Assembly (NCBI GenBank): GCA_963816795.1 | Contig: CAWFLT010000003.1 | Span: 210,202 to 274,201, forward strand | Origin: an uncultured Acidobacteriota bacterium | GTDB taxonomy: Bacteria > Acidobacteriota > Vicinamibacteria > Vicinamibacterales > SCN-69-37 | Direction: 5' to 3' | Length of the DNA: 64,000 nucleotides | Shown: positions 1 through 64,000 of the stretch, piece by piece | Layout: each line of letters opens with the position of its first letter | How positions within the stretch are numbered: position 1 is the stretch's first letter | Program-made: the position numbers and the translations under genes | Notes under the pieces: model-generated | Told to the model about the DNA's origin: nothing | Databases searched by the model: none | Seen by the model: the letters and a program-made list of their open reading frames with translations, nothing else

Positions 1-2
1 CG

Positions 3-146
3 CTGGGCTGGGAGCTCCTGGCATTCGTCGGCGTCGAAATGCACCGGTCTCAGGTGGTGAGGACAGAGGCGGAGATCGGCGATCTCTCGGACCGATGGAA
101 GGCCGAAGCGGTCGCGAAAGGCTGGACCGCCACCTCAGCCGAGTAG
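3..146 (+). CDS. C-terminal end of an unidentified CDS entering from upstream (partial)
   Basis: Open frame from the window edge to TAG 144-146 (...GWELLAFVGVEMHRSQVVRTEAEIGDLSDRWKAEAVAKGWTATSAE*). No recognisable motif. Confidence 0.3.
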   Translation: MGWELLAFVGVEMHRSQVVRTEAEIGDLSDRWKAEAVAKGWTATSAE

Positions 147-165
147 TTGCGCCACCGTCCGCATC

Positions 166-591
166 ATGAAGCATCAGGTGTCGCCCGAGGACGAAGCGTT
201 CCGGATCGCGTTCGAGGCGGGCCGCGTGGCGCCGGCACAGTTCGATCACCGCGCGCATGTGCGCCTCGCCTATGTGTACCTCGTCGAGCACGACACGGAC
301 GCCGCGACCACGCGGATGCGTCACGCGTTGCAAGGGTTTCTGCAGCGTCATGGCATCGCCGCCACGAAGTACCACGAGACGCTGACACGCGCCTGGACGC
401 TCGCGGTCCGGCACTTCATGGAGCGATCGCCAGGGACGGCCTCCGCTGAGACGTTCATTGCCCGGAATCCCGACCTGCTCGACAGCAAGATCATGCTCAC
501 GCATTACTCGGCGTCGCTGCTGTTCTCGGCGGAGGCGCGCGATGCCTTCGTGGAACCCGACACGAGCCCGATCCCTCGCTATCCAGAGTAG
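166..591 (+). CDS. conserved hypothetical protein (141 aa)
   Basis: Clean ORF with protein-like composition (MKHQVSPEDEAFRIAFEAGRV...), followed by a hairpin plus T-tract. No family recognised. Confidence 0.6.
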   Translation: MKHQVSPEDEAFRIAFEAGRVAPAQFDHRAHVRLAYVYLVEHDTDAATTRMRHALQGFLQRHGIAATKYHETLTRAWTLAVRHFMERSPGTASAETFIARNPDLLDSKIMLTHYSASLLFSAEARDAFVEPDTSPIPRYPE

Positions 592-595
592 AGCG

Positions 596-621
596 GCGTT
601 GGGCCTGACCCCAACGCTTTT
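596..621 (+). terminator. rho-independent terminator candidate
   Basis: 8-bp stem GCGTTGGG/CCCAACGC (596-603/610-617) with a 6-nt loop, then TTTT (618-621). It lies a few nt after the stop at 589-591. Confidence 0.65.
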
Positions 622-1985
622 CAGAACTGATAGGCGATCGAATAGATAAACCCGGTCGTCTTGACGTCGAATGCGGTCCGTACCGGCTCGCCGTTCAGCA
701 GGTTCCTGACGAAGACGTCATCGGACGTGCCGGTGTGCCGATTGACGCCGACCGCAAACTGGAGCTTTGCCCAACTGCCGCTGGCGCCGAGGGTCCACGA
801 GACGAGGTCCACCTTGTTGAACACCTGATCGTCAGCCCCGACTGGCGATTGGCTGGTAGCGAAGCTGCCGTGGATACGAAGGTCGCGATTGCGCAGGACC
901 CGGAAATGGCCACCGACGGCCGCGTTGACGACACCATCGGAGACTGACGTCAGTCCAGCGAAGGGACGGGAGGTCACGCTCGGCGGGGTGCCGTCGCCGG
1001 CGCTGGAATAGATCAGCGTCGGCTGCGGCGTCGACAACATCTGATACGACCCGATCGCGGTGTAGCCCTGAATATCGAGCTCGAGCTCGAACCGAGGAGT
1101 CACGTAGCCGGCGCCGCCCTGGAACTCCCAGGGCTGGTGATACTCCATCCGGGCGTCCGGATCGAAGATCGACGCTCCGACTGACGCCGCCCCGCGATCG
1201 AGCACTCCGTCGAGCGTCACGGTTCCGCTGCGCGTGATCGAGAGCCCGGGACTCCTCATGGCCAGACCGAAACGGAGATGTGCGGTGTCGTACTGCACGC
1301 CGGCCTGCGTCCGAAGCTGCATCGCCGACCCTGCGGCGCGCGCGGTGACCATCAGCGTGCTGAGCGTCGTGTTGTCGGCGAGCCGGTCGCTGATGCTCTG
1401 GACCAGGCGCAGATCCATCATCGAAAGCGACAGCCCGCCGCCGGCGCTCCAGCCACCCGCGCCGCGGTAGCCGAGGCCGGCCGCCGCTATGCGCCGGGTA
1501 AACCCCGAGTCAGCGGACAATGCGAGTCGCTCATTGCCCGCCTGCCGCGTCAGAATCAGCTCAGAATCGGTCTCCTGCATCCACGCCGTGGTCGTCAGGA
1601 CCGCGGCGCCGGCCGTCAGTCCGCCGTGCACGTTGAACGTCAGGCCGACAAAATTCGGCAACTGCTGGATCGAGCCGCCGCTGTTCGGCAACGCCCGAGG
1701 CGCCACGGAGATGCGCTGGTACACGCCGGCGCTGCCACTGATCTGCGCGGTGCGCTGTCGCGACAGGCCGGCGGGATTGAACCATGCGGCCGACGGATCG
1801 CCGACGCGCGCCACATAGGCGCTGCCCTCGAGCCCGCCAAACGGCCCCACCGGCACGCTGTCGTAGTTTGCCAGGAGCAGATTGGGCGGCGCGGTGGCGA
1901 CACGATCGACGTCTTGCGCGAGCGCGGCCACGGGCCATGGGAGGACCAGTGCCGCGAGGCACGACGCGAACAGCGTTCGTTTCAT
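621..1985 (-). CDS. outer-membrane beta-barrel transport protein, OmpP1/FadL/TodX-like
   Basis: Signal peptide MKRTLFASCLAALVLPWPVAALAQ. NPA motif in context (AAWFNPAGLSRQ) as in the FadL family. Alternating beta-strand pattern and a C-terminal aromatic residue (...YSIAYQF*). Confidence 0.7.
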   Translation of the reverse strand: MKRTLFASCLAALVLPWPVAALAQDVDRVATAPPNLLLANYDSVPVGPFGGLEGSAYVARVGDPSAAWFNPAGLSRQRTAQISGSAGVYQRISVAPRALPNSGGSIQQLPNFVGLTFNVHGGLTAGAAVLTTTAWMQETDSELILTRQAGNERLALSADSGFTRRIAAAGLGYRGAGGWSAGGGLSLSMMDLRLVQSISDRLADNTTLSTLMVTARAAGSAMQLRTQAGVQYDTAHLRFGLAMRSPGLSITRSGTVTLDGVLDRGAASVGASIFDPDARMEYHQPWEFQGGAGYVTPRFELELDIQGYTAIGSYQMLSTPQPTLIYSSAGDGTPPSVTSRPFAGLTSVSDGVVNAAVGGHFRVLRNRDLRIHGSFATSQSPVGADDQVFNKVDLVSWTLGASGSWAKLQFAVGVNRHTGTSDDVFVRNLLNGEPVRTAFDVKTTGFIYSIAYQF

Positions 1986-2082
1986 GGTGAGTCCCTCAAC
2001 TCAATCAGCCGCGACCGGACCGTGGCGTCGAGGCGCATGCTAACATCCGGCGCCTGAACGGGACGGCTGCAACGGGAGGCCT

Positions 2083-3955
2083 ATGCGACGGCGACTGAGC
2101 GTGCTGGTTCCGGCACTTCTCGGCGTGGCGGTCACCGCCTGGACCGCCGCGGCGATGCAGCGGCGCGCGGTCGACGATGCCGCGCTGAGGAACGCGCCGA
2201 AGAACGCCAATGAATGGCTGACGGTCGGGCGTGACTATGCGGAACAACGCTATAGCCCGCTGACCCAGATTACGGCCGCGAACGTCAACCGGCTGGGCCT
2301 GGCCTGGTCCTACGAAGTCGGCGACGGAGGCGGTCCGCAGCAAGCGACGCCGCTCATGGCCAACGGCGTCCTCTACGGCATCACGAACTGGAGCATCGTC
2401 TTCGCGGTCGACGCCCGGACCGGCAAGGAGCTCTGGCGTTACGACCCGAAGGTGGATCGCTCGATCGCCGGGTTCGGAACGAGCCGGCTCTGCTGCGGCG
2501 TCAACAGCCGCGGTGTCGCGTTGTACGAAGGCAAGGTGATCGTGCCGGTGCTCGATGGCCGGCTCCAGGCGCTCGACACGGCCACGGGGAAGCTGCTCTG
2601 GTCGGTCATGGCGGTCCCGGCCGATTCCGTGTCGTACTCGATCACCATGGCGCCGCGAGTCGCGCGAGGCAAGATCTTCATCGGCAACGCCGGCGGTGAG
2701 TTTCCCCCGTACCGCGGCTATCTGTCGGCGTTCGACGTCAACACCGGCCGCGAGATCTGGCGCTTCTACACGACGCCCGGAGATCCATCCCAACCGTTCG
2801 AGAACGACGCGATGGCCAGGGCTGCGAAGACGTGGACAGGCGAATGGTGGAAGCTCGGCGGTGGCGGATCGATCTGGGATGGGATGGCGTACGACCCCGA
2901 CGCCAACCTGGTCTACGTCGGCACCGGGAACGGCACGCCGTGGTCGCAGGACGTCCGGCAGGGGAAGGCCACCGAGCATCTCGACAATCTGTATATCGCA
3001 TCGATCCTTGCGATCGATGCCGACACTGGCCGGTTGAAGTGGCACTTCCAGTGTACGCCGGCGGATCAATGGGACTTCGACGCCGTGCAGCACCTGATGC
3101 TCGCCGACCTGCGGATTGGCGGGCGGGCGCGCAAGGTGATCTTGCAGGCCAACAAGAACGGCTACTTCTATGTGATCGATCGGATCTCCGGCGAGTTCCT
3201 CTCCGGCGCGCCGGTCGCACCGGTGAGCTGGGCGCGCGGCCTCGATCCGAAGAGGCCGGCCGATCGTCAACGCCGAGGCGCACTACACCGCCGAGCAAGG
3301 GGTGACCATCTCGCCGCTCCAGGCGCACAACACCGCGCAGATGGCCTTCAATCCGGCGACGGGATTGGTCTACGTGCCGCTCGCCTCGGCGTCGAGCTTC
3401 TCGTTTACCGGCACCAACCATTTCGAAATCACCCCGGGGGCGCAAGCGTGGGGGCTGCGCGGCCGCGGCGACACCGGGCCGAGGCCGCCGCTCGCCGTGC
3501 CGCCGGCCTACGGTCCCGATCGCGGGCTGGCGCGCGGAAACACCGGCATCCTCTCGGCCTGGGATCCGGTGACGCAACAGGAGCGCTGGTACACCGCCGG
3601 TGGAGGACAGAGCGGCGGCGGCGCGCTGTCGACCGCGTCCAATCTCGTCTTCCAAGTCACGCCGCAGGGCCGGCTGTTGGCCTATACAGCGGACAAGGGA
3701 GAGAAGCTGCTCGACATCAGCAGCGGCCAGACCACGGGCATGGGGCCGCCGATGACGTATCTGCTCGACGGCAAGCAGTACATCGCCTTCATGGGCGGCC
3801 GCGGGATCCCGCCGGCGGGTAGCCGTGGCCTGCCTCCGCCCGCCGAGCCGACAACGGGCGCTGCCCCGCCCCTTCCTTCCCCGCCGCCGGCGAGCGCGCA
3901 GGTCTTGCCGCGGATGTACGTGTACACGCTCGACTCGCCGTTCGATAGCCGCTAG
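2083..3955 (+). CDS. PQQ-dependent alcohol (methanol/ethanol family) dehydrogenase; frame disrupted near 3252
   Basis: Signal peptide, vicinal Cys pair (SRLCCGVNSRG) and propeller repeats (ATPLMANGVLYG, DARTGKELWRY, DTATGKLLWS). The N-terminal 390 aa sit in ORF 2083.. and the remainder in ORF 3302..3955. The join ...GLDPK/GRPIVNAEAHYTAEQGVTISPLQ needs a 1-nt correction. Confidence 0.9.
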
Positions 3956-4045
3956 AGCCGTTTTCAGTTGGTGTAGCCGCCGGGCCCTCCGGGTGCCGTG
4001 GCGGCCACGATATTTCGTGACATCGACCAGGCGGAGCCGCTGCCG

Positions 4046-4708
4046 CTACCGATCGCCGCGAACGGGCGTGATGTGCAGCACAGACGCGACGCCGATCAGG
4101 TCCGCGATCGACTCCGCTTCGAGCTTTTCGAAGATGCTGTGGCGGTGAGCCTTGATCGTGCGCTCCTTGGTGCCGAGGTCGAACGCCACCTGCTTGTTCA
4201 GCTGACCGCTGATGAGATGGGCGAACACCTCCCGCTCGCGAGGTGTCAGCCGCTCGAATCTCGCCTGAACCTCCCGCGCATGCGCCCGGGCCGCCCGCTC
4301 GCAGGCGTCGCGGGCAATCGCGTGGCCAACGGCGGTGAGTAGTCGTTCACCAGGCACGGGCTTCGTCAGGAAGTCGACGGCGCCCGCCTTGATCGCCCGG
4401 ACGCTCATCGGGATGTCGCCATGGCCAGTCACAAAGACCACGGGCAGCACATCCACTGCCCTCGCCAACGTCTCATGGATCTCGAGGCCGTTGGCGTCGG
4501 GGAGTTGCACGTCGAGGAGGACGCACCCCGGCTGGCCGATCGGCATCCCGGCGAGAAACTCCGCCGCCGACGCGTAGCTCCTGACCGCGTATCCCGCCGC
4601 GCTCAACAGCCTGGTCGTCGCGCGCCTGGTGTCGTCATCGTCCTCGACGATGTGCACCAGGGGCTCGGCCGGCAGTGGCGGAATGGGGACGGGCCTGGTC
4701 CTGATCAC
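4046..4708 (-). CDS. FixJ/NarL (LuxR-type HTH) response regulator
   Basis: Receiver domain (VHIVEDDDD..., LLDVQLPDANG, FLTKP) plus a LuxR HTH (LTPREREVFAHLISGQLNKQVAFDLGTKERTIKAHRHSIFEKL). The GTG start overlaps the upstream stop (GTGA, 4705-4708). Confidence 0.9.
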   Translation of the reverse strand: MIRTRPVPIPPLPAEPLVHIVEDDDDTRRATTRLLSAAGYAVRSYASAAEFLAGMPIGQPGCVLLDVQLPDANGLEIHETLARAVDVLPVVFVTGHGDIPMSVRAIKAGAVDFLTKPVPGERLLTAVGHAIARDACERAARAHAREVQARFERLTPREREVFAHLISGQLNKQVAFDLGTKERTIKAHRHSIFEKLEAESIADLIGVASVLHITPVRGDR

Positions 4709-6327
4709 GACGGCGGCCGCGGCGGGTCTGCCGCCTCCTGACCCTTTTTGGGGACGGTGAGAGACATCGTGTGAGGGCGGAATGCGATCTGCGTGCCAGC
4801 GGCCTCGACCGCCGTCGTCACCTCGAAGAGCAGTTGTTGCTGGATCTCGAGAAATTGGTCCAGATCGCTCGCGAAGACGTACGCGACGACCTCGACCTCG
4901 AACGAGAACTCCGCCAGGCGGACAAACCGCACGCGCACCGATTTGCGGTCAACTGAGGGATGAGCCTCGAGCATGCCTCGGATGCCCTCGACCACGGCGC
5001 GCAGTTGTGCGGTCGTCGTCTCCGGGCGAATGCCGACGACGGGGTGGAACCAGAACTTGTCGCGCACGGAGAGCGTCTCGAGGCTGACACTCGCGACCTG
5101 GCTGTTCGGGACGCTCACGAGGGTGCGATCGGGCGTCCGAATGCGGGTCGAGCGCAGGCCGATGTGCTCGACGGTGCCGACCACATTTCCCATCTTCAGG
5201 ACATCGCCGGTCCGGACGGCCTGGTCGAAGATGAGCGAGGCGCCGGCAATCATGTTCTCGAGCGTCTTTTGCGCCGCGAGCGCCACAGCAATCCCCCCGA
5301 CGCCCAGTCCGGCCAGTGCCGGCGTGAGATTCAATCCGAAGTGGCGAAGCGTGATCAACACGCCGACGAGGACCACCAGGAAATCGAGCATTCTGCGAAG
5401 CACTCGCACCAGGGTCGCGGCGGCCGGCTGGTTCGAGCGAGGGAAACGACGCCGGATGTAGAGCTCGATCTCTCCGTTGATGAGAACCAGGAGCCAGACG
5501 ACCCCGATGACCGTCAGGAGGCTCGCCAGTTGAGACCAGATCTGCCGGATCAGGAACGAGAGCGGCAGGCTGGCCAGAAACCAGCGGATCGCGAACGCCA
5601 GGAAGAGTATCCGGATGGGAACGGGCAGCAGGTCGCGGGCGAACAGGTCGGAGTACCTCGCGAACCCGCGCCAGAGCGGACGAAGGAGCGGCGTCAGGAT
5701 CTTGTTCAGCAGCAGCGTGAGCAGGTAGAAGAGCGGAAGCCCGAGCAGAGCCGCCAGCAACTCGAACACCCGAATTCCGCCCACGCGCGTGCTGGTCAGG
5801 AATCGGGGAAGGTACCCGGCCCATCCAATCGTCACTTCCTCGTACAAGGCGGGGACCGAGCCCAGCGTCGCCTGAGAAAACAGCCAGACTGGCCCGCTCC
5901 TCCCGCTCGAGATACGCGCGACGATCACGTCGACATCACCGCGAGGACTGGCGATGGTTCCCACGATCTCGTGATCGAGCTTCAGCGGGTTCGAGCGCGA
6001 GCCTTCGGGCGCGTCGCTGATCTGCGAGATCCGGGCTGGGAGGCGCGCATCGAGCACGACGAACAACTGGTGAACCAGCTCGTCGGTGTCCCGGCCGCTC
6101 ACCCTGGCATCGAGGTACTGACGCGCGATTTCTGCCTCACCTCTGCGCGCGGCAGTCAGGAATCCTGTGACCGTTCCTCGCGGCGTGTCTCGACCGAGCG
6201 CGTCCTTGGGAACCTGAACTTGTGGTTCAGCTTGGGAAGAAGTCGCCTGCGCCAGCGCGTCAACTGGCCAGACGAGTGCCAGCACGCAGAGGCCGACGGC
6301 CCGCCACGCGCACCACCCCATCGTCAT
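4705..6327 (-). CDS. MscS-family mechanosensitive ion channel
   Basis: MscS core GVGGIAVALAAQKTLENMIAGASLIFDQAVRTGDVLKMGNVVGTVEHIGLRSTRIRTPDRTLVSVPNSQV. N-terminal signal-like MTMGWCAWRAVGLCVLALVWPVDALAQ. The ORF is open up to 6435, but that start would overlap the upstream gene, so I prefer the 6327 start. Confidence 0.85.
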   Translation of the reverse strand: MTMGWCAWRAVGLCVLALVWPVDALAQATSSQAEPQVQVPKDALGRDTPRGTVTGFLTAARRGEAEIARQYLDARVSGRDTDELVHQLFVVLDARLPARISQISDAPEGSRSNPLKLDHEIVGTIASPRGDVDVIVARISSGRSGPVWLFSQATLGSVPALYEEVTIGWAGYLPRFLTSTRVGGIRVFELLAALLGLPLFYLLTLLLNKILTPLLRPLWRGFARYSDLFARDLLPVPIRILFLAFAIRWFLASLPLSFLIRQIWSQLASLLTVIGVVWLLVLINGEIELYIRRRFPRSNQPAAATLVRVLRRMLDFLVVLVGVLITLRHFGLNLTPALAGLGVGGIAVALAAQKTLENMIAGASLIFDQAVRTGDVLKMGNVVGTVEHIGLRSTRIRTPDRTLVSVPNSQVASVSLETLSVRDKFWFHPVVGIRPETTTAQLRAVVEGIRGMLEAHPSVDRKSVRVRFVRLAEFSFEVEVVAYVFASDLDQFLEIQQQLLFEVTTAVEAAGTQIAFRPHTMSLTVPKKGQEAADPPRPPS

Positions 6328-6379
6328 GCTCCAAGGCGCAGCGAAATGCGTGCCGTACCCGCTGAACCGTCGGCAGGCC

Positions 6380-7267
6380 TCAGATGCTGAGGCGTCCCTG
6401 CATGTCTGCGGTGATGTTCGCGGTGTAATTGGCAAATTCCGTGATTGCGTAGTTGCCTGACGGCTGTCGACTTTGCGCTGCGAACATCGCCCGATTGAAC
6501 TGCGTCACGATGGTATCGGCCGTAGTTAACCGGGCGTCGGCGAGAATGTCGAACCGCCTGTCGCCCGCCTGCAGATTGTCGACGGCCTCATCGAACCCGA
6601 CGTTTGCGTTGCTGCGTATCACTGAAGGATTCCCCTTCGACCACGCGATGTCGATGTCGTGGTTGCAGTGCCACTTGAATCCCTTGATCGGCTGGTGCCG
6701 ACCATCCGATCGCTCCACGACGAAGTAGGCGAGGAAGTCGCACTGGGATCGATAGGCCAGCAGGAAGTTCAATCGATCACGCCCGGCGTTACGCCGCTGC
6801 AACCGCAGCCGCCCGGCGGGCTGATCGGGCATCTCGACCGTAAAAGGCGTACCGTTGGGCGCGATCTTGCGAGGCAGGTAGAAGGGTGCCCACGGGGACT
6901 GCAGGCTGTCATTGGGGGAACAGTCCAGGAGCACTTGAAAGTTGAGTCCTGTCGTCGTCTCTTCGATGCAGCCGTCGCTATCCTTGAGGCCGGCGTAGAA
7001 GGCCGAGTGGAATTTGAAGGACGCGACTTGCTTCATGCCGATCACGACGTTGTTGCCGCGGATCACGCCCGTCGCCCTGGCACCCATGGCCGTCTGGCCG
7101 ACCGTGCGGGCGTTCAGATTCGTCCCGCTCGAGTATCGGAGGGATCCCTTGATGTCGGGAAACAGTTCATCCGGAATCAACAGGGAGGCACTGCCGTTGC
7201 CCCCTGGAAAAATCGGCGCCACAGTGAGCGACTCGAGTCGACTGCCGCCGCCGAGGTCGGTCGCCAT
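6380..7267 (-). CDS. hypothetical protein (295 aa), no family recognised
   Basis: Uninterrupted ORF with visibly lower G+C than its neighbours. No signal peptide and no motif I recognise. Its start lies 2 nt after the stop of the PG-binding gene. Confidence 0.6.
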   Translation of the reverse strand: MATDLGGGSRLESLTVAPIFPGGNGSASLLIPDELFPDIKGSLRYSSGTNLNARTVGQTAMGARATGVIRGNNVVIGMKQVASFKFHSAFYAGLKDSDGCIEETTTGLNFQVLLDCSPNDSLQSPWAPFYLPRKIAPNGTPFTVEMPDQPAGRLRLQRRNAGRDRLNFLLAYRSQCDFLAYFVVERSDGRHQPIKGFKWHCNHDIDIAWSKGNPSVIRSNANVGFDEAVDNLQAGDRRFDILADARLTTADTIVTQFNRAMFAAQSRQPSGNYAITEFANYTANITADMQGRLSI

Positions 7268-7269
7268 GA

Positions 7270-7740
7270 CTAGAGATAGACGGAGCGCTTCTGACTCGCC
7301 GGCGCCGCCAGGTCGAACTGGTTGAGCAGCGCCTCGCGGCCAGGATCCGGCGATTCGAGCCCCGGGTTCTGTTCGATGATCTGTTCGAGCATCTCGAGCG
7401 TGCCAGGGCCGACGAAGCCGTCGACCTTGAGGCCGTTCGCCTGCTGGAATTCTTTGACGACCTTTTCCGTCTCGCCGCCGAACACTCCGTCCGCACCCTT
7501 GCTGGACAGGGACTTGGGAAGCTTGAATCCAATGGACGCGAGAAGATCCTGCACCTGGGCCACGCCAGATCCCTTCGACCCGAGCGAAAGCGGCACTGGG
7601 CCGGTGACTTTCTGGAGTTGAGGATCATTGCCGAGTCGTCGAGTGCGCACCGGACCTCCCTCGCTACAGCTCATCGCGCTGGCTACTATCGTCAACGAGG
7701 GACAGCGACGCGCAGGCGCGCGGACCGCCGTCTGATTCAC
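7270..7740 (-). CDS. peptidoglycan-binding (PG_binding_1-like) domain protein
   Basis: GSGVAQVQDLLASIGFKLPKSLSSKGADGVFGGETEKVVKEFQQANGLKVDGFVGPGTLEMLEQI matches the PG_binding_1 repeat pattern. A GTG at 7740 overlaps the cytochrome stop (GTGA), and an internal ATG start is also possible. Confidence 0.7.
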   Translation of the reverse strand: MNQTAVRAPARRCPSLTIVASAMSCSEGGPVRTRRLGNDPQLQKVTGPVPLSLGSKGSGVAQVQDLLASIGFKLPKSLSSKGADGVFGGETEKVVKEFQQANGLKVDGFVGPGTLEMLEQIIEQNPGLESPDPGREALLNQFDLAAPASQKRSVYL

Positions 7741-9172
7741 CGCCGCGCTGGGGGCGGGCTGACCTCTGGGGCAGGAACGGGCGGACTGGCGAGCAAACGA
7801 CCGGCGGGTGTGGGCGGCGCCTCGATCTCCTTGTGGCAGTACTCGCAGTCCGCGTTAATCGTGGTGCCGTCTTTTGCCGTGAGCGATCCGTCGTGGCAGC
7901 GGACGCACCCGAACGACGTGGTGTGCCCGAGGTTGTCGGGATAGGTACCGAACGTGACTTTCATGGTGGGAAACACGTTTCGGCGGTAGATCGTCCTGCA
8001 GCGTGCTCACCGCCCCGGTGACCTGGGCATCCACGGCGCGGCCGCGTGATGTGTAGAACTTCCGCAACTCCTCGTCGATGACGCGCGCGCCGTCTTCCGT
8101 GGTCGGGTGACTCGCCTGCAGCAGGCGGACGGCTTCACGCCGGACGAACGGCAGCCCGCGGTCGATGCGTCCCGCGGCAATCGCCGCATCCACTGCCTGC
8201 TCGGCGGCCGGCGAGATCCGATGAGCCGGGACGTTGTGGCAGTCGATACAGTCCATCGTCCGCCAGGTGCCCTTCGCGAGCTCCTCGGGCGTGGTGTCCG
8301 GGGCCGTGTACTCGCGGACCCGGCCCTGCGCATCCGTGTACTTGACGAACCGAATGGTCTGGCGTTCGGTGTCCGTGTGGAGGAATTCGATGCGCACGCG
8401 CGGATCGGCGTGCCAATGGATGGCGCGGCCGCTCGGCGTCGGCGCGCCCGGACCGCCCAGGTACATCTGCAGGATCGTCCTCGTCTCCGTGTTCGTCTCG
8501 TCGTCCGCGTAGGCCCGATAGACACGAACGACGTCGCCGGACGCCTTGCCCGACCAATGACACGCCCCGCAAATCTCCTGCGCGGGACGCATATCGGCAA
8601 CCCCTGGGATCGGCCGCGGATAGTGGCCCGTGACCACGTGATAGAGCTGCCGCAGGCCGTTCATCTTGTACTTGACGAATGCGCGGCCCCCTTCGCCGAT
8701 GTGGCATTGCACGCAGGTGACCTGCTGAGTGCGAAGCGCCCTGCCACGCTGTGAACTGCGGGTGCATCGGCGTGTGGCACGTCTGACCGCAGAACGCCGG
8801 GGATTCCATCGAGTGGAGCCCGCCATATCCCGCAACCAGCACAATCGCGACATTGACGGCCGTCAGCGCGACGACCATCAGGACCCGGCGACGGGTCACC
8901 GGTGACCTGAAATCGAAGACGGGCCACTCCCGTACGGCCTCGGGGTGCCGCAGCTGCCGGCGGCGCTCGAGCCACATGCCGAACGGCATCAGCAGCAGGC
9001 CGAGTACGAAGAGCGCCGGCACCGCGACGAAGACGACGAGCGCGGCGTACGGGTTATCGAAGAGGCCGAGCAGGAGCCCGGCGAGCAGGGCGAGAAACGC
9101 CACGGCGCTCACCGTGGTCAACACGGCGCCCGCGATTGAGATCGGATGTCGGGCCAGATTGCGGCTCGCCAC
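7737..9172 (-). CDS. membrane-anchored hexahaem c-type cytochrome, NapC/NirT(CymA)-like; 2 frame disruptions (~8730, ~7992)
   Basis: Pieces from ORFs 8135..9172, 7855..8853 and 7737..7976 join colinearly. There are two N-terminal TM helices. CXXCH-type motifs: CGQTCH, CVQCH, CGACH, CIDCH, CVRCH, CEYCH. Confidence 0.8.
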
Positions 9173-9183
9173 GCAACAACGCC

Positions 9184-9552
9184 CTATTTCTTCAGGCTCT
9201 GCATGTAGGCGACGAGCGCATCGATGTCAGCGGGCGGAAGCTTGTCGTACTTCTTCGCCATCGGCGGCTTCTTCGTGGAGCTCACTTTCTTGGCCATCAC
9301 GATCGGCTCGACGATCCACTGGCGGGTGTCGTCAGCCGAGAGCTTCGAGCCGACGCCGTCCAGCGGGCTCTGCTTCCCACCCTTGCCGGCGATGGTATGG
9401 CACTGCGTACACTTCTGGGCCTGGTAGACCTGCTGGCCTTTCTTGATCAGCGCGGCGTCCTGTGCACGCACCACGCGTGGCGTGCCGACCACAAGCGCGG
9501 CGGTGAGCGCGGCCATGAAGAGCCCACCGGTAATCACGACTTTCCGCATCAT
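9184..9552 (-). CDS. periplasmic monohaem class I cytochrome c
   Basis: Signal peptide MMRKVVITGGLFMAALTAALVVG. Single CTQCH motif with a distal Met region. AAGGAGG lies just upstream of the ATG pair. Confidence 0.85.
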   Translation of the reverse strand: MMRKVVITGGLFMAALTAALVVGTPRVVRAQDAALIKKGQQVYQAQKCTQCHTIAGKGGKQSPLDGVGSKLSADDTRQWIVEPIVMAKKVSSTKKPPMAKKYDKLPPADIDALVAYMQSLKK

Positions 9553-9580
9553 GCCTCCTTGTCTTGCGATCGGTGAAAGC

Positions 9581-11798
9581 TTACCACCGATACACAACGC
9601 CGAACATCGTCGAGTGGGCGGTGTAGGGCCGATACACGTAGCCCATGACCAGCGAACTCGGCTGCACGATGCCGTTGACCACGCTCGGGTCGAACGCGAA
9701 GTCGTAGATGCTCAGCGGCTCGTACAGGTACGAGAACGACGCGGTGAGGCGGCTGGAGAGCCGGTACCGCACGTCGAGGTGCAACTGCTGCAGCTTGTTG
9801 AACACGTTGGGCAGCTGATTGGGCGCCGGGATGGGGCTGCCCACCGGGATGGTGTAGAGGTAGTTCCCCTCTGCGTGGCTGAAGTCGTACGAGAACCGGA
9901 TTTCAGTGTTCTGCCCGATGCGTGGAGGGCTGGCGTAGATCGAGAAGTAGTGCACCGTCTCGGTCGAATCGGCGGTCCAGTCGCGCAGCGGATCGTTGAA
10001 CTGGGCCGTGGACGAATCCCCCTCGTGCGAGCGCTGCAGCCCGGCGTAGCGCTCGTAGTTGTAGCGTCCCGCCCGCGCCCAGGCCGTTCGGCCGCTGGAA
10101 ATCAGCCGCGAGCGAGAACGTACGGCCGCTGGAATCCTGCAGGCCGTAGAAGCTGTTGCTGAATTCGTCCTTGAGGATGCCGGTGCGACACGCTGAACGT
10201 CCAGGCGTCGGACGGCACGATGTCGGCCTGGACCGTGAAGCGATTCCTCGTCCGATCGGCGAGGTCGTAGTGGCGCATCTCGGGATGCTCGCCAATGTCC
10301 GTCAGCAGCGTTTCGTCGAGCCCTGAACCGGTGCGATCGCCGAACTCGTATTGCGTCCGGAACGTGAGCCACGAGGTTCCGACGGCATCGGCCGACACGC
10401 GGAACACGTTCTCGCCGCTCGACTCGACGATCCGCGCATCGTAGCCGTTCCCGTTGTGCGAGTAGCCGAACGTGAGCGCGAACGGCATCAGCTTCGTCCA
10501 GGTGGCGTCGCCGTCGAAGGTCGTCCGGCTGTGCGCGTAGAGGTCCGGACCGCCCGTGGGCGTCGTCGACACGTTCCCGTCGTAGGCGACGTACTGCGTG
10601 ATGCTCGTCGCCGGCATGTGGTTGGCGTAGGTGTAATTGCGGAAGCGCGCGCCGAACCGCCAGTCGGTCGTGCGCGACGTCAGATTCAGGTTCGTCGAGA
10701 ACACGTGCGCCTTGGCGTCGGCGTTGGCGCGCGGCAGCGCGATCGGCGCGACCGTCGAATTGATGGTGAACGGCTCCAGCGGCTCGTCGTTGCTCCACAC
10801 TCCGTAGGAGAAGGAGCCAGTCACCTGGGTCCTTTGCGCCAGCTTGGTGTACCCGCCGAAGCTGATGGTCTGCGCCGAGTTCGACGGCCAGAGGGACATG
10901 CGTCCGCGTCCGGAGTTGCCAGCGACGTCGTCGAGGCGGAGCGGGCTGTCCCAGACCAGCGTCGGCGCGAGGTTGTCGAACCACGACCCGCTGTAGGCGA
11001 CGCGCAGCATGTTGCGCGGGTTCGTCCACTCGGTGCCGATGGTGAAGTCGTTCGCGCGCGACTCGTAGGGAAGGGCCACCTCGACGTCGTTGCTGAACCC
11101 GAAGCTGGCTCCCCACGGCAGCTCGCCGCCGTGTTTCTGCGTGATGAAGCTGGCCGTGACGTCGAGGTTCGTCTTCGGCGTCGCGACCACATCGACGCGA
11201 CCGATGTCGCGCCGCTCGTGCAGCTCGAACTGCGGCGCGAGCGGGACGTAGGCGTTGAGATTGGCCTGGCCGTTCTGGATCGCGCGCTGCGTCGCGTCGT
11301 CGAGCACCAGCGTGCCGCCGCTGCCCGTATAGGGCGTCATCGTGTCGACGCTGTAGAACTGCGGGATCTGCTGGAAGCTCCCGGTGACCGACAGCTTCCC
11401 AACACGGTTGTAGTTGGCGAAGTACTCCTGATCGCGCCAGCCCAGGTTGTTCGCGCGCGCGTCGAAGGTGTAGGCGCCGGCGGGCTGCGCGAACGCATAG
11501 CGGAAGCCGGAGAAGAGCAGCCCGTCGCGGACGTCCTGGTAGCGCTGAAAGCGCGCCGGGTCGCCGTCGATACTGGTGGCGCGGCCGCCGATGAAGAGCT
11601 CCCGGTCGGTCAGCGCGAACAGGCTGCGCGCGTATCCTCGGCCGCGGTCGGGCGCGCGGGGCTGGCGGCCGGCGTCGGCGCTGCCGGTTGTGCCGGCTTC
11701 TGCGTCGGCGGCGGCGCTCCCGCCTGGGCCAGCGCCCGCTCCGGCGCGGCGGCGGCGCCAACGAAAAGGATCAGCGCAATGAACGAGAGGCGTCGCAT
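9581..11798 (-). CDS. MtrB/PioB/MtoB-family outer-membrane porin; about 3 frame disruptions (~11625, ~10190, ~10085)
   Basis: The signal peptide ([25 protein letters not shown]), a middle 412-aa ORF (10102..11340, open further upstream) and the C-terminal part (...[16 protein letters not shown]...[18 protein letters not shown]) join colinearly. It is about 739 aa of beta-strand-rich sequence immediately downstream of a decahaem gene. Confidence 0.8.
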
Positions 11799-11811
11799 GA
11801 TCGTGTCTCCG

Positions 11812-12878
11812 TTACCGCATGTAGAACTGGCCGGACGGGTGGTTCGATCCGTGGACCATCGAGTGGCAGTTCACGCACGACCGTGCCGAACATCCGGTTG
11901 CTCTTGCTGACGGTGATCTGGTCCTTGTCGTAGAGCGTCGCCGGGTGCTTGCTCGCGATGTGGCAGCGCTGGCAGAGCATCGGCATGCGGACCACGAGCA
12001 TCCGGTCGTTGGAGGACCCGTGCGGGTCGTGGCACGTCGCGCAGTTCTCGCGCACCGGCGCGTGCTCGAAGAGCATCGGGCCGCGCATCTCGGTATGACA
12101 GCGTCGTGCACAGCTCGGCGACCGAGCTGCCCGTCTTGAGATTCTTGACGTTGGTGATCGAGCCGTGCGGGTTGTGGCACGAGCTGCAGGACATCTTTCC
12201 TTCGCGCACCGGCATGTGCGCGACGGCGCGTTCAGTCTTGGTCACCTGCAGTCGGTGGCACGTCGCGCAGACCTGCGTTTCGGTCGGCTTCACCAACTGC
12301 CGCTCCGGCGACTTCGGGCTGTGCACGCTGTGACACGTCGCGCACGACAGGTTGCGCCGCTCGTGCGCGCTGCCTTCCCAACCGGCGTGCACGCCGCGAT
12401 TGTGGCAGGAGAGACACGTCTCGTTGAGTTCCGCCGGCTTCAGCGCCTTGAGCTTCGCGATCTTCCCCTTGGCGTCGTCGTCGATGTGTGCCTGGCCCGG
12501 ACCATGGCAGTTCTCGCACCCGGTGCTGGCGACCGGCGCCCGTGGGTTCTTGGTGAGCCAATGTTGCGTGTTCTTTATACTGGCTTCCTGCTCAGCGTGG
12601 CACTCTATGCAGGCAGCGTTGCCGGCATAGCCGGTCTGCGGCGCCGTTGGCCGGGTGACGACCACTGTTGCTGGCGGCCCTTGTTTTGCTGGCGGCGCCT
12701 GGATCGGAGAGCTCGCGACGGAGGACTGCAGGCCGATGACCGCGCCCCACACCAAGGCCACCGTGCTGAAAAACAGTACGGTGCTGACCTTCAGTCGGCC
12801 GCGGTCGCGAGGGCGCATCAGGTTGAGTGCAAAGATAACATGTATTCCGGCTGCCAAACCCATTGCCCTAAAGGCCAA
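11812..12878 (-). CDS. MtrA/DmsE/PioA/MtoA-family periplasmic decahaem cytochrome c; 2 frame disruptions (~12101, ~11891)
   Basis: Ten haem motifs once joined: CIECH, CENCH, CLSCH, CATCH, CATCH, CSSCH, CTTCH (restored by removing one base at ~12101), CATCH, CQRCH, CVNCH. The start may instead be the internal MRPRDRG... at ~12818. Confidence 0.85.
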
Positions 12879-12921
12879 TTGCTTTTCTTATGAAGGCTGT
12901 GCTAAGCGCGCCGCTCCCTGC

Positions 12922-14511
12922 TCAACCAAGCAGCGCCGCGACGATCTGCACGAAGAGGATCTTCACGAGCACCATGGAAGGAAAGATCGTCGCGTAGCCG
13001 ATGTCGGGCCGCTCCGTCGGCACGGCACGGCTCGCGTAGGCCAGGATGGCGGGATTGCCGGTGGCGCCCGACACGATGCCGAACAGATCGCCGACAGGGA
13101 TCGACGAACAACCGTCCCACGATCATCGGGACCAGGACGAGCGCAAGAACGATCAGGGCGCCGAGCAAGACGAACGTCAATCCGGTCTCGGCAATCGTCG
13201 CGGCGAACGCGGGCCCGGAGGCCATCCCCACCTGGGCCAGGAACACGGTGAGCCCGAAGTTTCGCAGCACGAGGTTCGCCGACAACGGGAGCGTCCACAC
13301 GATGCCGGACGTCCGGCGGACCTTGCCGAGCACGAGGGCGACGAGCAGCACCGCGGCCAGCCCCAGCTTGATCGCGCCGACACCAGGGATCGGAAGCGGA
13401 ATCATCCCGACGAGCAGGCCGAGCGCGGCGCCGACGCCGATGGAGATGTAGCTGAAGTCGGCGGCGCCCTTGATGGAGTCGCCATAGAAGCTGCGCACCG
13501 CATCGAAATGCTCACGACCGCACAGCACGCCCACGCGATCGCCGAACTCGAGCACCAGGTCTTCGTCGGGCAGCAGATCGGTGTCGCCGCGGCGCACCTG
13601 CAAGTAGCGGTAGTCGAATCCGCCAGGAATCTTCAAGCGGCTGAGCGGCATCCCGACGACGCTGCGGCGGGACGCGTAGACGCGAACGTAGTCGAGATCG
13701 GTTCGGTCGGCCGCGACCTGGCCAGCCACGCCTTCGCCGATCAACGCGCGTGCGTTGTCGATCGCGGCGGGATCGGTCCCGACGATGAGGAGCACGTCGT
13801 TCGCCTCGAGTCGGGTCGCCGGCGTGGGCACGTGGTTCCGCTGCGCTCGACGGATGGCGACGACCTGGACGCCGCGCACCGAGGGTCCGCTGAAGCTCCG
13901 GGAGCGGCTTGCCGAACAACGCGGCGTTCTGCACGCTGACTTCGACCGGCTGGATCCGGCGGCCGGCTGGTGGCTCTATCTTCGGTTTGAAGATCGCCAG
14001 GTAGGCATACATGCACAGGATCGGCCCGGCGACGCCGAACGGATACGTGACGCCATAGCCGACCGCGGCCTCCTGGCTGTGCAGCGCATCGAGGACGGCC
14101 TGGAGCGCGGGCGTGTTCGTCCCGGAGCCCGCGAACATCCCGAGCGCCTGGGGCAGGCTCGCCGCGCCGGCCTGGAAGATCGCGATCGAGACCAGGCCCG
14201 CGGCGGCCACACCGCAGGAGCCCCGCGACATTGGCCTTCAACCCGTCGGCGCTGGTGAGGCCACGGTACCATTCGGCGCCGTATTGGATGCCCACGCAGT
14301 AGAGGAAGAGCATCAGGCCCAGGGTGCCCACCAGCCCTGGCGCCGTGGACTTCGGCGCGAAGGCGCCGAACGCGAGGCCGACGAAGAGCACCGCCCCCGA
14401 GCCGAGCGAAAACCCTTTGAGGTTGATTTCGCCGATCAGGTAGCCGGCCGCAATGGTCAGGAACAGCGCCGCGAGCGGCGAGGATTCGAGGAGTGCCCTG
14501 AGCCAGTCCAT
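12922..14511 (-). CDS. AAE-family (YidE/YbjL-like) transporter with central TrkA_C/RCK_C domains; 3 frame disruptions (~14225, ~13880, ~13095)
   Basis: N-terminus MDWLRALLESSPLAALFLTIAAGYLIGEINLKGFSLGSGAVLFVGL. Central RCK_C-like region (VQVVAIRR...LEANDVLLIVG; LQVRRGD...LVLEFGDRVGVL). C-terminus ...GDLFGIVSGATGNPAILAYA...VQIVAALLG* is recovered by hand translation. Confidence 0.8.
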
Positions 14512-14538
14512 GCGCGCTCTCCTGCTCCTCGGGCGCGG

Positions 14539-15546
14539 CTACTGAACGAGCTTGCCGGGCAGATATCCGGTGTTCGCCGCCACGTACTGGGCGCGCAGAA
14601 GCGCGGCGACGTCCTCGACGTGCGTCGCGTCCTTGAGACCGCGAATCGCGTCGACCGAGTCGAAGCCGTTGGCGGCGAGCCAGCGGGCGAGCCCGTCGGT
14701 CATCGTCGCGATGTGCTCCGGTCCGTGCCGGAGCAACGCCGAGGTCGTCATTACGACATCGGCGCCGACGAGCAGGTACTTCACGACCTCGACCTCCGTC
14801 TCGACGCCCCGGCTGCCCGCGAGCGAACACCCGAGGCGGCGCGACAAGAGGGCGATCCACACGAGCGAGAGCGGCAGTTCGGCGGCCGTCGACAACGGGA
14901 GCGAGCTCGTCACTCGAAGCGTCTTGAGGTCGATGTCGGGGGCATAGAAGCGGTTGAACAAGACGAGTCCGTCCGCGCCGGCTCGCACCAGCTCGGCCGC
15001 CATATGCGGCAGCGAGCTGAAGTAGGGCGCGAGCTTGACGGCGATCGGAAGGCGCACATTTGAGTCGACCTCCCGAATGATCTCCAGAGAGCGCTGTTCC
15101 ACCTCGGCGCCGCTGACGGCGGGATTGACCGGGAGCGAGTAGACGTTGAGCTCGATCGCCGCGGCCCCCGCCTGTTCGAACGCGCGCGCGTGCTCGATCC
15201 ATCCCTCGGAGGTCGTGCCGTTGAGGCTGGCGATCACCGGGATGTCGAGCGCTTCCGACGCACGGCGCAGCGTCTCGAGATACCCGGACACCCCGCCGTC
15301 ATAGTCGGGAAGCTCAGGGAAATACGAGCCGGTCTCGGCCTGACTGTTCGAGCCGTGCTCGGTATACCGGGCATACGCGTCGTCCTCCGCCCTGATCTGC
15401 TCCTCGTAGAGCGAGAACATCACGACGGCGGCGGCGCCGGCATCCTCCAGACGCCGCATGCCGTCGACCGTCGCGGTGAGCGGCGACGCCGACGCCACGA
15501 TCGGATGCGCGAGCTGAAGGCCGAGATAGCGTGTGGCGAGCGTCAT
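14539..15546 (-). CDS. dihydroorotate dehydrogenase-like (class 1 DHOD / dihydropyrimidine dehydrogenase PreA-like) FMN protein
   Basis: MTLATRYLGLQLAHPIVASASPLT...IELNVYSLP...LPIAVKLAP...GADGLVLFNRF is a DHOD-type TIM-barrel pattern. The ATG overlaps the nifJ stop (ATGA at 15543-15546). The ORF upstream of this ATG lies inside nifJ and is discounted. Confidence 0.85.
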   Translation of the reverse strand: MTLATRYLGLQLAHPIVASASPLTATVDGMRRLEDAGAAAVVMFSLYEEQIRAEDDAYARYTEHGSNSQAETGSYFPELPDYDGGVSGYLETLRRASEALDIPVIASLNGTTSEGWIEHARAFEQAGAAAIELNVYSLPVNPAVSGAEVEQRSLEIIREVDSNVRLPIAVKLAPYFSSLPHMAAELVRAGADGLVLFNRFYAPDIDLKTLRVTSSLPLSTAAELPLSLVWIALLSRRLGCSLAGSRGVETEVEVVKYLLVGADVVMTTSALLRHGPEHIATMTDGLARWLAANGFDSVDAIRGLKDATHVEDVAALLRAQYVAANTGYLPGKLVQ

Positions 15547-18500
15547 GACGGCACGTCCTGCCAGTGCGGGTGGAACCGGCTGCCGTCGCGCGCGGCCAGA
15601 TCCTCGTACACACGGTAGCGCTCCTCGAGCGCGAGTTGCGCCTGTTGGAGCATGCGCTTCGCGGCGTCCGGGTGCGTCTGCGTGAGCGACTTGAAGCGGA
15701 CCTCGTTGTAGCGGTACTCCTCGAGCGGAATGCGTGGCCGCGGCGAGTCGAGCCGGAACGGGTTCATCCCTCGCCCGCGCATCGTCGGGTCGTAGCGGAA
15801 CAGCGGCCAGTACCCCGAGGCGACGGCGCGCGCCGCCTGCTTCATGCCGTGGCGCATGTCGATGCCGTGGGCGATGCACTGCGAGTACGCCAGGATCAGG
15901 GACGATCCCGAGAACGCCTCAGCCTCCCGCATGGCGACGAGCGCCTGCTCGTTGTTGGCGCCCATGGCGATTTGGGCGACGTAGACGTTGCCGTAGGTGA
16001 TCGCCATCAGCGCCAGGTCCTTGCGCGGCGTCGTCTTGCCCGCGGCGGCGAACTTGGCGGATGCGCCGAGCGGCGTCGCCTTCGACGCCTGGCCGCCGGT
16101 GTTCGAGTAGACTTCGGTGTCCAGCACCAGGATGTTCACGTCCTTCCCAGCGGAGAGGACGTGGTCGAGGCCGCCGTAGTCGATGTCGTAGGCCCAGCCG
16201 TCGCCGCCGACAATCCACACCGATCGCCGCACCAGGAAGTCCGCCAGGGCCAGCAGATTCGCCGCCTCCTGGTCGGTCGATCCCGCGAGCTTCGCCTTCA
16301 CCGCGGCCACGCGCTCGCGCTGCACGCGGAAGTCCGACTCGGTCACCTGCGGCGCCTGGAGCACGGCCGTCACGAGCGCCTCACCCACACGCGGCGCCAG
16401 CTTCTGGAGCAGGACGCGAGCCTGCGCGGTCTGGCTGTCGACGGCGAGGCGATAGCCGAGGCCGAACTCGGCGTTGTCCTCGAACAGCGAGTTCGACCAC
16501 GCCGGTCCGCGGCCCTCGGCGTTGGCCGCCCACGGCGTCGTCGGCAGGTTCGCGCCGTAGATCGACGAGCAGCCCGTCGCGTTGGCGATCTGCAGCCGAT
16601 CGCCGAAGAGCTGCGACATCATCTTGAGATACGGCGTCTCGCCGCACCCGGCGCAGGCGCCCGAGAACTCGAACAGCGGCTCCAGGAACTGGACGCCGCG
16701 CACGTTGGCGAAATTGACCCGGGTGCGGTCGGCCCACGGAAGCGTCTCGAAGAAACTGACGCTCTCGCGGCCGGCCTCGAGGTGCTCGAGCCGGTCTTTC
16801 ATGTTGATCGCCTTGATGGCGGCGTCGACCGGGCTGTGCGCAGGACAGTTCTCCACGCAGACCCCGCACCCCGTGCAGTCTTCGACATACACCTGCAGCG
16901 TGAAGCGCGACTCGGGATAGCCGCGGGCGTTGATCGGCGCCGCCTTGAAGCTGATCGGCGCGCCCGCGAGACGGTCCTCGTCGTAGTACTTGGCCCGAAT
17001 CACGCTGTGAGGACAGACGATCGCGCACTGGCCGCACTGGATGCAGAGGTCCGATTCCCAGACCGGCACCTCGTCCGCGATGTTCCGCTTCTCGTAGCGA
17101 GCCGTTCCCGTGGGGTACGTGCCGTCCACCGGAAGCGCACTCACGGGAAGCGTGTCCCCGCGCAGCCCGAGGATCGTCGCGGTCACGTTCTGCACGAACT
17201 CGGGCGCCGACTCGGGCACGAGCGTCAGCCGGATGCGCTTGCCGGCCACCTTCGCCGGGACGCGCACCTCGTGCAGGTTCGCCAGCGCGCTGTCGATCGC
17301 GGCGAAGTTCTTCTGGACGATCTCCTTGCCCTTCTTCGCGTACGTGCGTTCCGTCGCCTTCTTGATCGCCTCGATGGCCGTGTCACGAGGCATCACGCCG
17401 GACAGCGCAAAGAAGCACGTCTGCAGGATCGTGTTGACACGCGATCCCAGGCCGAGTCCGGCGGCCACGCCGGACGCATCGATGACGTGGACCTTGAGCC
17501 CCTTGTCGATCACTTGCTTCTGCACTTCACGCGGCAGCTCGGTCCAGACGTCATCTGGCGCGTACGGGCTGTTGATCAGCACGGTCGCGCCCGGCGCGGC
17601 GGCCGCGAGCGTGTCGAGTTTGTAGAGGAAGTCGAACTTGTGGATGCCGACGAAGCTCGCCGACTTCAGCAGATACGGCGCCCGAATCGGTCGCGGGCCG
17701 AAGCGCAGGTGCGAGATCGTGTAGGAGCCTGACTTCTTCGAATCGTAGACGAAATAGCCCTGGGCATAGCGGTTCGGGTCCGCGGCCAGGATCTTCGTGG
17801 AGTTCTTGTTCGCGCCGACCGTGCCGTCGGCGCCGAGCCCGAAGAACAACGCCCGGACGACCTCCGGCGGCTCGATGTCGAAGCTCGAATCGACCGTGAG
17901 GCTGGTGTGCGTCACATCGTCGTTGATTCCGACGGTGAAACCTCGCTTCGGGTCAGGCTTCTTCAACTCGTCGAAGACCGCCTTCGCCATGGCTGGATCG
18001 AAATCCTTCGAAGACAAACCGTACCGTCCGCCGATGATCACGGGCATCGACTGGATGCGTCCGGCGGCGAGCGCTTCGGCAAATGTGGTGACGACGTCGA
18101 GATACAGCGGCTCACCGGGTCCGCCGGACTCCTTGGTTCGGTCGAGTACGGCGATCCCGCTGACGGTCGTCGGCAGCGCCGCACGAAAGCGTTCCGCGTC
18201 CCAGGGCCGGTAGAGCGCCACGTGGAGCACGCCGACCTTTTCGTCGTGCGCGTTCAGCCAGGCCGCGGTCTCGTCGAGCACCTCGACGGCCGAGCCGATC
18301 ACGATGACGACGCGATCCGCCTCGGGATGGCCGCTGTAGCGGAACAGATGGTACGGCCGGCCCGTGAGCTCGCCGACGCGATCCATCGCCCGCTGCACGA
18401 TCTCGGGCATGCGGGCGTAGTAGGGGTTCGAGGCTTCGCGGGCCTGGAAGAACGTGTCGGGGTTGTGTGCGGTGCCTCGGATGACCGGCCGCTCCGGCGT

Positions 18501-19124
18501 GAGCCCGCGCGCCCGGTGAGCGCGCACCAGCTCGTCGTCGATCGCGGCCCGGATCTGCTCGTCCGGAATCAGGCTGATCTTGCTCTCTTCGTGCGACGTC
18601 CGGAACCCGTCGAAGAAGAACATCACCGGCACGCGCGCTTCGAGCGTGGCCACCTGCGCCACGAGCGCCAGATCGTGCGCCTCCTGTACGGACGACGCGG
18701 CCAGCATCCCCCAGCCGACCATCCGCGCGCTCATCACGTCCGAGTGGTCGCCGAAGATCGACAGGGCCTGCGTCGCGATCGCTCTCGCCGCGATATGGAA
18801 GACGCAGGCGGTGAGCTCGCCCGCAATCTTGTACATGTTGGGGAGCATGAGCAGCAATCCCTGCGAGGCGGTGAAGGTCGTGGTGAGGGCGCCGCTCTGG
18901 AGCGCGCCGTGCACAGCGCCGGCCGCGCCTCCTTCCGATTGCATCTGCTGGATGGACGGCACCTGCCCCCAGATGTTCTTGATCCCCTGCGCCGCCCAGG
19001 CGTCGGCCAGCTCCGCCATCGTGGACGACGGCGTGATCGGGAAGATCGCGAAGACCTCGTTGACGCGGTAGGCAATATGGGCGGCCGCGGTATTGCCGTC
19101 CATGACGACCGACTTAGGGGGCAT
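15543..19124 (-). CDS. nifJ: pyruvate:ferredoxin (flavodoxin) oxidoreductase, single-polypeptide type
   Basis: 1193-aa intact ORF starting MDGNTAAAHIAYRVNEVFAIFPITPSS. Two ferredoxin-type clusters (CIQCGQCAIVCP, CTGCGVCVENCP). TPP-binding region GGDGWAYDIDYGGLDH. Confidence 0.97.
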   Translation of the reverse strand: MPPKSVVMDGNTAAAHIAYRVNEVFAIFPITPSSTMAELADAWAAQGIKNIWGQVPSIQQMQSEGGAAGAVHGALQSGALTTTFTASQGLLLMLPNMYKIAGELTACVFHIAARAIATQALSIFGDHSDVMSARMVGWGMLAASSVQEAHDLALVAQVATLEARVPVMFFFDGFRTSHEESKISLIPDEQIRAAIDDELVRAHRARGLTPERPVIRGTAHNPDTFFQAREASNPYYARMPEIVQRAMDRVGELTGRPYHLFRYSGHPEADRVVIVIGSAVEVLDETAAWLNAHDEKVGVLHVALYRPWDAERFRAALPTTVSGIAVLDRTKESGGPGEPLYLDVVTTFAEALAAGRIQSMPVIIGGRYGLSSKDFDPAMAKAVFDELKKPDPKRGFTVGINDDVTHTSLTVDSSFDIEPPEVVRALFFGLGADGTVGANKNSTKILAADPNRYAQGYFVYDSKKSGSYTISHLRFGPRPIRAPYLLKSASFVGIHKFDFLYKLDTLAAAAPGATVLINSPYAPDDVWTELPREVQKQVIDKGLKVHVIDASGVAAGLGLGSRVNTILQTCFFALSGVMPRDTAIEAIKKATERTYAKKGKEIVQKNFAAIDSALANLHEVRVPAKVAGKRIRLTLVPESAPEFVQNVTATILGLRGDTLPVSALPVDGTYPTGTARYEKRNIADEVPVWESDLCIQCGQCAIVCPHSVIRAKYYDEDRLAGAPISFKAAPINARGYPESRFTLQVYVEDCTGCGVCVENCPAHSPVDAAIKAINMKDRLEHLEAGRESVSFFETLPWADRTRVNFANVRGVQFLEPLFEFSGACAGCGETPYLKMMSQLFGDRLQIANATGCSSIYGANLPTTPWAANAEGRGPAWSNSLFEDNAEFGLGYRLAVDSQTAQARVLLQKLAPRVGEALVTAVLQAPQVTESDFRVQRERVAAVKAKLAGSTDQEAANLLALADFLVRRSVWIVGGDGWAYDIDYGGLDHVLSAGKDVNILVLDTEVYSNTGGQASKATPLGASAKFAAAGKTTPRKDLALMAITYGNVYVAQIAMGANNEQALVAMREAEAFSGSSLILAYSQCIAHGIDMRHGMKQAARAVASGYWPLFRYDPTMRGRGMNPFRLDSPRPRIPLEEYRYNEVRFKSLTQTHPDAAKRMLQQAQLALEERYRVYEDLAARDGSRFHPHWQDVPS

Positions 19125-19141
19125 GGGTCCTCGTTTCGGAC

Positions 19142-19196
19142 GGAGGGGCCGGCTTCAGCCGGCCCGGCAAATGGGCGGGCTGAAGCCCGCTCCTCC
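19142..19196 (-). other. nested GC-rich stem-loops in the gltD-like/nifJ intercistronic spacer
   Basis: GGGCCGGC-TTCA-GCCGGCCC (19146-19165) and GCGGGC-TGAA-GCCCGC (19175-19190) are bracketed by GGAGG...CCTCC (19142-19146/19192-19196). All lie within the 89-nt gap. Confidence 0.5.
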
Positions 19197-19213
19197 ATCG
19201 GGCTTTTGAACGC

Positions 19214-20902
19214 CTACGCTCGGACCGTAAACCGGGCAGGCACCCGCTCCGCCCGACGCTCGTCGAGCGGCGCGTCGGCGGCCGGCTCGGGCGTCATCTC
19301 GATGGCGTGGCAGGGGCACTGTTCGAAGCACACGGCACAGCCGGTGCAGAGATCGAGCTCGACCCGGTAGAACCGGCCCTTCCCGAGCTTGACGATCGCC
19401 TGCTCGGGACAGGCCGCATAGCAGTTGTCGCACTCGAAGCAATTGCCGCAGGAGAGGCAGCGCGTGGCTTCGTACCGCGCCTCGGGCTCCGAGAGGCCGC
19501 TCACGATCTCTTCGAAGCCGGTGCGCTTCGCGATCGGCAGCTCCGGATGCTCGCGCCGGCCGGCATCGAGAAACACGGTCAGATTCAGCTGCTCGTACGG
19601 GATCGGCGGATGCTGCGGTGGCTTCTGGTAGACGCCGCCGCGCAGCCACGCATCGATGTGGCGCGCCGCCTTCTTGCCGTGCCCGACGGCCTCCGTCATC
19701 GTCCGCGAACCGCCGATCATGTCGCCGCCCGCGAAAATCCCGTCGGCGGCCTGCATCCGTTGGTCCACTTCGACGAGCTTGCCGGGTCCGATGCGGAGGT
19801 CGGGCACCTTCTTCAGGAACTCGAGGTCGGCGTGCTGTCCGACCGCCAGCACCAGCGAATCGGTCTTGAGCGTCTGGAACTGCCCGGTGCCGACGCAGCC
19901 CGACCCGTCGGGCAGCATCTCCATCTGCTCGACGACGATTTCGTCTTCGCCGAACTGCTTGACCGTGGACAGCCACTTGATCTTGACGCCCTCGGCGAAG
20001 GCTTCCATCGCTTCGTACGGATGGGCTTCCATCTGCGCCTTGTCGAAGCGGAAGATGATCACCGCCTCTTCCGCGCCGAGCCGCTTCGCCACGCGCGCGG
20101 CGTCCATCGCGGTATTGCCGCCGCCCACGATGCCGACGACGCGCCCGAGGGCCGGGGCGCGCCCCTGCTCCACCCGTTCCAACAGCGTCACGGCATCGAT
20201 GATCTTGCCGCCGTCCATCGCCGGGATATCCAGGTGGTTGGCCACCTGGGCGCCAATCGCCAGGAACACGGCGTCGAACGAGCCCGCGGCCTTCTCGGCC
20301 AGCACGTCGTTCACGCGCGAATTCCGGACGATCTTGACGCCCATCGCCTCGATGCGCGCGATTTCCGTGTCGAGTCCCTCACGCGGCAGGCGGTACGCCG
20401 GAATCCCGTAGTGCATCATGCCGCCCGGCTCGGGGTTCGCATCGCGGATCTCGACGTCGTGTCCGAAGCGTCGCAACTGGTACGCGCACGACAGTCCGGC
20501 CGGTCCGGCGCCGACCACGAGCACTCGCTTGCCGGTGGGCGGGCCGGCCGCGACCGTCCAGCCTTTCTCGTTGGCGAGATCACCGAGAAACCGGTCGAGC
20601 GAATGGATGGAGACCGGCTGATCGAGGAACTTCCGGTTGCAGGCGCTTTCGCACGGGTGATAACACGCGCGGCCATGCGTGCCTGGCAGCGGGTTCTCCT
20701 CCATGTACTTCTGCCAGGCGCGCTCGTAGTCACCGGCCTGCGCCAGGTCCAGCCACGCCTGGATGTTTTCCCCGGCGGGGCACGCGTGATTGCAGGGCGG
20801 GAGATGATCGACGAAGGCGGCGCGCTGCCATCGGCGCGCACCAGCGCCCTGGCCAATCGTGGCCTTGTACGTCGGCGTCAGATCCTTCGGAGTGAGGCTC
20901 AC
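19214..20902 (-). CDS. GltD-like (glutamate synthase small-subunit family) NAD(P)H flavoprotein with C-terminal 2x[4Fe-4S] ferredoxin domain
   Basis: N-terminal Cys cluster (PPCNHACPAGENI...CYHPCESACNR). Dinucleotide folds (VLVVGAGPAGLSCAY, VGIVGGGNTAMDAAR). C-terminal CLSCGNCFECDNCYAACP and CTGCAVCFEQCPCHAI. Confidence 0.9.
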   Translation of the reverse strand: MSLTPKDLTPTYKATIGQGAGARRWQRAAFVDHLPPCNHACPAGENIQAWLDLAQAGDYERAWQKYMEENPLPGTHGRACYHPCESACNRKFLDQPVSIHSLDRFLGDLANEKGWTVAAGPPTGKRVLVVGAGPAGLSCAYQLRRFGHDVEIRDANPEPGGMMHYGIPAYRLPREGLDTEIARIEAMGVKIVRNSRVNDVLAEKAAGSFDAVFLAIGAQVANHLDIPAMDGGKIIDAVTLLERVEQGRAPALGRVVGIVGGGNTAMDAARVAKRLGAEEAVIIFRFDKAQMEAHPYEAMEAFAEGVKIKWLSTVKQFGEDEIVVEQMEMLPDGSGCVGTGQFQTLKTDSLVLAVGQHADLEFLKKVPDLRIGPGKLVEVDQRMQAADGIFAGGDMIGGSRTMTEAVGHGKKAARHIDAWLRGGVYQKPPQHPPIPYEQLNLTVFLDAGRREHPELPIAKRTGFEEIVSGLSEPEARYEATRCLSCGNCFECDNCYAACPEQAIVKLGKGRFYRVELDLCTGCAVCFEQCPCHAIEMTPEPAADAPLDERRAERVPARFTVRA

Positions 20903-21027
20903 GGCTCGCCCTCAGCGCTGGCTCGTCATCGCGCTCATCCTGACAGTGGGTAGAGTTATCCTACGAAACGCACAGCCGGTACGTCTATCGCCCTTTGGTG
21001 CAAGAGACCACACGCGTGCTCCGCTCC

Positions 21028-21041
21028 TGCACCAAGGTGCA
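21028..21041. promoter_or_regulatory. palindromic operator candidate TGCACC-AA-GGTGCA
   Basis: Perfect 6+6 inverted repeat in the divergent gltD-like/pta-like intergenic region. A further GGTGCAA half-site sits at 20997-21003, and a near-identical site at 32546-32561. Confidence 0.4.
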
Positions 21042-21049
21042 ATAGACGC

Positions 21050-21066
21050 CTCGTCCATTGGACGAG
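21050..21066. promoter_or_regulatory. 17-bp perfect palindrome CTCGTCCA-T-TGGACGAG
   Basis: 8-bp arms read directly from the sequence, 45 nt upstream of the ATG at 21111. Confidence 0.35.
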
Positions 21067-21110
21067 CCCACAGTTCAGCTGACGGAGCGGCGGCGACACG
21101 CCGGAGGCCC

Positions 21111-22045
21111 ATGAATCAACAGACCGGAACCGGCAAGTACGAACAGGTGCTGGAGCGGTGCAGCCGCGCTCGAGCCCGTGGTCACGGCGGTGGCGCACCC
21201 CTGCGAGGCCTCCGCGCTGGCCGGGGCGGTCGACGCCGGCGACGAAGGGGTTGATCACGCCGATTCTGGTCGGCCCCGTCGACAAGATCAAGGAGGTCGC
21301 TGAGAAAAGCGGCATCGATCTCGGCCAGATCCGCATCGTGGATGCGCCTCACAGCCACGCGTCGGCGGCGAAGGCCGTGGAGCTGGTTCGTAAGGGCGAG
21401 GCCGAGCTGTTGATGAAAGGCAGCCTGCACACGGACGAGCTGCTCAGTGCGGTCGTGGCGAAGGAGACGGGCCTGCGCACGGGCCGTCGCATCAGCCACG
21501 TGTTCATCATGGATGTGCCGACCTATCACAAGGTCCTGCTCATCACCGACGCCGCGATTACGATCGCACCGACGCTCGAGGACAAAGTCCACATCTGCCA
21601 GAACGCCATCGACCTCGCGGTGTCGCTCGGCGTCGAGCGGCCGAAGGTCGCGATCCTGGCCGCTGTCGAAACCGTCACGTCCAAGATGCCGTCCACCATC
21701 GACGCGGCGGCGCTGTGCAAGATGGCCGACCGCCGGCAGATCACCGGCGGTATCCTGGATGGCCCGCTGGCCTTCGACAATGCGATCAGCAAGGAGGCTG
21801 CGGCCATCAAGGGCATCCGATCGGAGGTCGCGGGCGACCCCGACATCCTGCTCGCCCCCGATCTCGAAGCGGGCAACATGCTCGCCAAGCAGCTCAGCTT
21901 CCTGGCCAACGCCGACAGTGCCGGTCTCGTGCTCGGCGCCCGGGTGCCGATCATCCTGACGAGCCGCGCCGACAGCGTCCGCTCGCGGATCGCGAGCTCG
22001 GCCGTCGCGGTGCTCGCCGCACATGCGCGGCGGAAGCAGCTTTAG
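21111..22045 (+). CDS. phosphate acetyl/butyryl-transferase family (PTA_PTB) enzyme; 2 frame disruptions (~21165, ~21243)
   Basis: GGAGG then ATG 21111 (MNQQTGTGKYEQVLERC). The middle frame reads EPVVTAVAHPCEASALAGAVDAGDEG, then LITPILVGPVDKIKEVAEK...GSLHTDELL...PDLEAGNMLAKQ. The second shift is an extra G in a GGGG run. Confidence 0.85.
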
Positions 22046-22859
22046 ACGCGCGGACCAGCAGCCGGCTACCGACCGCCGCACGGGCGGAGTAACGCTCCGG
22101 CACGAATTTCCTTCGAGCGATCGAAGCCTCGTCGTTGTACTTGTGTTTCGACGACCGTTTCGCGAGCTTCACCTTCGTCGGCGGCAGCTTCTTGTAGGGA
22201 ATCAGCGACAGCAGATGGGCGATCACGTTCAGGCGTGCGCTTCGCTTGTCGTCCGACCGCACGATGTTCCAGGGCGCGCGGCGCGTGTCGGTGGCTTTCA
22301 GCATCATGTCGCGTGCGCGCGAGTACTCGTACCACTTCGACCGCGATGGCAGATCCATCGGGCTCAGTTTCCACTGCCGCACCGGGTCGTCGATCCGCGC
22401 TTCGAAGCGCCGCTTCTGCTCGTCGTTGCCCACCTCGAGCCAGAACTTGATCAGGATGATCCCGCCGTCGACCATGTACCGTTCGATTTCCGGGCAGAGC
22501 TGCAGGAATCGCTTGTGCTCCTGTGGTGTGCAGAAGCCCATCACGTACTCGACGCCGGCGCGGTTGTACCAACTCCGATCGAAGATGACGACTTCGCCTG
22601 CCGCGGGAAAGTGCTGCATGTACCGCTGCATGTAAACCTGGGTCTTCTCCCGTTCGGTCGGCGCCGGCAGCGCCACCACCCTGAAGATCCGCGGGCTCAG
22701 CCGCTCGGTGAGCGCGCGAATCGTCCCGCCCTTGCCGGCCCCGTCGCGCCCCTCGAACACCACGACGACCCGGAGGCCTTTTTCGGTGACCCACCGCTGG
22801 AGATGGCAGAGGCGTACCTGGAGCGCGCTCAGCAACTTCTCGTACTTGGCTCGTTTCAT
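21951..22859 (-). CDS. ppk2: polyphosphate kinase 2
   Basis: MKRAKYEKLLSALQVRLCHLQRWV...VVVFEGRDGAGKGGTIRAL (Walker A)...IFDRSWYNRAGVE...FWLEVGNDEQKRRF. The basic 50-aa tail overlaps the pta-like 3' end, so the true stop is uncertain. Confidence 0.88.
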   Translation of the reverse strand: MKRAKYEKLLSALQVRLCHLQRWVTEKGLRVVVVFEGRDGAGKGGTIRALTERLSPRIFRVVALPAPTEREKTQVYMQRYMQHFPAAGEVVIFDRSWYNRAGVEYVMGFCTPQEHKRFLQLCPEIERYMVDGGIILIKFWLEVGNDEQKRRFEARIDDPVRQWKLSPMDLPSRSKWYEYSRARDMMLKATDTRRAPWNIVRSDDKRSARLNVIAHLLSLIPYKKLPPTKVKLAKRSSKHKYNDEASIARRKFVPERYSARAAVGSRLLVRASKAASAAHVRRAPRRPSSRSASGRCRRGSSG

Positions 22860-22994
22860 CGGTCGCCCATCCTCTTCCTCACTGCGCGTGGGGCCCCACT
22901 TCATTATGCGCTCGCGCTCGACCGCTTCGCGGCCGCTCGGCTCGCGGCGCTTGCTTGTCCTGAGCTTGTCGAGGGCTCGCTCGGCCGCGGGCGC

Positions 22995-23321
22995 TCAGTT
23001 CAACACGTCTTGACGGACCTCTGCCACGTAATCGAGACCACGCGTGGCCGTCACGAAGTCGAACTGCACGCGCGGGGGCTCGTGCGCCGATTCCAGGATC
23101 GCCAGCAGCGACGTGAACCGGTTCGAGCGGACATGACGGACGGTGTCCGCGTCGGTCGCCCATTCTTCCACGTAGTGCACCGTCCCGTCCGGATCGGTCC
23201 ACGCCCAGCAGCCCAGGCACCCCGGTTCCAGACGGGTGCCGACGATGAGGAACCGGAAACCCTCGAGGAGGTCCTGAGTGGAGCGCGCGGACGCCCGGAT
23301 CGCGACGTTGAGCCGCACCAT
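22995..23321 (-). CDS. antibiotic-biosynthesis-monooxygenase (ABM/dimeric alpha-beta barrel) family protein
   Basis: 108 aa. RLEPGCLGCWAWTDPDGTVHYVEEWATDADTVRHVRSNRFTSLL fits the ABM-domain pattern. Confidence 0.65.
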   Translation of the reverse strand: MVRLNVAIRASARSTQDLLEGFRFLIVGTRLEPGCLGCWAWTDPDGTVHYVEEWATDADTVRHVRSNRFTSLLAILESAHEPPRVQFDFVTATRGLDYVAEVRQDVLN

Positions 23322-23559
23322 GCCACATCAGATAGCACTTGGCGTTCCACCCCGTTCCGGCGCGGCAGAGGCCGAACGCTCTGAGGTCGGACGCGACCGC
23401 CACGGATTCGAACTCCGGCATCGCGGAGCCCGCCCGGAATACCGGAGATGCGTCGCTGCCCGGTCTTCGTCAATCCGAGCCAATTGGCTCATCCGTGCGG
23501 CAGGCGTCACCGTGCGGCGCGTGGCACGTGTCGTGCTGTTCACGACGCCATCGGACGTC

Positions 23560-24552
23560 ATGGTCAAGCCATCACGATGGAGGGTCGGGCACCTCGTCGG
23601 CGCGTTCATCGGCCTTGCCGCCGGGGCCTCGATCGTCGTCAGCGCGGCGGCTTCCGCGACGGCGGTCGCCACACCGCGCGGCCCGGCGGCGGCCGCCACG
23701 CCCGGGCTCCAGGCCGGACACGGTGCGGGCACGCCGGCGCCAGCCGAGCATGGCCTGTCGCAGAAGGCCGTGGAGATCGGACACGTCTTCGGCTTCCCCA
23801 TCACGAACTCCATGGTCGTCACGTGGATGGTCGCCCTGGGCCTGATCGTTTTTGCTCAGGCCGCCACCCGAAAGATGACGCAGGTGCCGGGCGGCACGCA
23901 GAACCTGTTCGAATGGCTCGTGGAGGGTTTGTACGCGTTGCTCGAAGGCATTCTCGGCCGGCACCTGGTCGCACGGACCTTCTGGTTCTTTGCCACGCTG
24001 TTCATCTTCATCCTCGCGGCCAACTGGATCGGTCTGGTGCCCGGGGTCGGCACGATCGGCTGGGGGCATCGGACCGCCGAGGGGTTCACCGTCGATCAGC
24101 CGTTTTTCCGCGGGGCCAACGCCGACCTCAACATGACGCTGGCGATGGCGCTGGTGTTCTTCGCCTTATGGATCTTCTGGGCGCTCCGCGAAACCGGACC
24201 GGCCGGCGTGGCCAAGGAGCTCTTCGCCCCGAAGGGAGAGACGACCGGTTTCTTGAAGGTGATCCTGATCGTGGTGTTCTTCGCCGCCGGGTGCCTCGAG
24301 GTCGTGTCGATCCTGTTCCGTCCGGTGTCGCTCAGCTTTCGGCTCTACGGCAACATCTTCGCGGGCGAGAGCATGCTGGAAACGATGGCGACGCTCGTGC
24401 CAGGGTTGGGCTGGCTATTGCCAATCCCCTTCTATTTCATGGAGCTGCTCGTCGGTCTGGTGCAGGCCATGGTCTTCATGCTGTTGACCGCGGTCTTCAC
24501 GCTCCTGATTTGTCACCACGACGAAGCGGGACACGCGCCGGCGCACGGATGA
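23560..24552 (+). CDS. atpB: F0F1 ATP synthase subunit a
   Basis: FGFPITNSMVVTWMV...LFIFILAANWIGLVPG...LSFRLYGNIFAGE (conserved Arg)...ELLVGLVQAMVFMLLT. About 70 aa of N-terminal extension precede the conserved core. Confidence 0.9.
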   Translation: MVKPSRWRVGHLVGAFIGLAAGASIVVSAAASATAVATPRGPAAAATPGLQAGHGAGTPAPAEHGLSQKAVEIGHVFGFPITNSMVVTWMVALGLIVFAQAATRKMTQVPGGTQNLFEWLVEGLYALLEGILGRHLVARTFWFFATLFIFILAANWIGLVPGVGTIGWGHRTAEGFTVDQPFFRGANADLNMTLAMALVFFALWIFWALRETGPAGVAKELFAPKGETTGFLKVILIVVFFAAGCLEVVSILFRPVSLSFRLYGNIFAGESMLETMATLVPGLGWLLPIPFYFMELLVGLVQAMVFMLLTAVFTLLICHHDEAGHAPAHG

Positions 24553-24580
24553 CGTACGACGTGAGAAAGGACACAGGCAG

Positions 24581-24769
24581 ATGACAGGCAGTTTGCATAT
24601 CGCCCTGGCCGCCCTCGGCGCCGCCATTGGCGTGGGATTGATTGGCATGAGCGCGACGACCGCGGTGGGACGCAATCCGGGAGCCTCGACGAAGATCCTG
24701 GTCCAGTCGATCCTGGCCATCGCCTTCGCCGAAGCGATCGTGTTCTACGCGCTGTTCCTCGCCGGCTAG
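24581..24769 (+). CDS. atpE: F0F1 ATP synthase subunit c
   Basis: 62-aa hairpin protein with GRNPGA loop and carboxylate in AIAFAEAIVFYALF. Confidence 0.9.
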   Translation: MTGSLHIALAALGAAIGVGLIGMSATTAVGRNPGASTKILVQSILAIAFAEAIVFYALFLAG

Positions 24770-24827
24770 CACGCGCCGCGGAGCGCCGTGCGATACGCGG
24801 CACCGCGACGGTTGAAACGAGATCATC

Positions 24828-25370
24828 ATGCACGCTCTAGCCGTTCAGGTAGCGGCCGAGAGTGGCGGCCGGATCGGAGAGGTCGCCCGGACCTTCGGCG
24901 TCGACTGGCCCCACCTCGTGGCGCAGATCATCAGCTTCACCATCACGTGTGTGGTGCTGTACCTGCTCGCGTACAAGCCGATCCTTCGCATCCTCGAGGC
25001 GCGGCGGCAACAGATCGCCGGCGGTCTGGCGAACGCGGAGAAGATCGCCGCCGAGCTGGCCCGCATCGAGGCCGAGCGGCTGGACGTGCTGGCGAAGGCC
25101 GACGTCGAGGGCAAACAGCTGATCGAGGAGGCCCGCGCCGCGGCGGTCCGCCTCCAGGCCGAGGAAACGCGGAAGGCGACCGCCGACGCCGACGAGATCC
25201 GGGCCCGCGCGCGCGAAGCCACCGAACGGGAACGCGTCGGGATGCTCGCCGATCTCAGACGCGAGGTCGGGCGGCTCGTCGTGCAGACGACCGCGACGGT
25301 CACCGGCAAGATCCTGACCGCCGACGATCACCGGCGACTCGCGGAAGAAACGACGAGACAGCTGTCATGA
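24828..25370 (+). CDS. atpF: F0F1 ATP synthase subunit b
   Basis: One TM helix (LVAQIISFTITCVVLYLLAY) then a long Ala/Glu/Arg coiled coil. Operon position fits. Confidence 0.85.
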   Translation: MHALAVQVAAESGGRIGEVARTFGVDWPHLVAQIISFTITCVVLYLLAYKPILRILEARRQQIAGGLANAEKIAAELARIEAERLDVLAKADVEGKQLIEEARAAAVRLQAEETRKATADADEIRARAREATERERVGMLADLRREVGRLVVQTTATVTGKILTADDHRRLAEETTRQLS

Positions 25371-25825
25371 GACACAGCAAGCGGATCGGCAAGAGCGCGC
25401 GGCAATTGTTCCGCCTGTGTCTCGCCGACGGCCGCCTGGACACCCAGCGGGCCCAGCGGGTCGCGCAGCATCTCGTCTCCTCCGGCCGCCGCCGCGGGCT
25501 GAGCGTCCTCAGCGCCTTCGAACGTCTGGTGAGGCTGTACCGCGACCGGCATGCGGCGGTCGTCGAGAGCGCAGTGCCGCTGAGCGAAGACGCGCGGGTC
25601 GAAGTCCTGGCCAGCCTCGCGCGCATCTACGGGCCCGGGCTCGAGGCATCGTTCGAAGACAATCCGGCGCTCATCGGCGGGATGCGGATCAAAGTCGGCA
25701 GCGACGTGTACGACGGCAGCGTGCAGGCCAAACTGGCCCGCCTTCGCCAAGGCTTCGGCGAGGCAGGCGCGCTGGCGCTGGAGGCGGCGGCACGGCGTGA
25801 GGATGAGAACCACTGTCATGGCTGA
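25367..25825 (+). CDS. atpH: F0F1 ATP synthase subunit delta (short form)
   Basis: ATGA overlap with atpF. C-terminal OSCP-like ...[25 protein letters not shown]. Lies between b and alpha. Confidence 0.75.
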
Positions 25826-27360
25826 CTTGGTACGGGAAATCGAAGCGCAGATTGCGGGCGCCAGAGCGGCGGCGGCAAAGCAGACCGTCGGGATCATCCG
25901 CGAGATTGGCGACGGCGTCGCCAAGGTCGAGGGGCTGGCCGATGTGATGCTGAACGAGATGCTCGACTTCGGCCGCGGCATCACGGGCCTCGCGCTCAAC
26001 CTCGAAGAGACCGAAGTCGGCGTCATCATCCTCGGCGACTACACGCAGCTCCAGGAGGGTGACGAGGTCAAAGCGACCGGAAAGCTGCTGCAGGTGCCGG
26101 TCGGCAAGGGCTTGCTCGGCCGCGTGGTCAACACACTCGGTGAACCGATTGACGGGAAGGGCCCGATTGCCAGCACCGAGGCCTATCCCGTCGAAAAACT
26201 CGCGCCGGGCATCATGCGGCGCCGTCCAGTCGGCCAGCCGGTGCAGACCGGCATCATGGCGATCGACGCGATGATCCCGATCGGGCGCGGCCAGCGCGAG
26301 CTGATCATCGGGGACCGTTCCACGGGCAAGACGACGATCTGTATCGACACGATGATCAGTCAGGCGCAGCTCAACAAGGCGGCGGAGGCCGCCGGCGATA
26401 CCACGCATCGCCCGCTCTATTCCATTTACGTCGCGATCGGCCAGAAGCAATCGACCGTCGCCCGGATCGTCTCGGCGCTCGAAGAGGCCGGCGCATTGCC
26501 GTACTCCATCATCGTCGCCGCGCCCGCCTCGGATCCCGCCGCGAGCCAGTATCTGGCGCCGTTTGCCGGGGCGGCGATGGGCGAATGGTTCATGGACCAT
26601 GGCATGGACGCGTTGATCGTGTACGACGACCTCTCCAAGCACGCGGTCGCGTATCGCCAGGTCTCGCTCGTACTCAAGCGGCCGTCAGGTCGCGAGGCCT
26701 ATCCGGGGGATGTGTTCTACCTGCACAGCCGGCTGCTCGAGCGCGCGGCGCGCGTCGGCGAACAGTACGGCGACGGTTCGCTCACCGCCCTGCCGATCAT
26801 CGAGACCCAGGCGGGAGACGTGTCCGCGTACATTCCCACGAACGTCATTTCGATCACGGACGGGCAGATCTTTCTCGAGACCGATCTGTTCTACCAGGGG
26901 ATTCGCCCGGCCATCTCGGTCGGGATCTCGGTGTCGCGCGTCGGGTCGGCCGCGCAGATCAAGGCCATGAAGCAGGTGGCCGGGCAGCTCAAGGGCGATC
27001 TCGCGCAGTTTCGCGAGCTGGCGGCCTTCGCGCAGTTCGGGTCCGATCTGGATGCCGGCGACGCAGGCGAAGATCGATCGCGGCAAGCGGATCGTCGAGA
27101 TCTTCAAGCAGCCGCAGTACCGCCCGATTCCCGTGGAGGTCCAGGTGGCGGTGATCTGGGCCGTGCAGAACGGGTACATGGACGACGTCCCGGTGGAACG
27201 AATCAAGGAGTTCCAGGCCGGGTGGACAGACTTCCTGACCACGCGCAAGGCCGAGCTGCTCGGCACGGTCGCGACAGAACGCACGTTGAGCACGGAGCTG
27301 ACGGCGACGCTCAAGGCGTCGGCCGATCAGTTCAAGCAGACCTGGAAAGCGTCGAAATGA
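25818..27360 (+). CDS. atpA: F0F1 ATP synthase subunit alpha; 1 frame disruption (~27057)
   Basis: GDRSTGKTT (Walker A), [30 protein letters not shown]. After SDLDA the frame moves +1 to [21 protein letters not shown]...KASK*. The shift is an extra G in GCCGGCG. The 807-aa ORF fusing alpha to gamma is an artefact of this shift. Confidence 0.93.
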
Positions 27361-28220
27361 GCAGTCCTCGCGACCTGCGCCGGCGCATCAAGTCGATCCG
27401 CGGGACGGCGCAGATTACGCGCGCGATGCAGATGGTGGCGGCGTCGAAGATGCGCAAGGCTCAGCAGGCCGCCATTGCCGCCGGGCCGTTCGCGCGCAAT
27501 TTGTATCGCATCCAGCGGAGCGCCACGCTCCGGGCGCCCGACCTCACGCACCCGCTGCTCACCGTGCGCCCGGTCCGCCGGCGCGCGGTCATTCTGATCG
27601 CGGCCGACAAAGGCCTGTGCGGCGCGCTCAACACCAATGTGTTTCGCCTCGCGAGCGAGTTCGATCCGAAATCGACGACCTTCGTGACCGCCGGCCGCAA
27701 GGCCGCGCAGTTCGTCGCGCGCACGCGGCGGCAGCTGGCGGCGGAGTTCGCCTACGGAGATACCCCGGGGTTTGGCGAGGCCCGGGCCATCGCGGCGTTC
27801 GCCCGGGATCTGTTCCTCAAGGAAGAAGTCGACCAGGTCCAGGTCGTGGCGACACGTTTCATCAACACGCTCACGCAGACCCCGGTGTTGATCGAGTACC
27901 TGCCGGTCGGCGCCATCACCTCGCTGAAGATGCCAGGGGTGGAAGGCGGCGAGGTCCCAGGCGACACCGAAGAGACGCTCTTCGAGCCCGGCGCCAGGGC
28001 GCTCATGGGCTATCTGCTCGGCCACTATCTCAACATCCTGATCTACTACGTGCTGCTCAATGCCAAGGCGAGCGAGCAGAGCGCGCGCATGGTGTCCATG
28101 AAGAACGCCACCGACAGTGCCGAGAGCCTGATCGCGGACCTCTCGCTCGAATACAACAAGCTCCGGCAGGACAACATCACGAAGGAACTGCTCGAGATCG
28201 CCGGCGGCCAGGCAGGGTGA
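27357..28220 (+). CDS. atpG: F0F1 ATP synthase subunit gamma
   Basis: ATGA overlap with atp[37 protein letters not shown]...[14 protein letters not shown]. Confidence 0.9.
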
Positions 28221-30225
<2,005 letters not shown>

Positions 30226-30243
<18 letters not shown>

Positions 30244-30418
30244 TCTGCAATGGCAGAGACATCGGCAATGGATAATCTCGATTGATAATCGGCAATCGCA
30301 AATCTTCCGATGGAAAATCGGCAATGGGCAATGGGCATCTGACAGATTGCCGATTGCCAATCGGGATTGTCGATTGCCGATGTTTCCATCGCAGATTACC
30401 ATTGCCGATTGTCGATTG
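30226..30418. repeat. AT-rich long imperfect palindrome built from GRCAAT / ATTGYC motifs
   Basis: The left arm carries 6 GGCAAT/GACAAT copies and the right arm 6 ATTGCC/ATTGTC copies. The arm ends are exact complements (CAATCGACAATC at 30227-30238 vs GATTGTCGATTG at 30407-30418). It sits between the convergent atpC and the STAS-like gene. Confidence 0.8.
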
Positions 30419-30433
30419 AGCCGAGCCCGCGCT

Positions 30434-30793
30434 CTACATCGCCAGCCAGGCGCGTGCGGCGGCCGCAGCGTTCTCGGTGAAGAACTCGACCGGAGCCTTC
30501 CGCAGGTCCGCAATCGCAAACATCATCGTCTCGCTCCGCCATCGTTCAGGTCCGACGATCGCGATGCGCTCGATGGACTCGCCGTGCGCAATGTAGAACG
30601 ACAAGTCGCTCCAATTGTCCTGCGCGTCCCATCCGGTGAATCCGTCCAGAAGGATGAGTAGCCGGACGGGTCCGAATTGGCTGATCTGCCCGGCCATCGA
30701 CTTGACGCACTGATCGAACTCGGCTTTCCGCAGGATGCCGCGAATCTCCAGACGGTAATGATTCGCGGTTTCATGATGAATGGCGATCGGCAT
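30434..30793 (-). CDS. STAS/SpoIIAA-like (DUF3478-type) protein
   Basis: 119 aa. GPVRLLILLDGFTGWDAQDNWSDLSFYIAHGESIERIAIVGPERW...EFFTENAAAAARAWL fits the DUF3478 pattern. Confidence 0.7.
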   Translation of the reverse strand: MPIAIHHETANHYRLEIRGILRKAEFDQCVKSMAGQISQFGPVRLLILLDGFTGWDAQDNWSDLSFYIAHGESIERIAIVGPERWRSETMMFAIADLRKAPVEFFTENAAAAARAWLAM

Positions 30794-30866
30794 GATGTTC
30801 GGCTCAGGCCCCGTCGCTGCGCCGACGGCTGTCAGCGCGCGCTCCCATTCAGTGCGCTCGCGGGCG

Positions 30867-32462
30867 CTACGACCGCTTGGGTCGCTTGAGTCCGAGCTTC
30901 GCCAGCCGGGTCTCGAGGGTCGTCGGCCTGAGTCCGAGCCGGTCGGCCGCGCCGCCCGCTCCGCGGATGCGCCAGCCGGTGCTCTCCAGCACGCCGCGGA
31001 TGTGCTCCTTCTCGACGTCGACCAGCTTGAGGCTGCGCCTCGCCGCCGCCGCGGTGGACGTCGGCAGGGTCAGGCTCAGCCGAGGTCCTGTGGCGACGAT
31101 CATCGCGCGCTCGACGACATTCCGGAGCTCGCGAATGTTGCCGGGCCACGGGTATTGCTGCAGCGTCTCCATGTTGTCGCGTGAGATGGCGTCGATCCGC
31201 TTGCCGAACGCCTTCGAGAACTCGTCAACGAACCGCCAGACCAGGAGGGGAATGTCTTCGGCGCGGTCCCGCAGCGGCGGCACCTTGATGGGAAACACGT
31301 TGAGCCGATAGAACAAGTCCTCCCGAAACGTGCCGTCGGCGATCCGCTGTTCGAGATCGCGGTGAGTGGCGGCGATGATGCGCGTGTCAACGCGAATCGC
31401 TCTCGGACTCCCCAATCGCTCGATCTGCCGTTCCTCGAGCACCCGCAGCAACTTGATCTGCACGTCCTGAGGGAGCTCGCCGATCTCGTCGAGGAAGATC
31501 GTCGAGTGGTCGGCCAGCTCGAAGCGGCCGATCTGACGCGCGAGCGCGCCGGTAAAGGCGCCCTTCTCGCGGCCGTACAGCTCGCTCTCCATCAGCGTGA
31601 CCGGAATCGCTGAACAGTTCACGCGCACCATTGCCCGGCTGTGACGGGCGCTGAGCTCGTGGATCTGCGTCGCGAACAGTTCCTTGCCGGTGCCGGTCTC
31701 GCCGAGCAGGAGCACCGTCGAATCAGTCGCCGCCACCTGCCGGACCTGCTCCAGCACGCGCCGGACCGCCAGACTCTGGCCGACGATGATGCCGGTACCG
31801 AGTCGCTCCTCGGTCTCGCGCCGGAGGTACACGTTTTCGGCCTGCAACCGATCGCGCAGGCGCTCGACGTCGGCCAGCATGGCCCGGAGCGCGGCCTCAT
31901 TGTCGCGCCGTGTCAGGAAATTGCCGAACACGGTCGCAATGACGCGCAGGCGCTGGATTTCCTCCGGCAGCCAGAGGCGCTCGCGACGCTCGGTATCGAA
32001 ACCGATGGCCCCGACCACTCGTCCGGCGACCGACAGCGGAATCGTGATGTGCGAACGGGTGCCGCACACGCTGTAGTTCGCGTGGTCGACGGGGTTGCGG
32101 ATCTCGTCGACGCTGGAAAAACACACGACGCCCCCGGCGAGGGCGGTTTCGAACGTCCACGGGAACAGGTCCCGTACCGGTGCGGGCATCGGCGAAATCC
32201 CGTCCGCCGCCCAGCCGACGGGATCGGTCAGGACGCCATCGGGCTGGACCCGGTAGAACGTGGCGCGGTCCAGGTCGAGCGCCTCCCCAATCCGCCCCAA
32301 CGCGTCACGAATCGCTTCGTCGCCCTGGTCGGCCGGCAGGTTGATGAACCGCATCGACAGCTCGGCGACCAGCCGGTCGAACTCGATCTCCTGCCCGTGG
32401 GGCACTCGGCCGTTGAGTTCGGCAATCTGCACGCGCTCGGTGGGCAGTTCTTCAATGAACAT
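30867..32462 (-). CDS. sigma-54-dependent transcriptional activator with N-terminal GAF-like sensor
   Basis: AAA+ core LLLGETGTGKELFA, ESELYGREKGAFTGA, FLDEIGELP, RIIAATHRDL. C-terminal Fis-type HTH. The N-terminal ~190 aa are GAF-like. Confidence 0.9.
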   Translation of the reverse strand: MFIEELPTERVQIAELNGRVPHGQEIEFDRLVAELSMRFINLPADQGDEAIRDALGRIGEALDLDRATFYRVQPDGVLTDPVGWAADGISPMPAPVRDLFPWTFETALAGGVVCFSSVDEIRNPVDHANYSVCGTRSHITIPLSVAGRVVGAIGFDTERRERLWLPEEIQRLRVIATVFGNFLTRRDNEAALRAMLADVERLRDRLQAENVYLRRETEERLGTGIIVGQSLAVRRVLEQVRQVAATDSTVLLLGETGTGKELFATQIHELSARHSRAMVRVNCSAIPVTLMESELYGREKGAFTGALARQIGRFELADHSTIFLDEIGELPQDVQIKLLRVLEERQIERLGSPRAIRVDTRIIAATHRDLEQRIADGTFREDLFYRLNVFPIKVPPLRDRAEDIPLLVWRFVDEFSKAFGKRIDAISRDNMETLQQYPWPGNIRELRNVVERAMIVATGPRLSLTLPTSTAAAARRSLKLVDVEKEHIRGVLESTGWRIRGAGGAADRLGLRPTTLETRLAKLGLKRPKRS

Positions 32463-32545
32463 GGTTTGTCGTCGGCTCCCTCCAGCGATGGACCGCGAGC
32501 ACTACAGGCGTCTTGGAGCTTAGAGAGAACGCCACCGGGCCGGCT

Positions 32546-32561
32546 ATTGCACCTTGGTTCA
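32546..32561. promoter_or_regulatory. operator candidate ATTGCACC-TT-GGTTCA (near-palindrome)
   Basis: Shares ATTGCACCTTGGT with the reverse complement of the 21028-21044 site. Lies in the divergent EBP/DUF3300 intergenic region, flanked by GCCGGCT direct repeats. Confidence 0.4.
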
Positions 32562-32673
32562 GTGCCGGCTGCCCGCGGAACCCACAGGGACTCTTGCGGT
32601 ACACTGTACCTTTGGACAATGGCGAGGCGACGAACGCGGTGTTATACAGGACTGAAGGGACGGGTGTCGTACG

Positions 32674-33915
32674 ATGAAACAACCTAGCTTCCGAACGGGA
32701 CGACTCGCCCGCGGCGCCGCGTTCAAGAGCATCGCGTTCGCCTGTGCGACGTTCCTGATGCCATACGACGCCGTGGCACGGACGCAGGCGGCCCAGCAGC
32801 CGTCCGCCGCCGCCGATCCGGCCGCGGCCAAGGTCCCCAACGATCAATTGGACTCGCTGGTCGCGCCGATCGCGCTCTATCCGGATCCGCTCTTGAGCCA
32901 GACGCTCGTGGCCTCGACGTATCCGCTCGAGATCATCCAGCTGCAACAATGGCTCGCGAAAAACCCGGGCCTCAAGGACAAGGCGCTGACCGATGCCGCG
33001 CTGAAGCAGCCTTGGGATCCGAGCATTCAGGCCATGGCGGTCCTGCCCGACGTCGTCAAGCGGCTGGCTGACGACATCCAGTGGACCACCGACCTCGGCA
33101 ACGCCTTCCTCGCACAGCAGAGCGATGTGATGGACGCGGTCCAGCGGATGCGTAAGAAAGCGCAGGGCACCGGCGCGCTCGCCTCGAACGAACAGCAGAA
33201 GGTGGAAACGAAGGTCGTCGAAACCAAGACGGTGATCGTCATAGAACAGGCCAATCCGCAGGTCGTCTACGTCCCTGCGTACAGCCCGACGATCGTCTAC
33301 GGTCCGCCGATCTATCCTTACCCGCCGATCTACTACCCGCCGTACCCGGTGGGGGCGGTGGCGATCTCGTTTGGTGTCGGCCTGGCCGTTGGCGCGGCGT
33401 GGGGCGGCGGCGGCTGGGGGTGGGGCTGCGGGTGGGGCGGCAACGATATCGACATCAACGTGAACAACAACTACGTCCGCCACAACAACATCAACAACGT
33501 CAACAACATCAATCGCGGCAATTCCGGCAAGTGGCAGCATAACGCGCAGCACCGTGGCGGCGCGCCTTATGCGAACCAGGCGACTGCAGATCGGTTCGGC
33601 GGGACGGCCCGTGGCGACTCGCTGTCGTCCCGGCAATCGGGCGCGCGGACGCAAACGCAGAGCGGCGCGGCCCGGCAGCCGCAGGCGAGTGCCGCCAGTC
33701 GATCCCCGAGTACGAGCTCAGCTGGCGCCGGCCGCACGGACACGGGTGGCGGAGACAGGGTCGGCAACCGCGAGGTCCCGAAGAGCAGCCCGTCGTCGTC
33801 ACGGAGCAGCAGTGCCATGGGCGGCAGTTCCGGCGGCGCCAGCCGCGCCTCCGCCAGCAGCAGCCGCGGCGGGAGCAGTATGGGCGCCTCCCGCGGCGGC
33901 GGCGGACGAAGGTGA
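32674..33915 (+). CDS. DUF3300 domain-containing secreted protein
   Basis: LDSLVAPIALYPDPLLSQTLVASTYPLEIIQLQQW...PWDPSIQAMAVLPDV is the DUF3300 signature. The tail is low-complexity and rich in G/W, N and S. Confidence 0.85.
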   Translation: MKQPSFRTGRLARGAAFKSIAFACATFLMPYDAVARTQAAQQPSAAADPAAAKVPNDQLDSLVAPIALYPDPLLSQTLVASTYPLEIIQLQQWLAKNPGLKDKALTDAALKQPWDPSIQAMAVLPDVVKRLADDIQWTTDLGNAFLAQQSDVMDAVQRMRKKAQGTGALASNEQQKVETKVVETKTVIVIEQANPQVVYVPAYSPTIVYGPPIYPYPPIYYPPYPVGAVAISFGVGLAVGAAWGGGGWGWGCGWGGNDIDINVNNNYVRHNNINNVNNINRGNSGKWQHNAQHRGGAPYANQATADRFGGTARGDSLSSRQSGARTQTQSGAARQPQASAASRSPSTSSAGAGRTDTGGGDRVGNREVPKSSPSSSRSSSAMGGSSGGASRASASSSRGGSSMGASRGGGGRR

Positions 33916-33919
33916 GGAC

Positions 33920-34879
33920 ATGAAGATCGCGTACATCTGCGGTATCCTCTGCGCCGGCTCGGTGGCCCTGGCGCTCCCCGCGTCTCAGTCAGCGCCCAAA
34001 CCTCAGGCTCCTCAGTCAGCGCCCAAGGCTCAGGTCGTCCAGAAAACGTTCGACACGGCCAAGCAGGCGGTTGACGCGCTGATTGCGGCAGCGGCGGCGT
34101 TCGATACCGCCGCGCTCGAGAGCCTCTTCGGTTCGGACGGGCGCGATCTGGCGCTCACGGAAGATGCCGTCCAGGACAAGAACCGGGCGGAAGAATTCGC
34201 CGCCAAGGCCCACGAGCGCACATTCATCGCCGCCGATCCGGCCAATGCAAACCGTGTGACCTTGTCAGTGGGAACCGACGGCTGGCCGTTCCCGGTGCCG
34301 ATCGTCAGGAGGTCCGGCCGGTGGTCGTTCGATACGAAGGCCGGGCGCCAGGAAGTCATCAATCGGCGTGTCGGCGGCAACGAGCTTGACGCCATCGAGA
34401 TCTGCCGCGGTTTTGTCGAGGCTCAGCACGAGTACGCGCTCTCGAAGCGCGCCGGCGCCGCGGTTAACCAGTACGCTCAGCGCATCATCAGCACGCCGGG
34501 CAAGCAGGATGGCCTGGCGTGGCAGAACGCGGACGGTTCATGGGGCGGGCCGGTCGGCGAGGGCGTCGCGCGGGCCATCGACCAAGGCTACGCTGACAGG
34601 GCCGAGCCCTTCCACGGCTACTTCTTCAAGGTCCTCAAGGGACAGGGGTCCGCCGCGCCACTCGGAGAAATGGACTTCGTCATCAAGGGCGTGATGATCG
34701 GCGGGTTTGCCCTGGTGGCGGCTCCGGCCGAATACGCCGTCACCGGCGTCATGACATTCATGGTCAGTCACGACGGCGTCGTCTACGAGAAGGACTTCGG
34801 CGACGGCACCCTGAATGCCTTCAAGGCCATGGAGCGGTTCAACCCGGACAAGAGCTGGACTCCGGTCGCAGTCCGGTAA
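33920..34879 (+). CDS. DUF2950 domain-containing secreted protein
   Basis: MKIAYICGILCAGSVALALPA signal, then ...GWPFPVPIVR...WSFDTKAG..EVINRRVGGNELDAI..C..FVEAQHEYA...FHGYFFKVL...GGFALVAAPAEY. Confidence 0.85.
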   Translation: MKIAYICGILCAGSVALALPASQSAPKPQAPQSAPKAQVVQKTFDTAKQAVDALIAAAAAFDTAALESLFGSDGRDLALTEDAVQDKNRAEEFAAKAHERTFIAADPANANRVTLSVGTDGWPFPVPIVRRSGRWSFDTKAGRQEVINRRVGGNELDAIEICRGFVEAQHEYALSKRAGAAVNQYAQRIISTPGKQDGLAWQNADGSWGGPVGEGVARAIDQGYADRAEPFHGYFFKVLKGQGSAAPLGEMDFVIKGVMIGGFALVAAPAEYAVTGVMTFMVSHDGVVYEKDFGDGTLNAFKAMERFNPDKSWTPVAVR

Positions 34880-34925
34880 GCGCGAGCGCGGCAGGCCGGC
34901 CCAGACGCCAGCCGGACCGCGGTTC

Positions 34926-35159
34926 TCACCGGTAGACGGGTACGCCGACGTAAGGGCCCGACCACGGCCCGCCCCAATAGGTCCCCGGATAGCCCGGATA
35001 GCCGTAGCCGACGCCCACGCCGACATACGTGGTGCACTCCGACTGCGCCATGGCGACGGTCATCACGCCCACGAGAAGCAGGATTCGGCCCAGCCGGGCC
35101 CGCAGACCCATCGGAACACTCCGCACCCTCGCGCCGCGGGCATTGACGTTGATCGTCAT
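34926..35159 (-). CDS. small secreted Gly/Tyr/Pro-rich protein
   Basis: ATGA overlap with the upstream stop. Hydrophobic leader ...ILLLVGVMTVAMAQSEC, then YVGVGVGYGYPGYPGTYWGGPWSGPYVGVPVYR*. Confidence 0.45.
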   Translation of the reverse strand: MTINVNARGARVRSVPMGLRARLGRILLLVGVMTVAMAQSECTTYVGVGVGYGYPGYPGTYWGGPWSGPYVGVPVYR

Positions 35160-36010
35160 AGCGGATACCTCTGCAACGCGACAACGCCGCCGGTCGGATC
35201 GGCGACGATGGCGAGAGTACCGTTGCGGCGATCGGATCCGGGCTCGAGCAGGACGCGACCGCCAAGCCCGGCCACCTTGGCAGCGAGCGCCGCCGGATTG
35301 TCGGCGAGGAGATACGGCAGCCATTGCGGCCGGATCTGCGGCGCGCTCCCGGGAATCTGAACGAGCCCGGCGCGCGGCCGGTCACGACGCAGGACGAAGT
35401 ACTCCATACCCAGCCTGGCGTCGGTGCTCGACCCGTCGTAGCCGAACAGGTTCTTGTAGAACGCCAGCGCCTTGGTCGCGTCCTGCGCCAGGTATTCGCG
35501 CCAGAAGAAGTGGGCGGCGAGCGGCTGGATCGGGTCCGCCGACGGGGGCTTCGCCGGCGTCAGCAGGCCGATGGCGGCGCCTTGCGGATCGACGACCACG
35601 GAGGCCCGGCCGGATTTCGCGTCAGTCGGGGGCACGATGACTTTGCCGCCGGCGGACTGCACTTGCTGAAGCGCGCGATCGATGTCGGCGACGGAGACAT
35701 AGCTGACCCATTGGGACGCGGCATCCTTGAGGTCGCGGACGTCGACCAGCCCACCCACCGGCCCAGTCGCCGTGCGCGCGATCAGGTATGGCCGCCCGCC
35801 GCGACTGGTCTCCTCGAACTCCCAACCGAGGAGCGCGCCGTAGAACTGCCGGGCGGCGGTCGCGTCGGTGGTGATCAGGTCCTGCCAGACGAACGCACCG
35901 TCCGCGGCCGCCGCTGTAGTCCCGGGCGAGGCGACAGTCGATCCGCCGGTCGCGCACGCGGTCAACATCGCGACGGCGAGAACGGCGGCAAGCGCACGCG
36001 GCGTGGTCAT
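35156..36010 (-). CDS. two-domain VOC (glyoxalase/bleomycin-resistance fold) lipoprotein
   Basis: Lipobox AVAMLTAC. Two repeats of F(V/F)W..L...D...A..FY..L(L/F)GW/Y...G...DP(Q/T)G. Confidence 0.75.
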   Translation of the reverse strand: MTTPRALAAVLAVAMLTACATGGSTVASPGTTAAAADGAFVWQDLITTDATAARQFYGALLGWEFEETSRGGRPYLIARTATGPVGGLVDVRDLKDAASQWVSYVSVADIDRALQQVQSAGGKVIVPPTDAKSGRASVVVDPQGAAIGLLTPAKPPSADPIQPLAAHFFWREYLAQDATKALAFYKNLFGYDGSSTDARLGMEYFVLRRDRPRAGLVQIPGSAPQIRPQWLPYLLADNPAALAAKVAGLGGRVLLEPGSDRRNGTLAIVADPTGGVVALQRYPL

Positions 36011-36018
36011 GGACGGGC

Positions 36019-36594
36019 CTACTTCTTGAACTGGACGTTGGTCAGCACCACGACATCTGCGCCGTAGTCCTGCGTCTGAATCGCTCCGGCGTCAGTGAGC
36101 TTCAGCGTCGCGGCCGGCACCAGCTCTCCGGATCCCGCGCCGGCGTCCTTGACGTCGAGCAGGGCGAGGGCGAGATCGAAGCCCGCCTTGGGCTTGGCTT
36201 CGGGAAGCCCCGCGCCGAGGTGAACGATGGGGGTGGAGGCGACTACCGTGACCAACCGGCCGCCGCTCACTGGGCGGACGTACGCGTACTTCAGCGGGGT
36301 CTTCCTCGTTCCGAGCTCGATGTAGCCAACGTCAGGGGCTCCCTTGAGCATCTGGACTACCGCCGCCGTCCCGCCCTTCTTCAGCGCGTCGGCCACCTTG
36401 TCGCGTTCGGCGTCAGTCGTCACGCGGGTGACGACAATCGTGACGGGCCCGGTCAGCTGACCGGCTGCCGTCTTGACGGTGGCCGTCGCCGTGAACGTAC
36501 CGGCCTGCGCCAGGATCGATGAAGGATTGCCCACCACGAGCAGCCCCGCCACAACCGCCGGGCCCAGAACGCAAGTCATTCGACGCATAGTCAT
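36019..36594 (-). CDS. secreted hypothetical protein (191 aa)
   Basis: Signal peptide ...LLVVGNPSSILAQA and beta-rich sequence. The stop lies 8 nt before the VOC gene start. Confidence 0.6.
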   Translation of the reverse strand: MTMRRMTCVLGPAVVAGLLVVGNPSSILAQAGTFTATATVKTAAGQLTGPVTIVVTRVTTDAERDKVADALKKGGTAAVVQMLKGAPDVGYIELGTRKTPLKYAYVRPVSGGRLVTVVASTPIVHLGAGLPEAKPKAGFDLALALLDVKDAGAGSGELVPAATLKLTDAGAIQTQDYGADVVVLTNVQFKK

Positions 36595-36669
36595 CTCCCG
36601 TTAGAAAAAGCGCCCCTTGGGGCCAGACGCAAGGATCCTACCCTACATCTTTCGAAAACCACTGTAGCC

Positions 36670-37665
36670 GTGCCCAAGGACTGTCTACGCCTGGTACGCC
36701 ACTTGCGCATGCTCACCGTGCTTGTCCGGGAATGCGCGGCGGCCGAGAAGGCTTGGCCCAAAGTCCCCACGACCGGCCGTGGCGCCAGGCGCTCGGACGT
36801 GGCTCGACGGCAACACTTTCTGAGAGGCCGGATGACCAGACGCTCTGCACAACGGTGGACCCTGACACTTCGCCGCCGCCGCGCCCAGGCCAGCGTCGAA
36901 GCGCGTCGCCAGGAGGCGCGCACGCAGATGATGATGATCGCGCATCTGCATCGCAGGGTCGCCGTAGGAGAGTTGACGGCCGGCATCGCGCATGAGCTCA
37001 ACCAGCCGCTCGAGGCCATTCTGCACAATGCCGAAGCGGGCGAGATGTTGCTCGAGTCCGGGAACATGTCATGCGAGGAAATGCGCAACATCCTGGCTGA
37101 CATCCGCAGGATCGATACCCGCGCCGCTCTGATCATCCAGCGCCTGCGCGGCCTGCTTCGTAAGAAGGAGGAGCTCGACGCTCGGCCGCTCGACGTCAAC
37201 GAGCTCGCTCGGGAGGCCGTCGAGCTGGTGTCGCCCGTTGCATGTTCGAACGGGGTTCACGTCAGGCTGGACCTCGCGACCGGTGTGGGCCCGGTCTCGG
37301 GCGATCAGATCCACCTGCAGCAGGTCTTGTTGAACGTGATGCTCAACGGCATCGAAGCGATGAACACGACGCCGCGAGAGCGCCGCCACCTGGCAATCCG
37401 GACGGCCAACGTGGATCACCAGGTGGAGATCTCAGTCAAGGACTGCGGGCTCGGGATTCGAGCCAAGGCGGTGTCCGACATCTTCAACCCGTTCTATACG
37501 ACCAAAGGCGCAGGCATGGGGATCGGACTCTCAATCGCCCGCCAGATCGTCGCTGCACACGGCGGACAAATCGCGGCTCGGAACAACGCCGACGGCGGGG
37601 CCACGGTGTGGTTTGCACTTCCGCTGGACCGCGGCGCCGTCCCGGCGACCACCGTGCTCCAGTAA
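36670..37665 (+). CDS. histidine kinase core (HisKA + HATPase_c) without recognisable sensor or TM domain
   Basis: H-box ELTAGIAHELNQPL, N-box LLNVMLNGIEAM, G-boxes DCGLGI and GAGMGIGLSIAR. The exact start is uncertain. Confidence 0.8.
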   Translation: MPKDCLRLVRHLRMLTVLVRECAAAEKAWPKVPTTGRGARRSDVARRQHFLRGRMTRRSAQRWTLTLRRRRAQASVEARRQEARTQMMMIAHLHRRVAVGELTAGIAHELNQPLEAILHNAEAGEMLLESGNMSCEEMRNILADIRRIDTRAALIIQRLRGLLRKKEELDARPLDVNELAREAVELVSPVACSNGVHVRLDLATGVGPVSGDQIHLQQVLLNVMLNGIEAMNTTPRERRHLAIRTANVDHQVEISVKDCGLGIRAKAVSDIFNPFYTTKGAGMGIGLSIARQIVAAHGGQIAARNNADGGATVWFALPLDRGAVPATTVLQ

Positions 37666-37692
37666 TGGCTCGGACGCGATCGCACGACCATA

Positions 37693-37704
37693 GGTGCTAG
37701 CACC
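37693..37704. promoter_or_regulatory. perfect 12-bp palindrome GGTGCTAGCACC
   Basis: Read directly from the sequence, about 50 nt upstream of the receiver gene start. It has the same GGTGC/GCACC half-sites as the other two candidate operators, in opposite arrangement. Confidence 0.35.
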
Positions 37705-37754
37705 AAAGAACACTCTCCTCCCGCCATTTCTCTCTGTAGACTTCTCCGGCAGAG

Positions 37755-38147
37755 ATGGGCCCTGTTTCCTCCGTCGCTCTCATCGAGGACGATCCGGATG
37801 CGCGCGTAGCGCTCGGGCGCGTGCTGAAAGCGAGTGGATTCGTCGTCAGCAGCTACGCCTCCGCTGAGGACTATCTCGCCTCCGGAGTGAACGAGCCAGT
37901 CTGCCTGCTCGTCGACATGCAGCTGGAAGGCATGTCGGGGTTGGACTTGCTTCGCGCGCTGCGGACCGGCGGGTCGGCCCTTCCCGTCATCGTGATCACC
38001 GCCAACGATGACTACGACTCTCGGGCCGAGGCTGAACAGCTCGGGTGCGTCGCGTACTTGCACAAGCCATGTCCAGGTCGGCAACTGGTGGCGCTTCTTC
38101 GCAGCCTGCCGGAACCACGTACATCGGCATCCTCACCGGCCGGGTGA
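37755..38147 (+). CDS. single-domain (CheY-like) response regulator
   Basis: VALIEDDPD...LLVDMQLEGMSG...PVIVITAN...YLHKP. Confidence 0.85.
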   Translation: MGPVSSVALIEDDPDARVALGRVLKASGFVVSSYASAEDYLASGVNEPVCLLVDMQLEGMSGLDLLRALRTGGSALPVIVITANDDYDSRAEAEQLGCVAYLHKPCPGRQLVALLRSLPEPRTSASSPAG

Positions 38148-38252
38148 GCACGCCGGCTTGTCTCCTTGGCCTCTGGCCGCGCGGGCTCGCGAGCCCCGTC
38201 TGAACGCCGGTCCTTCAGCTATCATCGGTCTCTTCACCGCTTGGAGGCCCAC

Positions 38253-38678
38253 ATGGGACCGACACCCGACGCCCTGATGCGACGCTGGTTCGACGAAGTC
38301 TGGAATCAAGGACGGGAAGCCGCTATCGACGAAATGTTCGCGCCCAATGGAGTCGTGCATGGCCTGGTGGGCGGCGACATCAATGGACCCGGCGCGTTCC
38401 GGCCGATCTTTCACACCTTCCGCGGCGCATTTCCTGACATTCATTTCACTGTGCTGCGCACGATCGTCGAAGGCGACTTCGCGGCCGTCCACGTCCGCGT
38501 CACTGGAACGCACAGCGGAGACACACTCGGCATTGCGCCGAGCGGCAAGAAGGTCGAGTTCGAAGGGATGACGATCGGCAGGATCGTCGAGGGGCAGTTT
38601 CACGAAGGCTGGAACGCCTTCGACCTGCTGACGATGTACCAGCAGATTGGGGTCGTGGCCCCCGTCCCCGGAGCTTAG
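38253..38678 (+). CDS. SnoaL-like / predicted ester cyclase (NTF2 fold)
   Basis: MRRWFDEVWNQGREAAIDEMFAPNGVVHG...FPDIHFTVLRTIVEGDFAAVHVRVTGTHSG...GKKVEFEGMTIGRIVEGQFHEGWNAFD. Confidence 0.75.
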   Translation: MGPTPDALMRRWFDEVWNQGREAAIDEMFAPNGVVHGLVGGDINGPGAFRPIFHTFRGAFPDIHFTVLRTIVEGDFAAVHVRVTGTHSGDTLGIAPSGKKVEFEGMTIGRIVEGQFHEGWNAFDLLTMYQQIGVVAPVPGA

Positions 38679-38683
38679 CTTCT

Positions 38684-40215
38684 GTGCCCACCGTGCGGGC
38701 GTGGATCGGGTCGACCGTCCTCGTGCTGGCCGTTGCCGCCGACGGTCAATCGCCGGTGCCTGGCGCGGCCTGCGAGCAACTGTCGACGCTCGCGATCGCC
38801 GGAGTCTCGATCAGGCGAGCCCAATCCGTTGACGCGGGCTCGTTTCCGCGACCGGAGAGTACCGCGGCCGGCGCCGACGGTCGCGTGTCGCCGGCGTTTT
38901 GCCGCGTCGAGGCGACACTGAAGCCCTCCAGCGATTCGGAGATCGCGATCGAAGTCTGGATGCCGATGACCGGTGGAACGGGAAATTCCAGGCGGTCGGC
39001 AACGGCGCGTTCAACGGCACCATCAACGAGACCGGGATGCGCGCGGCGCTGGCGCGAGGCTATGCCACCAGTTCCACCGACACCGGGCATACTGGCGGGG
39101 GCGCCCGATGGGCGGTCGGCCATCCGGAAAAAGTCATCGATTTTGGCTGGCGAGCGGTCCACGAAATGACGGTGACCGCCAAGCAGATTATCGCGCGCTT
39201 CTACGGCCGCCACCCGACCCGGTCATATTGGAACGGCTGCTCCGCCGGAGGACGACAGGCGATGAAGAGCGCGCAGCGGTTCCCACAAGATTTCGACGGC
39301 ATCGTGGCCGGCGCACCCGGCCTCGATTGGACCGGACGAGCCGCCCAGGCCGTGCGCGTCGCGAAGGTGTTGGAGACCGACGCCGCCGCACGGCTGTTGC
39401 AGCCGCACCGCCAGCTCCTGCACACCGCGGTCGTCAACGCGTGTGATTCGCTGGATGGCGTGCCGGATGGGTTGATCGACGACCCGGAGCGCTGCCGGTT
39501 CGACCCGGCGGTCCTTCAGTGTCACGATGGCCGCGTCACCGCGTGCCTGACACCGGCGCAGGTGAACACGGCGCGACTCATCTACTCGCAGCCGATCAAT
39601 CCGAAGACCAAACGAGCGATCCCGGGTCTGGTGCCGGGGAGCGAGCTGGGCTGGAGCGACGCCGGCTGGACCGCCTCGGCTCGCGCCACCGGCCTCGATC
39701 AGTTCCGCTTTCTCGTGTTCGGCGATCCGAATTGGACGATTCAGCAGTTCAACTTCGAGTCCGACATCGTCCGCGCCGAGGAGGCCGACGGCGACACCAT
39801 CAACGCCCTCGATCCGAACCTCAAACCGTTCTTCGATCGTGGCGGCAAGCTCATTCAGTATCACGGCTGGAGCGATCCGCAGATTTCTCCGCTGAGCAGC
39901 ACGCAGTACTACTCACGTGTGATCCAGTCGCTCGGCGGCGCATCGGCGGTCCACGGCTCGTACCGCCTCTTCATGGCGCCCGGCATGGGGCACTGCAGCG
40001 GCGGTGAAGGTCCCAACACGTTCGACATGGTCGGCGCGCTGGAGCAATGGGTCGAGCACGATCGCGCGCCCGATCACGTCGTCGCATCTCATGCGACCGC
40101 CGGCGTCGTCAATCGGACGCGGCCGCTCTGTCCGTATCCGCAGGTCGCTGTGTACACGGGACGCGGCAGCACTGATGACGCGGCCAACTTCGCGTGTCGA
40201 GCGCGCACGCCATGA
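38684..40215 (+). CDS. tannase/feruloyl-esterase family alpha/beta hydrolase; frame disruption near 38965
   Basis: Signal peptide, ...EIAIEVWMPMT then WNGKFQAVGNGAFNG...YWNGCSAGGRQAM (nucleophile elbow)...MAPGMGHCSGG. Confidence 0.85.
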
Positions 40216-40755
40216 CCAGAGGCTCCTCAGCGGCCCGATTTTGCTGGCGCTCATCGCCGGGCAGGCGCTCGCGCCGTCTCAGTCCGCGACGGCGCGCAAG
40301 GACGCATCCAATTGCCTGAGGAGTTCCGGTCGTACCAACAATGGTCCGAGATTCTCAAGTCGCCGCTTCCGGTGCCGGCCGAGTTCTGGTTCAAATGTAT
40401 GCCCACGACGGCGGCGGACTGGAGCGCTGCCCGAGAGAAGTACGGGCCGCACACCCAGCGCTACATTCGCGTCTACGCCAACGAAGCGGCTCGAGCGGGG
40501 CTTGCTCTGTCCCGGTCGCCGGTCTTCGGCGCCGGAGCGACACTTGTCAAGGAGAAGCTGCTCGGCTCGCCGGACCATGCGCCTGACGGCATCGCGTTCA
40601 TGGTCAAGCGCAAGCCCGGCACGTTCTCCGAGACGAATGGGTGGGAGTTCCTCTACTTCCCCGCCTCGGGCGACGCCAGGCTCACGCATGAGAGCTGCGC
40701 GCGTTGTCACCGCGCAGCACCCACTGACTACGTGTTCGGCCGCTACGCGAAGTAG
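40212..40755 (+). CDS. cytochrome P460-family protein; clear ORF 40312..40755, N-terminus needs 2 frame corrections
   Basis: ...NGWEFLYFP... and a C-terminal haem motif CARCH with the typical ...DYVFG tail. ATG 40212 overlaps the tannase stop (ATGA). A signal-like ILLALIAGQALAPSQSATA lies in a second frame. The reconstruction of the first 100 nt is tentative. Confidence 0.6.
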
Positions 40756-40813
40756 TGTGCGAAGTGCCTGCAGTGCGAGGGCGGAATCGGCGTAACTGCT
40801 GCCTCGGTCGCCG

Positions 40814-41428
40814 ATGATCTCCGCAAAGGCCGCACTCGACCGTCTCCGTGAGGGGAACCGCCGTTTCGTTGCGAATGAACCGACGGCGTCCCAGTTGCTC
40901 AGCCCGCTGCGCCGCGTGGCGCTGGTCGAAGGACAGCGGCCGTTCGCGATTGTCCTCGGCTGCTCCGATTCGCGCGTGCCGGCCGAACTGGTGTTCGACC
41001 AGGGCTTCGGCGATCTCTTCGTCATTCGGGTCGCCGGCAATATCGTGGCGCCCTCGCAGGTCGGCAGCGTCGAATTCGCCGCCGCGCGGCTCGACGCTCG
41101 ACTGGTCGTCGTCATGGGGCACTCGCAGTGCAGCATCGTGATTGCCGCGGTCGAAGCCGTCCTCGGCGTCGCGACGAGTGAGTCGCGCAATGTCCGATCG
41201 ATTGTCGATCGCCTGCGGCCGACGGTCGAGACGCTGGTGACCGGCCGCGCGGACAAGCACGTCGATGCCCTCATCAGCGACGCCGTGCGGGCCAACGTGC
41301 GCGCGTCCGTCGATCACCTGCGCCATGGCTCCGAGTTGCTCGAAGCCATGATTGCGAACGACGGACTCATGGTGGTCGGCGCGGAGTATTCGCTCGAGTC
41401 GGGGGTCGTGACGTTCTTCGACAGCTAA
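40814..41428 (+). CDS. beta-class carbonic anhydrase
   Basis: RLREGNRRF...FAIVLGCSDSRVPAELVFDQGFGDLFVIRVAGN...VVVMGHSQC. Confidence 0.85.
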   Translation: MISAKAALDRLREGNRRFVANEPTASQLLSPLRRVALVEGQRPFAIVLGCSDSRVPAELVFDQGFGDLFVIRVAGNIVAPSQVGSVEFAAARLDARLVVVMGHSQCSIVIAAVEAVLGVATSESRNVRSIVDRLRPTVETLVTGRADKHVDALISDAVRANVRASVDHLRHGSELLEAMIANDGLMVVGAEYSLESGVVTFFDS

Positions 41429-41451
41429 CATCAACTACGCGCCATACTCCG

Positions 41452-42195
41452 ATGCACGCTGCGCTGACCCGGCAAACTCATCGGCCCTGGCCGGTGCCGA
41501 ACGCCGCATGGCGGTGGCGGCAGACGTGGCACCACTTGCTCTTCGCGCACTGGCCCATCGATGCCGCCGTGCTTCGTCCCCTGGTACCGTCCTGGTTGAA
41601 GATCGAGGAGTTCGGAGGATCTTCATGGGTGGGACTGGTGCCGTTCGCCATGAGTGGCGTGACGCTACGTGGCGTGCCTCCCTTGCCGTGGCTGTCGCAG
41701 TTCCCCGAGATGAATCTGCGCCTGTACGTCGAGCGCGACGGGAAACCCGGTATCTGGTTCATCAGCCTCGACGCCAGCCGGGCTCCGGCCGTCTGGGCGG
41801 CTCGAACGTTCGTGCATCTTCCCTACTACCTTGCCGACATGAGCATCAGCGCATCAGATGATGGCGTGCGCTATCGCTCGAGCCGACTCGGCCCAACACG
41901 GGTCGAGCTCGCGGGGCGCTACCGTCCGACGGGTCAGGTCCGCGAGTCTCGCAACGGTTCGATCGAGCATTTCCTGACGGAGCGGTACTGTTTGTATACG
42001 GAGGATGCGCAGCGGAACCCGCGCCGGCTCGAAATTCATCATCACCCCTGGCCGCTTCAGCCGGCCGATGCTGAATTCGAGATCAATGACGTGGCACCAC
42101 CGCAGGGCATCGATCTGCCCGACACTCCCCCGCTGCTGCATTTCAGTCGCCGGCTCGACGTCATCGGCTGGGGGCTGGAACGCATCCAGACCTGA
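41452..42195 (+). CDS. DUF2071 domain-containing protein
   Basis: WRQTWHHLLFAHWPIDAAVLRPLVPSWLKIEEFGGSSWVGLVPFAMSGV...FPEMNLRLYV fits DUF2071. Confidence 0.8.
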   Translation: MHAALTRQTHRPWPVPNAAWRWRQTWHHLLFAHWPIDAAVLRPLVPSWLKIEEFGGSSWVGLVPFAMSGVTLRGVPPLPWLSQFPEMNLRLYVERDGKPGIWFISLDASRAPAVWAARTFVHLPYYLADMSISASDDGVRYRSSRLGPTRVELAGRYRPTGQVRESRNGSIEHFLTERYCLYTEDAQRNPRRLEIHHHPWPLQPADAEFEINDVAPPQGIDLPDTPPLLHFSRRLDVIGWGLERIQT

Positions 42196-42382
42196 TCTGG
42201 ACGACGGCGAAGGCCTGGGAGCGTGAAGTGTGGAGGCGGCGGGACATTCTGGGCGCGCCGTGCACCACTGGGCGCCCGCGACAGACAAAGATCGCTTCCG
42301 GCTCCGGGGCATGACCTTTGCACACACAGGTCGCGTTGCAGCGCCTCGATTCGACGCGCTGACGTTGTTCAGGAGATAAGCC

Positions 42383-42695
42383 GTGCACAATCAAGAACAT
42401 GGAATTGATCAGGCCGCCAACCGAATTCAGGACAAGGTCTCTGACTTCGGATCGAAGGTCGGCGACGTGGCCGACGCAGCCGAGCGCAAGGGCGCGAAGA
42501 TCGTCGAAGGTATCGAGAACGCGGCCTCGACCGTGCGGGACCGGCTCGACGACACCGTGAGCTACTTCCGAGACAACGACGCCCGCACGAATGGCGGACG
42601 ACCTGACGAGCTACGTCAAATCGCATCCGGCGCAGGCGCTGATTGGCGCCATTGCGATCGGGTTCTTCGCCGGCCGCATGATTCGCCGTCCCTGA
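42383..42695 (+). CDS. DUF883 (ElaB/YqjD-like) membrane-anchored protein; frame disruption ~42590
   Basis: The helical N-terminus is in ORF 42383... The typical C-terminal anchor (MADDLTSYVKSHPAQALIGAIAIGFFAGRMIRRP*) appears only in the +1 frame. Confidence 0.7.
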
Positions 42696-42702
42696 GGTAG
42701 TA

Positions 42703-43089
42703 ATGATGGACGCTCGGGCCGACCGATCCATCGCCGACGTCCTCGGCGATATCGTGGACAACGTGCAAGAGATCATTCGCGCGGAGGTCCGCCTGGCGAG
42801 GGCGGAGCTCCGCGACGACGCGGCGAGGGCGAAGCGCGGTGCCGTGCTGCTGGCGACAGCGGCCGCAATCGGCGGTCTCGCCCTCGCCTTCTTCATGCTG
42901 GCGGCGGTGTACGGCCTGGCCACGGTGATGGCGCCGTGGGCGGCAGCCCTCATCGTCGCTGCGGGATCGGCCGTCGTCGCCGGGATCGCCGTCGCCGCCG
43001 GGTTGAAGAGCTTTCAGAACCTCGGGTTTCCAAAGACCGCGGCGACCATTCAGGAGAATGTCCAGTGGGCGAAGACACGCGTCAAATAG
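42703..43089 (+). CDS. phage-holin-family / DUF1469 (YqjE-like) membrane protein
   Basis: SIADVLGDIVDNVQEIIRAEVRLARAEL then two TM helices. Usual partner of DUF883 genes. Confidence 0.75.
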   Translation: MMDARADRSIADVLGDIVDNVQEIIRAEVRLARAELRDDAARAKRGAVLLATAAAIGGLALAFFMLAAVYGLATVMAPWAAALIVAAGSAVVAGIAVAAGLKSFQNLGFPKTAATIQENVQWAKTRVK

Positions 43090-43529
43090 TGGACGACATT
43101 CGTGCCGAGCGGAACGAGCTCGGACGTAACCTGCACGAGCTCGAAGCGCAGGCCAAACAGCTCGCCGACTGGCGGACTCACTACCGCAACCATCCGGGGA
43201 CAGTCCTGGCGGTGGCGTTCAGCGGCGGCGTCGTGCTGGGCGTGCTGGCGGCCGGTCACGGCAATGGCGGTCAGGTCGCCTCGGACAGCGAAGGCTATCA
43301 CCCGCCATCGTCTCGACCGCGCAACGCCGGGTTCAACGCGCTCCGAGCCCTCGGGGACAATCCTCGAGCCAAGCAGCAAGTCGGCGAGACGTGGAATGAA
43401 ATCCTCGAAACACTGATCGGTCTGGCCTCGGCGAAGGCGATCAGCGCCATCGGCGACTTCCTGCCCGGGTTCCGCGAACGAGTACGACTCACGACACACG
43501 CGACCGATCCGTTAACGGCCGTTTTCACG
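43065..43529 (+). CDS. DUF3618-like protein (3' boundary uncertain)
   Basis: AGGAG then GTG 43065: GEDTRQIVDDIRAERNELGRNLHELEAQAKQLADWRTHYRNHPGTVLAVAFSGGVVLG. No stop precedes the next gene in this frame. Confidence 0.5.
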
Positions 43530-44747
43530 TTGGACCTCCATAGCGGGACGCCGTTCTGGCCGGTGCGGGACGGGCTTCCCGCAACCTACCCGCCGCTGCG
43601 ACAAGACGCGTCGGCCGACGTCGCCGTCATCGGCGCCGGCATCACCGGCGCGCTCCTCGCGCATGCGCTGTCGCAGGACGGCGCCGACGTCATCGTGATC
43701 GATCGCGATGATGTCGTGTCGGGCAGTTCGGCGGCGACGAGCGGCCATCTGCTGTACGACACGGACACGTCACTCGCGGAACTGACGCAGGCCTTCGGCG
43801 CCGATGCAGCCGCGCGTGTCTATCAGTTGGGTCTTGGCGCAGTGGACACGATCGAGATGCTCGTCCGATCGCTCGATCACTCCTGCGGATTCGCACGACG
43901 TCCCAGCTTGTATCTGGCGTCCCGCCGCCGGCATGTCGCGGCGCTCCGAGAGGAATTCGAGCGACGGCTTGCGCTCGGTCTCGAGGTCACGCTCCTCGAA
44001 GCCCGGGACGTCGCGGCCCACTACAGTTTCAGCGCGCCAGCGGCGATCTACAGTCACGGCACGGGCGAGATCGATTGCTATCGACTTCGCTCACCAGCTG
44101 CTCGCGGCCGCGACGCGTCAGGTGCCCGCATCCACGATCGGACCGAGGTGACCCAGATCGAGCCGCAAGGCGAGCGGCATCCGATCTGACGCTTGACGAG
44201 GGCGGCCATACGCTGCGGGCGAAGCAAGTGGTGTGTGCGACTGGCTACGACGTGAGCGTGAAGCTGCGCCGCTCGCCCGGACGACTGGCGAGCACCTGGG
44301 CCTTTGTGTCCGAGCCGATTGACGACTTTCCCGGCTGGCCGGAACGATGCCTGATTTGGGAAACGGCGCGCCCGTACCTGTATGTCAGAACCACCGAAGA
44401 CGGCCGGGTGTTGGCGGGAGGCGAAGACGAGCCGTATCCCTACCGCCATCGGCGGCGGACGACGTTTGCGGCCAAGACCGACACGCCTGATTGGCCGGGT
44501 TCGCGACATGTTTCCTGACCTGCGCATCGAGCCGGCCTACTGTTGGGCAGGGACGTTCGCAACGACTGACGACGGCCTGCCGTTCATCGGCCAGGTGCCT
44601 GAACAGCCGGGCATCTGGTTCGCCCTCGGATACGGAGGCAACGGCATCACGTTCAGCGTCATTGCTGCAGCCATCCTGCGAGATCTGCTCCGCGGCCGCG
44701 ACAACGCCGACGCGAGGCTGTTCTCATTCGAGCGGCCCAGTCGCTGA
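43530..44747 (+). pseudogene. FAD-dependent (DAO-family) oxidoreductase, at least 4 frame disruptions (~44075, ~44125, ~44185, ~44480)
   Basis: LDLHSGTPFWP...VAVIGAGITGALLAHAL...IDRDDVVSGSSAATSG. It continues through three other frames (AIDFAHQLLAAATRQ; ...VVCATGYDV...RPYLYVRTTEDGRVLAGGED; ...DGLPFIGQVPEQPGIWFALGYGGNGITF). Confidence 0.75.
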
Positions 44748-44780
44748 TGGCTGGCACGGTTCTGGCTATAACTGGCGGGC

Positions 44781-45895
44781 ATGCGTGTTCGCTACGCGAG
44801 TGACGACCGGCCCGGCATCTCTCGAACGAAGTCCGGCAGCAGTTTTGTCTACAGGACTGCCAACGGCCGCATCGTGCGCGATCCCGCGATGCTGGCGCGC
44901 ATTCCGTCGGCTGGCGGTGCCTCCGGCCTGGACCAACGTCTGGCTCGCCCGCGATCCGTCCGGCCACGTTCAAGCGACCGGACGCGATGCGCGCGGCCGC
45001 AAGCAATATCGGTATCACGCCGCGTGGACGGCGCAGCGCGATCGCGCCAAGTACGATCACCTGATTGATTTCGCGCGGCTGCTTCCGGCGGTCAGACGCC
45101 GGGTGGCGCGAGATCTCGACGCACCGTCACTCTCGCGACGCTCGCGTGCTCGCTACCGTCATCGCGCTCCTGGAGCGCACGCGCATTCGCGTCGGCAACG
45201 ACGAGTACGCGCGCGACAACGGATCGTATGGCCTGACGACGATGCAGAACCGGCACGTGCAGGTCCGCAGTGGGCGACTCGCGTTCCGGTTCAAAGGCAA
45301 GTCAGGCATCCACCACGCGGTCACGCTCGAAGATCCCAGACTGGCGCGCGAAGTGCGCCGCTGCCAGGAACTGCCCGGCCAGACGCTGTTCGAATACCGC
45401 GATGCCGGCAGCCGGTTGCGCCGCGTCGGTTCCGCGGACGTGAACGCCTATCTGGCGGCAGTCGCCGGATCCGAGGTCACGGCGAAAGACTTTCGCACGT
45501 GGTGGGGCACGGTCTCGGCCTGCAGCCTGCTGCGCGAAGCCCCGGCCGCGGCGACGGCCACCGCCCGAAAGCGGAATCTCCTCGCCGCACTCGACGATGT
45601 CGCGAAGCAGCTCGGCAACACCCGCGCCATCTGCCGCAAGTGCTACGTGCACCCGTCGGTCCTCGACGCCTACGCGCGCGGCGTGTCGCTCGGCCCTCGC
45701 CCGCACGACGCGAGACGCGTGGCTGGATTGAGCGCCGACGAACGCACGACGCTGTCGCTGCTCGAAGCGATGCGTCGAACAGCGGTACCCGTCGCGCGCG
45801 CCCCGGAACCGGTCAAGACGGGTCAGGACGAGCGGGCGCGCCGCGTAGATTCGCCTACCTGCCGCGGCCGCCCTTGGCGGCCCTGGCAATCATGA
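44781..45895 (+). CDS. DNA topoisomerase IB; 2 frame disruptions (~44900, ~45130)
   Basis: Fragments in three frames join: MRVRYASDDRPGISR...; VPPAWTNVWLARDPSGHVQATGRDARGRKQYRYH; RIRVGNDEYARDNGSYGLTT...FRFKGKSG...TAKDFRTWWGT...AICRKCYVHP (catalytic Tyr). Confidence 0.85.
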
Positions 45896-46289
45896 CCTCC
45901 GTTGATTTGACGATCGCGATCGCATCGTCGCCGCGCCGCAACTTCAGGGCGCGGACGGCGTCGGCCGTGATGACGGCGGTCAGCGAGTAGCGGCCGACTC
46001 GGAGGCGGACCTGCGCGAGCAGTCCATCGATTCGCACCTCTTCGACAAACCCCGGCAACCGATTTCGCGCGCTCAGTTCGCTGAGCGACTCCTCCGCGTC
46101 CGGGCTGGTCCGGCGCCGCGCCTGGGGCTGCTGCCGGGCGAGTAACCGTTCGATCTCACTTTCAGACACCCGATGGTGGCCGCCTTCGGTCCGGGTGGTC
46201 CTGACGTGACCACTATGCACCCAGCGTTTGAACGTGGAATAGCCGACGCCAAGCTGCATCGCTGCCGCTCTCACGGTTAGAAGGCCCAT
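45855..46289 (-). CDS. MerR/excisionase-type HTH + TOBE (Mop) domain regulator
   Basis: LTVRAAAMQLGVGYSTFKRWVHSGHVRTTRTEGGHHRV then SARNRLPGFVEEVRIDGLLAQVRLRVG..LTAVITADAVRALKLRRGDDAIAIVKSTEVMI. Confidence 0.8.
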   Translation of the reverse strand: MGLLTVRAAAMQLGVGYSTFKRWVHSGHVRTTRTEGGHHRVSESEIERLLARQQPQARRRTSPDAEESLSELSARNRLPGFVEEVRIDGLLAQVRLRVGRYSLTAVITADAVRALKLRRGDDAIAIVKSTEVMIARAAKGGRGR

Positions 46290-46404
46290 GCCGCGGATGC
46301 TAGCAGCAGAACCGTGCGACGTGCGAGGTGCGTGGCGGGCGTGCCGTATACTTCGAGGCGCGCGCCGCGGCGGTACTCGCGGCCCGGTCACAGCAGCCAA
46401 CTCC

Positions 46405-46911
46405 ATGGAATATCTGATCCTGATCTTTCTGCACGTCCTCTTCGGCATCTTCTGGGCTGGCGGAGCCATCGTCGCTGGATTCTTCATTCTTCCAGCCGTC
46501 ATCGACGCCGGACCGGCGGGTGGCGCCGTGATGGCCGGAGTGGTGCGGCGGCGCCTCCCGGTGATCATCAGCCTCGCCGCCGTGATTGTGCTCCTCACCG
46601 GGGTTCGGCTGTACATGCTGCGGTTCACGCCGGAATGGTTTCTGACGAAAGAGGGACTCGTGCTTTCCCTTGGCGCGCTGCTGGCGATCGGCGCGTTTGT
46701 GATCGGCCTGTTCGTGCAGAAGCCCGTGGCCGAGCGTCTGGGCGCGCTGGCCGGCCAACTGGCCGCCGCCGGATCGGCGCCAACGGCCGCGCAGGCCGCT
46801 GAACTTCAGGCGCTCCGAGCGCGACTGCGCCGAGTGGCCAACCTGACAGCGTGGCACCTGCTCGTCGCGTCCATTCTCATGGCCGGCCACCGCCTCGCGG
46901 CCGTGCTCTGA
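46405..46911 (+). CDS. integral membrane protein (4 TM), function unknown
   Basis: MEYLILIFLHVLFGIFWAGGAIVAGFFILPAV... with four hydrophobic spans. Confidence 0.6.
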   Translation: MEYLILIFLHVLFGIFWAGGAIVAGFFILPAVIDAGPAGGAVMAGVVRRRLPVIISLAAVIVLLTGVRLYMLRFTPEWFLTKEGLVLSLGALLAIGAFVIGLFVQKPVAERLGALAGQLAAAGSAPTAAQAAELQALRARLRRVANLTAWHLLVASILMAGHRLAAVL

Positions 46912-46928
46912 CCGGACGGGGGGACGGC

Positions 46929-47190
46929 GTGGAGCGTGGAAAGCGCTTGAGGTACGGCGTGGAAAGCGCTTGAAGTTCGGTGTGGAGGGCGCTTGAAGTA
47001 CGGCGTGGAAAGCGCTTGAAGTTCGGGGTGGAAAGCGCCTGAAGTTCGGGGTGAAAAGCGCTTGAAGTTCGGGGTGAAAAGCGCCTCGAAGTTCGGGGTG
47101 GAAAGCGCCTTGAAGTTCGGCGTGGAATAGCGCTCGAGGTTCGGGGTGGAGAGCCGCTTGAAGTACGGGTGGAGCGCCCTGAAGACCACG
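46929..47190. repeat. tandem array A: about 11 copies of a 23-24-bp unit GTGGAAAGCGCTTGAAGTTCGGG
   Basis: Unit starts read at 46936, 46959, 46982, 47005, 47028, 47051, 47074, 47098, 47122 and 47146, plus degenerate end copies. The unit contains the palindrome AAGCGCTT. Confidence 0.9.
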
Positions 47191-47445
47191 ACGGGCCGCG
47201 GCCGATTGAGGTGCCCGCCCGATTGGCGTCGGACCGCGCCGCGAATGATTCGGCATCAGCGCGCGGAGCTTCACAGGCTCGACGCCAAGGTCATCGCGTG
47301 GAACGCGCGCGACCTGACGGTCCGCGAGATTCACGGCCCTTTTGGCGGAGACTTCCACGGTCGACGCGTCGCCGGTTCGACATCGGCCCGACGTCGGTCG
47401 GGCCGAAGGGTGCCCGGCAGGCGCGGCCCTCGACCGTCGTGCCCT
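47160..47445 (+). mobile_element. fragment of an IS256/Mutator-family transposase gene (about 90 codons, frameshifted)
   Basis: The translation ...PPDWRRTAPRMIRHQRAELHRLDAKVIAWNARDLTVREIHG... resembles the conserved ...PRDR..FEP.LI.KHQRR..GLD.KIISLYARGMTVREIQ.H segment of mutator-type transposases. This is from memory and has not been searched. Confidence 0.5.
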
Positions 47446-47694
47446 TCTACGGCGCACTTCGCGGCCCTTCACGTCCATCCCGCGCCCTTCGCACCGCACC
47501 TCCGCGCCCTTCACCCCGACTTCGCGCCCTTCACGCCGGACTTCCCGTGCCTTTCACGCCGCACTTCCCGCGCCCTTCACACCGGACTTCCCGCGCCCTT
47601 CACGCCGTACTCCGCGCCCTTCACCCGAACTTCCCGCGCCCTTCACGCCCGCACTTCCAGCGCCCTTCACGCCGTCACTTCCCGCGCCCTTCAC
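47439..47694. repeat. tandem array B: about 12 copies of a 20-24-bp unit GCCGGACTTCCCGCGCCCTTCAC, inverted relative to array A
   Basis: Units end in CCCTTCAC at 47472, 47514, 47534, 47580, 47603, 47624, 47646, 47670 and 47694 (variants at 47494 and 47557). The reverse complement of unit A matches unit B at about 16-18 of 23 positions. Confidence 0.9.
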
Positions 47695-47704
47695 CCGTAA
47701 CGTC

Positions 47705-48574
47705 TTACTGCTTGACGGCGAGCCGCGTCGGCGCGAGCAACGTCACGCCTTTCCGCTTGGTCGCGATGCTGATGCGCTCGTTCGGCTTCACGCCGTCGGC
47801 CAGCGTGTATGTCAGCGTGTACTGATGCATCAGGTGGTCGACGATCCTGGACGTCGCCGCCTGCAGCGCCGTTGAGCTCGTCGCCACCGACGGCCTCGGT
47901 CCGGCCGCCGGTGAACTTCGGGCCATCGCCGAGGACACGGCCAATCGGCGTCGTTGGCAGTGAGAGCAGATCGACAATCGCGCCGCTCGCCACGACCTGC
48001 GCCAGCACCTGGTCGAGGTTGGAGCTCTCTGAGACGTCGCCGCCAATCGTGAGCACGAGGATGACCGGGCGTGCCGACCTGCGGCGAACGTGCTCCTTGG
48101 CGGCTTCGGAAATTCCCGTCGACCAATTGCTCCGGCTCCGGCAGCAGCTTGCCGCGCTGCCCGAGCCGGCCCAGCGCCGTCTTGAGCAGTGCCACGTCCT
48201 GGGTGTAGTCCTGGATGACGAGCGCCTGCGGGCTCATCTGGCGGATGGAAAACTCCGCCCGCGCGATCGTGACCTTGCAGCACTTGCGCCACCACCGGCT
48301 GAAATCCGCCCGTCCCGCCGTCGTCGACGATGATCGCGATCTGCATCGGCGTGGTGTCGGGCGTCAGGCTCGAAACCGTCGCGTCTTTCCCGCCATCCTT
48401 GACTGTCAGATCGGCGGCGGTGAGATCCGCCACGATCCCGCCCTTCGCATCGATCGCCGCGAGATGCACCGTTCTCGTCGTGGCCGCCAGCGGTGCTTCC
48501 GCGTCGAGGTTCGCGGGGCCGGCCGACAGCACCGCGAAGGCGAGCATGAGCACCAGTCCAATCCGTTTCATCAC
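47705..48574 (-). CDS. VWA-domain (VWFA-related, Acidobacterial-type) secreted protein; 3 frame disruptions (~48290, ~48110, ~47870)
   Basis: Signal MMKRIGLVLMLAFAVLSAGPA. The parts ...IAIIVDDGGTGG..., ...ALVIQDYTQDVALLKTALGRLGQRG..., ...VLTIGGDVSESSNLDQVLAQVVASGAIVDLL... and ...QYTLTYTLADGVKPNERISIATKRKGVTLLAP... lie in alternating frames. Confidence 0.7.
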   Translation of the reverse strand: MMKRIGLVLMLAFAVLSAGPANLDAEAPLAATTRTVHLAAIDAKGGIVADLTAADLTVKDGGKDATVSSLTPDTTPMQIAIIVDDGGTGGFQPVVAQVLQGHDRAGGVFHPPDEPAGARHPGLHPGRGTAQDGAGPARAARQAAAGAGAIGRREFPKPPRSTFAAGRHARSSSCSRLAATSQRAPTSTRCWRRSWRAARLSICSHCQRRRLAVSSAMARSSPAAGPRPSVATSSTALQAATSRIVDHLMHQYTLTYTLADGVKPNERISIATKRKGVTLLAPTRLAVKQ

Positions 48575-48659
48575 GGTCTCCCGGCGCCTGGCAAATCAGC
48601 TTACCGTAGGACGCGCTCGAGCCTTCGCTGGCCGGTGGAGGCGAGTGTCAGGCGCCCGA

Positions 48660-51487
48660 TCAGCTGTCGCGCATGATCGAGAGCGGGCTCACCGCGAGCG
48701 CGCGCCGTGCCGGTACTGCACTGGCGATGAGCACTGCACCGACGAGGACGGCGGAAGGACGAGCCACTCGATGATCGACGGCGCGCCCGCGCCGGGGCAG
48801 ACGCCACAACCATCGCATGACGAGCACCGAACCGATCGCGCCGCCAACAGCGCCCACCGCCGCCAGCCGAAGCCCTTCAGGAGCACCTGACGAATGACGC
48901 GCCAGCTCTGAGCGCCGAGCGCGAGGCGAAGCGCAATCTCGCGGCGGCGCTGCCGGGCGGATTCGGCGAACGCGCCGTAGAGACCGAGCCCGGCGAGCAC
49001 CAGCGCGAAGATCGCGGCGGCGCGACGAGCAACGTCGCGATTCGTGCCGGCGCGAAGGCCGTGAGGCTCAGGTGCGCATCGAGCGTGCGCACGGCGAGAA
49101 GGCGGCCGCCGTCGACGCCGCTGAGCGCGCGGCCAACCGCGTCGACTCACCCCGTATCGGCACGCCGTGCGCCGAGAATCAGCGTCATGCGGCCTTCGAA
49201 GTTCTGCCAGATCGGCAGGAAGATCGCCGGCGGGCTCTCGCGCTGCGACGACCGAAGCAGCGGCGATCGAACGACACCGACGATCTCGGTCCGCCCGCCG
49301 GCGACGTCGATGACCGTGGCCCCGACCGCGCCCTCCTCGAACTACAGGTCGGCGGCCTGTTGATTGACGACGGCGACGCGGTGAACAGGACCGACGCCGG
49401 CGTGTCGCCGAACCACATCCCCGCGACGAGCGAGAAGCCCATGGCCACGAAGTATCCGGACGAGACCACCGTCGGCGCGAGGATGGCCCGCGCGGCCAAC
49501 GGGGCTGCCGGCACCCTGACCTGCATCGGGCTCCCTGACGGCACCGGCGGCGGACCCTGCTCGGCGTAGTAGTAGATCAGCGGACCGGGCGGCTCGTCGC
49601 GGCTGACGCCGTGGGCGCGGGCGCACGACTCCGACAATCGACACGCGATCACCGGACGGAATCGACGATGGTTCGACCGAGCGCGTCGCCGCCAAACGAG
49701 GTGGCCGCCGCCTGCTCGTTGACGACGGCGACGCGACAGCCACCCGCCGTGTCGCGCCCGCCGAACATCCGGCCGGCGACCGGAGGCAATTGGAGGCCAG
49801 TGACGACGGTGGGCGTCGTCGCGACGGCCGCGACGATCGCGTCGCGTACGGCGACACTTCGCGGGGCTCGATCCGGTAGGCTGCCACGAGGCGCGGCCAC
49901 CGGGAATGACTGACGTCCAGACGGCGGTATCGATCCCCTCGAGCGCCAACGCGGCCTCCTCCGCGCGGCGAAAGTAGTCGCGGCCGAGCGATCCTTCGAG
50001 GATCGCGACGATCGGCTCGCCGAGCCGATCGCCGGCGCCGGTGCGGAGCGCGGAGCGGAATCCGTCCAGCAGCACGCCGGTCGCGATGACGAGCACACCG
50101 CAGCACGACATCTGCGCGATGACCAGCCCCGATCGCAACCGCCGCGCCGCATTCGACGGCCCGCCGCTCTCGCGGCGCAGGACGGCCGCCGGATCGTCGT
50201 GACGCACTTCGAAAAATGGCACGAGGCCACACGCGATCGTGATCACGACGCAGGCGATCGATACGACGCGCGAGCGCAGCGAGATCGGGCGCAGAGCTGA
50301 GGTGCTCGGCGTCTTGATCGAAGAGGAGCGCCGGAATCACGGCCGTCGTCCACGCCGCGAGCAGCAGACCACCTGCCCCGCCGGCGACCGCGACCAGCAG
50401 GCTGTCGATCGAGACTGTGACGTCCGAGCTGCGTCGCGGCTGGCGCCGATTGCGCGACGCGGATTGACGTCTCCTGCGATCGCGCCGACGCGCGCGCCAG
50501 CGAGAAACGCGACGACGTTGGCGCAGGCGATGAAGAAGACGACGCCAGCCGCCGCTGGAAGCAGCCGGCTGAGCCGGAAAAACCCGCCGGCGACTTCGGG
50601 CGTCGCGCCAGTGTAGCGCTGCACGGCGATGGCCGCGTCCTGCGTCCGTGCCGACGTTCGACGATCGTCTGAGCGCGCGACGGCGTCACGCGCGGCGTGC
50701 AGGCGCGCCAGCACCCAGACGCTGCGGCTCCGACGGTCGCGGTCGGTCGCGGTGGCGTGCGTCCGAGCGACACCCACAGGTCCACCGCGCGTCCGAAGTA
50801 CACGCCCTCGAGCCACGCGGGCGCGACATCCGCGACCGCGCGAAGTCGACGCCGTCCACGCGAATCGACTGGCCGCTTCGCGTCGGCTCGGCTCTTGCAG
50901 CTCCGACTCGCCAGAAGCGATGGCTGACGACGATGTCATCGGTCCGCGGCAGTCCGAGCAGCTCAAAGACCTCCGGCGTGACCGTGGCGATGGGCACCAC
51001 TGACGGACGACTCGCCACCGAAACCGCGGCCTGCGATTCACGCACGGCGCCGACGGCGGCAAAGGCGTCCGTCTGGCCTCGCAGCGCCCGCACGTCGTCC
51101 AGCGACATCGGCCCGAAGCCGTCCCTCACGTCGCGGGAGAACACCGAGACGAGCGTGTCGACTCCGGCCAGAGGCACATCGCGGCCGACGAGGCCGCGAA
51201 TGAACGGGGCGAATCAATCCCAGGACGGCGGCGTTGCCGCCGATCCCGACGGCGATCGTGAGCACCAGCGCTGCAGTCAGCGCCTCGCGGGCGAGCTCCT
51301 TCCGCCCGTCCGGGGCAGCGAGTCAGAACGCCGTGCCGTAGTCGCGTGACGCGGTCGCCTTGCTGCAGGGTCGAGACGACCTCCTGTGGTGTCGCGGCGC
51401 CGTAGACGCGCGCGCTTCCCTGCGCCTGTGGATGAGCGGCGGTGAGCGTCAACAGCGCGGCACCGGAAGAACACGACCGACAGCGCA
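48660..51487 (-). pseudogene. duplicated FtsX/MacB-type (ADOP-like) ABC permease, heavily disrupted (at least 8 frame breaks plus an in-frame TGA)
   Basis: Fragments across all three frames: LTAALVLTIAVGIGGNAAVLGLI; PLAGVDTLVSVFSRD...VVSHRFW; FFIACANVVAFLAGAR; GLVIAQMSCCGVLVIATGVLL; EIALRLALGAQSWRVIRQVLL; C-terminus ...AVLIASAVPARRALAVSPLSIMRDS*. AGGAGG then ATG at 51487 is a tentative start. Confidence 0.7.
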
Positions 51488-51550
51488 TGAACAACCTCCT
51501 CGAAAAAGCCACGACATGGTACGGTACGCGCACCCTTCGGGAGCGCATCG

Positions 51551-52453
51551 TTGGAAATCTATCTCGTCGACGGCACGTACGAGTTGTTTCGTCACTACTT
51601 CGCGCTGCCGCCCGCACAAGACGCGGAGGGCCGCGAGGTCGCGGCGGTACGCGGCGTCCTCACTTCGATGCTGGGCCTGATCAATTCAGGCGCGACGCAT
51701 CTTGGCGTCGCGACCGATCACGTCATCGAGTCGTTTCGCAATCGCTTGTGGCGAGGCTACAAGACGAGCGCCGGCGTGCCCGCCAACCTCATGTCGCAGT
51801 TTCAGCTGCTCGAAGACGCGTTGACGGAGCTCGGCGTAGTCGTCTGGCCGATGGTCGAGTTCGAAGCGGACGACGCCCTGGCCGCCGCCGCAGAGCGAGC
51901 GGCTGCCGATCCGCGAGTGACGCGTGTCGTGATCTGCACGCCCGACAAGGACCTGTCGCAGTCGGTCCGCGGCACCCGCGTGGTGCAGCTCAACCGGCGG
52001 ACCCGCGAGTTCCGTGACGAGAACGGCGTGATCGCGAAGTTCGGCGTGCCGCCTTCCGCGATTCCCGACTATCTGGCGCTCGTCGGTGACAGCTCGGATG
52101 GCTATCCCGGCCTGCCGGGCTGGGGGCCCAAGTCGACGGCAGCCGTACTGGCACGCTTCGGTCACCTGGAGGCCATCCCGGAAGACTGGCGCGAGTGGCA
52201 TGTCAACGCCGCGAGCCCCGCCGCGCTGGCCGCCACATTCGTGCGCGAGCGCGATCGCGCGCTGCTCTTCCGAACGCTGGCGACGCTGAGGACCGATGCG
52301 CCGGTGTTCGATCGCGTGGACGACCTGGCCTGGCACGGTCCGCGGCCCGGCTTCTCGGCCTTCGCCGCAAAGCTCGAGGCGGCTGGTGCGGCGTCCAGTC
52401 CTCAACCAGGGCGACGCGGACAGGCCCGCGACACACGGCGAGACAGGCGGTGA
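51551..52453 (+). CDS. 5'-3' exonuclease / flap endonuclease (Pol I N-terminal domain-like)
   Basis: TTG start. IYLVDGTYELFRHYF..., VEFEADDALAAAA, YLALVGDSSDGYPGLPGWGPKSTAAVL (H3TH). Confidence 0.85.
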   Translation: MEIYLVDGTYELFRHYFALPPAQDAEGREVAAVRGVLTSMLGLINSGATHLGVATDHVIESFRNRLWRGYKTSAGVPANLMSQFQLLEDALTELGVVVWPMVEFEADDALAAAAERAAADPRVTRVVICTPDKDLSQSVRGTRVVQLNRRTREFRDENGVIAKFGVPPSAIPDYLALVGDSSDGYPGLPGWGPKSTAAVLARFGHLEAIPEDWREWHVNAASPAALAATFVRERDRALLFRTLATLRTDAPVFDRVDDLAWHGPRPGFSAFAAKLEAAGAASSPQPGRRGQARDTRRDRR

Positions 52454-52461
52454 CTGGCGTT

Positions 52462-54084
52462 TTACCGTTTCGCGTAGAGCACGGCCGCCGGGCTGAGATC
52501 CTGGCCGGCGATAGAACTGAGCGTCCCTATGGGCCCGTGCAGGGCCCACCACCGCTTGGCCTCGTCGGTAGACCACGCCGGCACCGGCAGCGCGGCCAGC
52601 CGGGCATCGAGCTCGGCCATGGTCTGCGGCCGGTCCGCAGGATCTTTGGCAATACAGTCGAGGACCAGCGCATCGAGCTCGGCAGGCAACGCGATTTCCG
52701 TCCGCATTGACGGCGGCGACGGCGCGTCGCGCACGTGGGCGAGCACGGTCGCGACCGCGGTGTCGCCCTTGAACACGGTCTGTCCCGTCAGCAACCAGTA
52801 CGCCACGCATCCCATCGCATAGATGTCCGCGCGCCCATCCACCTCGTCACGGCCGAGCCCGACCTCTGGCGCCATGTAGGCGGGCGTTCCGGCAGTCACG
52901 CCCTGGACGGTCAGTGCCAGCTCCCCGGTCAGATCACCGGTGTGCTTGACGAGACCGAAGTCGAGCACCTTGACGAAATCGCAATCGGGCCCCAGCCGGC
53001 AGGTGAAGATGTTGCCCGGCTTGACGTCGCGATGAATGACCCCGCGCGCGTGTGCCTCGCCGAGGGAGTGACACGCCTGCCGAAGAAAGTGCACCGCGCG
53101 CGACGGTTCGACCGGCCCGAACTTCTGCACGAGCGTTTCCAGACTGAGCCCCTCGAGAAACTCCATGACGTAGTAGAACGCCCCTTCTTCCGTGACGCCG
53201 AAATCGTAGACGTCGATCGTGTGCGTCGATCGAAGCGCGGCGGTTTCGGTCGCTTCCCGCTCGAATCGCCGAACGGCCGTCTCACGGCTGCGGGCGTCGT
53301 GGCCGAGCAGTTCCGGCCGGATCAGCTTGACCGCCGCCGGCCGCGCCAGCATGCGATGACGGCCCATCCAGACTTCGCCCATGCCGCCTTCTCCGAGCTT
53401 GGTCACCAGCTCGTAGCTGCCGATCTCGCGCGCGCGGGTCAGGCGGACGCCATACCGATAGACAATCTGCGCGATCACGTAGGCGACGATCGCGCAGAGA
53501 TACGTCGTGAAGAGGAAGAACGCGATGACCAGCGGCACCGGCCGGCCGATCGGGTTCCCGAACGCACTCGTGAGCAGAATCGTGAGCGGCCCGGTCGACG
53601 CGGATGCGAGCGCGGCGATCAGCACCCGCCGCGGGGTGTTCGGCGCGATCAGAGGAAACACGAGAATCCAGGCGCACTCCCACGGCAGCCCCGAGAACTT
53701 GCCTTCCACCAGCCGGATGTCGGGAAAACCGCCCCAGAACCCGGCGACCGAAATGCCGAGCGATCCGATCACCTCGAAGACGAGCCCCAGGTCGAGCAGT
53801 TTCTGCGGCGGCAGCAGGGCCCGCCACGACGCCACCCAAACGGCGATCGCCACCACGACCGAACCGATGGCAAACACGTTCTGCACACGCATGAACGAGT
53901 AGCCCGGCACCGTCAGCGACGCGACGATATGTGGTCCGAAGTAGGCCAGCGTGTAGGTGCAGCAATAGAGCAGCGCCGCCCATCCAAGCCGGCGCGACGC
54001 CTCGTCGAGCAGCTCGGCCGGGGCGCCCCCGAGCGACGAACGATCAGGACCGACCGGCACGGCCAGTCGCGTCGTCTGCATCAC
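52462..54084 (-). CDS. Ser/Thr protein kinase with N-terminal polytopic membrane domain
   Basis: About 215 aa with 6-7 hydrophobic spans, then the Hanks kinase: LGEGGMGEVWMG, AAVKLI, HRDVKPGNIF, DFGLV, GTPAYMAPE. Intact ORF. Confidence 0.9.
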   Translation of the reverse strand: MMQTTRLAVPVGPDRSSLGGAPAELLDEASRRLGWAALLYCCTYTLAYFGPHIVASLTVPGYSFMRVQNVFAIGSVVVAIAVWVASWRALLPPQKLLDLGLVFEVIGSLGISVAGFWGGFPDIRLVEGKFSGLPWECAWILVFPLIAPNTPRRVLIAALASASTGPLTILLTSAFGNPIGRPVPLVIAFFLFTTYLCAIVAYVIAQIVYRYGVRLTRAREIGSYELVTKLGEGGMGEVWMGRHRMLARPAAVKLIRPELLGHDARSRETAVRRFEREATETAALRSTHTIDVYDFGVTEEGAFYYVMEFLEGLSLETLVQKFGPVEPSRAVHFLRQACHSLGEAHARGVIHRDVKPGNIFTCRLGPDCDFVKVLDFGLVKHTGDLTGELALTVQGVTAGTPAYMAPEVGLGRDEVDGRADIYAMGCVAYWLLTGQTVFKGDTAVATVLAHVRDAPSPPSMRTEIALPAELDALVLDCIAKDPADRPQTMAELDARLAALPVPAWSTDEAKRWWALHGPIGTLSSIAGQDLSPAAVLYAKR

Positions 54085-54093
54085 GGCATTCTG

Positions 54094-54340
54094 TCATTGG
54101 CGGGCGTAGACACATAAGAACTGCAGTTCGTTGTTGCCCCAACCGTGCCCTCCGGTCTCGACGACCCACTTCGCCGGATCGGGGGGCGCACCGGATCGCC
54201 CATCGAACTCATCCGCCCAGGTCAATTGCCAGCCCGCGAGCACCTGACGAGCGATACGCGGTCGCCTCCCCGCTGCTGGAGAAGACGGCCACGATGCCGG
54301 CGAACGCGCACGCCGCCGCCGCAGGTCTCCGCACGATTCG
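54094..54340 (-). pseudogene. 5' remnant of a GH16 (laminarinase-like) glycoside hydrolase gene
   Basis: WQLTWADEFDGRSGAPPDPAKWVVETGGHGWGNNELQ matches the GH16 N-terminal motif and stops after ~45 aa. A signal-like RRPAAAACAFAGIVAVFSS lies in another frame upstream. Confidence 0.5.
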
Positions 54341-54400
54341 GACGGTAGCACGGAACCCGCGTCTTGCACCGCTGCGTGAGCCGCCGAGTATGATGGACCA

Positions 54401-55378
54401 GTGCCAGCACCGGTGCGGGTGGCCTTTCTGGGCTGTGGCTTCATTACGCGCGTGCACAGCCAGAACGTCAGGACGCTCGCCGGGGACGTCGCGTGCAGCT
54501 ATGCGAGCCGCGACGCCGCGAAGGCCAGCGCCTTCTGTCGGGAATTCGGCGGCACGACCAGCTATTCAAGTTACCGCGCGGCACTGGACGACGCGACGGT
54601 TGACGCAGTGGTCGTGGCGGTGCCGCCCAAGTTTCATCTGGAGCTCACGCTCGCCGCGCTCGACGCGGGCAAGCACGTGCTCGTTGAGAAGCCGGCGTTC
54701 CTCGAGTTGGCCGATTACGCGACGGTCCAGGCGGCACGCGATCGGATGCAGCGCATCGTCCTGGTCGGCGAGAACGACCACTACAAGCCGCTGGCCGTCC
54801 GGCTCAGACGGCTCCTGGCCGACGGGGCGATTGGGGAGATGGTGTTTGCGCAGTTCACGACGATCGCGAAGCGTCTCAAATCAGCGGACGACTGGCGGAA
54901 TGACGAGAGCATGGCAGGCGGCGACGCGTTTTTCGAAGAAGGCATCCACTGGCTGCATCTCGCCGGCAGTCTGGGTCCTCAGATCACGGCGATTCAGGGA
55001 TTTCGGCCGGCCGGATCGATGGACGGTCCCGATCGCCGTCGTAAGAGCATGATGGTGGCCTTTCGCTACGACAACGGCGCGGTCGGAACGCTTTACTACT
55101 CGCGCGAAATCCCCTCGCTGCTGCGGGGCCTGCGCGTCTCGAAGCTGATGGGACGCGGCGGCGTCATCTCGTTCGAGTCCAACGGCGCAGCGATGCTGGT
55201 CCGCGGCCGCCGGATGCCCAGGCTGGTGCTCCCGGGGTTTCGCGACATCCGCGGCTATCAAGCCATGTATCGCGACTTCGTACGCGCCATTCGCACCGGG
55301 AGCCCTCCGGAGATGAGCCTGGAACGCGCGATGGACGACCACCGTCTGATGGACCAGATTTACGCCAGCCTCGCATAG
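54401..55378 (+). CDS. Gfo/Idh/MocA family oxidoreductase
   Basis: GTG start. VRVAFLGCGFITRVH (Rossmann), HVLVEKPAF (EKP motif). Confidence 0.85.
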   Translation: MPAPVRVAFLGCGFITRVHSQNVRTLAGDVACSYASRDAAKASAFCREFGGTTSYSSYRAALDDATVDAVVVAVPPKFHLELTLAALDAGKHVLVEKPAFLELADYATVQAARDRMQRIVLVGENDHYKPLAVRLRRLLADGAIGEMVFAQFTTIAKRLKSADDWRNDESMAGGDAFFEEGIHWLHLAGSLGPQITAIQGFRPAGSMDGPDRRRKSMMVAFRYDNGAVGTLYYSREIPSLLRGLRVSKLMGRGGVISFESNGAAMLVRGRRMPRLVLPGFRDIRGYQAMYRDFVRAIRTGSPPEMSLERAMDDHRLMDQIYASLA

Positions 55379-55383
55379 CCTCT

Positions 55384-56916
55384 TTGATGCAACACGAGCA
55401 CTACGACATCCTCATCATCGGCACCGGCGCGGGCGGCGCCACGCTCGCCCATGCCCTGGCGCCGACGGGCGCCCGCATCCTCATCCTCGAGCGCGGCGAC
55501 TACGTGCCGCAGGAAGACGACAACTGGAGTCCCGAGGCGGTGTGGAAACACCTTCGCTATCGCGCGAAGGAGCGCCTCCTCGACGAGTGGGGCAAGGAGT
55601 TTCAGCCGTACACGCACTACGGCGTCGGGGGAAACACCAAATACTGGGGCAGCGTCCTCCACCGCCTGCGGCGCGAAGACTTCCTGGATCTCGAACACGC
55701 GGGCGGCCTCTCGCCGGCGTGGCCGATTTCGTACGAGACGCTCGCGCCGTACTACGACCGGGCGGAGCGTCTCTATCACGTGCACGGCGCCGCGGGCTTC
55801 GACCCGACCGAGCCGCCGCGCGGTCCGTATCCGTTCGCGGCCGTGCCGCATTCCTCCGGCATGCTCGCGATCGCCGATCAGTTGCGCGATCTCGGTCTGC
55901 ATCCTTTCTCGCTGCCGCTGGGCCTCATCCGGCCCGGCGAGGCCGGCGGCTGCGCCCTGTGCAACACCTGCAATTCGTTCCCGTGCAAGATTCGCGCAAA
56001 GAGCGACGCGGAAGTCTGCTGCCTCGAGCCGGCGCTGACGTTCCCCAACGTCACACTGTGGACCAACGCCTTCGCGCATCGGCTGATCACGCGGCCGGAC
56101 GGGCGGGCCGTAGACGCGGTGGAGATTGTTCGGCGAAATGAGACCGTCCGGGTTTCCGCCGATGTGTTCGTGTCGTCCTGCGGCGCCATTCACTCGGCGG
56201 CGCTCCTGCTGCGGTCGGCGAACGGTCAGCACCCGCACGGTCTCGCCAACTCGTCAGGTCTCGTCGGCCGGCGCTACATGGCGCATCTGGCGACGATGAT
56301 GGAGGGGTTTCATCCGCTGCGGAAGAACGAGACGGTCTTTCAGAAGACGGTCGGGATCAACGACTTCTATCTGCCTGGCCCGGATCGGCCGTTCCCACTC
56401 GGACACATCCAATCTCAAGGGCGCACGCACGGCGTGATGGCGCAAACCGTGGTGCCGTGGATACCGCTGTGGGCCTACGAGGCCTGGGTCGCGCGCGGTG
56501 TCGACTGGCTGGCGATGTCCGAAGATCTTCCCGATCCCGAAAATCGTGTGACCGTTGAGGCCGATGGGCGCATCCGCTTGCGCTACCGGCCCAACAACCT
56601 CAGGTCGCACAACCGGCTCGTCAAGGAGATGAAGCGCGTCTTGAAAAAGCTCGGGTTCTGGGTCGTCGTGGCCCACTCGCATCGCAGCAAGAACACCACC
56701 CACCAGTGCGGCACGCTGGTCTTCGGCACCGATCCGTCCTCGTCGGTGCTCGACCCTTATTGCCGCGCGCACGATCTCTCGAATCTCTTCGTCGTCGACG
56801 CTTCGTTCTTTCCGTCGTCAGCCGCCGTCAATCCGGCGCTGACCATTGCGGCGCAGGCCCTGCGGGTCGCCGATCACATCACCGGTTCGCCGGAGCCAAA
56901 GGAGACTCGGCCGTGA
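55384..56916 (+). CDS. GMC family FAD oxidoreductase
   Basis: YDILIIGTGAGGATLAHAL...HQCGTLVFG...NLFVVDASFFPSSAAVNPALTIAAQALRVA. Confidence 0.9.
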   Translation: MMQHEHYDILIIGTGAGGATLAHALAPTGARILILERGDYVPQEDDNWSPEAVWKHLRYRAKERLLDEWGKEFQPYTHYGVGGNTKYWGSVLHRLRREDFLDLEHAGGLSPAWPISYETLAPYYDRAERLYHVHGAAGFDPTEPPRGPYPFAAVPHSSGMLAIADQLRDLGLHPFSLPLGLIRPGEAGGCALCNTCNSFPCKIRAKSDAEVCCLEPALTFPNVTLWTNAFAHRLITRPDGRAVDAVEIVRRNETVRVSADVFVSSCGAIHSAALLLRSANGQHPHGLANSSGLVGRRYMAHLATMMEGFHPLRKNETVFQKTVGINDFYLPGPDRPFPLGHIQSQGRTHGVMAQTVVPWIPLWAYEAWVARGVDWLAMSEDLPDPENRVTVEADGRIRLRYRPNNLRSHNRLVKEMKRVLKKLGFWVVVAHSHRSKNTTHQCGTLVFGTDPSSSVLDPYCRAHDLSNLFVVDASFFPSSAAVNPALTIAAQALRVADHITGSPEPKETRP

Positions 56917-57459
56917 GAGCGCGATCGTTCAGCCATGTCGGCATCACCGTCTCGAACTTCAACCGCGCGGTGCAGTTCTACTGGGAGGTCTTCGGCTGTC
57001 CGCTGGTCGGCGTCGCCGACACGCCGTCCGAGCGTGTGCGAACGTTTTTCGGGGTCGACGCCCCGGCACCGCACTGCAAGATTGGCTGGATTCGCGTGCC
57101 TGGCGGCGGCGTCCTCGAGATTTTCGCGTTCGAGCCGCAGCAGGCCGGCGGTCGCTATTCCGTGGAACCGGGTCGGGTTGACGCACTTCTCGTTCAACGT
57201 GCGCAACCTGGATCGCTGGCACGAGCACCTCGTGAGCCGAGGCGTCGAGTGCCTCGGCCGCCCCGAGCGTTCGCCGCGCGGTCATTCGTTCTTTTTCGCG
57301 AAGGATTTCGACGGCAATCTCATCGAGTTGATGGATCTGGGCTTCATGTACCACGTCCTCGGCTGGCTCGGACCGCTCGGTGGATTCCTGTTCAGGCGGG
57401 GGATGTACAAGCAGGTACTACGCTGCTCGACCTTGACCCCGCATCGGCCTCCCTACTAA
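56913..57459 (+). CDS. VOC/glyoxalase family protein; frame disruption ~57150
   Basis: GTGA overlap with the GMC stop. FSHVGITVSNFNRAVQFYWEVFGCPLVG...GGVLEIFAFE, then +1 to ...GLTHFSFNVRNLDRWHEHL...FFFAKDFDGNLIELMD. Confidence 0.7.
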
Positions 57460-57492
57460 TCTCGCTGCTGCTCCCCCGTTCGGAGGTTCCCC

Positions 57493-60400
57493 ATGCGGCG
57501 CGCTCTCGCGGTCGTGCTTTTCGCTTTGACATCCGCCAGTCTCGTGTTGGCTCAAACCCAAATCACGAGTGGCGTCATCCAGGGCACGGTGGTGGATGCG
57601 ACAGGCGCGGCGCTTCCCAGCGCGAGCGTGGAGATCAAGAATCTCGACACCAATACCAGCGAGCGCCGCACCACCGACGGCGAGGGCCGCTTTACGGCGC
57701 TGCAGCTTCAGCCCGGGCGCTACACGGTCACGATTCAGCTCAAGGGGTTTTCGACGTTCGTGCAGGACGGCGTCGTGCTCACGGTCGGCCAGAGCCTCAC
57801 GCTCCGGCCACGGATGACGGTGTCGACCGTCGAGCAGACGGTGACCGTCACCGGCACGCCGGCGATCGAAACGACGCGAAGCGGCGTCGCCTCGACCCTG
57901 AACGAGAAGGTCATCGGGACGCTCCCGATCCTGGGCCGGAAGTTCGAGGACTTCCTGACGTTGACGCCGGGCGTGAGCGTCGTCCAGGGGCCGGACGGCG
58001 ACGAGATCTCCTTTGCCGGACAGCGCGGCGTCTTCAACAACGTGAGTCTCGACGGCGGCGACTACAACAACGGCTTTTTCGGCGAGCAGGCAGGCGGACA
58101 GCGCGCCCCGATTGACATCACGCTCGACGCGGTCAGGGAATTCCAGGTCATCGCGACGGGAGCGCCGGCCGAGTTCGGCCGCACCGCCGGCGGCGTGGTG
58201 AACGTCATCACCAAATCCGGCACCAACGCCCTGCGCGGCAGCCTCTTCTATTTTCAGCGTCTCGAAGCGCTCACCGGCGACTTGTCGGACGGCACCAAGT
58301 TGGAGGACTTCCACCGCGAGCAGTTCGGCGGGACGGCTGGCGGACCGATCAAGAAGGACAAGGTGTTCTTCTTTGCAGCGCTCGAAGGGATCACCGGTGA
58401 CTTCACGCGGCCGAACCTGAGCGTGCCGATCGGCACGCCCTGCCCGGTGTCGGCGCCGGTCATCCCGGCCGACGAAGCGCTCATCAACGGCAGTCCCGAT
58501 TGTCAGCGGCGCGCGCTGCTGTCGTTCTTCCAGTCGCGGCTCGGACGGGACGAAAGTCTGCCGATCGGGCATCCGATCAACACGACTGCGCTCCTGCTCA
58601 AAGGCGATGCGAACCTGAACGAGAACAATCACCTCACGATTTCGTACAACTTCAACCACTCACGCAAAGAAAACGAGACGTTCGACGTGGCGACCTATGG
58701 TCCCTCTGCCAACGGCATCGAGGGCAACCCCGCGCGCATCAACGTCGTGAACGCCAATTGGTTTTCGACCCTCTCGTCGAGCAAGCTGAACGAATTTCAT
58801 TTCACCTACTCCCGCGAGTCGCGGCCGAGACAGGCGGTCGACGCGATATCGCCGGATACCGGGATGGGCTTCGGCCCGTCGTTCCGGTTCGGGAATCCCT
58901 ACTTCCTGCAGCCGGCCGTCGACGAACTGATCTGGCGGACGCAGTTCAAGAACAACCTGTCGTGGATCCGCGGCGGCCACACGATCAAGATCGGCGCCGA
59001 ATGGATGCACACCTTGAACGATCAGGTGTTCCGCGGGTTCTTCACGGGCCGCTACATCTTCGACAGCGTCTCGTCGTTCCTTCGCTACACCTCACCGGCG
59101 GCGCCAGGCGGGTTCGGTCCCGTCCACCATCGGCTGTTCGGGCGGCGTGTATGTGACCGCGCCGGCGTCCTGTCCGGCCGGAACGACCACGACGGGCGGT
59201 CCCCTGCTCCTCTACCTCCAGGGTGCGGGCCGCACGGGGCTGGCGACCGACGCGGCCGGCGCCTCGACGATCTCGAACGAAGAGTTTGGCCTGTTCGTGC
59301 AGGACCAGTGGCAGGTCAAACCGGGGCTGACGCTCAACTACGGGCTGCGCTGGGACGCGCAGATCATGCCGGACACGGTGGATCCGACGACGACTGCATA
59401 CGGGCGGTTCCTGAACGATCCGACGTTCCCGAGCGACGGCACGATTCCCAACCAGACCAACATGTGGCAGCCGCGCCTCGGGCTGGCATGGGATCGCAAG
59501 AACGACGGCAACTCGGTGTTCCGCGCGAACTTCGGCATTTTTTCGGCGCGCCAGAACATGCTGACCCAGGTCGGATCGGTGACCACGAACGGGCTGCAGC
59601 AGCAGACGATCTTCCTGCAGACCGATCTGCACCGTCAGTTCGGACTCCCGATGCCGGTGTGGCCAGGGGTGGTCGCGCCGGCGCCGGTGCCGGAGGGCGC
59701 CTTCCCCGACTTCTCAGGCGTGCGCGTGTTCGATCGCGACTACAAGAACCCGCGTGTCTACTCCTTCAACGTCTCGTACGAGCAAGAGCTGGCGCCCGAT
59801 TGGGCGGGATACGTCGACTTCATCTGGACCAAAGGCACGAACCTCAGCCGGTTTCTCAACTACAACCGCTCCGGCGCCGTCTGCTGCGACGTGAGCCAGG
59901 CCAACGGTGGGACGGGCAACGTCTTCACGTACCCGGGCGCGCCGCCCTGGGGCCCGGCGCTCGGTGAGGTCATGGTGGCGACCAGCGTCGGCCACTCGCT
60001 CTACCGCGGCCTCACCCTCGGCGTGCGCAAACGGTTCTCCGATAAGTACCAACTCGAGGCCAACTACGTCCTCGCCAAGGATGAAGACGACGACAGCAAC
60101 GAGCGCGATCCCTTCACCGATCGCAGCTTCAACTTCTTCGATCTCGACCTCGACTACTCGCTCTCGGATCGCGACATCCGTCACAAGTTCAACCTGTTCG
60201 GGTTCTTCGAGCTTCCAGCGCAGCTGAACCTGAACGCGCGCGTGCAGGCGCGGACGGCGCAACCGATCACGCCGTCGCCACGCGTCGTCGAACGGGAACG
60301 ATCGCGGCCGCAACAGCGACTCGCAAGGACAACGCGTACTTCAGCTTCGACTGGCGGCTGACGCGGGCGTTCAAGGTCGGTGCGCGCTACGAGATCATCC

Positions 60401-60546
60401 CCATGGTGGAGATGTTCAATACGTTCAACAACGCCAACAACCTCAACCCGCTGTCGACGCCGGCGCTGTTCGACTTCTCCGGCTTCCTGCGGACCGGTGT
60501 CGGCGATCCGAGACAGTGGCAGCTGGCGGTCAAGTTCACGTTTTAG
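57493..60546 (+). CDS. TonB-dependent receptor with N-terminal CarboxypepD_reg-like domain; about 3 frame disruptions (~59135, ~60290, ~60318)
   Basis: Signal peptide. GVIQGTVVDATGAALPSASVEIKNLDTNTSERRTTDGEGRFTALQLQPGRYTV. Plug (...ISFAGQRGVFNNVSLDGGDYNN...GGVVNVITKSG). Barrel. Hand-translated end ...RKDNAYFSFDWRLTRAF...QWQLAVKFTF*. Confidence 0.85.
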
Positions 60547-60560
60547 TTGTAGATCAAGAG

Positions 60561-60757
60561 CTCACACGGGGGGCATGGAGGAGGCACGGAGAGCACGGGG
60601 ATGGAACGCAGCACGGGTGTTTGTGAGCCTGGCGTCGTCCGACTGGGTGGAACGATCGCGGGCCAGTGACTGAACGCAGTCCAGAGCAAGCAGACGCTTT
60701 GCCTCTTTCTCGCACTTCGGACTCCGTGAGCCCCGTGCCAACGCCGTGAGCCCCGTG
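60561..60757. repeat. intergenic element with CACGG... / ...CCGTG inverted motifs
   Basis: Left: GGCACGGAGAGCACGGGG (60583-60600). Right: CCGTGAGCCCCGTGCC and CCGTGAGCCCCGTG (60724-60757). The reverse complement of the right units approximates the left unit. Confidence 0.45.
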
Positions 60758-60789
60758 TTAGAGGTCTTGGGTTGGAGTAGGATGGCGCC

Positions 60790-61734
60790 ATGCTGAAGAT
60801 CTCCACGACCCTGCGCGCCGCCACCTGGCTGGCCATCGTCGCGGCCAGCTTGTCGCTGACTTCGTTCACGGTCCGCGGCGCCGACAAACGGATTGTCATC
60901 CTGGCGGGCCGCCCCAGCCACGGGCCGGGCGCGCATGAGTTCCGCGCCGGCAGCCTGCTGATGCAGAAGGCGCTCGCCGGATTCCCCGGCGTGTCGGTCG
61001 AGGTCATCCCGATGGGCTGGCCGACCCAGGAAGTGGACGGCAAGCGGGTGGACGACCACACGCCGCTGATGACCGCCGATGCGATCCTGATCTACGCCGA
61101 CGGCGGCAAGGGCAATCCCGCGATTCAGGGCGACCGCATGCAGGTGCTCGAGTCGCTCGGCCAAGAAGGGCGTGGGACTCGGGTTCGGGCACTACGGCGT
61201 CGAAGTACCGGCCGGCGTGCCCGGTGAAACGTTTCAGCGCTGGATCGGCGGCTACTACGAGACGAACTGGTCGGTGAACCCGATGTGGGAGCCGAAGATC
61301 GACAAGCTGCCGAACCATCCGGTCGCGCGGGGTGTGCAGCCGTTCGCGACGCACGACGAGTGGTATTTCAACATGCGCTGGACCACGGATCCCGCGCTCA
61401 AAGCCCGGGTGACGCCGATCCTGGTCGCGACGCCGAGCGACGAGGTCCGCAAAGGCCCCTACGTCAGCCCGCGCGGGCCCTACGAGCACATCGTCGCCGC
61501 CAGCGGCCAGGTCGAAACCATGATGTGGGTCATGGAGCGGCCTGACGGCGGACGCAGCTTCGGCTTTACTGGCGGGCACACCCACACCAACTGGGGCGAT
61601 CCCAATCAGCGCCGGGTGATGCTGAACGCGCTGTTGTGGATCGCCAAGGTCGAGGTGCCCGCCGGCGGGGTGCAGGACAAGATCACCGCTGCGGACCTCA
61701 CGGAGAACCTGGATCGAAGGGCGGGAAGAAGTAG
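60790..61734 (+). CDS. ThuA-domain (class I glutamine-amidotransferase-like) protein; frame disruptions ~61159 and ~61716
   Basis: Signal peptide. KRIVILAGRPSHGPGAHEF..., then +1 to GVGLGFGHYGVEVP...THDEWYFNMRW...GFTGGHTHTNWGDPNQRRVMLNALLWIAKVEVP. The end (LDRKGGKK*) is tentative. Confidence 0.75.
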
Positions 61735-61745
61735 GTCAGACCGGA

Positions 61746-62809
61746 CTAGCGCCAGCGGAACAGCTTCAACGCCAGCACGAAGGAGACCACGAGCCAGACC
61801 GACCAGCGCGGCGAGCTGCGGCACGAGCTGCGCGCAGGCCGGCGCCCTGCAGCATGTTCGCGCGCAGCGCGTCGATCAGCGCCGTCAGCGGCAGCGCCTT
61901 GATGAACGGCTGCACGACGTCGGGAAATCGCTGCGCCGAGAAGAACACGCCGGACAGGATCCACATCGGCATCATGACCACGTTCATGAGGCCGGAGACG
62001 CGCCTCGATCGTCCGCGCCCGCGAGGCGACCAGGAGCCCGAGCGCGCTGAACGCACAGCGATCCCAGCGACGCAGATCGCGGCCAGCTCGAGCAGCGAGC
62101 CGCGCACCGGCACGCCGAAGGCGACGACGCCGAACCCGACCGGCACGCCGACCTCGACCACGAGCAGCAGCCATGCGCCAGACCAGGAACGACAGCAGGT
62201 AGTACGGCCGCGACATCGGCGTCGCCGACGAGCCGCTTCATCAGCTTGCGGCGGCGCGCGTCGACGATCGAGAAGCCCAGGCCCCAGACGGCGTTGCCCA
62301 TGATGCCCATGCCGACCAGGCCGGGCATCAGGAAGTCGATGTAGCGCGAGCCCGGCTCGCGCACGAGCTCGTCCTGACCGGCACCGGATCGACGCGTCCG
62401 CCGGCCACGCTGCACGGCGCGGTCGGCCAGCCGCGCGCGCGGTCCGCGCCTCGGGATTGGTGTCGTCGTAGCGATACGACACGCCGCCGTCCGGCGCCGG
62501 CTCGACGACCAGCGCGACCTTGCCCGTCGCGCAGCGCCTGCGCCGCCTGCTCGGCGCTGAGCAGCTCGACCTCGACAGCTGCGGGTCGCCTGCCGAGCGA
62601 CGCCGACGAGCTCGGCGGACGTCGCGGCGATCTTGAGCGACCTCCGCGGGCTGGTTCCGGAACGCGACGCCGAGGCCGGCCGCAGCAGGATCACCGGGAA
62701 AGACCACCGCCCAGAACACCGCCTCGGGCTCGCGGACGAACTCGCGGCACCGCGCACCAGCGTCAGCTGGACCAGCGGATGCGAACGCGCCAGGTGCGGA
62801 CTCACTCAT
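61746..62809 (-). pseudogene. ABC-2 type transporter permease, at least 6 frame disruptions
   Basis: Fragments: REFVREPEAVFWAVVFP; YIDFLMPGLVGMGIMGNAVWGLGFSIVDARRRKLMKRL; MSRPYYLLSFLVWR; LMNVVMMPMWILSGVFFSAQRFPDVVQPFIKALPLTALIDALRANML; ...VWLVVSFVLALKLFRWR*. ATGA overlap with the ATPase gene. Confidence 0.7.
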
Positions 62810-63742
62810 CGCGCAGGTGCCGTCCGGTCAGCGTCGACGAACACGTCCTCGAGCGTCGCCGAGTGCGTCCGCAGCTCCGTCAGCGGCAGGCCGCTGCTGC
62901 GCCGAGCATCCTCGAGCAGCGCCGGCACGGCGCGGTGCAGCTCGGTGACCTGCATCTGAATCTGCCGTTCCGACCGGCTTGACGCTCGCGCACGCCCGGC
63001 ACGCCCGAGAACAGCGCCGAGATCGCAGACCGCGTTGCCGGTCGAGAACTCGACGACGTGCTCGACGCCGATCGAGGCGATCAGCTCGCGCGGCGTGCCG
63101 AGCGCGATGACCTTGCCGTGATCCATGATCGCGACGCGATCGCAGAGGCTGCTCGGCTTCATCCATGTAGTGCGTCGTCAGCAGGATCGTCCGGCCCGCC
63201 TTGCTTGAACTCGTCGATCAGGTCCCAGAGCTGGCGGCGCGCCTGCGGATCGAGGCCGGTCGTCGGCTCGTCGAGGAACAGCAGGTCGGGATCGCCGACG
63301 AGCGCGCAGGCGAGCGCCAGCCGCTGCTTCTGCCCGCCCGACAGCGTGCCGACGCGCGCGTCGCGCTTCTCCTCGAGCTGCACGAGCGCGATGACGTGCG
63401 CCGGCGACGGCCCCTGCCGGTAGAAGCTGCGGAACAGCTCGACCGTCTCGAGCACGGTGAGCTTCTCGGAGAGCTGCGTCTCCTGCAGCTGGATGCCGAG
63501 CCGCTGGCGCAGCGCCGCGCGCGTCCGACGCCCAGCGCATGCCGAGCACCTCGACGTCGCCCGGAGTCCGGCGCGGTCAGCCCTTCGCAGATCTCGATCG
63601 TCGTCGTCTTGCCGGCGCCGTTCGGGCCGAGCAGGCCGAAGCACTCGCCGGCGCGCACCTCGAGGTCGAGGCCGTCGACGGCGACGACGTCCTTGTAGGC
63701 CTTGCGCAGGTCGCTCACGCGCAGCGCGACGGATCCGGTCAT
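62806..63742 (-). CDS. ABC transporter ATP-binding protein (ABC-2/DrrA-like); at least 3 frame disruptions
   Basis: Walker [14 protein letters not shown]-loop LGIQLQE, signature [12 protein letters not shown], Walker [30 protein letters not shown]. The pieces lie in three frames. Confidence 0.85.
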
Positions 63743-63752
63743 CCGTCCAGTA

Positions 63753-64000
63753 TCACTCGATCCGATACAGATGCGTCCGCGTTCGCAGGAAGAGCGCGCG
63801 GCCGGAGACCGCCGGCGAGGCCATGAAGCCGTCGTCGAGCTGGTTCTCCGCCAGCAGCTTGTATTGCGCGGCCCGCCTCGATGACGGTGGTCTTACCGTC
63901 CTCGCTGAAGAAATACACCCGCGACCCGTCGGACACCGGCGAGGCCGAGAAGGTGCCGCCGACGCGCGCGTTCCAGACCACTTCGCCGGTCTTCGCCTCG
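63753..64000 (-). CDS. PQQ-like beta-propeller repeat (BamB-like) protein, 3' end only; frame disruption ~63870
   Basis: [36 protein letters not shown], then in another frame ...[16 protein letters not shown] (stop 63753-63755). The gene continues beyond the window. Confidence 0.6.

Follow-up and report, generated by a model that had tools for sequence, protein, structure and literature searches.

Single-base frame breaks in a 64-kb window from the genome assembly of a soil acidobacterium, very probably errors of a long-read consensus

Genes and frame breaks in the window

The window, i.e., the whole stretch of 64,000 nucleotides that was analysed, carries among others a porin-cytochrome cluster, an F1Fo ATP synthase operon and genes of ABC transporters, many of which are interrupted by single-base frame breaks, as well as blocks that are clean (Table 1). 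Four lines of evidence were used: a seven-state Viterbi frame tracker based on codon usage and trained on long ORFs of the same genome, Pfam domains crossing the junctions, comparison with relatives at the DNA level, and alignments to intact homologues that allow for frameshifts. The relatives mainly used were G004 (MFD06229.bin.2.89 of the MFD-LR set, Microflora Danica) and G017 (SMAG_U782, a short-read MAG assembled with MEGAHIT). Because synteny with the relatives is patchy, the DNA alignments covered only part of the 64 kb, and those below approximately 77% identity were dropped from the site calls because the gaps in them mostly compensated each other in pairs and reflect alignment noise.

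The tracker revealed same-strand frame switches at 3251, 7989, 8726, 10070, 10185, 11632, 11864, 12092, 13099, 13880, 14209, 27060, 29218, 38954, 40193/40301, 42590, 44184, 44483, 45092, 47843, 48106, 48275, 57147, 59101, 60296, 61159 and 63870. Approximately ten additional switches lay between 48.8 and 51.3 kb and about twelve between 61.8 and 63.9 kb. The rate in the window was about 55 per 100 kb. As background, the tracker gave about one false positive of each type per 100 kb when run on 93 kb of a short-read relative, and zero on 32 kb of another one. Single Pfam stretches crossed the junctions in the genes for the MtrB/PioB porin, the Asp-Al_Ex transporter, the C-terminal domain of AtpA, the nucleotide-binding domain of AtpD, the tannase, the DAO oxidoreductase, topoisomerase IB, the MacB-like permease, the glyoxalase, the TonB-dependent barrel, ThuA, the ABC-2 permease and the ABC ATPase. 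Codon usage was the sole basis of the calls at 7992, 8730, 11625, 11891, 40240/40308, 42590, 47870-48290, 61716 and 63870.

Table 1. Genes with frame breaks and clean blocks in the window.
Feature	Position	Strand	Evidence
PQQ-dependent dehydrogenase, one net +1 break near 3252	2117..3815	+	Switch at 3251; Pfam PQQ matches reach the junction; 2-base difference at 3253 to 82%-identical G004 DNA
Porin-cytochrome cluster, about nine breaks near 7989, 8726, 10070, 10185, 11632, 11812/11864 and 12092	7816..12483	-	Pfam, CTTCH restoration, codon usage
Asp-Al_Ex/TrkA_C transporter (YidE/YbjL-like), three +1 breaks	12929..14492	-	Asp-Al_Ex 1-163/167 crosses junction 14209; G004 alignment
Clean block with pyruvate:ferredoxin oxidoreductase (PFOR) and neighbours	14541..21100	-	1193-aa ORF intact with full PFOR domain set; 0 events vs 87%-identical G017 orthologues
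Gene with two extra bases near the 5' end (21162, 21244)	21123..22045	+	Frameshift-aware alignment to 83%-identical G017 orthologue; blastn vs G004 and G017 concordant
atpA (F1 alpha subunit), one extra base at 27054-27057	25813..27357	+	ATP-synt_ab_C 1-126/126 crosses junction; base-level reading; G004, G017 and G022 alignments concordant
atpD (F1 beta subunit), extra G at 29221 (GG to GGG)	28387..29788	+	ATP-synt_ab 1-213/213 crosses junction; base absent in four relatives
Tannase/feruloyl esterase, one -1-type break near 38965	38684..40215	+	Tannase 3-488/490 crosses junction 38954; one base fewer than G004 at 38973
FAD-dependent (DAO) oxidoreductase, extra bases 44082 and 44486, missing bases 44119 and 44175	43521..44735	+	DAO 1-353/353 in one stretch; frameshift-aware alignment to G017 orthologue
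Topoisomerase IB, two extra bases (44904, 45142)	44787..45860	+	Topoisom_I crosses junction; alignment to G017 orthologue
Gene without Pfam match, three +1-type switches (47843, 48106, 48275)	47706..48578	-	Codon-usage tracker alone
MacB/FtsX-type duplicated permease, 18 breaks (10 extra and 8 missing bases)	48663..51283	-	Frameshift-aware alignment to intact homologue P0001
Clean block	51546..56900		0 events vs G017 orthologues of four genes; no frameshift-class switch
Glyoxalase-family gene, one extra base at 57141-57143	56913..57414	+	Glyoxalase crosses junction; G004 and G017 DNA and G017 protein concordant
TonB-dependent receptor-type outer-membrane barrel, extra bases 59122, 60286 and 60318	57493..60541	+	OMP_b-brl_4 crosses junction 59101; three bases absent in 82.5%-identical G004 DNA
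ThuA-like gene, net +1 break at 61159	60779..61712	+	ThuA crosses junction; G004 DNA alignment
ABC-2 permease, at least four +1-type breaks	61832..62804	-	ABC2_membrane crosses two junctions; tracker switches
ABC ATPase, eight extra bases: 63562, 63516, 63203, 63151, 63021, 62984, 62965 and 62835	62805..63742	-	Frameshift-aware alignment to intact homologue P0121

The original prediction had listed more than 40 single-base disruptions, and by all lines of evidence breaks were located at, or at most about 30 bases from, nearly every position named. Several of its sites could be placed at base level by means of the relatives: the extra G proposed for atpD was borne out by the sequences of four of them, and the extra base expected in atpA at about 27057 was located there by base-level reading and alignment. 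Two breaks expected at 21165 and 21243 turned out to be extra bases at 21162 and 21244 in the comparison with G004 and G017, and the four events assigned to 44075-44480 were all recovered in the G017 alignment of the DAO oxidoreductase gene. An apparent -1 shift in the TonB receptor gene had been read as two +1 events; comparison with G004 disclosed precisely two extra bases (60286 and 60318). Moreover, dropping one base at about 12100 gave back the CTTCH haem motif (CXXCH), as foreseen. The stretches thought to be free of breaks were indeed clean, 14.5-21.1 and 51.5-57.1 kb when compared with intact orthologues and 30.4-38.9 kb according to the frame tracker. The statement that nearly all sites are net +1 held only in part: insertions were in excess, but the resolved events comprised about 35 of the insertion type and 11 of the deletion type (76% insertions).

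The porin-cytochrome cluster encodes a decahaem MtrA-like cytochrome, an MtrB/PioB porin, a monohaem cytochrome c and a NapC/NirT-like cytochrome. Within this cluster the porin was recognized as a single MtrB_PioB stretch (profile 3-631/635) crossing the junctions 10185 and 10070; apart from these two and the one at about 12100, the breaks of the cluster were called from codon usage alone. The Asp-Al_Ex transporter gene differs from that of G004 by a net +1 at 13102-13108 and by one additional G at each of the positions 13881 and 14218.

The densest block of the window is the MacB/FtsX-type permease gene with 18 breaks in 2.6 kb (GC 0.70). Once corrected, the permease is 78% identical to P0001; alignment with two other homologues gave 17 (P0002) and 15 (P0004) events, mostly at the same positions. 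The true gene at 49-51 kb emerges only when the frames are followed. Long minus-strand ORFs in this region were rejected as genes, since they had no Pfam match as they stand, and were regarded as chance open frames in GC-rich DNA. In the ABC ATPase gene all eight events are extra bases, lying within 938 bases at a GC content of 0.71. The corrected protein is 91% identical to P0121, and five of the events were also agreed by P0122, P0123 and P0134. Both kinds of event occur in the permease block, but only insertions in that of the ABC ATPase. Two error regimes, one of isolated insertions and one of dense, mixed events, were considered and not supported, the +1 share being 76-83% at all spacings genome-wide.

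Distribution and sequence context of the breaks

The assembly consists of 22 contigs (5.85 Mb, GC 67%, completeness 84.5%). On it the tracker detected 2,573 +1 and 716 -1 frameshift-class switches, which adds up to about 3,300 candidates at a density of 0.56 per kb, and each of the 22 contigs contained 30-65 +1 candidates per 100 kb. Throughout the assembly the density of the breaks was patchy at a scale of 2-10 kb, with a blockwise distribution, and rose 3.7-fold with GC. The share of insertions was 76% in the window, 78% genome-wide and 76% in other MFD-LR MAGs. Among the genes affected in the assembly are the sole copies of rpoB, with two +1 breaks, and rpoC, with one break.

Within 40 bases on either side of the 2,573 sites, no k-mer was enriched; the best values were 1.1-1.8-fold, with stop-codon by-products on top. 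A motif as the cause, be it a methylation-motif error or a quadruplet codon of the CGGN type, was rejected on these grounds. Likewise, runs of four, five and six G/C bases near the sites were not more common than in control coding DNA (ratios 0.89, 0.65 and 0.37, respectively), and homopolymers were dismissed as the main cause. The 26 sites that could be placed lie in heterogeneous contexts within runs of one to three bases, about half of them without extension of a same-base run. Beyond the breaks, the new frame retains the codon usage, and protein identity to homologues is high on both sides of each break. Judged from the sequences, purifying selection is visible across them, as indicated by the ABC ATPase (91% identity over eight breaks), the permease (78% over 18) and the continuity of the Pfam domains.

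The MAGs of the genome collection most closely related to the analysed assembly belong to the MFD-LR catalogue, which was produced from Nanopore reads only, using Flye and one round of Medaka (PMC12313526). With the same tracker, G004 gave 34.6 +1 and 9.2 -1 switches per 100 kb, the short-read relative G017 1.1 of each type and G022 none. The roughly 3:1 excess of insertions thus recurs in Nanopore-only MAGs of the same family and is missing from short-read MAGs of that family. G004 has a completeness score of only 55%. In the 3.6-kb PFOR gene, internal frameshifts were found in 10 of 30 MFD-LR MAGs (37 extra and 12 missing bases) vs none of 17 non-MFD genomes; the loci L045 and L071 were dropped from this comparison as they fell outside the banded alignment. 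No break of the window recurred in the orthologues of G004, G017 or G022, be it in the atp operon or in the remaining genes that were aligned. DNA alignment of the atp operon disclosed that G004 has extra bases of its own, at positions other than those of the window.

Origin of the breaks

We consider it very probable that the frame breaks are residual single-base indel errors, about three quarters of them insertions, in the consensus of a long-read-only MAG, most likely assembled from low-depth Nanopore reads and never polished with short reads. The original prediction had likewise favoured insertion-biased sequencing or assembly error over biology, and this is supported by the genome-wide spread, the broken rpoB and rpoC genes, the missing common motif, the unshared breaks and the link to technology. 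One of its arguments was weakened. While atpA and atpD are indeed both broken, a second F-ATPase operon without breaks was found on contig C17 when the genome was checked for another ATP synthase operon, and because of this intact copy the two genes are a weak argument from essentiality. To judge from the origin of the relatives and from the assembly statistics (22 contigs, 5.85 Mb, 84.5%), the analysed assembly is itself most likely Nanopore-only. The genes would be whole in the organism, and a poor local consensus would have led to an extra or missing base being written into the contig. As a result, genes would come out split in gene calling and the estimated completeness would drop, here to 84.5%. 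The patchiness and the GC dependence may stem from differences in local read depth, from a mixture of strains in the polishing pile-up or from chunks left unpolished.

Indel errors of long-read-only assemblies, which appear as frameshifts, have been measured, e.g., by the IDEEL test (PMC9262707), and the Kastor tool deals with them as well (PMC12007338). The method's developers state that polishing with short reads is required for Nanopore R10.4 bins whose depth is less than about 40-fold (Sereika et al. 2022, PMC9262707). Our data resemble such errors (PMC9262707) in that single-base indels split conserved genes across a highly contiguous assembly and completeness is lowered. They differ from the published descriptions, which stress homopolymer indels, by the absence of homopolymers of four or more bases, the 3:1 ratio of insertions and the 3.7-fold rise with GC. 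Nor does the profile correspond to textbook Nanopore homopolymer deletions, as insertions dominate and none is located in a long homopolymer; this observation runs counter to an artefact. The MFD-LR study itself reports Nanopore-associated errors in MAGs of lower coverage (PMC12313526). The frameshift density of the assembly, its 3:1 bias towards insertions and its mixture of loci with few and with many breaks recur in those MAGs of that catalogue that are its relatives. However, that study linked visible effects of errors to archaeal MAGs of low GC that contain long homopolymers (PMC12313526), whereas the present genome belongs to a bacterium with 67% GC.

Genuine pseudogenisation, by genome decay or in a mutator, would make the frameshifts real mutations. 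The breaks are present in the deposited sequence, and the loss of atpA and atpD in the window could be tolerated because of the intact paralogous operon on C17. We nevertheless regard this explanation as very improbable: about 3,300 breaks would disable approximately every second gene, including the sole rpoB and rpoC, the sequences downstream of breaks are not decayed (91% identity across eight of them, codon usage kept in the new frame), relatives share no breaks, and the pattern is confined to Nanopore-only MAGs of many species and never occurred in short-read MAGs. In mass pseudogenisation as in Mycobacterium leprae and recent endosymbionts, many genes are frameshifted, indispensable ones stay whole, dead genes decay and are deleted, and the sequence does not depend on the technology. 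The window and its genome are similar in that many genes are interrupted by frameshifts, but the breaks extend to rpoB and rpoC, the affected genes show good conservation in all other respects, and the pattern tracks the technology. Collapse of co-occurring strains or species into one consensus, with indels where reads disagree, would mean assembly chimeras instead of base-calling noise. Many close Vicinamibacteria MAGs were recovered from the same soils, more than 30 PFOR genes show 87-91% identity, and the errors are patchy at a scale of 2-10 kb. Such a mixture is a variant of the artefact explanation and no true rival; as the source of the breaks it is highly unlikely, since mainly substitutions and in-frame differences would be expected and not a 3:1 excess of single-base insertions, and since PFOR, the most conserved region, where cross-mapping should be worst, is clean.

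Recoding by programmed +1 frameshifting, quadruplet decoding (e.g., by a tRNA with an enlarged anticodon loop) or transcriptional slippage would fit the three quarters of events that are +1 and the G/C-rich contexts of several sites, such as CGGG or CCGGC. As the sites have nothing in common, this explanation is to a large extent refuted already, and its probability is close to negligible. Neither a common four-base word nor a slippery site or homopolymer was found, the 26 placed sites being unrelated in context; deletions, a quarter of the events, are not mendable by quadruplet reading; and the extra bases are absent from the orthologues of relatives. In the whole assembly, which is 84.5% complete, ARAGORN listed only standard tRNAs with three-base anticodons and no tRNA with an enlarged anticodon loop. 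Among consensus errors occurring at about one per 1.8 kb, a few genuine frameshifts could be indistinguishable, with the F-ATPase operon of the window as a candidate. We assign a small chance to a minority of the breaks being real, above all in this F1Fo ATP synthase operon as a recently inactivated redundant copy, and, separately, to the non-homopolymer, insertion-biased and GC-dependent profile being a systematic Nanopore fault of Flye/Medaka at low depth.

Meaning for the genome and its relatives

Should a low-depth fault of Flye/Medaka be true, thousands of species-representative genomes in public taxonomies would be affected. Since the present assembly is a species representative, about 3,300 false frameshifts would enter protein databases as fragments. 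For automatic flagging of such assemblies, the fingerprint of 3:1 insertions, no link to homopolymers, a 3.7-fold GC rise and blockwise distribution could be used. Truncated, split or 'missing' genes in this assembly are suspect, including those of the porin-cytochrome cluster, the ATP synthase operon and the ABC transporters, and like caution applies to related long-read MAGs, e.g., G004. Inspection of the sequences leads us to conclude that the breaks are almost certainly artefacts and, almost certainly too, represent no real biological feature. As assembly errors they would therefore be uninformative on the biology of the organism, and claims of pseudogenes, recoding or gene loss should not rest on this window or genome.

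Frame breaks and their resolution in the window

A seven-state Viterbi tracker (six frames and a non-coding state) was run across the window, which is C3:210202-274201 of the source assembly, with codon log-odds trained on 1,024 long ORFs of that assembly itself (5.85 Mb, 22 contigs, 67% GC, estimated completeness 84.5%). Out of 68 same-strand frame switches, those with a stop codon of the upstream gene at most 30 bases away were regarded as gene boundaries and excluded, as were segments shorter than 60 bases. The 35 remaining frameshift-class switches comprised 27 of the insertion type (+1) and eight of the deletion type (-1), and for nearly every coordinate in the original prediction a switch was located no more than about 30 bases away. 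On control DNA of two short-read relatives, the tracker gave 1.1 +1 and 1.1 -1 switches per 100 kb (93 kb of G017) and no frameshift-class switch (32 kb of G022). Therefore, the signal in the window is far above the noise of the tracker. Two +1 switches near 23323 and 24508, the latter where the atp operon begins, had not been predicted; they belong to short segments called by codon usage only.

After joining of the frame segments, a Pfam scan gave domain matches running across the junctions; besides those in the table, junctions were spanned by Asp-Al_Ex, Topoisom_I, MacB_PCD, Glyoxalase, OMP_b-brl_4, ThuA, ABC2_membrane and ABC_tran. Single events were determined with a frameshift-aware protein-to-DNA aligner written for this analysis, in which a base may be skipped or a codon read from two bases. 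The MacB/FtsX-type permease disclosed 17 and 15 events against the homologues P0002 and P0004, mostly at the same places as against the intact homologue P0001, to which it was 78% identical once the frame was corrected. The ABC ATPase showed 91% identity to its homologue P0121 after correction. In the DAO oxidoreductase, the four events fell on the four places predicted. By protein alignments and DNA alignments to the long-read relative G004, approximately 35 insertion-type and 11 deletion-type events were resolved in the window, i.e. 76% insertions. The breaks had been described as overwhelmingly +1, which was right in direction but overstated in extent.

Base-level readings also agreed with the prediction. 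The atpD break at 29221 converts GG into GGG, and the extra base occurs neither in G017 and G022 nor in either paralogue of G004. In atpA, one extra base was placed at 27054-27057 by base-level reading and the alignments to relatives. Removal of one base near 12100 turned CTT/LSY into a proper haem motif. The apparent -1 of the TonB-dependent receptor resolved into two extra bases in the DNA alignment to G004. The identification of the porin in 7816-12483 as a TonB receptor did not hold, as Pfam assigned it to MtrB_PioB instead. It belongs to a porin-cytochrome cluster of the extracellular electron-transfer type, whose four genes appear to be broken by assembly errors alone. In atpH, the OSCP (delta subunit) match begins at profile position 53, directly after the atpF stop. 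The N-terminal third has thus either diverged or is hidden in a different frame, and the gene may contain one more undetected indel. Two mutually inverted tandem-repeat arrays (unit about 20-24 bases, e.g. GGAAAGCGCTTGAAGTTCGGGGT and its reverse complement) are located in a region that the tracker assigned as non-coding.

Frame switches, junctions and other features of the window and of contigs C14 and C17
Feature	Position	Method	Result
Predicted switches	3251, 7989, 8726, 10070, 10185, 12092, 13099, 13880, 14209, 27060, 29218, 38954, 40301, 42590, 44483, 45092, 47843, 48106, 48275, 57147, 59101, 60296, 61159, 63870	tracker	matching
Predicted switch clusters	48.8-51.3 kb; 61.8-63.9 kb	tracker	matching
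Segments at unpredicted switches	23324-23437; 24509-24766	tracker	+1
Porin-cytochrome cluster	7816-12483 (-)		MtrA-like multihaem cytochrome, MtrB/PioB porin, monohaem cytochrome c, NapC/NirT-like cytochrome
MtrB_PioB		Pfam	single stretch over junctions, profile positions 3-631 of 635
ATP-synt_ab_C in atpA		Pfam	single stretch over junction, 1-126 of 126
ATP-synt_ab in atpD		Pfam	single stretch over junction, 1-213 of 213
Tannase		Pfam	single stretch over junction, 3-488 of 490
DAO		Pfam	single stretch over junctions, 1-353 of 353
Gene	21.1-22.0 kb (sites 21162, 21244)	alignment, G017/G022 ORFs	2 extra bases
atpA		alignment, G017/G022 ORFs	1 extra base
atpD		alignment, G017/G022 ORFs	1 extra base
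DAO oxidoreductase		alignment, G017/G022 ORFs	2 extra, 2 missing bases
Topoisomerase IB		alignment, G017/G022 ORFs	2 extra bases
Glyoxalase gene		alignment, G017/G022 ORFs	1 extra base
Pyruvate:ferredoxin oxidoreductase (PFOR)	15.5-19.1 kb	alignment, G017/G022 ORFs	zero events
PFOR neighbour gene	19.2-20.9 kb	alignment, G017/G022 ORFs	zero events
Four genes	51.5-56.9 kb	alignment, G017/G022 ORFs	zero events
MacB/FtsX-type permease	48663-51283	alignment, P0001	18 events at 48751-51217: 10 extra, 8 missing bases
ABC ATPase	62805-63742	alignment, P0121	8 events at 62835-63562, all extra bases
TonB-dependent receptor	60286; 60318	DNA alignment, G004	2 extra bases
atpH	25363-25812 (+)	Pfam	OSCP
Tandem-repeat arrays	46929-47694		two, inverted
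Non-coding region	46907-47705	tracker
Second F1Fo ATP synthase operon (outside window)	C17:220400-227300	tblastn	canonical order
Genes immediately upstream of rpoB (outside window)	C14:103576-104686		three frame changes in 500 bases

Distribution over the assembly and essential genes

Frameshift-class switches called by the tracker in the whole assembly numbered 2,573 (+1) and 716 (-1), a density of 0.56 per kb. Each of the 22 contigs carried 30-65 +1 switches per 100 kb, and the window is an ordinary stretch of this assembly. The uneven density predicted for the window was met assembly-wide, with a variance-to-mean ratio of 3.7 for counts per 5-kb bin. Clean stretches of at least 10 kb made up 23% of the genome (Poisson expectation 2.4%), and the error blocks had sizes of 2-7 kb. 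With increasing GC content, break density rose steadily, being 0.58 per 2 kb for the GC-poorest decile and 2.16 for the GC-richest; in line with this trend, the densest blocks of the window (48-51 kb and 62-64 kb) had its highest GC (0.70-0.71).

The damage to both atpA and atpD had been put forward as an argument for an artefact. Both genes are indeed broken, but a second ATP synthase operon, whose existence the original prediction had raised as a question, was found on C17 using the mended proteins. Its alpha and beta subunits, each in a single frame, are 60% and 65.5% identical to the window copies, and no frameshift-class switch was detected along its length. Therefore, the argument from ATP synthase essentiality is weak by itself. 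Both operon types are present in G004, while the top matches from both G017 and G022 are C17-like. The genes rpoB (TIGR02013) and rpoC (TIGR02386) each exist in a single copy in the assembly, on C14, and are split over three and two frames, respectively, by three breaks of the +1 type. A free-living cell cannot have its sole rpoB and rpoC broken. Frame changes were also seen upstream of rpoB; the ribosomal-protein/rpoBC region therefore harbors further breaks.

Origin of the frame breaks

Recoding would have to act at recognizable sites or through unusual tRNAs. No common context was seen among the 26 sites positioned through protein alignment, where about half of the events lengthen a run that is one or two bases long and the remainder do not, and ARAGORN identified only standard tRNAs in the assembly. 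Moreover, deletions account for approximately a quarter of the events, and four-base decoding could not repair these. Within 40 bases on each side of the 2,573 +1 sites no 4-, 5- or 6-mer was enriched above 1.1-1.8-fold, the top-ranked ones carrying TAG or TA as a by-product of out-of-frame stops, and G/C runs of 4-6 bases were not enriched; compared with control coding DNA they were, if anything, rarer. Transcriptional slippage and methylation-motif errors are thus unsupported, as are programmed frameshifting and quadruplet codons. All eight extra bases of the ABC ATPase block were G or C; the G/C share of the placed sites overall was close to base composition. The errors could conceal a few true mutations, most plausibly in the redundant ATP synthase operon, although the data do not single it out.

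The breaks followed the sequencing technology. G004 (MFD06229.bin.2.89; 10 contigs, 6.5 Mb, 55% completeness) is a MAG of the Microflora Danica long-read catalogue (MFD-LR), which was produced from Nanopore reads alone by Flye (--meta, --nano-hq) and one Medaka round, and whose authors described Nanopore-associated errors in MAGs of lower coverage (PMC12313526). Earlier, the same group reported that short-read polishing was needed for R10.4 bins under about 40-fold depth (PMC9262707). In 130 kb of G004 the tracker gave 34.6 +1 and 9.2 -1 switches per 100 kb. G017 is the short-read MAG SMAG_U782, assembled with MEGAHIT. The extra bases in its atp operon reside at positions other than those in the window, so nothing was inherited. 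When the intact PFOR protein was aligned to 47 orthologous loci, 10 of 30 MFD-LR MAGs had internal frameshifts, with 37 bases in excess and 12 missing (76% insertions), while none of 17 genomes of other origin had any. The insertion share is thus equal throughout, with 76% in the window, 78% in the whole assembly and 76% in other MFD-LR MAGs. The signature of the source assembly, low completeness despite very few contigs, recurs in several genomes of the family, namely G004, G006, G007 and G012, with 9-20 contigs and 55-85% completeness. This suggests that these relatives are frameshift-laden long-read MAGs, as confirmed by the tracker for G004 only.

We infer from three features that the source assembly was obtained by long-read technology: few large contigs with low completeness, the origin of its closest relatives and the error fingerprint that it shares with them. 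The frame breaks are very probably a known kind of artefact, namely consensus errors in an assembly made from long reads only. The artefact originally proposed is supported by the genome-wide spread, the broken rpoB and rpoC, the lack of a motif and the match to the long-read MAG pattern. Candidate causes of the blocks, the GC trend, the insertion excess and the avoidance of long homopolymers are local depth, unpolished chunks and a mixture of strains in the polishing pile-up. Split, truncated or seemingly missing genes in this assembly and its long-read relatives should not be taken as biology, and protein fragments derived from these genomes will pollute databases.

Follow-up and report, generated by a model that had tools for sequence, protein, structure and literature searches.

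The Mto cluster (mtoA-mtoB-mtoD-cymA/imoA) of Sideroxydans lithotrophicus ES-1 gathers four roles in one place and does without MtrC. It combines homologues of MtrA, with ten haems, and of MtrB with a periplasmic class I cytochrome of one haem and an inner-membrane cytochrome of the NapC/NirT superfamily. The last of these is CymA/ImoA, a tetrahaem protein with one helix, and the monohaem member, MtoD, is a bis-His periplasmic shuttle with a potential of +155 mV (PMC4412085). PioAB(C) of Rhodopseudomonas palustris TIE-1 is likewise a two-component MtrAB-type conduit lacking MtrC; PioC is a HiPIP and not a cytochrome c, and the pio operon holds no inner-membrane cytochrome. In Geobacter sulfurreducens, ImcH (GSU3259) is a menaquinol-oxidising cytochrome that serves high-potential acceptors (10.1101/2023.05.03.539133), and all of its homologues reported up to 2018 came from Fe(III) reducers (PMC6295460). 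A 2026 study of metagenome-assembled genomes (MAGs) from Sterkfontein ghost-rock and from groundwater described 'Group 2' porin-cytochrome clusters, in which a small decahaem cytochrome adjoins a porin of 25-36 strands and which include an ImcH- or NapC/NirT-like inner-membrane cytochrome in six of eight cases; many of the porin-cytochrome MAGs are Acidobacteriota (PMC13264449). Group 2 is known as gene maps only, and our comparison with it was made at that level.

The window, the 64-kb stretch of DNA that was analysed, belongs to a Vicinamibacterales bacterium (Acidobacteriota). The original prediction had suggested a non-proteobacterial host, and this is borne out by relatives that carry Vicinamibacterales names; compared with Sideroxydans, the host is an Acidobacterium of a heterotrophic lineage. 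Four adjacent same-strand genes had been claimed at 7737-12878, and all of them were found there, closely packed on the minus strand from 12818 to 7737 in the order MtrA/DmsE-type cytochrome, barrel, monohaem cytochrome and membrane cytochrome. The intergenic gaps are 11-28 nt long (13 nt between the decahaem and barrel genes), and the four genes form an operon of this soil Acidobacterium. The other predicted coding segments of the window contain no haem motif, and the cluster is therefore not a chance pattern. A scan for promoters and terminators returned nothing that exceeded the shuffled expectation. Two genes downstream of the module, encoding a PG_binding_1 protein and an unknown 295-aa protein, were excluded as they are unlinked to the module in other loci. 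Genes for PFOR and PTA lie close to the module in the window.

The first gene (11812..12818, minus strand; ~334 aa repaired) encodes a predicted periplasmic decahaem c-type cytochrome of the MtrA/MtoA/PioA/DmsE family. Ten CXXCH motifs, the number expected for this type in proteins of ~300-350 aa, were counted once its three frames had been joined (CIECH, CENCH, CLSCH, CATCH, CATCH, CSSCH, CTTCH, CATCH, CQRCH and CVNCH), with CTTCH spanning a shift site. The start may lie as far upstream as 12878, and the N-terminus carries a hydrophobic signal-like segment at residues 11-29. The protein scored 252.9 bits against the DmsE-family model TIGR03508 (cut-off 192.2), in line with the MtrA/DmsE type that had been proposed. 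Its score against the GSU2203-family model was about equal (251.5 bits) and under that model's cut-off of 325. Alignment to Shewanella MtrA (PDB 6R2Q_A; E 3.6e-64) extended over residues 61-334 and kept the ten motifs in register. Set against PioA, the protein is of MtrA-like length.

The adjoining gene (9581..11798, minus strand; ~738 aa repaired from four frame pieces) encodes a predicted outer-membrane beta-barrel of the MtrB/PioB family. The proposed MtrB/PioB-type barrel of ~739 aa was upheld by the family model, since the repaired protein matches Pfam PF11854 (MtrB_PioB) end to end, with 264.7 bits (cut-off 23) over profile positions 3-635 of 635. The NCBIfam model TIGR03509 was matched over positions 13-662 of 662 with 216.7 bits, which is under the cut-off of 240.05. 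Intact relatives of the barrel score 226.9, 236.4 and 246.2 bits against the same model, which shows that the clade straddles this cut-off. Identity to more than 100 intact proteins was 73-91%, and the C-terminus reads VVYRW. By sequence, the barrel homologue P0005 matched the MtrB chain 6R2Q_B with E 6e-7. Its AF2 model, of low confidence (pLDDT 57.4), is all-beta with ~24 long strands and additional short ones, set against a barrel of 26 strands in MtrB. A Foldseek search with this low-confidence model placed 6R2Q_B first (E 5e-16, with TM-scores of only 0.42-0.45), nine orders of magnitude ahead of 22-strand TonB-dependent receptors. The barrel family matches Shewanella MtrB in the sequence search and in the fold search, with ~16% identity over the fold-search alignment. 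In contrast to Shewanella MtrCAB, the module includes neither CymA nor an MtrC-type extracellular decahaem cytochrome; no surface cytochrome of the latter type was found in the window or in the 10-kb flanks of the sister contig (L084). The barrel gene stands beside a decahaem MtrA-family gene in the window and in at least 58 of 80 related loci.

The monohaem gene (9184..9552, minus strand; 122 aa) is intact and encodes a putative periplasmic class I cytochrome c, as had been claimed, with a single CTQCH, a signal-like N-terminus and a match of 51.7 bits to Pfam PF00034. Among 78 monohaem homologues, Met98 (within a KKPPM motif) is conserved at 99%, and a second His is conserved at none of its positions; by these residues the protein is predicted to be of the His/Met type. 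It had been regarded as the counterpart of MtoD. The class I fold family and the presumed role are indeed parallel, but MtoD is bis-His and has no detectable similarity to the protein found here: among the 56 PDB matches at E<=10, no description named MtoD or Sideroxydans. In 79 of the 80 related loci the monohaem gene immediately precedes the ImcH-like gene, and its product is the presumed partner of the membrane cytochrome, whereas the partners in Geobacter are the trihaem Ppc proteins.

The last gene (7737..9172, minus strand; ~477 aa repaired from three frame pieces) encodes the inner-membrane cytochrome, which the original prediction had described as a hexahaem, two-helix NapC/NirT-like relative of CymA. 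The six haem motifs and the membrane location were retained, but the protein has three N-terminal hydrophobic helices, a CX3CH motif and the features of the ImcH family. Hydropathy peaks fall at residues 17-35, 44-62 and 97-115, and an AF2 model of low confidence (pLDDT 56), judged too poor for a fold search, places helices at 10-34, 43-75 and 91-122; those of GSU3259 are at 13-35, 45-67 and 100-122 (PMC6295460). The CX3CH motif (FCGQTCH) stands at residue 128, directly after the third helix, and CXXCH motifs follow at 154, 202, 309, 423 and 443; C128, C132 and H133 are invariant in our alignment A1 of the family. An atypical CX3CH after the third helix is a feature of ImcH (PMC6295460), and members of the family carry another five to nine CXXCH with a conserved spacing.

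The likeness to Geobacter ImcH rests on published motif and helix positions and on residue offsets. In the numbering of the ImcH table, the motifs lie at 130/155/203/310/424/444 here and at 132/156/205/311/428/448 in GSU3259, within 1-4 residues of each other. Around haem 1, GSU3259 has E127, K173 and Q179 at -10, +36 and +42 from H137, and alignment A1 has E123 (>=90%), K169 (invariant) and Q175 (>=90%) at the same offsets from H133; this equal spacing was counted as an ImcH hallmark. Geobacter ImcH has seven haem motifs and the present protein six, as it lacks the C-terminal seventh. Table S3 of the 2018 survey lists homologues of ImcH with six haems too, Acidobacteria proteins of 450-455 aa among them (PMC6295460). 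A profile search with the ImcH-like family collected 965 clusters at E<=1e-30, and among the best 150 representatives 66 showed the 1+5 motif layout and 29 the 1+6 layout. One of the representatives, P0258, agrees with Solibacter Acid_0432 in length and in the arrangement of its motifs, a link that no accession confirmed.

General models captured the protein in part: Pfam NapC/NirT (PF03264) matched residues 95-185 only (36.2 bits), and the NrfH model gave 57 bits (cut-off 134). Neither Pfam nor NCBIfam holds an ImcH model, and no related structure was found in the PDB. An enlarged CymA was ruled out, since CymA has one helix, four CXXCH and ~190 aa, whereas this protein of ~477 aa has three helices and six motifs. 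Judged by these features, the membrane cytochrome is an ImcH-family protein and a candidate quinol dehydrogenase, and its size is normal because it belongs to that family (~455-477 aa for the type with CX3CH and five CXXCH).

Three of the four genes were said to be frame-shifted in the assembly, and we located seven single-base indels in them, two in the decahaem gene, three in the barrel gene and two in the membrane cytochrome gene. One-base insertions at ~12102 and ~11883 in the decahaem gene are absent from the sister assembly L084 and from L001. The barrel gene misses a base at ~11633 and has extra bases at ~10187 and ~10066, and extra bases also occur at ~8724 and ~7993 in the membrane cytochrome gene, where L084 has the correct length at both. 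Seven shifts in 5.1 kb amount to ~3x the window average, which would suit a decaying relic with real frame shifts and three pseudogenes in this strain. We consider such decay extremely improbable. The window holds at least 25 frame switches, the essential atpA and atpD being affected too, and errors also cluster at 47.7-51.3 kb and at 57-64 kb. The sister contig L084, an independent assembly of a strain 96-98% identical, which was reached via the unknown 295-aa neighbour protein, is of correct length at each of the seven sites and has different indels of its own. The repaired frames contain no stop codons, and dN/dS values against the Illumina MAG L002, in which the four genes are intact and in the same order, were 0.18-0.33, compared with 0.37 for the intact PFOR gene and 0.47 for a DHODH-like gene. 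Because of the window-wide switches, the lengths in L084 and the dN/dS values, we regard the indels as assembly errors and reject the pseudogene reading; as a practical lesson, these frame shifts should not be taken for gene decay. No record was found for the exact protein of the window PFOR or of the monohaem gene with any of three alternative starts.

The Vicinamibacterales rank among the most common Acidobacteria of soils and are poorly cultured. The four-gene module is common in this order: of the 80 best related genome loci, 58 show all four parts in this order, and another six are truncated by the end of a contig. Some MAGs carry the module in two copies, and in 10 loci the monohaem and ImcH-like genes form a pair without MtrAB. 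Neighbours of the module in the relatives include PFOR (18 loci), a selenocysteine-containing FdnG-like molybdopterin oxidoreductase (15), AckA (8) and PFL (6). The oxidoreductase adjoining the module in 15 relatives, together with a decahaem score above the cut-off of a DmsE-family model, could suggest that the MtrAB-like pair is a DmsEF-type conduit to a dedicated surface reductase whose substrate would be soluble, for instance DMSO or iodate, and not a mineral. We hold this to be very unlikely, as the enzyme has a Tat signal and an EHQARL-U-HSPTV motif, which we take to be typical of selenocysteine formate dehydrogenases, donors of electrons to quinone and not surface reductases. Nor were any DmsAB-like genes found in the window or in L084.

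Homology identifies the four predicted products as an ImcH-type cytochrome, a His/Met monohaem cytochrome, an MtrA-type cytochrome and an MtrB-type barrel. The central claim of an MtoAB/PioAB-like porin-cytochrome module with its own monohaem and membrane hexahaem partners is supported by the family models and the match to the MtrA structure. The likening of the component set to mtoA-mtoB-mtoD-cymA held in part: the same four roles are represented, but the inner-membrane protein is of ImcH type and not CymA, and the monohaem cytochrome is unlike MtoD. Mtr-type parts combined with an ImcH-type cytochrome lead us to read the module as a Mto-like conduit with a putative ImcH-type quinol dehydrogenase. 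The ImcH-type protein would exchange electrons with menaquinol, the monohaem cytochrome would serve as their periplasmic carrier, and the barrel-threaded decahaem protein would pass them over the outer membrane. When oxygen is scarce, menaquinol electrons may in this way reach extracellular acceptors of fairly high potential, with Fe(III) or Mn(IV) minerals and humic substances as candidates. That the operon is functional and forms a complete path across the cell envelope, most likely with outward flow from menaquinol, is a reading to which we give about even confidence; counted against it are the barrel score under the TIGR03509 cut-off and the low pLDDT of the AF2 models (56-57).

We lean towards outward transfer because of the role of ImcH, its distribution in Fe(III) reducers, the anaerobic energy genes nearby and the 2026 MAG study, which interprets modules of this kind in heterotrophs as exporting electrons (PMC13264449). 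The same intact operon could instead run inward, with electrons from Fe(II), minerals or an electrode passing through the MtoAB-like complex and the monohaem cytochrome to a terminal oxidase, and with a share returned to menaquinone by the ImcH-like protein, in the manner suggested for the Mto pathway. This direction has a real but clearly lesser chance of being correct. Characterised MtrAB pairs without MtrC, namely MtoAB and PioAB, act in Fe(II) oxidation, which counts against outward flow, and the lack of an MtrC-type cytochrome in the window and the sister flanks is shared with them. A positive potential is to be expected of a His/Met class I monohaem cytochrome; it would suit inward flow to an oxidase over a low-potential decahaem hand-over and therefore also counts against the outward reading. 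The single-haem carrier with its conserved Met parallels MtoD (+155 mV) in role, and the monohaem and ImcH-like pairs without MtrAB would suit a general quinone:cytochrome c link. Homology is compatible with the inward direction, since MtoA and PioA do not group in a clade specific to one function (PMC8805035). On the other hand, quinol oxidation is the only activity demonstrated to date for ImcH, whose haems lie at -350 to -150 mV (PMC6295460; 10.1101/2023.05.03.539133), the neighbouring genes indicate anaerobic carbon oxidation, and no carbon-fixation or oxidase genes were linked to the module in the loci examined. The absence of detectable similarity to MtoD also speaks against inward transfer.

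The pairing of ImcH-type with Mto-like parts was not found in the 2018 survey, which saw no imcH beside mtrAB-like genes (PMC6295460), and is briefly mentioned in the 2026 MAG study (PMC13264449); here the genes are adjacent. We propose tentatively, and with more doubt than confidence, that Vicinamibacterales may use a conserved, sometimes duplicated operon of ImcH, a His/Met cytochrome c and MtoAB-type parts for high-potential extracellular electron transfer. If true, this chain would be distinct from the Shewanella Mtr/CymA and the Geobacter ImcH/Ppc/Pcc routes, would provide the first example of direct wiring between an ImcH-type dehydrogenase and an Mtr-type conduit, and would make Vicinamibacterales an unrecognised player in the redox cycling of soil Fe/Mn or humic matter. 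If the module works as read, ImcH-type and Mtr-type parts known from separate model organisms combine in nature, and an abundant soil order would possess a dedicated route of electron exchange with minerals or humic matter, with a bearing on soil iron, manganese and carbon cycling.

The gene products of the module were read by three-frame translation of window positions 13000..7600, together with tblastn in which unbroken proteins from a related MAG served as queries. Four minus-strand genes, separated by only 11-28 nt, were recovered: a decahaem cytochrome (~12818..11812) pieced from three frames, a barrel (11798..9581) pieced from four frame segments, an unbroken monohaem cytochrome c of 122 aa (9552..9184), and a membrane cytochrome (9172..7737) pieced from three frames. 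These carry ten, zero, one and six haem motifs, respectively, the last set being one CX3CH and five CXXCH, and no haem motif was found in any other predicted coding segment of the 64-kb window. A 295-aa protein at 6380-7267 (minus strand), which comes after a PG_binding_1 protein, has no Pfam match; the sister strain has an identical copy, and other loci show no link between this protein and the module.

The predicted MtrA/DmsE-type ten-haem cytochrome was borne out. After frame joining it presented ten motifs, scored 252.9 bits against the DmsE-family model (cut-off 192.2), and aligned, its ten motifs all in register, to MtrA of the solved Shewanella complex (6R2Q_A; E 3.6e-64). The HMM check of the MtrB/PioB-type barrel gave a divided answer: Pfam MtrB_PioB matched end to end (264.7 bits), whereas the repaired barrel reached 216.7 bits against NCBIfam TIGR03509, below the cut-off of 240.05. 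Intact barrel relatives score 227-246 bits against the same model, and the clade therefore lies at its margin. By sequence, a close intact homologue matched MtrB (6R2Q_B) at E 6e-7, and 6R2Q_B was the best fold match (E 5e-16) of a low-confidence AF2 model of the barrel homologue (pLDDT 57), with TonB-dependent receptors far behind. The monohaem protein is an ordinary class I cytochrome c of the His/Met type, with Met98 conserved at 99%; MtoD, in contrast, is bis-His, and no relationship between the two was detectable.

The membrane cytochrome had been described as a two-TM NapC/NirT-like protein, larger than classic tetrahaem CymA. Instead, three hydrophobic helices (17-35, 44-62, 97-115) were observed, with FCGQTCH right behind the third, then five CXXCH; the protein is not CymA-like. 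ImcH homologues are defined by three helices, a CX3CH after the third and a set of CXXCH motifs (Zhong and Shi, PMC6295460), and the window protein is, as judged from its sequence, ImcH-like. ImcH of Geobacter sulfurreducens (GSU3259) has helices at 13-35, 45-67 and 100-122 and haem motifs at 132, 156, 205, 311, 428, 448 and 486 (PMC6295460); compared by tabulated positions, those of the window protein fall at 130, 155, 203, 310, 424 and 444 in the same numbering. The same table already includes homologues of 450-455 aa with six haems, taken from Acidobacteria MAGs (PMC6295460). Around haem 1 (His137) of ImcH, E127, K173 and Q179 are conserved (Pimenta et al., 10.1101/2023.05.03.539133), and an alignment of 24 relatives of the window protein placed Glu, Lys and Gln at identical offsets from the haem-1 His. 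The Pfam NapC/NirT match is limited to the third helix and first haems, in agreement with the partial coverage described for ImcH. A profile search returned 965 clusters at E<=1e-30, and 1+5 and 1+6 motif layouts predominate among the best 150. The window protein ends in a proline-rich tail of ~25 aa (7737-7811; EAPPTPAGRLLASPPVPAPEVSPPPARR) missing from the ~450-aa relatives, which is probably real because the sister assembly has no indel there. In locus L085 (2889-6791), a seven-haem member, P0252, directly follows a CbcL-like gene (multihaem domain plus Ni_hydr_CYTB b-type domain) and a small cytochrome c; members of the ImcH-like family thus turn up in cytochrome clusters of several kinds.

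As anticipated, three of the four genes are frame-shifted (decahaem, barrel and membrane cytochrome) and the monohaem gene is intact. These frame shifts are artefacts. The tblastn pieces adjoin in the query with zero residues lost, and each break is therefore a single-base indel. A codon-usage Viterbi parse, restricted to same-strand switches with gene boundaries left out, found at least 25 frame switches across the window. The genes for the alpha and beta subunits of the F-type ATP synthase, atpA (25834-27338; inserted G near 27041, GCCG read as GCCGG) and atpD (28283-29788; extra G near 29218, GG run read as GGG), are both affected, each giving its full Pfam domain set only once two frames are joined. 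Both are unbroken on the sister contig (ENA contig_85543, a strain 96-98% identical), whose intact protein matches the repaired AtpD at 100% identity. At each of the seven shift sites in the module the sister assembly is of the correct length, and it has ~10 other indels of its own in the module. L001, another relative, gives the same result at five of these sites. Relative to the Illumina MAG L002, in which all four module genes are unbroken, dN/dS was 0.21 for the barrel, 0.18 for the decahaem, 0.26 for the ImcH-like and 0.33 for the monohaem gene, all below the unbroken PFOR (0.37) and DHODH-like (0.47) genes.

Identity to the sister strain is 95.9% in the module versus 97-99% elsewhere, and the errors seem clustered, possibly where co-assembled strains differ. 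Frame switches are also densely clustered at 47706-51301 (minus), 57560-61714 (plus) and 61833-64000 (minus), where the genes hit encode a MacB/FtsX-like permease, a large TonB-dependent-type outer-membrane protein and ABC transporters; they are absent from stretches such as 14.5-27 kb and 30-47 kb. One and the same change, GAC read as GACG, accounts for three of the seven module errors (~12102, ~10066, ~7993), and two of these sites vary by C or G among related strains. This pattern hints that the consensus went wrong at polymorphic sites or that base calling erred systematically.

The suspicion of a non-proteobacterial host proved correct: barrel homologues at 73-91% identity bear Vicinamibacterales names. 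A distribution scan with the ImcH-like protein as query, one genome per species, gave 271 relatives, and nearly all of the best 80 are labelled as MAGs of Acidobacteriota or Vicinamibacterales; the label on three records (L028, L030, L039) is "Bifidobacteriaceae", and three MAGs contribute two loci each. Among these 80 loci, the decahaem-barrel-monohaem-ImcH order was found in 58, with six more interrupted by contig ends, two with the MtrAB pair inverted, one lacking a monohaem match, and ten with the monohaem and ImcH-like pair alone. The decahaem and barrel genes closest to those of the window (94% nucleotide identity) are in L001, whose monohaem and ImcH-like pair is different, being only ~40% identical, inverted and ~2.3 kb downstream (8081-9728, minus, versus 2630-5825, plus). 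It seems that each half of the module has been exchanged independently of the other.

PFOR and the DHODH-like gene directly adjoin the module in 18 of the best 80 loci, and a Tat- and Sec-containing FdnG-like enzyme is near it in 15 related loci, acetate kinase in eight and pyruvate formate-lyase in six. PFOR, the DHODH-like gene and a GltD-like Fe-S flavoprotein stand beside the module, with phosphotransacetylase beyond (window 14539-19124 and 19257-20905, both minus; L083 2935-3867); in the window, a frame-shifted Asp-Al_Ex/TrkA-C transporter (12929-14493) separates the module from the PFOR and DHODH-like genes. In the 15 related loci with the FdnG-like enzyme, the neighbour is a Tat-signal molybdopterin oxidoreductase, absent from the window; it lies, for example, upstream and divergent in L003, L007, L008, L009, L017, L040, L053 and L062 and downstream in L042, L045 and L047. 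Its ORF is broken at a TGA inside ...EHQARL*HSPTV..., and it looks like a selenocysteine formate dehydrogenase.

Homology supports a quinone-to-outside path, in which electrons would pass from the quinone pool to the ImcH-like protein, the monohaem cytochrome c, the decahaem protein in the barrel, and outside. MtrC is absent from the module, and MtrAB pairs without MtrC, where characterised, oxidise Fe(II); His/Met monohaem cytochromes such as this carrier are usually of positive potential. Both points suggest that electrons might flow inward through the same module. Outward flow, the direction we lean towards, is suggested because ImcH is a menaquinol oxidase serving high-potential acceptors (10.1101/2023.05.03.539133), because as of 2018 Fe(III) reducers were the only organisms known to have homologues of it (PMC6295460), and because the neighbours in relatives are PFOR, the FdnG-like enzyme, acetate kinase and pyruvate formate-lyase.

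The module proteins were already named by the NCBI and JGI pipelines, the ImcH-like protein as a tetrahaem NapC subunit by JGI. The 2018 survey found mtrAB/mtoAB adjoining imcH in no case (PMC6295460), the clusters treated by Baker et al. (2022) all contain MtrC, and clusters of a porin and a small decahaem cytochrome, together with ImcH- or NapC-like cytochromes, are mentioned in a MAG paper of 2026 (PMC13264449). The module would appear to be a variant on known parts that is widespread in one order.

Follow-up and report, generated by a model that had tools for sequence, protein, structure and literature searches.

Gene organization around a nifJ-type PFOR

Within the window, the 64,000-nucleotide stretch of soil acidobacterial DNA analyzed here, three genes in the same orientation are predicted to encode, in order, a GltD-like flavoprotein, a PFOR, and a dihydroorotate dehydrogenase (DHOD)-like protein (Table 1). 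This order, a start codon of the DHOD-like gene that overlaps the nifJ stop codon as ATGA, and freedom from frame shifts were given in a preliminary description of this DNA. The open reading frames and domains agree with the order and the overlap was confirmed by reading the sequence directly (...CCG TCA TGA CGC...). Profile searches found all three frames whole across the full profile length. Thus, the statement about frame shifts holds for the trio, although genes neighboring it within the window are broken.

Table 1. Positions of the genes and intergenic features at the PFOR locus, numbered within the window.
Feature	Position	Strand	Remarks
GltD/NfnB-like Fe-S flavoprotein	19214-20902	-	562 aa; NCBIfam PRK12771 'NAD(P)-binding protein'
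nifJ-type PFOR, single chain	15543-19124	-	1193 aa; TIGR02176
DHOD-like FMN TIM-barrel protein	14539-15546	-	335 aa; PF01180; NCBIfam PRK07565
Spacer, GltD-like stop to nifJ start	19125-19213	-	89 nt; sequence read
AspT/YidE/YbjL-family transporter, possible fourth operon gene	12902-14511	-	Asp-Al_Ex + TrkA_C; frame-shifted in assembly
Divergent intergenic region, trio vs PTA_PTB	20903-21157		Sequence read
PTA_PTB, phosphate acetyl/butyryl-transferase, divergent	21158-22045	+	PF01515 155 bits; NF008852 474 bits vs 413

The spacer upstream of nifJ contains two GC hairpins within GGAGG...CCTCC and no T-run, with GAGG 5 nt ahead of the nifJ ATG; we read it as an intercistronic structure and not as a terminator. 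A scan of positions 12500-21400 for sigma-70 promoters and intrinsic terminators returned none above shuffled expectation, and no terminator-like site was found in the spacer. The transporter gene begins 27 nt past the DHOD-like stop codon. A gene of this family also follows the DHOD-like gene in six Vicinamibacterales loci, an alphaproteobacterial locus (L033), and a Rubrivivax locus (L134). The trio probably forms one operon, possibly with the transporter as a fourth gene. In the divergent region, no sigma-70 consensus was found; a palindrome, TGCACCAAGGTGCA, at 21028-21041 together with a GGTGCAA half-site is a candidate for an operator shared by the trio and PTA_PTB. No ferredoxin gene accompanies the trio, and the acetate kinase gene of this genome is elsewhere, away from PTA_PTB. 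The public runs that contain the window sequence are soil DNA metagenomes only, with no RNA runs among them.

Properties of the three proteins

The PFOR is a full-length member of TIGR02176 (1707 bits, cut-off 911, profile positions 3-1166 of 1167) with the Pfam domains POR_N, POR, EKR, 2x[4Fe-4S], and TPP_enzyme_C in that order. Its translation contains cysteine motifs for three [4Fe-4S] clusters (CIQCGQCAIVCP, CTGCGVCVENCP, and GACAGCGE / ATGCSS / SQCIAHG), which we assume to serve the individual clusters as in the D. africanus PFOR. C-terminal domain VII is absent. The 5.85-Mb assembly encodes no other PFOR.

The GltD-like protein belongs to NF009410/PRK12771 (703 bits, cut-off 516), its residues 19-539 matching profile positions 32-565 of 566. 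Between Fer4_20 (35-114) and a C-terminal, PorD-like 4Fe-4S dicluster domain (487-536) lie the Rossmann folds for FAD and NAD(P)H (Pyr_redox_2, 126-409). Sixteen cysteines are common to this protein and 80 relatives; fifteen (37, 41, 80, 84, 88, 482, 485, 488, 491, 494, 498, 519, 522, 525, and 529) are invariant and Cys531 is nearly so. These suffice for four [4Fe-4S] clusters. The N-terminal cysteine cluster, earlier described as an extra feature, is the standard Fer4_20 of every GltD, NfnB, and DPD protein. The nucleotide pocket has the motif FRFDK where NADPH-type relatives have YRRTRE, which makes the nucleotide cofactor uncertain.

Among solved structures, the NfnB-like modules 9bov, 8oh5, and 9n5u and the NfnB structures 5jca and 4ylf are closest. 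The Fer4_20, FAD, and NAD(P)H module of NfnB and of stand-alone NfnB-like Fd:NADP+ oxidoreductases (5jca, 4ylf, 9n5u, 8oh5; phmmer E 1e-57 to 1e-89) is homologous to the GltD-like protein, and the proposed job is the same, namely exchange between low-potential Fe-S electrons and pyridine nucleotide. Unlike NfnB, the GltD-like protein has an additional C-terminal PorD-like di-cluster, Asp in place of Thr in the pocket, and a constant position beside an OFOR. No NfnA/PyrK-like (FAD/[2Fe-2S]) partner gene is present in the operon, which thus does not encode NfnAB.

With the GltD-like protein as query, the 80 closest family members all adjoin a PFOR or a PorA/PorB-type OFOR where the contig allows. 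In relatives with at least 55% identity, nifJ is directly downstream in 56 of 56, and the 24 more distant relatives lie just after a PorA/PorB-type OFOR wherever upstream sequence exists (22/24). In L169, the PorA/PorB locus checked in detail, the C-terminal domain scored over the PorD_KorD cut-off (64.5 vs 60), and in such loci it appears to replace the bound delta subunit. The preliminary proposal of a NAD(P)(H) module dedicated to PFOR thus fits the comparative data in both the location of all 80 relatives beside an OFOR and the PorD-like C-terminus; judged from these neighborhoods, PRK12771 proteins appear to connect 2-oxoacid oxidoreductases in general to NAD(P).

The DHOD-like protein belongs to NF005741/PRK07565 (410 bits, cut-off 303) and scores under every pyrD equivalog cut-off. 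PF01180 is its sole domain; the 2x[4Fe-4S] di-cluster is on the GltD-like chain instead. Of the FMN-site residues, N134, K171, G247, and G261 do not vary across 58 diverse sequences, and 56 of these keep N198; R318 is also invariant and R199 is present in 57. In this family, the position of Lys43 (L. lactis DHODA numbering) is P, A, S, H, T, or F and never K. The catalytic position (Cys130, or C671 in pig) is Ser in the window and F, A, R, H, T, or L across the family, the equivalent of the pyrimidine-binding N132 is Pro or Ala, and that of N67 is variable. Judged by these residues, the protein is neither a dihydroorotate nor a dihydropyrimidine dehydrogenase. Its AF2 model has a pLDDT of 88.5. 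A fold search gave class 1A DHOD and the FMN domain of DPD as nearest folds (TM ~0.7, ~20% identity) and no closer solved relative. The protein has neither a membrane nor a quinone-binding segment.

The PRK07565 family comprises 937 clusters at 50% identity, and the 150 best representatives are almost all stand-alone proteins of ~335 aa. This genome contains a second copy, in a quinohemoprotein amine dehydrogenase cluster and not beside PFOR. This context gives no general lead to function since it was seen in none of 18 other non-PFOR-adjacent copies from Acidobacteriota. A canonical pyrD-like match is located elsewhere in the genome (C14).

Conservation of the gene neighborhood

In every one of the 79 related loci with room, the DHOD-like gene has PFOR directly upstream, at gaps of -4 to ~120 nt. 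Among 201 Acidobacteriota genomes, PFOR is encoded in 103 and the DHOD-like protein in 87; 85 contain both, two the DHOD-like gene only, and 18 PFOR only (Fisher p=9e-36). In this phylum sample, 71 of 93 PRK07565 hits lie directly downstream of PFOR and ~20 are apart from it. The GltD-like gene is upstream of PFOR in only 7 of the 103 PFOR-bearing genomes, so that most pairs of PFOR and the DHOD-like protein function in its absence. PFOR and the DHOD-like gene occur in genomes with no PRK12771 gene at all, and five genomes contain the GltD-like gene and PFOR with no PRK07565 gene.

Across phyla, DHOD-like genes follow nifJ in Actinomycetota, Chloroflexota, Planctomycetota, Proteobacteria, and most PFOR-bearing Acidobacteriota. 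The trio was found in Acetobacter, Gluconacetobacter, Mycobacterium, Bosea, and Novosphingobium, and its actinobacterial form in Micropruina and Nostocoides. Both flanking genes are kept by nifJ in Acidobacteriota, Alpha-, Beta-, and Gammaproteobacteria, Myxococcota, and Actinomycetota; the concern voiced in the preliminary description, that they might not stay next to nifJ in relatives, therefore does not apply. The trio arrangement is far beyond chance. The DHOD-like proteins encoded in trio loci group in a single clade (SH-aLRT 99) that spans four phyla, indicating that the operon moves as a unit, and PFOR trees show the same clustering. The divergent PTA_PTB gene, previously taken to fit a pyruvate route, does recur near the trio in several lineages but in only ~10% of loci.

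Three loci (L001, L014, L077) have PFOR and the DHOD-like gene in one frame. When 5.8 billion proteins were searched with a length restriction, only 20 such fusions appeared, each a singleton on a long-read contig, and their lengths were ragged. In a family of stand-alone ~335-aa proteins these are most likely long-read frameshifts, and no robust PFOR/DHOD-like fusion was found in that search.

The same three gene families occur in the same order in another phylum, in the nifJ1 cluster of Propionibacterium, where genes annotated as 'glutamate synthase small chain-like', PFOR, and 'dihydroorotate dehydrogenase' are co-transcribed and identically regulated and where knockout of nifJ1 cripples growth (McCubbin et al. 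2020, Genes 11:1115, PMC7650540). Compared with that cluster, the window adds the divergent PTA_PTB gene and the downstream AspT-type transporter. In Synechocystis sp. PCC 6803, the nifJ operon sll0741-sll0743-sll0744 (TU3296) includes nifJ and a gene annotated as DHOD that are co-induced under dark microoxia (Kariyazono & Osanai 2024, PMC11368403). Matched through the DHOD annotation of sll0744, this operon corresponds to the pair form dominant in Acidobacteriota and Actinomycetota, although it has an extra hypothetical gene in between and no GltD-like gene. Synechococcus elongatus, a control genome, has a PRK07565 member over the cut-off. In a review of PFOR diversity dated November 2026, the only partners listed are ferredoxin, flavodoxin, and rubredoxin, and neither flavoprotein is mentioned (PMC13768988).

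Possible roles of the two flavoproteins

The gene anatomy, its conservation, the independence of the partners, and the loss of the DHOD catalytic residues are observed features of these loci. Since the two partners occur separately, the DHOD-like protein lacks the pyrimidine residues, and the GltD-like protein is always beside an OFOR, we consider it probable that this is one operon around an ordinary PFOR that acts as a hub, with two accessory flavoproteins that are independent of each other. The GltD-like protein most likely links PFOR to NAD(P)(H). If the two proteins form a physical complex, the PorD-like di-cluster would dock on PFOR and extend its cluster chain to the FAD. Pyruvate, CoA, and NAD(P)+ could then be converted to acetyl-CoA, CO2, and NAD(P)H with no free ferredoxin, or the reaction could run in reverse. 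The DHOD-like protein is probably a separate, PFOR-specific FMN partner. As in DPD, in which the FMN barrel is fed by a ferredoxin domain, it would probably draw electrons from the distal cluster of PFOR and hand them on to some further acceptor.

Pyruvate:NADP+ oxidoreductase (PNO) of Euglena and Cryptosporidium is a PFOR fused to a cytochrome-P450-reductase-type FMN/FAD domain and, for the reaction proposed here, is a functional analogue that passes PFOR electrons to NADP+ via flavins without free ferredoxin. The reductase domain of PNO is homologous to neither flanking protein, and here the proteins are separate; PFOR carries nothing beyond residue 1193 and is not a PNO-type fusion. NADH-dependent phenylglyoxylate dehydrogenase is an OFOR to which an added FAD subunit confers dependence on pyridine nucleotide, as reportedly is the 2-oxoglutarate:NADP+ oxidoreductase KorABC of Azoarcus evansii (Ebenau-Jehle et al. 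2003). This architecture is matched by the PorA/PorB loci with PRK12771 genes (L167-L190). These enzymes have two-subunit OFOR cores and no DHOD-like partner, whereas the PFOR here is a single chain.

The preliminary description took the flanking genes to be the two halves of a PreT/PreA pair. Added together they do have the five-part inventory of DPD (pig; E. coli PreT/PreA), with N-terminal Fe-S, FAD, NAD(P)H, FMN barrel, and 2x[4Fe-4S] domains, and the DPD barrel is among the best structural matches to the DHOD-like protein. However, the ferredoxin domain of DPD/PreA is on the FMN chain and not, as here, on the GltD-like chain. The flanking genes are never adjacent, with PFOR always between them; each is found without the other, so the two are not obligately co-inherited. 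Equivalents of the catalytic Cys671 and of half of the pyrimidine-binding residues are missing, a separate canonical pyrD-like match is in the genome, and no pyrimidine-catabolic context surrounds the operon. The split-pair interpretation thus fails on distribution and residues, and a rearranged dihydropyrimidine or dihydroorotate dehydrogenase with a function unrelated to PFOR is extremely unlikely. It is very improbable that the DHOD-like protein acts as a soluble terminal reductase of fumarate or another 2-enoate, which with PFOR would form a pyruvate:fumarate-type oxidoreductase whose product is exported by the AspT/SucE-family transporter. Class 1A DHODs that use fumarate have the nearest folds, N134, K171, and N198 are kept, R199 and R318 could bind carboxylates, and the transporter gene, from a family that includes the succinate exporter SucE, is next in three separate lineages. 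Yet the variable Cys130 position provides no conserved proton donor, and the transporter is present in a minority of loci.

Two other alternatives concern how the proteins might cooperate. A loose metabolic linkage with no complex seems rather unlikely. In that case the GltD-like protein would act as a free ferredoxin:NAD(P)+ oxidoreductase to recycle soluble ferredoxin reduced by PFOR, the DHOD-like protein would be another, separate reductase that depends on ferredoxin, and co-expression would reflect a shared pathway. Stand-alone NfnB-like proteins are proven Fd:NADP+ oxidoreductases that use free ferredoxin (PMC12221290), PFORs are promiscuous in their partners, which include ferredoxin, flavodoxin, and rubredoxin (PMC13768988), and there are no stable fusions with PFOR. 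But stop/start overlap and near-invariant order across phyla are typical of subunits, the trio has no accompanying ferredoxin gene, and the GltD-like protein bears its own PorD-like domain, in PorA/PorB loci an apparent replacement for the bound delta subunit. For the Propionibacterium cluster, a Fd/NAD(P)/quinol bifurcating complex has been postulated (PMC7650540), and that the three proteins here form one bifurcating or confurcating complex is, in our view, unlikely. In such a complex the NfnB-like FAD would split or merge electron pairs, with PFOR (pyruvate/acetyl-CoA + CO2) as the low-potential branch, the DHOD-like FMN followed by quinone, fumarate, or another acceptor as the high-potential branch, and NAD(P)(H) as the third partner. 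Three redox arms encoded side by side, Nfn/Stn-type modules as closest solved relatives, homology to NfnB in which the FAD is the proven bifurcation site, and a clade of trio-locus DHOD-like proteins that suggests co-adaptation with the GltD-like protein all favor this idea. Both two-component forms, however, are common and complete alone, standing without PRK12771 or PRK07565, so a three-armed complex is not obligatory; moreover, the DHOD-like protein has no membrane or quinone-binding segment, and electron transfer from pyruvate to NAD(P)+ is exergonic and needs no bifurcation. There is only a slim chance that NAD(P)H is oxidized at the NfnB-like FAD with one electron passing uphill via Fe-S into PFOR to make pyruvate from acetyl-CoA and CO2 and the other downhill via the DHOD-like FMN to a high-potential acceptor of the fumarate or quinone type. 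If true, aerobic or facultative soil bacteria would have a pyruvate synthase, or the reverse confurcation, without a supply of low-potential ferredoxin.

The operon type is known from Propionibacterium and is widespread, and the present locus adds a new member. Few enzymes of anaerobic metabolism have been studied as well as PFOR. Should the GltD-like protein render it pyridine nucleotide-dependent, many aerobes would have an unrecognized alternative to pyruvate dehydrogenase or a pyruvate synthase driven by NAD(P)H. Models of metabolism in soil and wastewater bacteria would then change, and a ferredoxin-free PFOR module would be available for engineering.

Organization of the trio locus

Three consecutive genes on the minus strand of the window encode a GltD-like protein, a nifJ-type PFOR, and a dihydroorotate dehydrogenase-like (DHOD-like) protein. 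All three are intact, and the families and the ATGA overlap between the nifJ stop and the DHOD-like start are as the preliminary description gave them. In profile searches, the GltD-like protein scored 703 bits against NF009410 (PRK12771, "NAD(P)-binding protein"; cut-off 516) and the DHOD-like protein scored 410 bits against NF005741 (PRK07565, "dihydroorotate dehydrogenase-like protein"; cut-off 303). The GltD-like gene and nifJ are separated by a structured spacer of 89 nt that has no T-run. The window is ~67% GC and sits on contig C3 of an assembly of 5.85 Mb (22 contigs, 84.5% complete); its nearest relatives are soil MAGs labelled Vicinamibacterales/Acidobacteriota.

Features of the trio locus and related loci (window positions unless a contig or locus is named)
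Feature	Position	Strand	Description
MtrB/PioB-like porin gene	9581-11811	-	split over two ORFs
AspT/YidE/YbjL-family transporter	12902-14511	-	starts 27 nt past the DHOD-like stop; frame-shifted in the assembly, at least two overlapping frames (13741-14511 and 12902-13879)
DHOD-like protein	14539-15546	-	335 aa; PF01180
nifJ-type PFOR	15543-19124	-	1193 aa; TIGR02176 1707 bits, profile 3-1166 of 1167
GltD-like protein	19214-20902	-	562 aa; Fer4_20, Pyr_redox_2, C-terminal 4Fe-4S di-cluster domain
GGTGCAA half-site	20994-21006
Palindrome TGCACCAAGGTGCA	21028-21041		perfect
Upstream region of PTA_PTB	21083-21160	+	further N-terminal residues expected by the profile
PTA_PTB	21158-22045	+	divergent from the trio
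PPK2 and small ABM-domain protein	21951-23327	-	polyphosphate kinase 2, 317 bits
ATP synthase genes	25584-28220	+	alpha and gamma in a single 878-aa frame
Second PRK07565 gene of the window's genome	C10:76961-77968	-	433 bits; 45% identical to the window copy
GNAT + CoA-binding + ATP-grasp protein, Ilumatobacteraceae	L064:3581-6289		902 aa
PorA-like, PorB-like, and PRK12771 genes, Noviherbaspirillum denitrificans	L169:5641-9614

The region had been described as entirely free of frame shifts, which holds for the trio but not for other genes near it. ATP synthase alpha, with its C-terminus truncated, reads on into gamma, and this break and that of the porin are consistent with indel errors in a long-read assembly. 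The transporter gene also follows the DHOD-like gene at six Vicinamibacterales, one alphaproteobacterial, and one Rubrivivax loci.

PTA_PTB has its first in-frame start codon, a GTG, at 21158. The NCBIfam profile expects ~15 further N-terminal residues and the ATG upstream at 21111 is in another frame; the 5' end may thus contain a frameshift or a mis-set start. The divergent promoter region holds the palindrome and, near it, the GGTGCAA half-site, together a candidate operator for a regulator common to the trio and PTA_PTB. Between PTA_PTB and the genes for ATP synthase come those for PPK2 and the ABM-domain protein, and the 3' ends of PPK2 and PTA_PTB overlap by ~95 nt. With PTA_PTB adjoining the trio and an acetate kinase gene elsewhere in the same genome, the locus fits a pathway that turns pyruvate into acetate and ATP by way of acetyl-CoA and acetyl phosphate. 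At the Ilumatobacteraceae locus L064 and 11 similar loci, the 902-aa protein encoded upstream of a PFOR/DHOD-like pair resembles ADP-forming acetyl-CoA synthetase or Pat, suggesting that the Acidimicrobiia pair loci form a module converting pyruvate to acetyl-CoA and then to acetate and ATP.

Conservation and independence of the two partners

Using the DHOD-like protein as query, we fetched 80 loci from contigs of one genome per species. PFOR was encoded directly upstream on the same strand at all 79 loci with room for it, with gaps ranging from a 4-nt overlap to ~120 nt. These loci span Acidobacteriota, Proteobacteria, Myxococcota, Actinomycetota, Chloroflexota, and Planctomycetota. Among 201 evenly drawn Acidobacteriota genomes, 103 encoded PFOR and 87 a PRK07565 protein; the two occurred together in 85, the DHOD-like protein alone in 2, and PFOR alone in 18 (Fisher p = 9e-36). 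In this sample PFOR was the immediate upstream neighbour of 71 of 93 DHOD-like matches. At least one of the others (genome G184, locus L239) reflects a break at a contig end, and further ones are probably contig breaks too. A second search started from the GltD-like protein, and each of its 56 relatives at ≥55% identity had a nifJ PFOR directly downstream, followed in most cases by the DHOD-like gene. The flanking genes are thus conserved next to nifJ in relatives, and the neighbourhood as a whole very strongly so.

Each flanking gene also occurs beside PFOR without the other. No GltD-like gene was found within 10 kb of the pair loci of Actinomycetota, Chloroflexota, and Planctomycetota, and one Ilumatobacteraceae and one Pirellulales genome bearing the pair had no PRK12771 member anywhere. 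GltD-like genes lay directly upstream of PFOR in only 7 genomes of the Acidobacteriota sample, the window's own included. Conversely, seven loci had GltD-like and PFOR genes with no DHOD-like gene, and in five of these the genome had no PRK07565 member. PRK12771 members at 52-55% identity directly follow genes of PorA/PorB-type two-subunit oxidoreductases in Streptomyces, Noviherbaspirillum, Marinobacter, and others. Micropruina and Nostocoides carry a pair locus and, elsewhere in the same genome, a complete trio. Because the two flavoproteins occur independently of one another, PFOR, or more generally the 2-oxoacid:ferredoxin oxidoreductase (OFOR), is the hub to which each is attached separately. 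The flanking proteins had been likened to the two halves of a PreT/PreA dihydropyrimidine dehydrogenase (DPD); with this independence, the chief departure from the preliminary description, and the loss of DHOD catalytic residues, that comparison does not hold, and a true split DPD is effectively excluded.

The DHOD-like proteins of trio loci form one well-supported clade (SH-aLRT 99) in which four phyla are mixed, and PFOR trees group in the same way; the trio thus moves as a unit by horizontal transfer. It is patchily distributed even inside Vicinamibacterales.

Residues of the two flavoproteins

The DHOD-like protein is remote from solved DHODs and DPD (best phmmer E-value 4e-9). Its AF2 model (pLDDT 88.5) matched them in Foldseek at TM ~0.7 and ~20% identity. 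We aligned 58 diverse PFOR-linked members and found the FMN-site residues N134 (DHODA N127), K171 (K164), G247, and G261 to be invariant and N198 (N193) present in 56. By contrast, the Lys43 position is mostly Pro and never Lys, the catalytic-base position (DHODA Cys130, DPD Cys671) is F, A, R, H, T, or L, the counterpart of N132 is Pro or Ala, and that of N67 varies. The window protein has a Ser at the catalytic-base position, which is atypical for the family. S45, E49, W116, W230, W289, and R318 are also invariant, and R199 and D204 nearly so. With the FMN site kept and the catalytic and pyrimidine-binding residues lost, the protein is very probably a flavoprotein and, as judged from the alignment, very probably neither a dihydroorotate nor a dihydropyrimidine dehydrogenase. 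The family comprises 937 clusters at 50% identity (E≤1e-30), almost wholly of stand-alone proteins of ~335 aa.

The second PRK07565 gene of the window's genome has no PFOR beside it and ends a quinohemoprotein amine dehydrogenase (qhp) cluster whose neighbours extend to ~C10:87771. This cluster encodes an S8 peptidase, an ABC exporter, an FAD monooxygenase resembling Trp halogenase, and a radical-SAM QhpD read through from QhpA haem/domain II-IV. The qhp context was absent around 18 other Acidobacteriota copies that are not adjacent to PFOR.

The closest solved relatives of the GltD-like protein are NfnB-type modules (9bov, 9n5u, 8oh5, 5jca, 4ylf). Its N-terminal Cys cluster, previously thought to be extra, is the ordinary Fer4_20 domain common to all GltD, NfnB, and DPD proteins. 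Sixteen Cys, 15 of them invariant and one nearly so, are common to all 81 GltD-like sequences aligned; five are N-terminal and eleven C-terminal, sufficient to ligate four [4Fe-4S] clusters. In the Noviherbaspirillum protein the C-terminal domain scores above the PorD_KorD cut-off. In N. denitrificans (L169, one of loci L167-L190) the PRK12771 gene follows PorA-like and PorB-like genes, and from its domains the product looks like a GltD-like::PorD fusion that takes the place of the delta subunit in an oxidoreductase of the four-subunit type. In aerobes such as Streptomyces, PorA/PorB together with PRK12771 would then likely form a 2-oxoacid:NAD(P)+ oxidoreductase. The second Rossmann fold carries the motif YRR(T/S/N)R in PorA/PorB-linked members and in NfnB relatives, whereas 54 of 57 PFOR-linked GltD-like proteins have Asp at its fourth position. 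The window protein reads FRFDK, and with the pocket so altered the sequence does not discriminate between NADH and NADPH.

Proposed electron route and its standing

The gene anatomy, its conservation, the independence of the partners, and the missing DHOD catalytic residues are shown by the data above; that the three proteins form a complex is inferred, as are the direction of electron flow, the nucleotide, and the acceptor. Most likely, pyruvate would be decarboxylated at TPP and electrons would travel along the three clusters of PFOR to the PorD-like clusters of the GltD-like protein, then through its N-terminal clusters and FAD to NAD(P)+, a path that could also run in reverse. The FMN of the DHOD-like protein would be a second partner specific to PFOR, probably fed by its distal cluster, much as the FMN barrel of DPD is fed by that enzyme's own ferredoxin domain, and would pass electrons on to a presumed further acceptor.

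The same flanking genes surround nifJ1 of Propionibacterium, where they are co-transcribed and identically regulated and where knockout of nifJ1 has a severe phenotype (McCubbin et al. 2020, PMC7650540). For that cluster an Fd/NAD(P)/quinol bifurcating complex was postulated without assays (McCubbin et al. 2020, PMC7650540); we consider flavin-based electron bifurcation by the trio improbable. NfnB-like proteins that stand alone have Fd:NADP+ oxidoreductase activity (PMC12221290), and the three proteins might be only loosely linked through ferredoxin; next to the conserved gene order and the PorD-like C-terminus, we regard this as unlikely, if somewhat less so than bifurcation. That the DHOD-like protein, with its FMN site kept, is an enoate or fumarate reductase seems the least plausible of these, at long odds.

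In Synechocystis, nifJ, sll0743, and sll0744 ("DHOD") are transcribed as a single unit, which dark microoxia induces transiently (PMC11368403). A review of the diversity of PFOR from November 2026 mentions no dihydroorotate-dehydrogenase-like, glutamate-synthase-like, or flavoprotein partners (PMC13768988). The preliminary observation is confirmed and its interpretation supported in part. The window trio is not unique and belongs to a widespread operon type, noticed before and biochemically uncharacterised. What is new is that the association of the GltD-like and DHOD-like proteins with PFOR is shown to be independent, that trio loci have their own DHOD-like clade, that the GltD-like C-terminus is PorD-like in character, and that PFOR-linked GltD-like proteins carry a Thr-to-Asp change in the nucleotide pocket.

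Follow-up and report, generated by a model that had tools for sequence, protein, structure and literature searches.

An IS256-family remnant between opposed arrays of a 23-bp intergenic repeat in an uncultured Acidobacteriota bacterium

Insertion sequences (ISs) of the canonical IS256 family are ~1.3-1.5 kb long, carry inverted repeats of ~25-30 bp, encode a transposase of the PF00872 family and create an 8-9-bp target duplication. In eukaryotes, Foldback/Galileo and Mutator-like elements possess long terminal inverted repeats composed of tandem subrepeats, and these repeats lie inside the target duplication.

In bacteria, IS elements of five families, including the IS256 family through ISRm5, associate with REP sequences (PMC1525189). 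For instance, IS1397 and ISKpn1 use enterobacterial BIMEs as targets, and ISPpu9/10 and ISRm22 are further examples of elements targeting such repeats (Tobes & Pareja 2006, PMC1525189). In Sinorhizobium meliloti, five of the seven copies of ISRm5 are REP-associated (PMC1525189). Inverted-repeat DNA is also the target of IS1272, a member of the IS1182 family, which enters inverted-repeat structures by an ‘IR-replacing’ insertion that leaves no target duplication (PMC5678879).

Here we describe a locus in which two opposed arrays of a 23-bp repeat surround the stump of an IS256-family element. The window, meaning the whole 64-kb stretch of DNA that was analysed, comes from an uncultured Acidobacteriota bacterium, a high-GC soil organism. 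In the comparisons made here, a single homolog of 37% identity bears the label Vicinamibacterales, a tentative taxonomic hint. Our preferred explanation, to which we assign a probability of roughly 65%, is a nested locus of two layers, where a repeat cluster that resembles REP/BIME in location and use provides one IS256 clade with a safe-haven target site.

The arrays share several characteristics with REP/BIME clusters. They consist of short (20-40 bp), dispersed, intergenic units with species-specific variants, they form inverted clusters at gene 3′ ends, and they are entered repeatedly by one particular IS that keeps its own ends. Unlike REP sequences, the window unit is not a stem-loop palindrome and holds only short palindromes, and the 23-bp units are joined head to tail in arrays of up to ~35 units that form two opposed arms. 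Insertion apparently occurs at the apex between these arms instead of in the loop of a single REP. Moreover, the association with the IS outlives changes of unit sequence between lineages, an indication that structure, rather than sequence, is recognised.

Comparison with the other systems is similarly mixed. The intact relatives of the stump agree with canonical IS256 elements in size, PF00872 transposase, inverted repeats and 8-9-bp duplications, but the soil clade has a strong site preference that is missing in proteobacterial relatives of ~70% identity. With tandem-repeat arms facing each other across a Mutator/IS256-superfamily transposase, and with strong foldback potential, the overall picture recalls Foldback/Galileo and Mutator-like elements. 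This likeness is architectural only, as the target duplication here is inside the arms and adjoins short conventional repeats, and arms also surround a host gene without a transposase. Like IS1272, the clade is found at inverted-repeat DNA and often lacks a duplication, a possible parallel for three intact copies discussed below (L027, L029 and L030). It differs in belonging to another IS family and in having some copies with normal duplications, and IS1272 targets single small inverted repeats.

The locus and its history

Two mutually inverted tandem arrays of a 23-bp unit occupy the gap between two convergent genes. This arrangement, proposed in the initial annotation, proves real by Tandem Repeats Finder and by the complementarity of the arms, with minor changes of coordinates. 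The features of the locus are as follows.

46288..46911, + strand: left convergent gene, a 207-aa membrane protein with its TGA stop at 46909-46911 (ORF list)
46914..47698, unstranded: whole insert, arrays plus IS remnant, 785 bp (comparison with the empty orthologous site)
46936..47173, + strand: array A, ~10 units of 23-24 bp, consensus GTGGAAAGCGCTTGAAGTTCGGG (Tandem Repeats Finder, repeat families, unit list)
47184..47436, + strand: IS256-family remnant, IS nt 305-568 of a 1414-nt element (blastn)
47441..47699, - strand: array B, ~11 units of 20-24 bp, - strand consensus GTGAAGGGCGCGGGAAGTGCGGC (Tandem Repeats Finder, repeat families, unit list)
47705..48574, - strand: right convergent gene, a 289-aa VWFA-related ORF whose TAA stop reads as tta at 47705-47707 (ORF list)

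The stop codons of the two genes bound the element. Tandem Repeats Finder places array A at 46936-47173 (period 23, 10.2 copies, 85% matches, score 314), and degenerate end units extend it to ~46925-47190. Array B is placed by the same program at 47441-47694 (period 23, 11.4 copies, 81% matches, score 299, unit GCCCTTCACGCCGCACTTCCCGC). The two are inverted with respect to each other, having 98-nt in-register arms that are 74% complementary, and the reverse complement of unit B equals unit A at 16 of 23 positions when compared by hand. Unit A holds the short palindromes AAGCGCTT and GAAnTTC, and unit B holds GCGC. The unit has no other occurrence within the 64 kb, and dinucleotide shuffles of the window produced zero matches to it. 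The arrays account for ~0.8% of the window and <1% of all sequence examined.

As first suggested, the arrays are non-coding: the period of 23 is not divisible by 3, and Pfam finds no domains in the ORFs running across them. A search of positions 46000-48500 with Rfam covariance models returned zero matches at E <= 10. The neighbouring genes are ordinary and encode a VWFA-related protein, the membrane protein, a DAO oxidoreductase and topoisomerase IB; a 5′-3′ exonuclease gene is among the neighbours at orthologous loci. The name of the right gene comes from its homologs, which are called VWFA-related and carry PF13519. The left gene has a weak Pfam match to DUF2269 (E 0.0013, under the curated cutoff).

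Two orthologous loci, L025 and L026, were reached via homologs of the right gene, and an ortholog of the left gene is found in both. The flanks of L025 have ~84% nucleotide identity to the window and align to 48638-47699 and 46913-45841, leaving just ~4 bases unaligned in between. L025 is therefore an empty site, in which the 785-bp element is absent and the two stop codons are ~12 bp apart. The comparison sets the limits of the insert at 46914-47698, close to the ~770 bp estimated earlier. The filled junction reads TGA-CC-(insert)-GTAACGTC-TTA and the empty one TGA-CC-ATCGAACGAT-TCA; no direct repeat or target duplication was found at the outer array borders when filled and empty junctions were compared.

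L026, with flanks of 82-91% identity, is occupied. Both arrays are present at similar copy numbers, an 11-12-bp sub-period is seen, and a second, unrelated IS is inserted in array B. The centre measures 1.1 kb and contains a frameshifted IS256-family transposase gene that starts abruptly at ~residue 89 (DGPVPIEVPRDR), abutting array A. The gene reaches its natural end and is followed by a recognisable right inverted repeat adjoining array B. In total, L026 keeps IS nt 305-1414 at 94% identity to the intact element. The states seen at this locus are empty and occupied only, and an array-only ancestral state is not among them.

The centre of the window is much shorter. Using as reference the intact 1414-nt element of locus L027 (positions 217-1630), blastn aligns the window centre to IS nt 305-568 with 76.9% identity over 268 nt (E 6e-44). 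The resulting 253-bp stump covers transposase residues ~89-150 and is frameshifted; tblastn pieces within it include DGPRPIEVP and LDAKVIAWNARDLTVREIHG. Both IS ends are deleted, so the terminal inverted repeats of ~25-30 bp are absent from the window copy, and the catalytic domain is missing as well. Approximately 80% of the transposase gene is gone. Pfam gives no match to either the raw or the frame-stitched central translations, even though the transposase of the reference relative matches PF00872 at E 1.5e-119. A tblastn search with the frame-stitched central peptide yields weak IS256 matches only (E 3e-3), which are discounted because the frames were chosen by the analyst, and DNA-level homology to the intact IS is used instead. 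Judged by this homology, the centre does derive from an IS256-family insertion sequence, but as a remnant: with only ~60 non-catalytic residues left, it is no functional member of the family. The transposase fragment recognised in the initial annotation is thus upheld at the DNA level, though Pfam is silent.

The truncation at IS nt 305 is common to the window and L026 and therefore predates the split of these two genomes. Alignment to the intact element indicates that the window later lost ~850 nt more of the IS, including its right end. The arrays also retain a record of divergence. Similarity between window and L026 is 0.76 for array A and 0.81 for array B, compared with 0.66-0.71 between A and B. 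As the orthologous arrays are closer to each other than A is to B, the difference between A and B must be old. At positions 6-7, window A has AA and L026 A has Gt; at position 7, window B has G and L026 B has T. These lineage-specific changes in most units of each array indicate continuing homogenisation, in agreement with an earlier suggestion that each array is internally homogenised.

Intact insertion sequences and independent arrays

Seven loci with an intact or near-intact IS were compared: L026, which served as query and reference, and L027-L032, whose transposases share 83-97% identity with it. A further ten contigs (L033-L042) carry one 80%-identical transposase protein. In L027, L029 and L030 (94-97% transposase identity), the IS is intact and the arrays lie outside its inverted repeats. 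L028 belongs to the same identity group and has an array outside the inverted repeat on the left, with the right IS end deleted. In L031 and L032 (83-84% identity), an intact IS is flanked by arrays outside the inverted repeats, and the arrays of L033-L042 are likewise outside. Two decayed or partial IS-array cases (P0206 and P0207) are visible only as spurious ORFs. The intact relatives are 1411-1538 bp long and have inverted repeats of ~30 bp that start GAGCCTGTCAGGAATTT... (left, GAGCCTGTCAGGAATTTCGTGTGTGGGGC; right, as reverse complement, GGGCGTGTCAGAAATTCTGTGTGTGGGGC).

In nearly all cases, arrays of 23-25-bp period are found just outside the IS inverted repeats, those on the left being in + and those on the right in - orientation. 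By our own count, which leaves out the window/L026 locus, 13 of 14 other distinct loci with an IS copy, remnant or end adjoin arrays on at least one side. The link between array and transposase drawn in the initial annotation recurs at many independent loci and is no coincidence. The clade is very common in soil metagenomes; at least 7998 of the 8000 metagenome candidates scored against the L026 pseudo-protein have E <= 1e-60.

Intact copies with 8-9-bp duplications, whose search had been recommended, do exist. L031 has an exact 8-bp target duplication (TGACTGGC) and L040 an exact 9-bp one (GAACTGAAC), both abutting the IS inverted repeats. The duplicated 9 bp of L040 are array-unit sequence, and the array therefore predated IS insertion there. 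In L032, a 9/10 match is present at the inverted-repeat boundary, on the palindrome CGAAGGCCTTCG. When the targets of L031, L032 and L040 were rebuilt by removing the IS and one duplicate, the duplication fell at the predicted foldback apex in all three. Target duplications of 8 bp and 9 bp were also found at L044 and L046, respectively. The near-identical intact copies L027, L029 and L030 have no target duplication at their inverted-repeat boundaries, and neither do several of the L033-L042 copies. Simple insertion does not account for these missing duplications, unless copies recombined afterwards or insertion at hairpins follows an unusual chemistry.

Proteobacterial relatives (~70% identity) have the same type of inverted repeat and clean 8-9-bp duplications, with no arrays adjoining the IS. 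Because the duplications abut the short repeats, and because these relatives are without arrays, the mobile unit is bounded by the two inverted repeats and does not include the arrays.

Arrays also occur without an IS. Three more contigs, L013, L018 and L021, came from scanning metagenomes for a degenerate form of the unit. L013 is a complete small foldback of ~6 units, a 50-bp centre and ~4 inverted units, with no IS. L013 folds with z = -9.0 and is colinear with L029 after removal of the IS, including a conserved central stem-loop motif. L021 contains just two units following a gene stop, and in L018 an array sits at the contig edge. The largest example is L043, where a UPF0102/YraN gene has arrays on both sides in the absence of IS256: one of ~35 units, with a higher-order period of 46 bp, and one of 15 units in inverted orientation. 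Searching with translated arrays recovered four spurious proteins, too small a number for statistics, of which one leads to L043, two are arrays beside IS remnants or ends, and the fourth represents two arrays in direct orientation. Clearly IS-free arrays thus number three (L013, L021 and L043), in metagenome contigs that break at repeats. The unit-pattern scan found nothing in viral contigs, and in GTDB species representatives it gave 12 single matches and no arrays.

Unit sequences vary by locus. For example, the unit is GCGCAYGAGGTCCGG in L027 and GCGCGGGAAGTTCGG in L029, two loci whose transposases are ~97% identical to the query and whose IS copies are within 3 nt of each other in length. 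The unit of the 94-97% group is GTGAAGGGCGC..GA(A/G)GT.CGG, that of L032 is TCGTCAAGAACTGCGAAGTTCAGA, and those of L033-L042 are of a GGTTC type with a period of 11-12/25 bp. All lineages keep the period, the orientation and a core of GA(A/G)GT(T/C)C, and the copy number ranges from 2 to ~35 by locus. In the window, L013, L018, L021, L027-L032 and L043, the 23-bp unit is confined to intergenic DNA and has lineage-specific variants.

Local alignment of the unit to the IS inverted repeat, in both orientations and against shuffles, exceeded z = 2.5 in 3 of 120 tests, with no consistent match. This rules out the unit as a copy of the inverted repeat, whether through inverted-repeat targeting or as amplified solo ends. 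Given the lack of similarity beyond chance and the IS-free arrays, the arrays constitute an independent dispersed repeat family. An origin from excision footprints or repeated target duplications was rejected by reasoning, because units of the same family are present at unrelated loci, because a period of 23 or 11.5 bp does not correspond to 8-9-bp duplications, and because such processes yield no opposed arms. The initial annotation had considered that the unit might be a common genome-wide REP with no link to mobile DNA. The first half of this holds, as the unit is a dispersed intergenic repeat; the second does not, since the link to mobile DNA is strong, with the array as target.

Weighing the explanations

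According to the two-layer explanation, the first layer would be a lineage-specific, intergenic ~23-bp tandem repeat (core GA[A/G]GT.C .. GTGAAG .. GCGC) located at gene 3′ ends. Between convergent genes, such arrays would meet head to head and create a foldback. The second layer would be an ordinary ~1.41-kb IS256-family IS with ~30-bp inverted repeats and 8-9-bp target duplications, which presumably landed at or near the foldback centre in an ancestor. It would then have lost its first 304 nt, as in L026, and in the window the further ~850 nt, leaving the 253-bp stump. The arrays may grow, shrink and homogenise through slippage or unequal recombination, and the IS would gain a harmless place to live, like IS elements that target REP sequences.

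From the distribution of copies, the clade appears to actively pick the apex of inverted arrays, a pattern to which selection against insertions elsewhere could contribute. Target choice is probably made by structure or symmetry, such as a cruciform or hairpin tip, over sequence, because the units vary, the geometry is kept and the insertions map to the apex. In folding predictions, the whole insert as single-stranded DNA forms a long foldback of -247 kcal/mol (z = -8.8), and pairing runs between units or arms and not inside a unit.

The same arrays may instead be functional gene-end elements, acting as mRNA 3′ stabilisers, convergent terminators or platforms for protein or RNA binding, with the IS as an incidental passenger and the inverted layout as a by-product of convergent genes. 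We consider this possible but doubtful. In array A, the G-rich strand is sense with respect to its upstream gene, and in array B with respect to the VWFA-related gene; the same is true of all single arms seen (L018, L021 and both L043 arrays), although four out of four single arms are weak statistics and some arms (L033, L035/L040) sit upstream of divergent genes. Neither convergent gene has a predicted intrinsic terminator at the locus, and as RNA the single arrays give better folds than their shuffles do (z = -6.0 for the sense strand of array A and -4.1 for the - strand of array B), the whole element folding into a long hairpin. Comparable roles are reported for REP/BIME repeats (PMC3733652). 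The cases are few and suggestive, and where convergent genes meet, the foldback may be no more than the encounter of two gene-end arrays. However, the element is dispensable at this locus in the close relative L025, the arrays vary freely in copy number and sequence, and a gene-end function leaves the consistent apex position of the IS unexplained. It therefore complements the two-layer explanation and does not replace it.

A hairpin-RNA reading of the locus was also considered. Differences between arms A and B, compared by hand on consensus units, have no bias to G:U-compatible changes on either strand, and this gives no evidence that pairing of the two arms as RNA is under selection.

Arrays and IS256 clade could also form a co-evolving pair rather than target and guest, a tentative proposal that we would not favour at present. 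The transposase, or a host factor that it recruits, would recognise opposed arrays as a structure and seed or spread arrays to new loci. If true, this would be a bacterial counterpart of Foldback/Galileo or of REP-RAYT, built on a DDE Mutator-type enzyme.

The initial annotation raised a further explanation, in which the arrays are the long terminal inverted repeats of a composite IS256-derived element, providing multi-site transposase-binding ends. The copy in the window would then be a non-autonomous derivative, produced by deletion and mobile as an array-centre-array unit. Nearly every copy of the IS clade examined does have arrays on one or both sides in an end-like geometry, arrays and IS are jointly absent at the empty site L025, several copies are without a target duplication at the short inverted repeats, and IS-free arrays are few. 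Nevertheless, we judge this unlikely. In intact relatives, the element's own ~30-bp repeats and the exact 8- or 9-bp duplications abutting them lie inside the arrays, and the target in L040 is itself array sequence. The unit is unlike the IS inverted repeat, and the outer array edges are without duplication. Array sequence and copy number differ between loci with ~97%-identical IS copies, large IS-free arrays surround the UPF0102 gene, and 70%-identity relatives with the same inverted repeats do without arrays. The idea of a non-autonomous derivative (MITE) falls with it, as the window element has no terminal repeats matching a parent and no duplication flanking the whole.

An iteron- or centromere-like protein-binding array of a plasmid or other replicon is very improbable. 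The 23-bp unit and spacing, with the 11-12-bp sub-period of L026, are reminiscent of iterons or parC-type sites, as are the short palindromes of unit A; against this, no rep or par gene adjoins the arrays, the neighbours are of an ordinary chromosomal type on a source contig of 341 kb, the same unit is found at many unrelated loci, and the element is dispensable in the relative L025. Least credible of all is an assembly artefact of collapsed or chimeric repeats, for although the contig is metagenome-derived and tandem repeats that exceed the read length assemble poorly, leaving the exact copy number uncertain, the independent L026 assembly has both arrays at similar copy numbers with the same IS-remnant junction and many other assemblies have the same architecture, so that the collapse on re-assembly envisaged in the initial annotation is unlikely.

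Implications for an abundant soil lineage

IS insertion into REP-type repeats is already known. In the literature searched, long opposed 23-bp arrays appear undescribed, as do the apparent insertion at their apex and an association that outlasts change of the unit. For genome annotation, long ORFs called across such arrays are spurious.

Because the IS clade is so common in soil metagenomes, its insertion rules influence how genomes are organised in a major uncultured soil lineage, and they also account for assemblies of these genomes breaking at such sites. Should target choice be structural, the clade would offer a simple model for the reading of DNA shape by a Mutator/IS256-superfamily DDE transposase. 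Even a weaker form of the co-evolving proposal, in which a DDE transposase reads cruciform apexes, would, if true, amount to structure-specific targeting in very abundant soil bacteria.

Reading frames and other repeats in the window

Several long open reading frames run through the two inverted arrays of 23-bp units in the element:

46300-47514, minus strand, long ORF through the arrays
47146-47700, plus strand, long ORF through the arrays
47169-47825, plus strand, long ORF through the arrays

They can extend so far because these frames, read along the arrays' C-rich strand, contain no stop codons, and spurious array-derived proteins of this kind are present in databases (P0205-P0208). Two genes upstream of the element, ORF 44491-45990 has the N-terminal domain of a bacterial topoisomerase IB (PF21338, E 1e-12).

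Separate from the element, an AT-richer repeat cluster occupies window positions 30261-30418, where a 29-bp unit present in 2.3 copies (ATCGGCAATCGAAAATCTTCCGATGGAAA) is followed by about ten copies of the 7-bp GATTGCC/GGCAATC in both orientations. This cluster overlaps a predicted ORF on the minus strand (29755-30519) and is located upstream of the point where ORF 30867-32462 ends. Short tandem repeats with periods of 18, 12 and 9, including CAACAACAT in 3.3 copies, are closely grouped at 33304-33512, possibly as a low-complexity linker within overlapping long ORFs.

Foldback centres and other arrays

A conserved stem-loop motif of about 45 bp, GCGAGTCGTCGCGCC-TC.AAGCCCGAG-GCGCGCTACGAGCGC, recurs in foldbacks (two opposed arrays) built from the GTGAAGGGCGC unit type, where it occupies the centre or lies close to it:

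L013 (IS-free foldback), 205-245, stem-loop motif
L028 (IS256-family copy beside arrays), 2520-2565 and 3995-4040, stem-loop motif
L029 (IS256-family copy beside arrays), 1541-1585, stem-loop motif

In L029 the IS abuts the left edge of the motif. The window element does not contain the motif known from these three loci.

In L043, very large arrays lie on both sides of a UPF0102/YraN nuclease-family gene that has an apparent break in mid-frame:

3122-3963, left array, about 35 units
4411-4763, right array, about 15 units

Two unit types alternate in the left array, giving a 46-bp higher-order repeat. The Methylococcus plasmid that served as a control (L044) carries an unrelated, iteron-like array at 21-247 with a 31/54-bp period (CGGTAGGTTTAACACGC...). 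This array adjoins the plasmid replication gene and lies about 400 bp from an IS256-family copy.

Rearranged and additional insertion sequences

In L028, a deletion that extends into the array has removed the 3′ end of the IS256-family copy together with its right inverted repeat, and an IS110-family transposase gene lies directly downstream:

3001-4227, IS256-family copy
4397-5368, IS110-family transposase gene

An identical transposase is encoded by L040, L041 and L042, contigs from different samples, in which one right-arm array sequence is joined either to differing IS ends or to a left flank that is not array. These junctions suggest inversions or recombination among IS copies, or independent insertions into similar arrays.

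In the orthologous locus of a relative (L026), array B is interrupted at 6565-8097, a site orthologous to window array B, by a second IS, which has the domains DUF772, DDE_Tnp_1 and DDE_Tnp_1_6 and is bounded by inverted repeats of 18 bp (GAGCCTGTGAATAAATCG / GAGCTTGTGAATGAATCG). As this IS is unrelated to the IS256-family one, the arrays have gathered more than one kind of IS.
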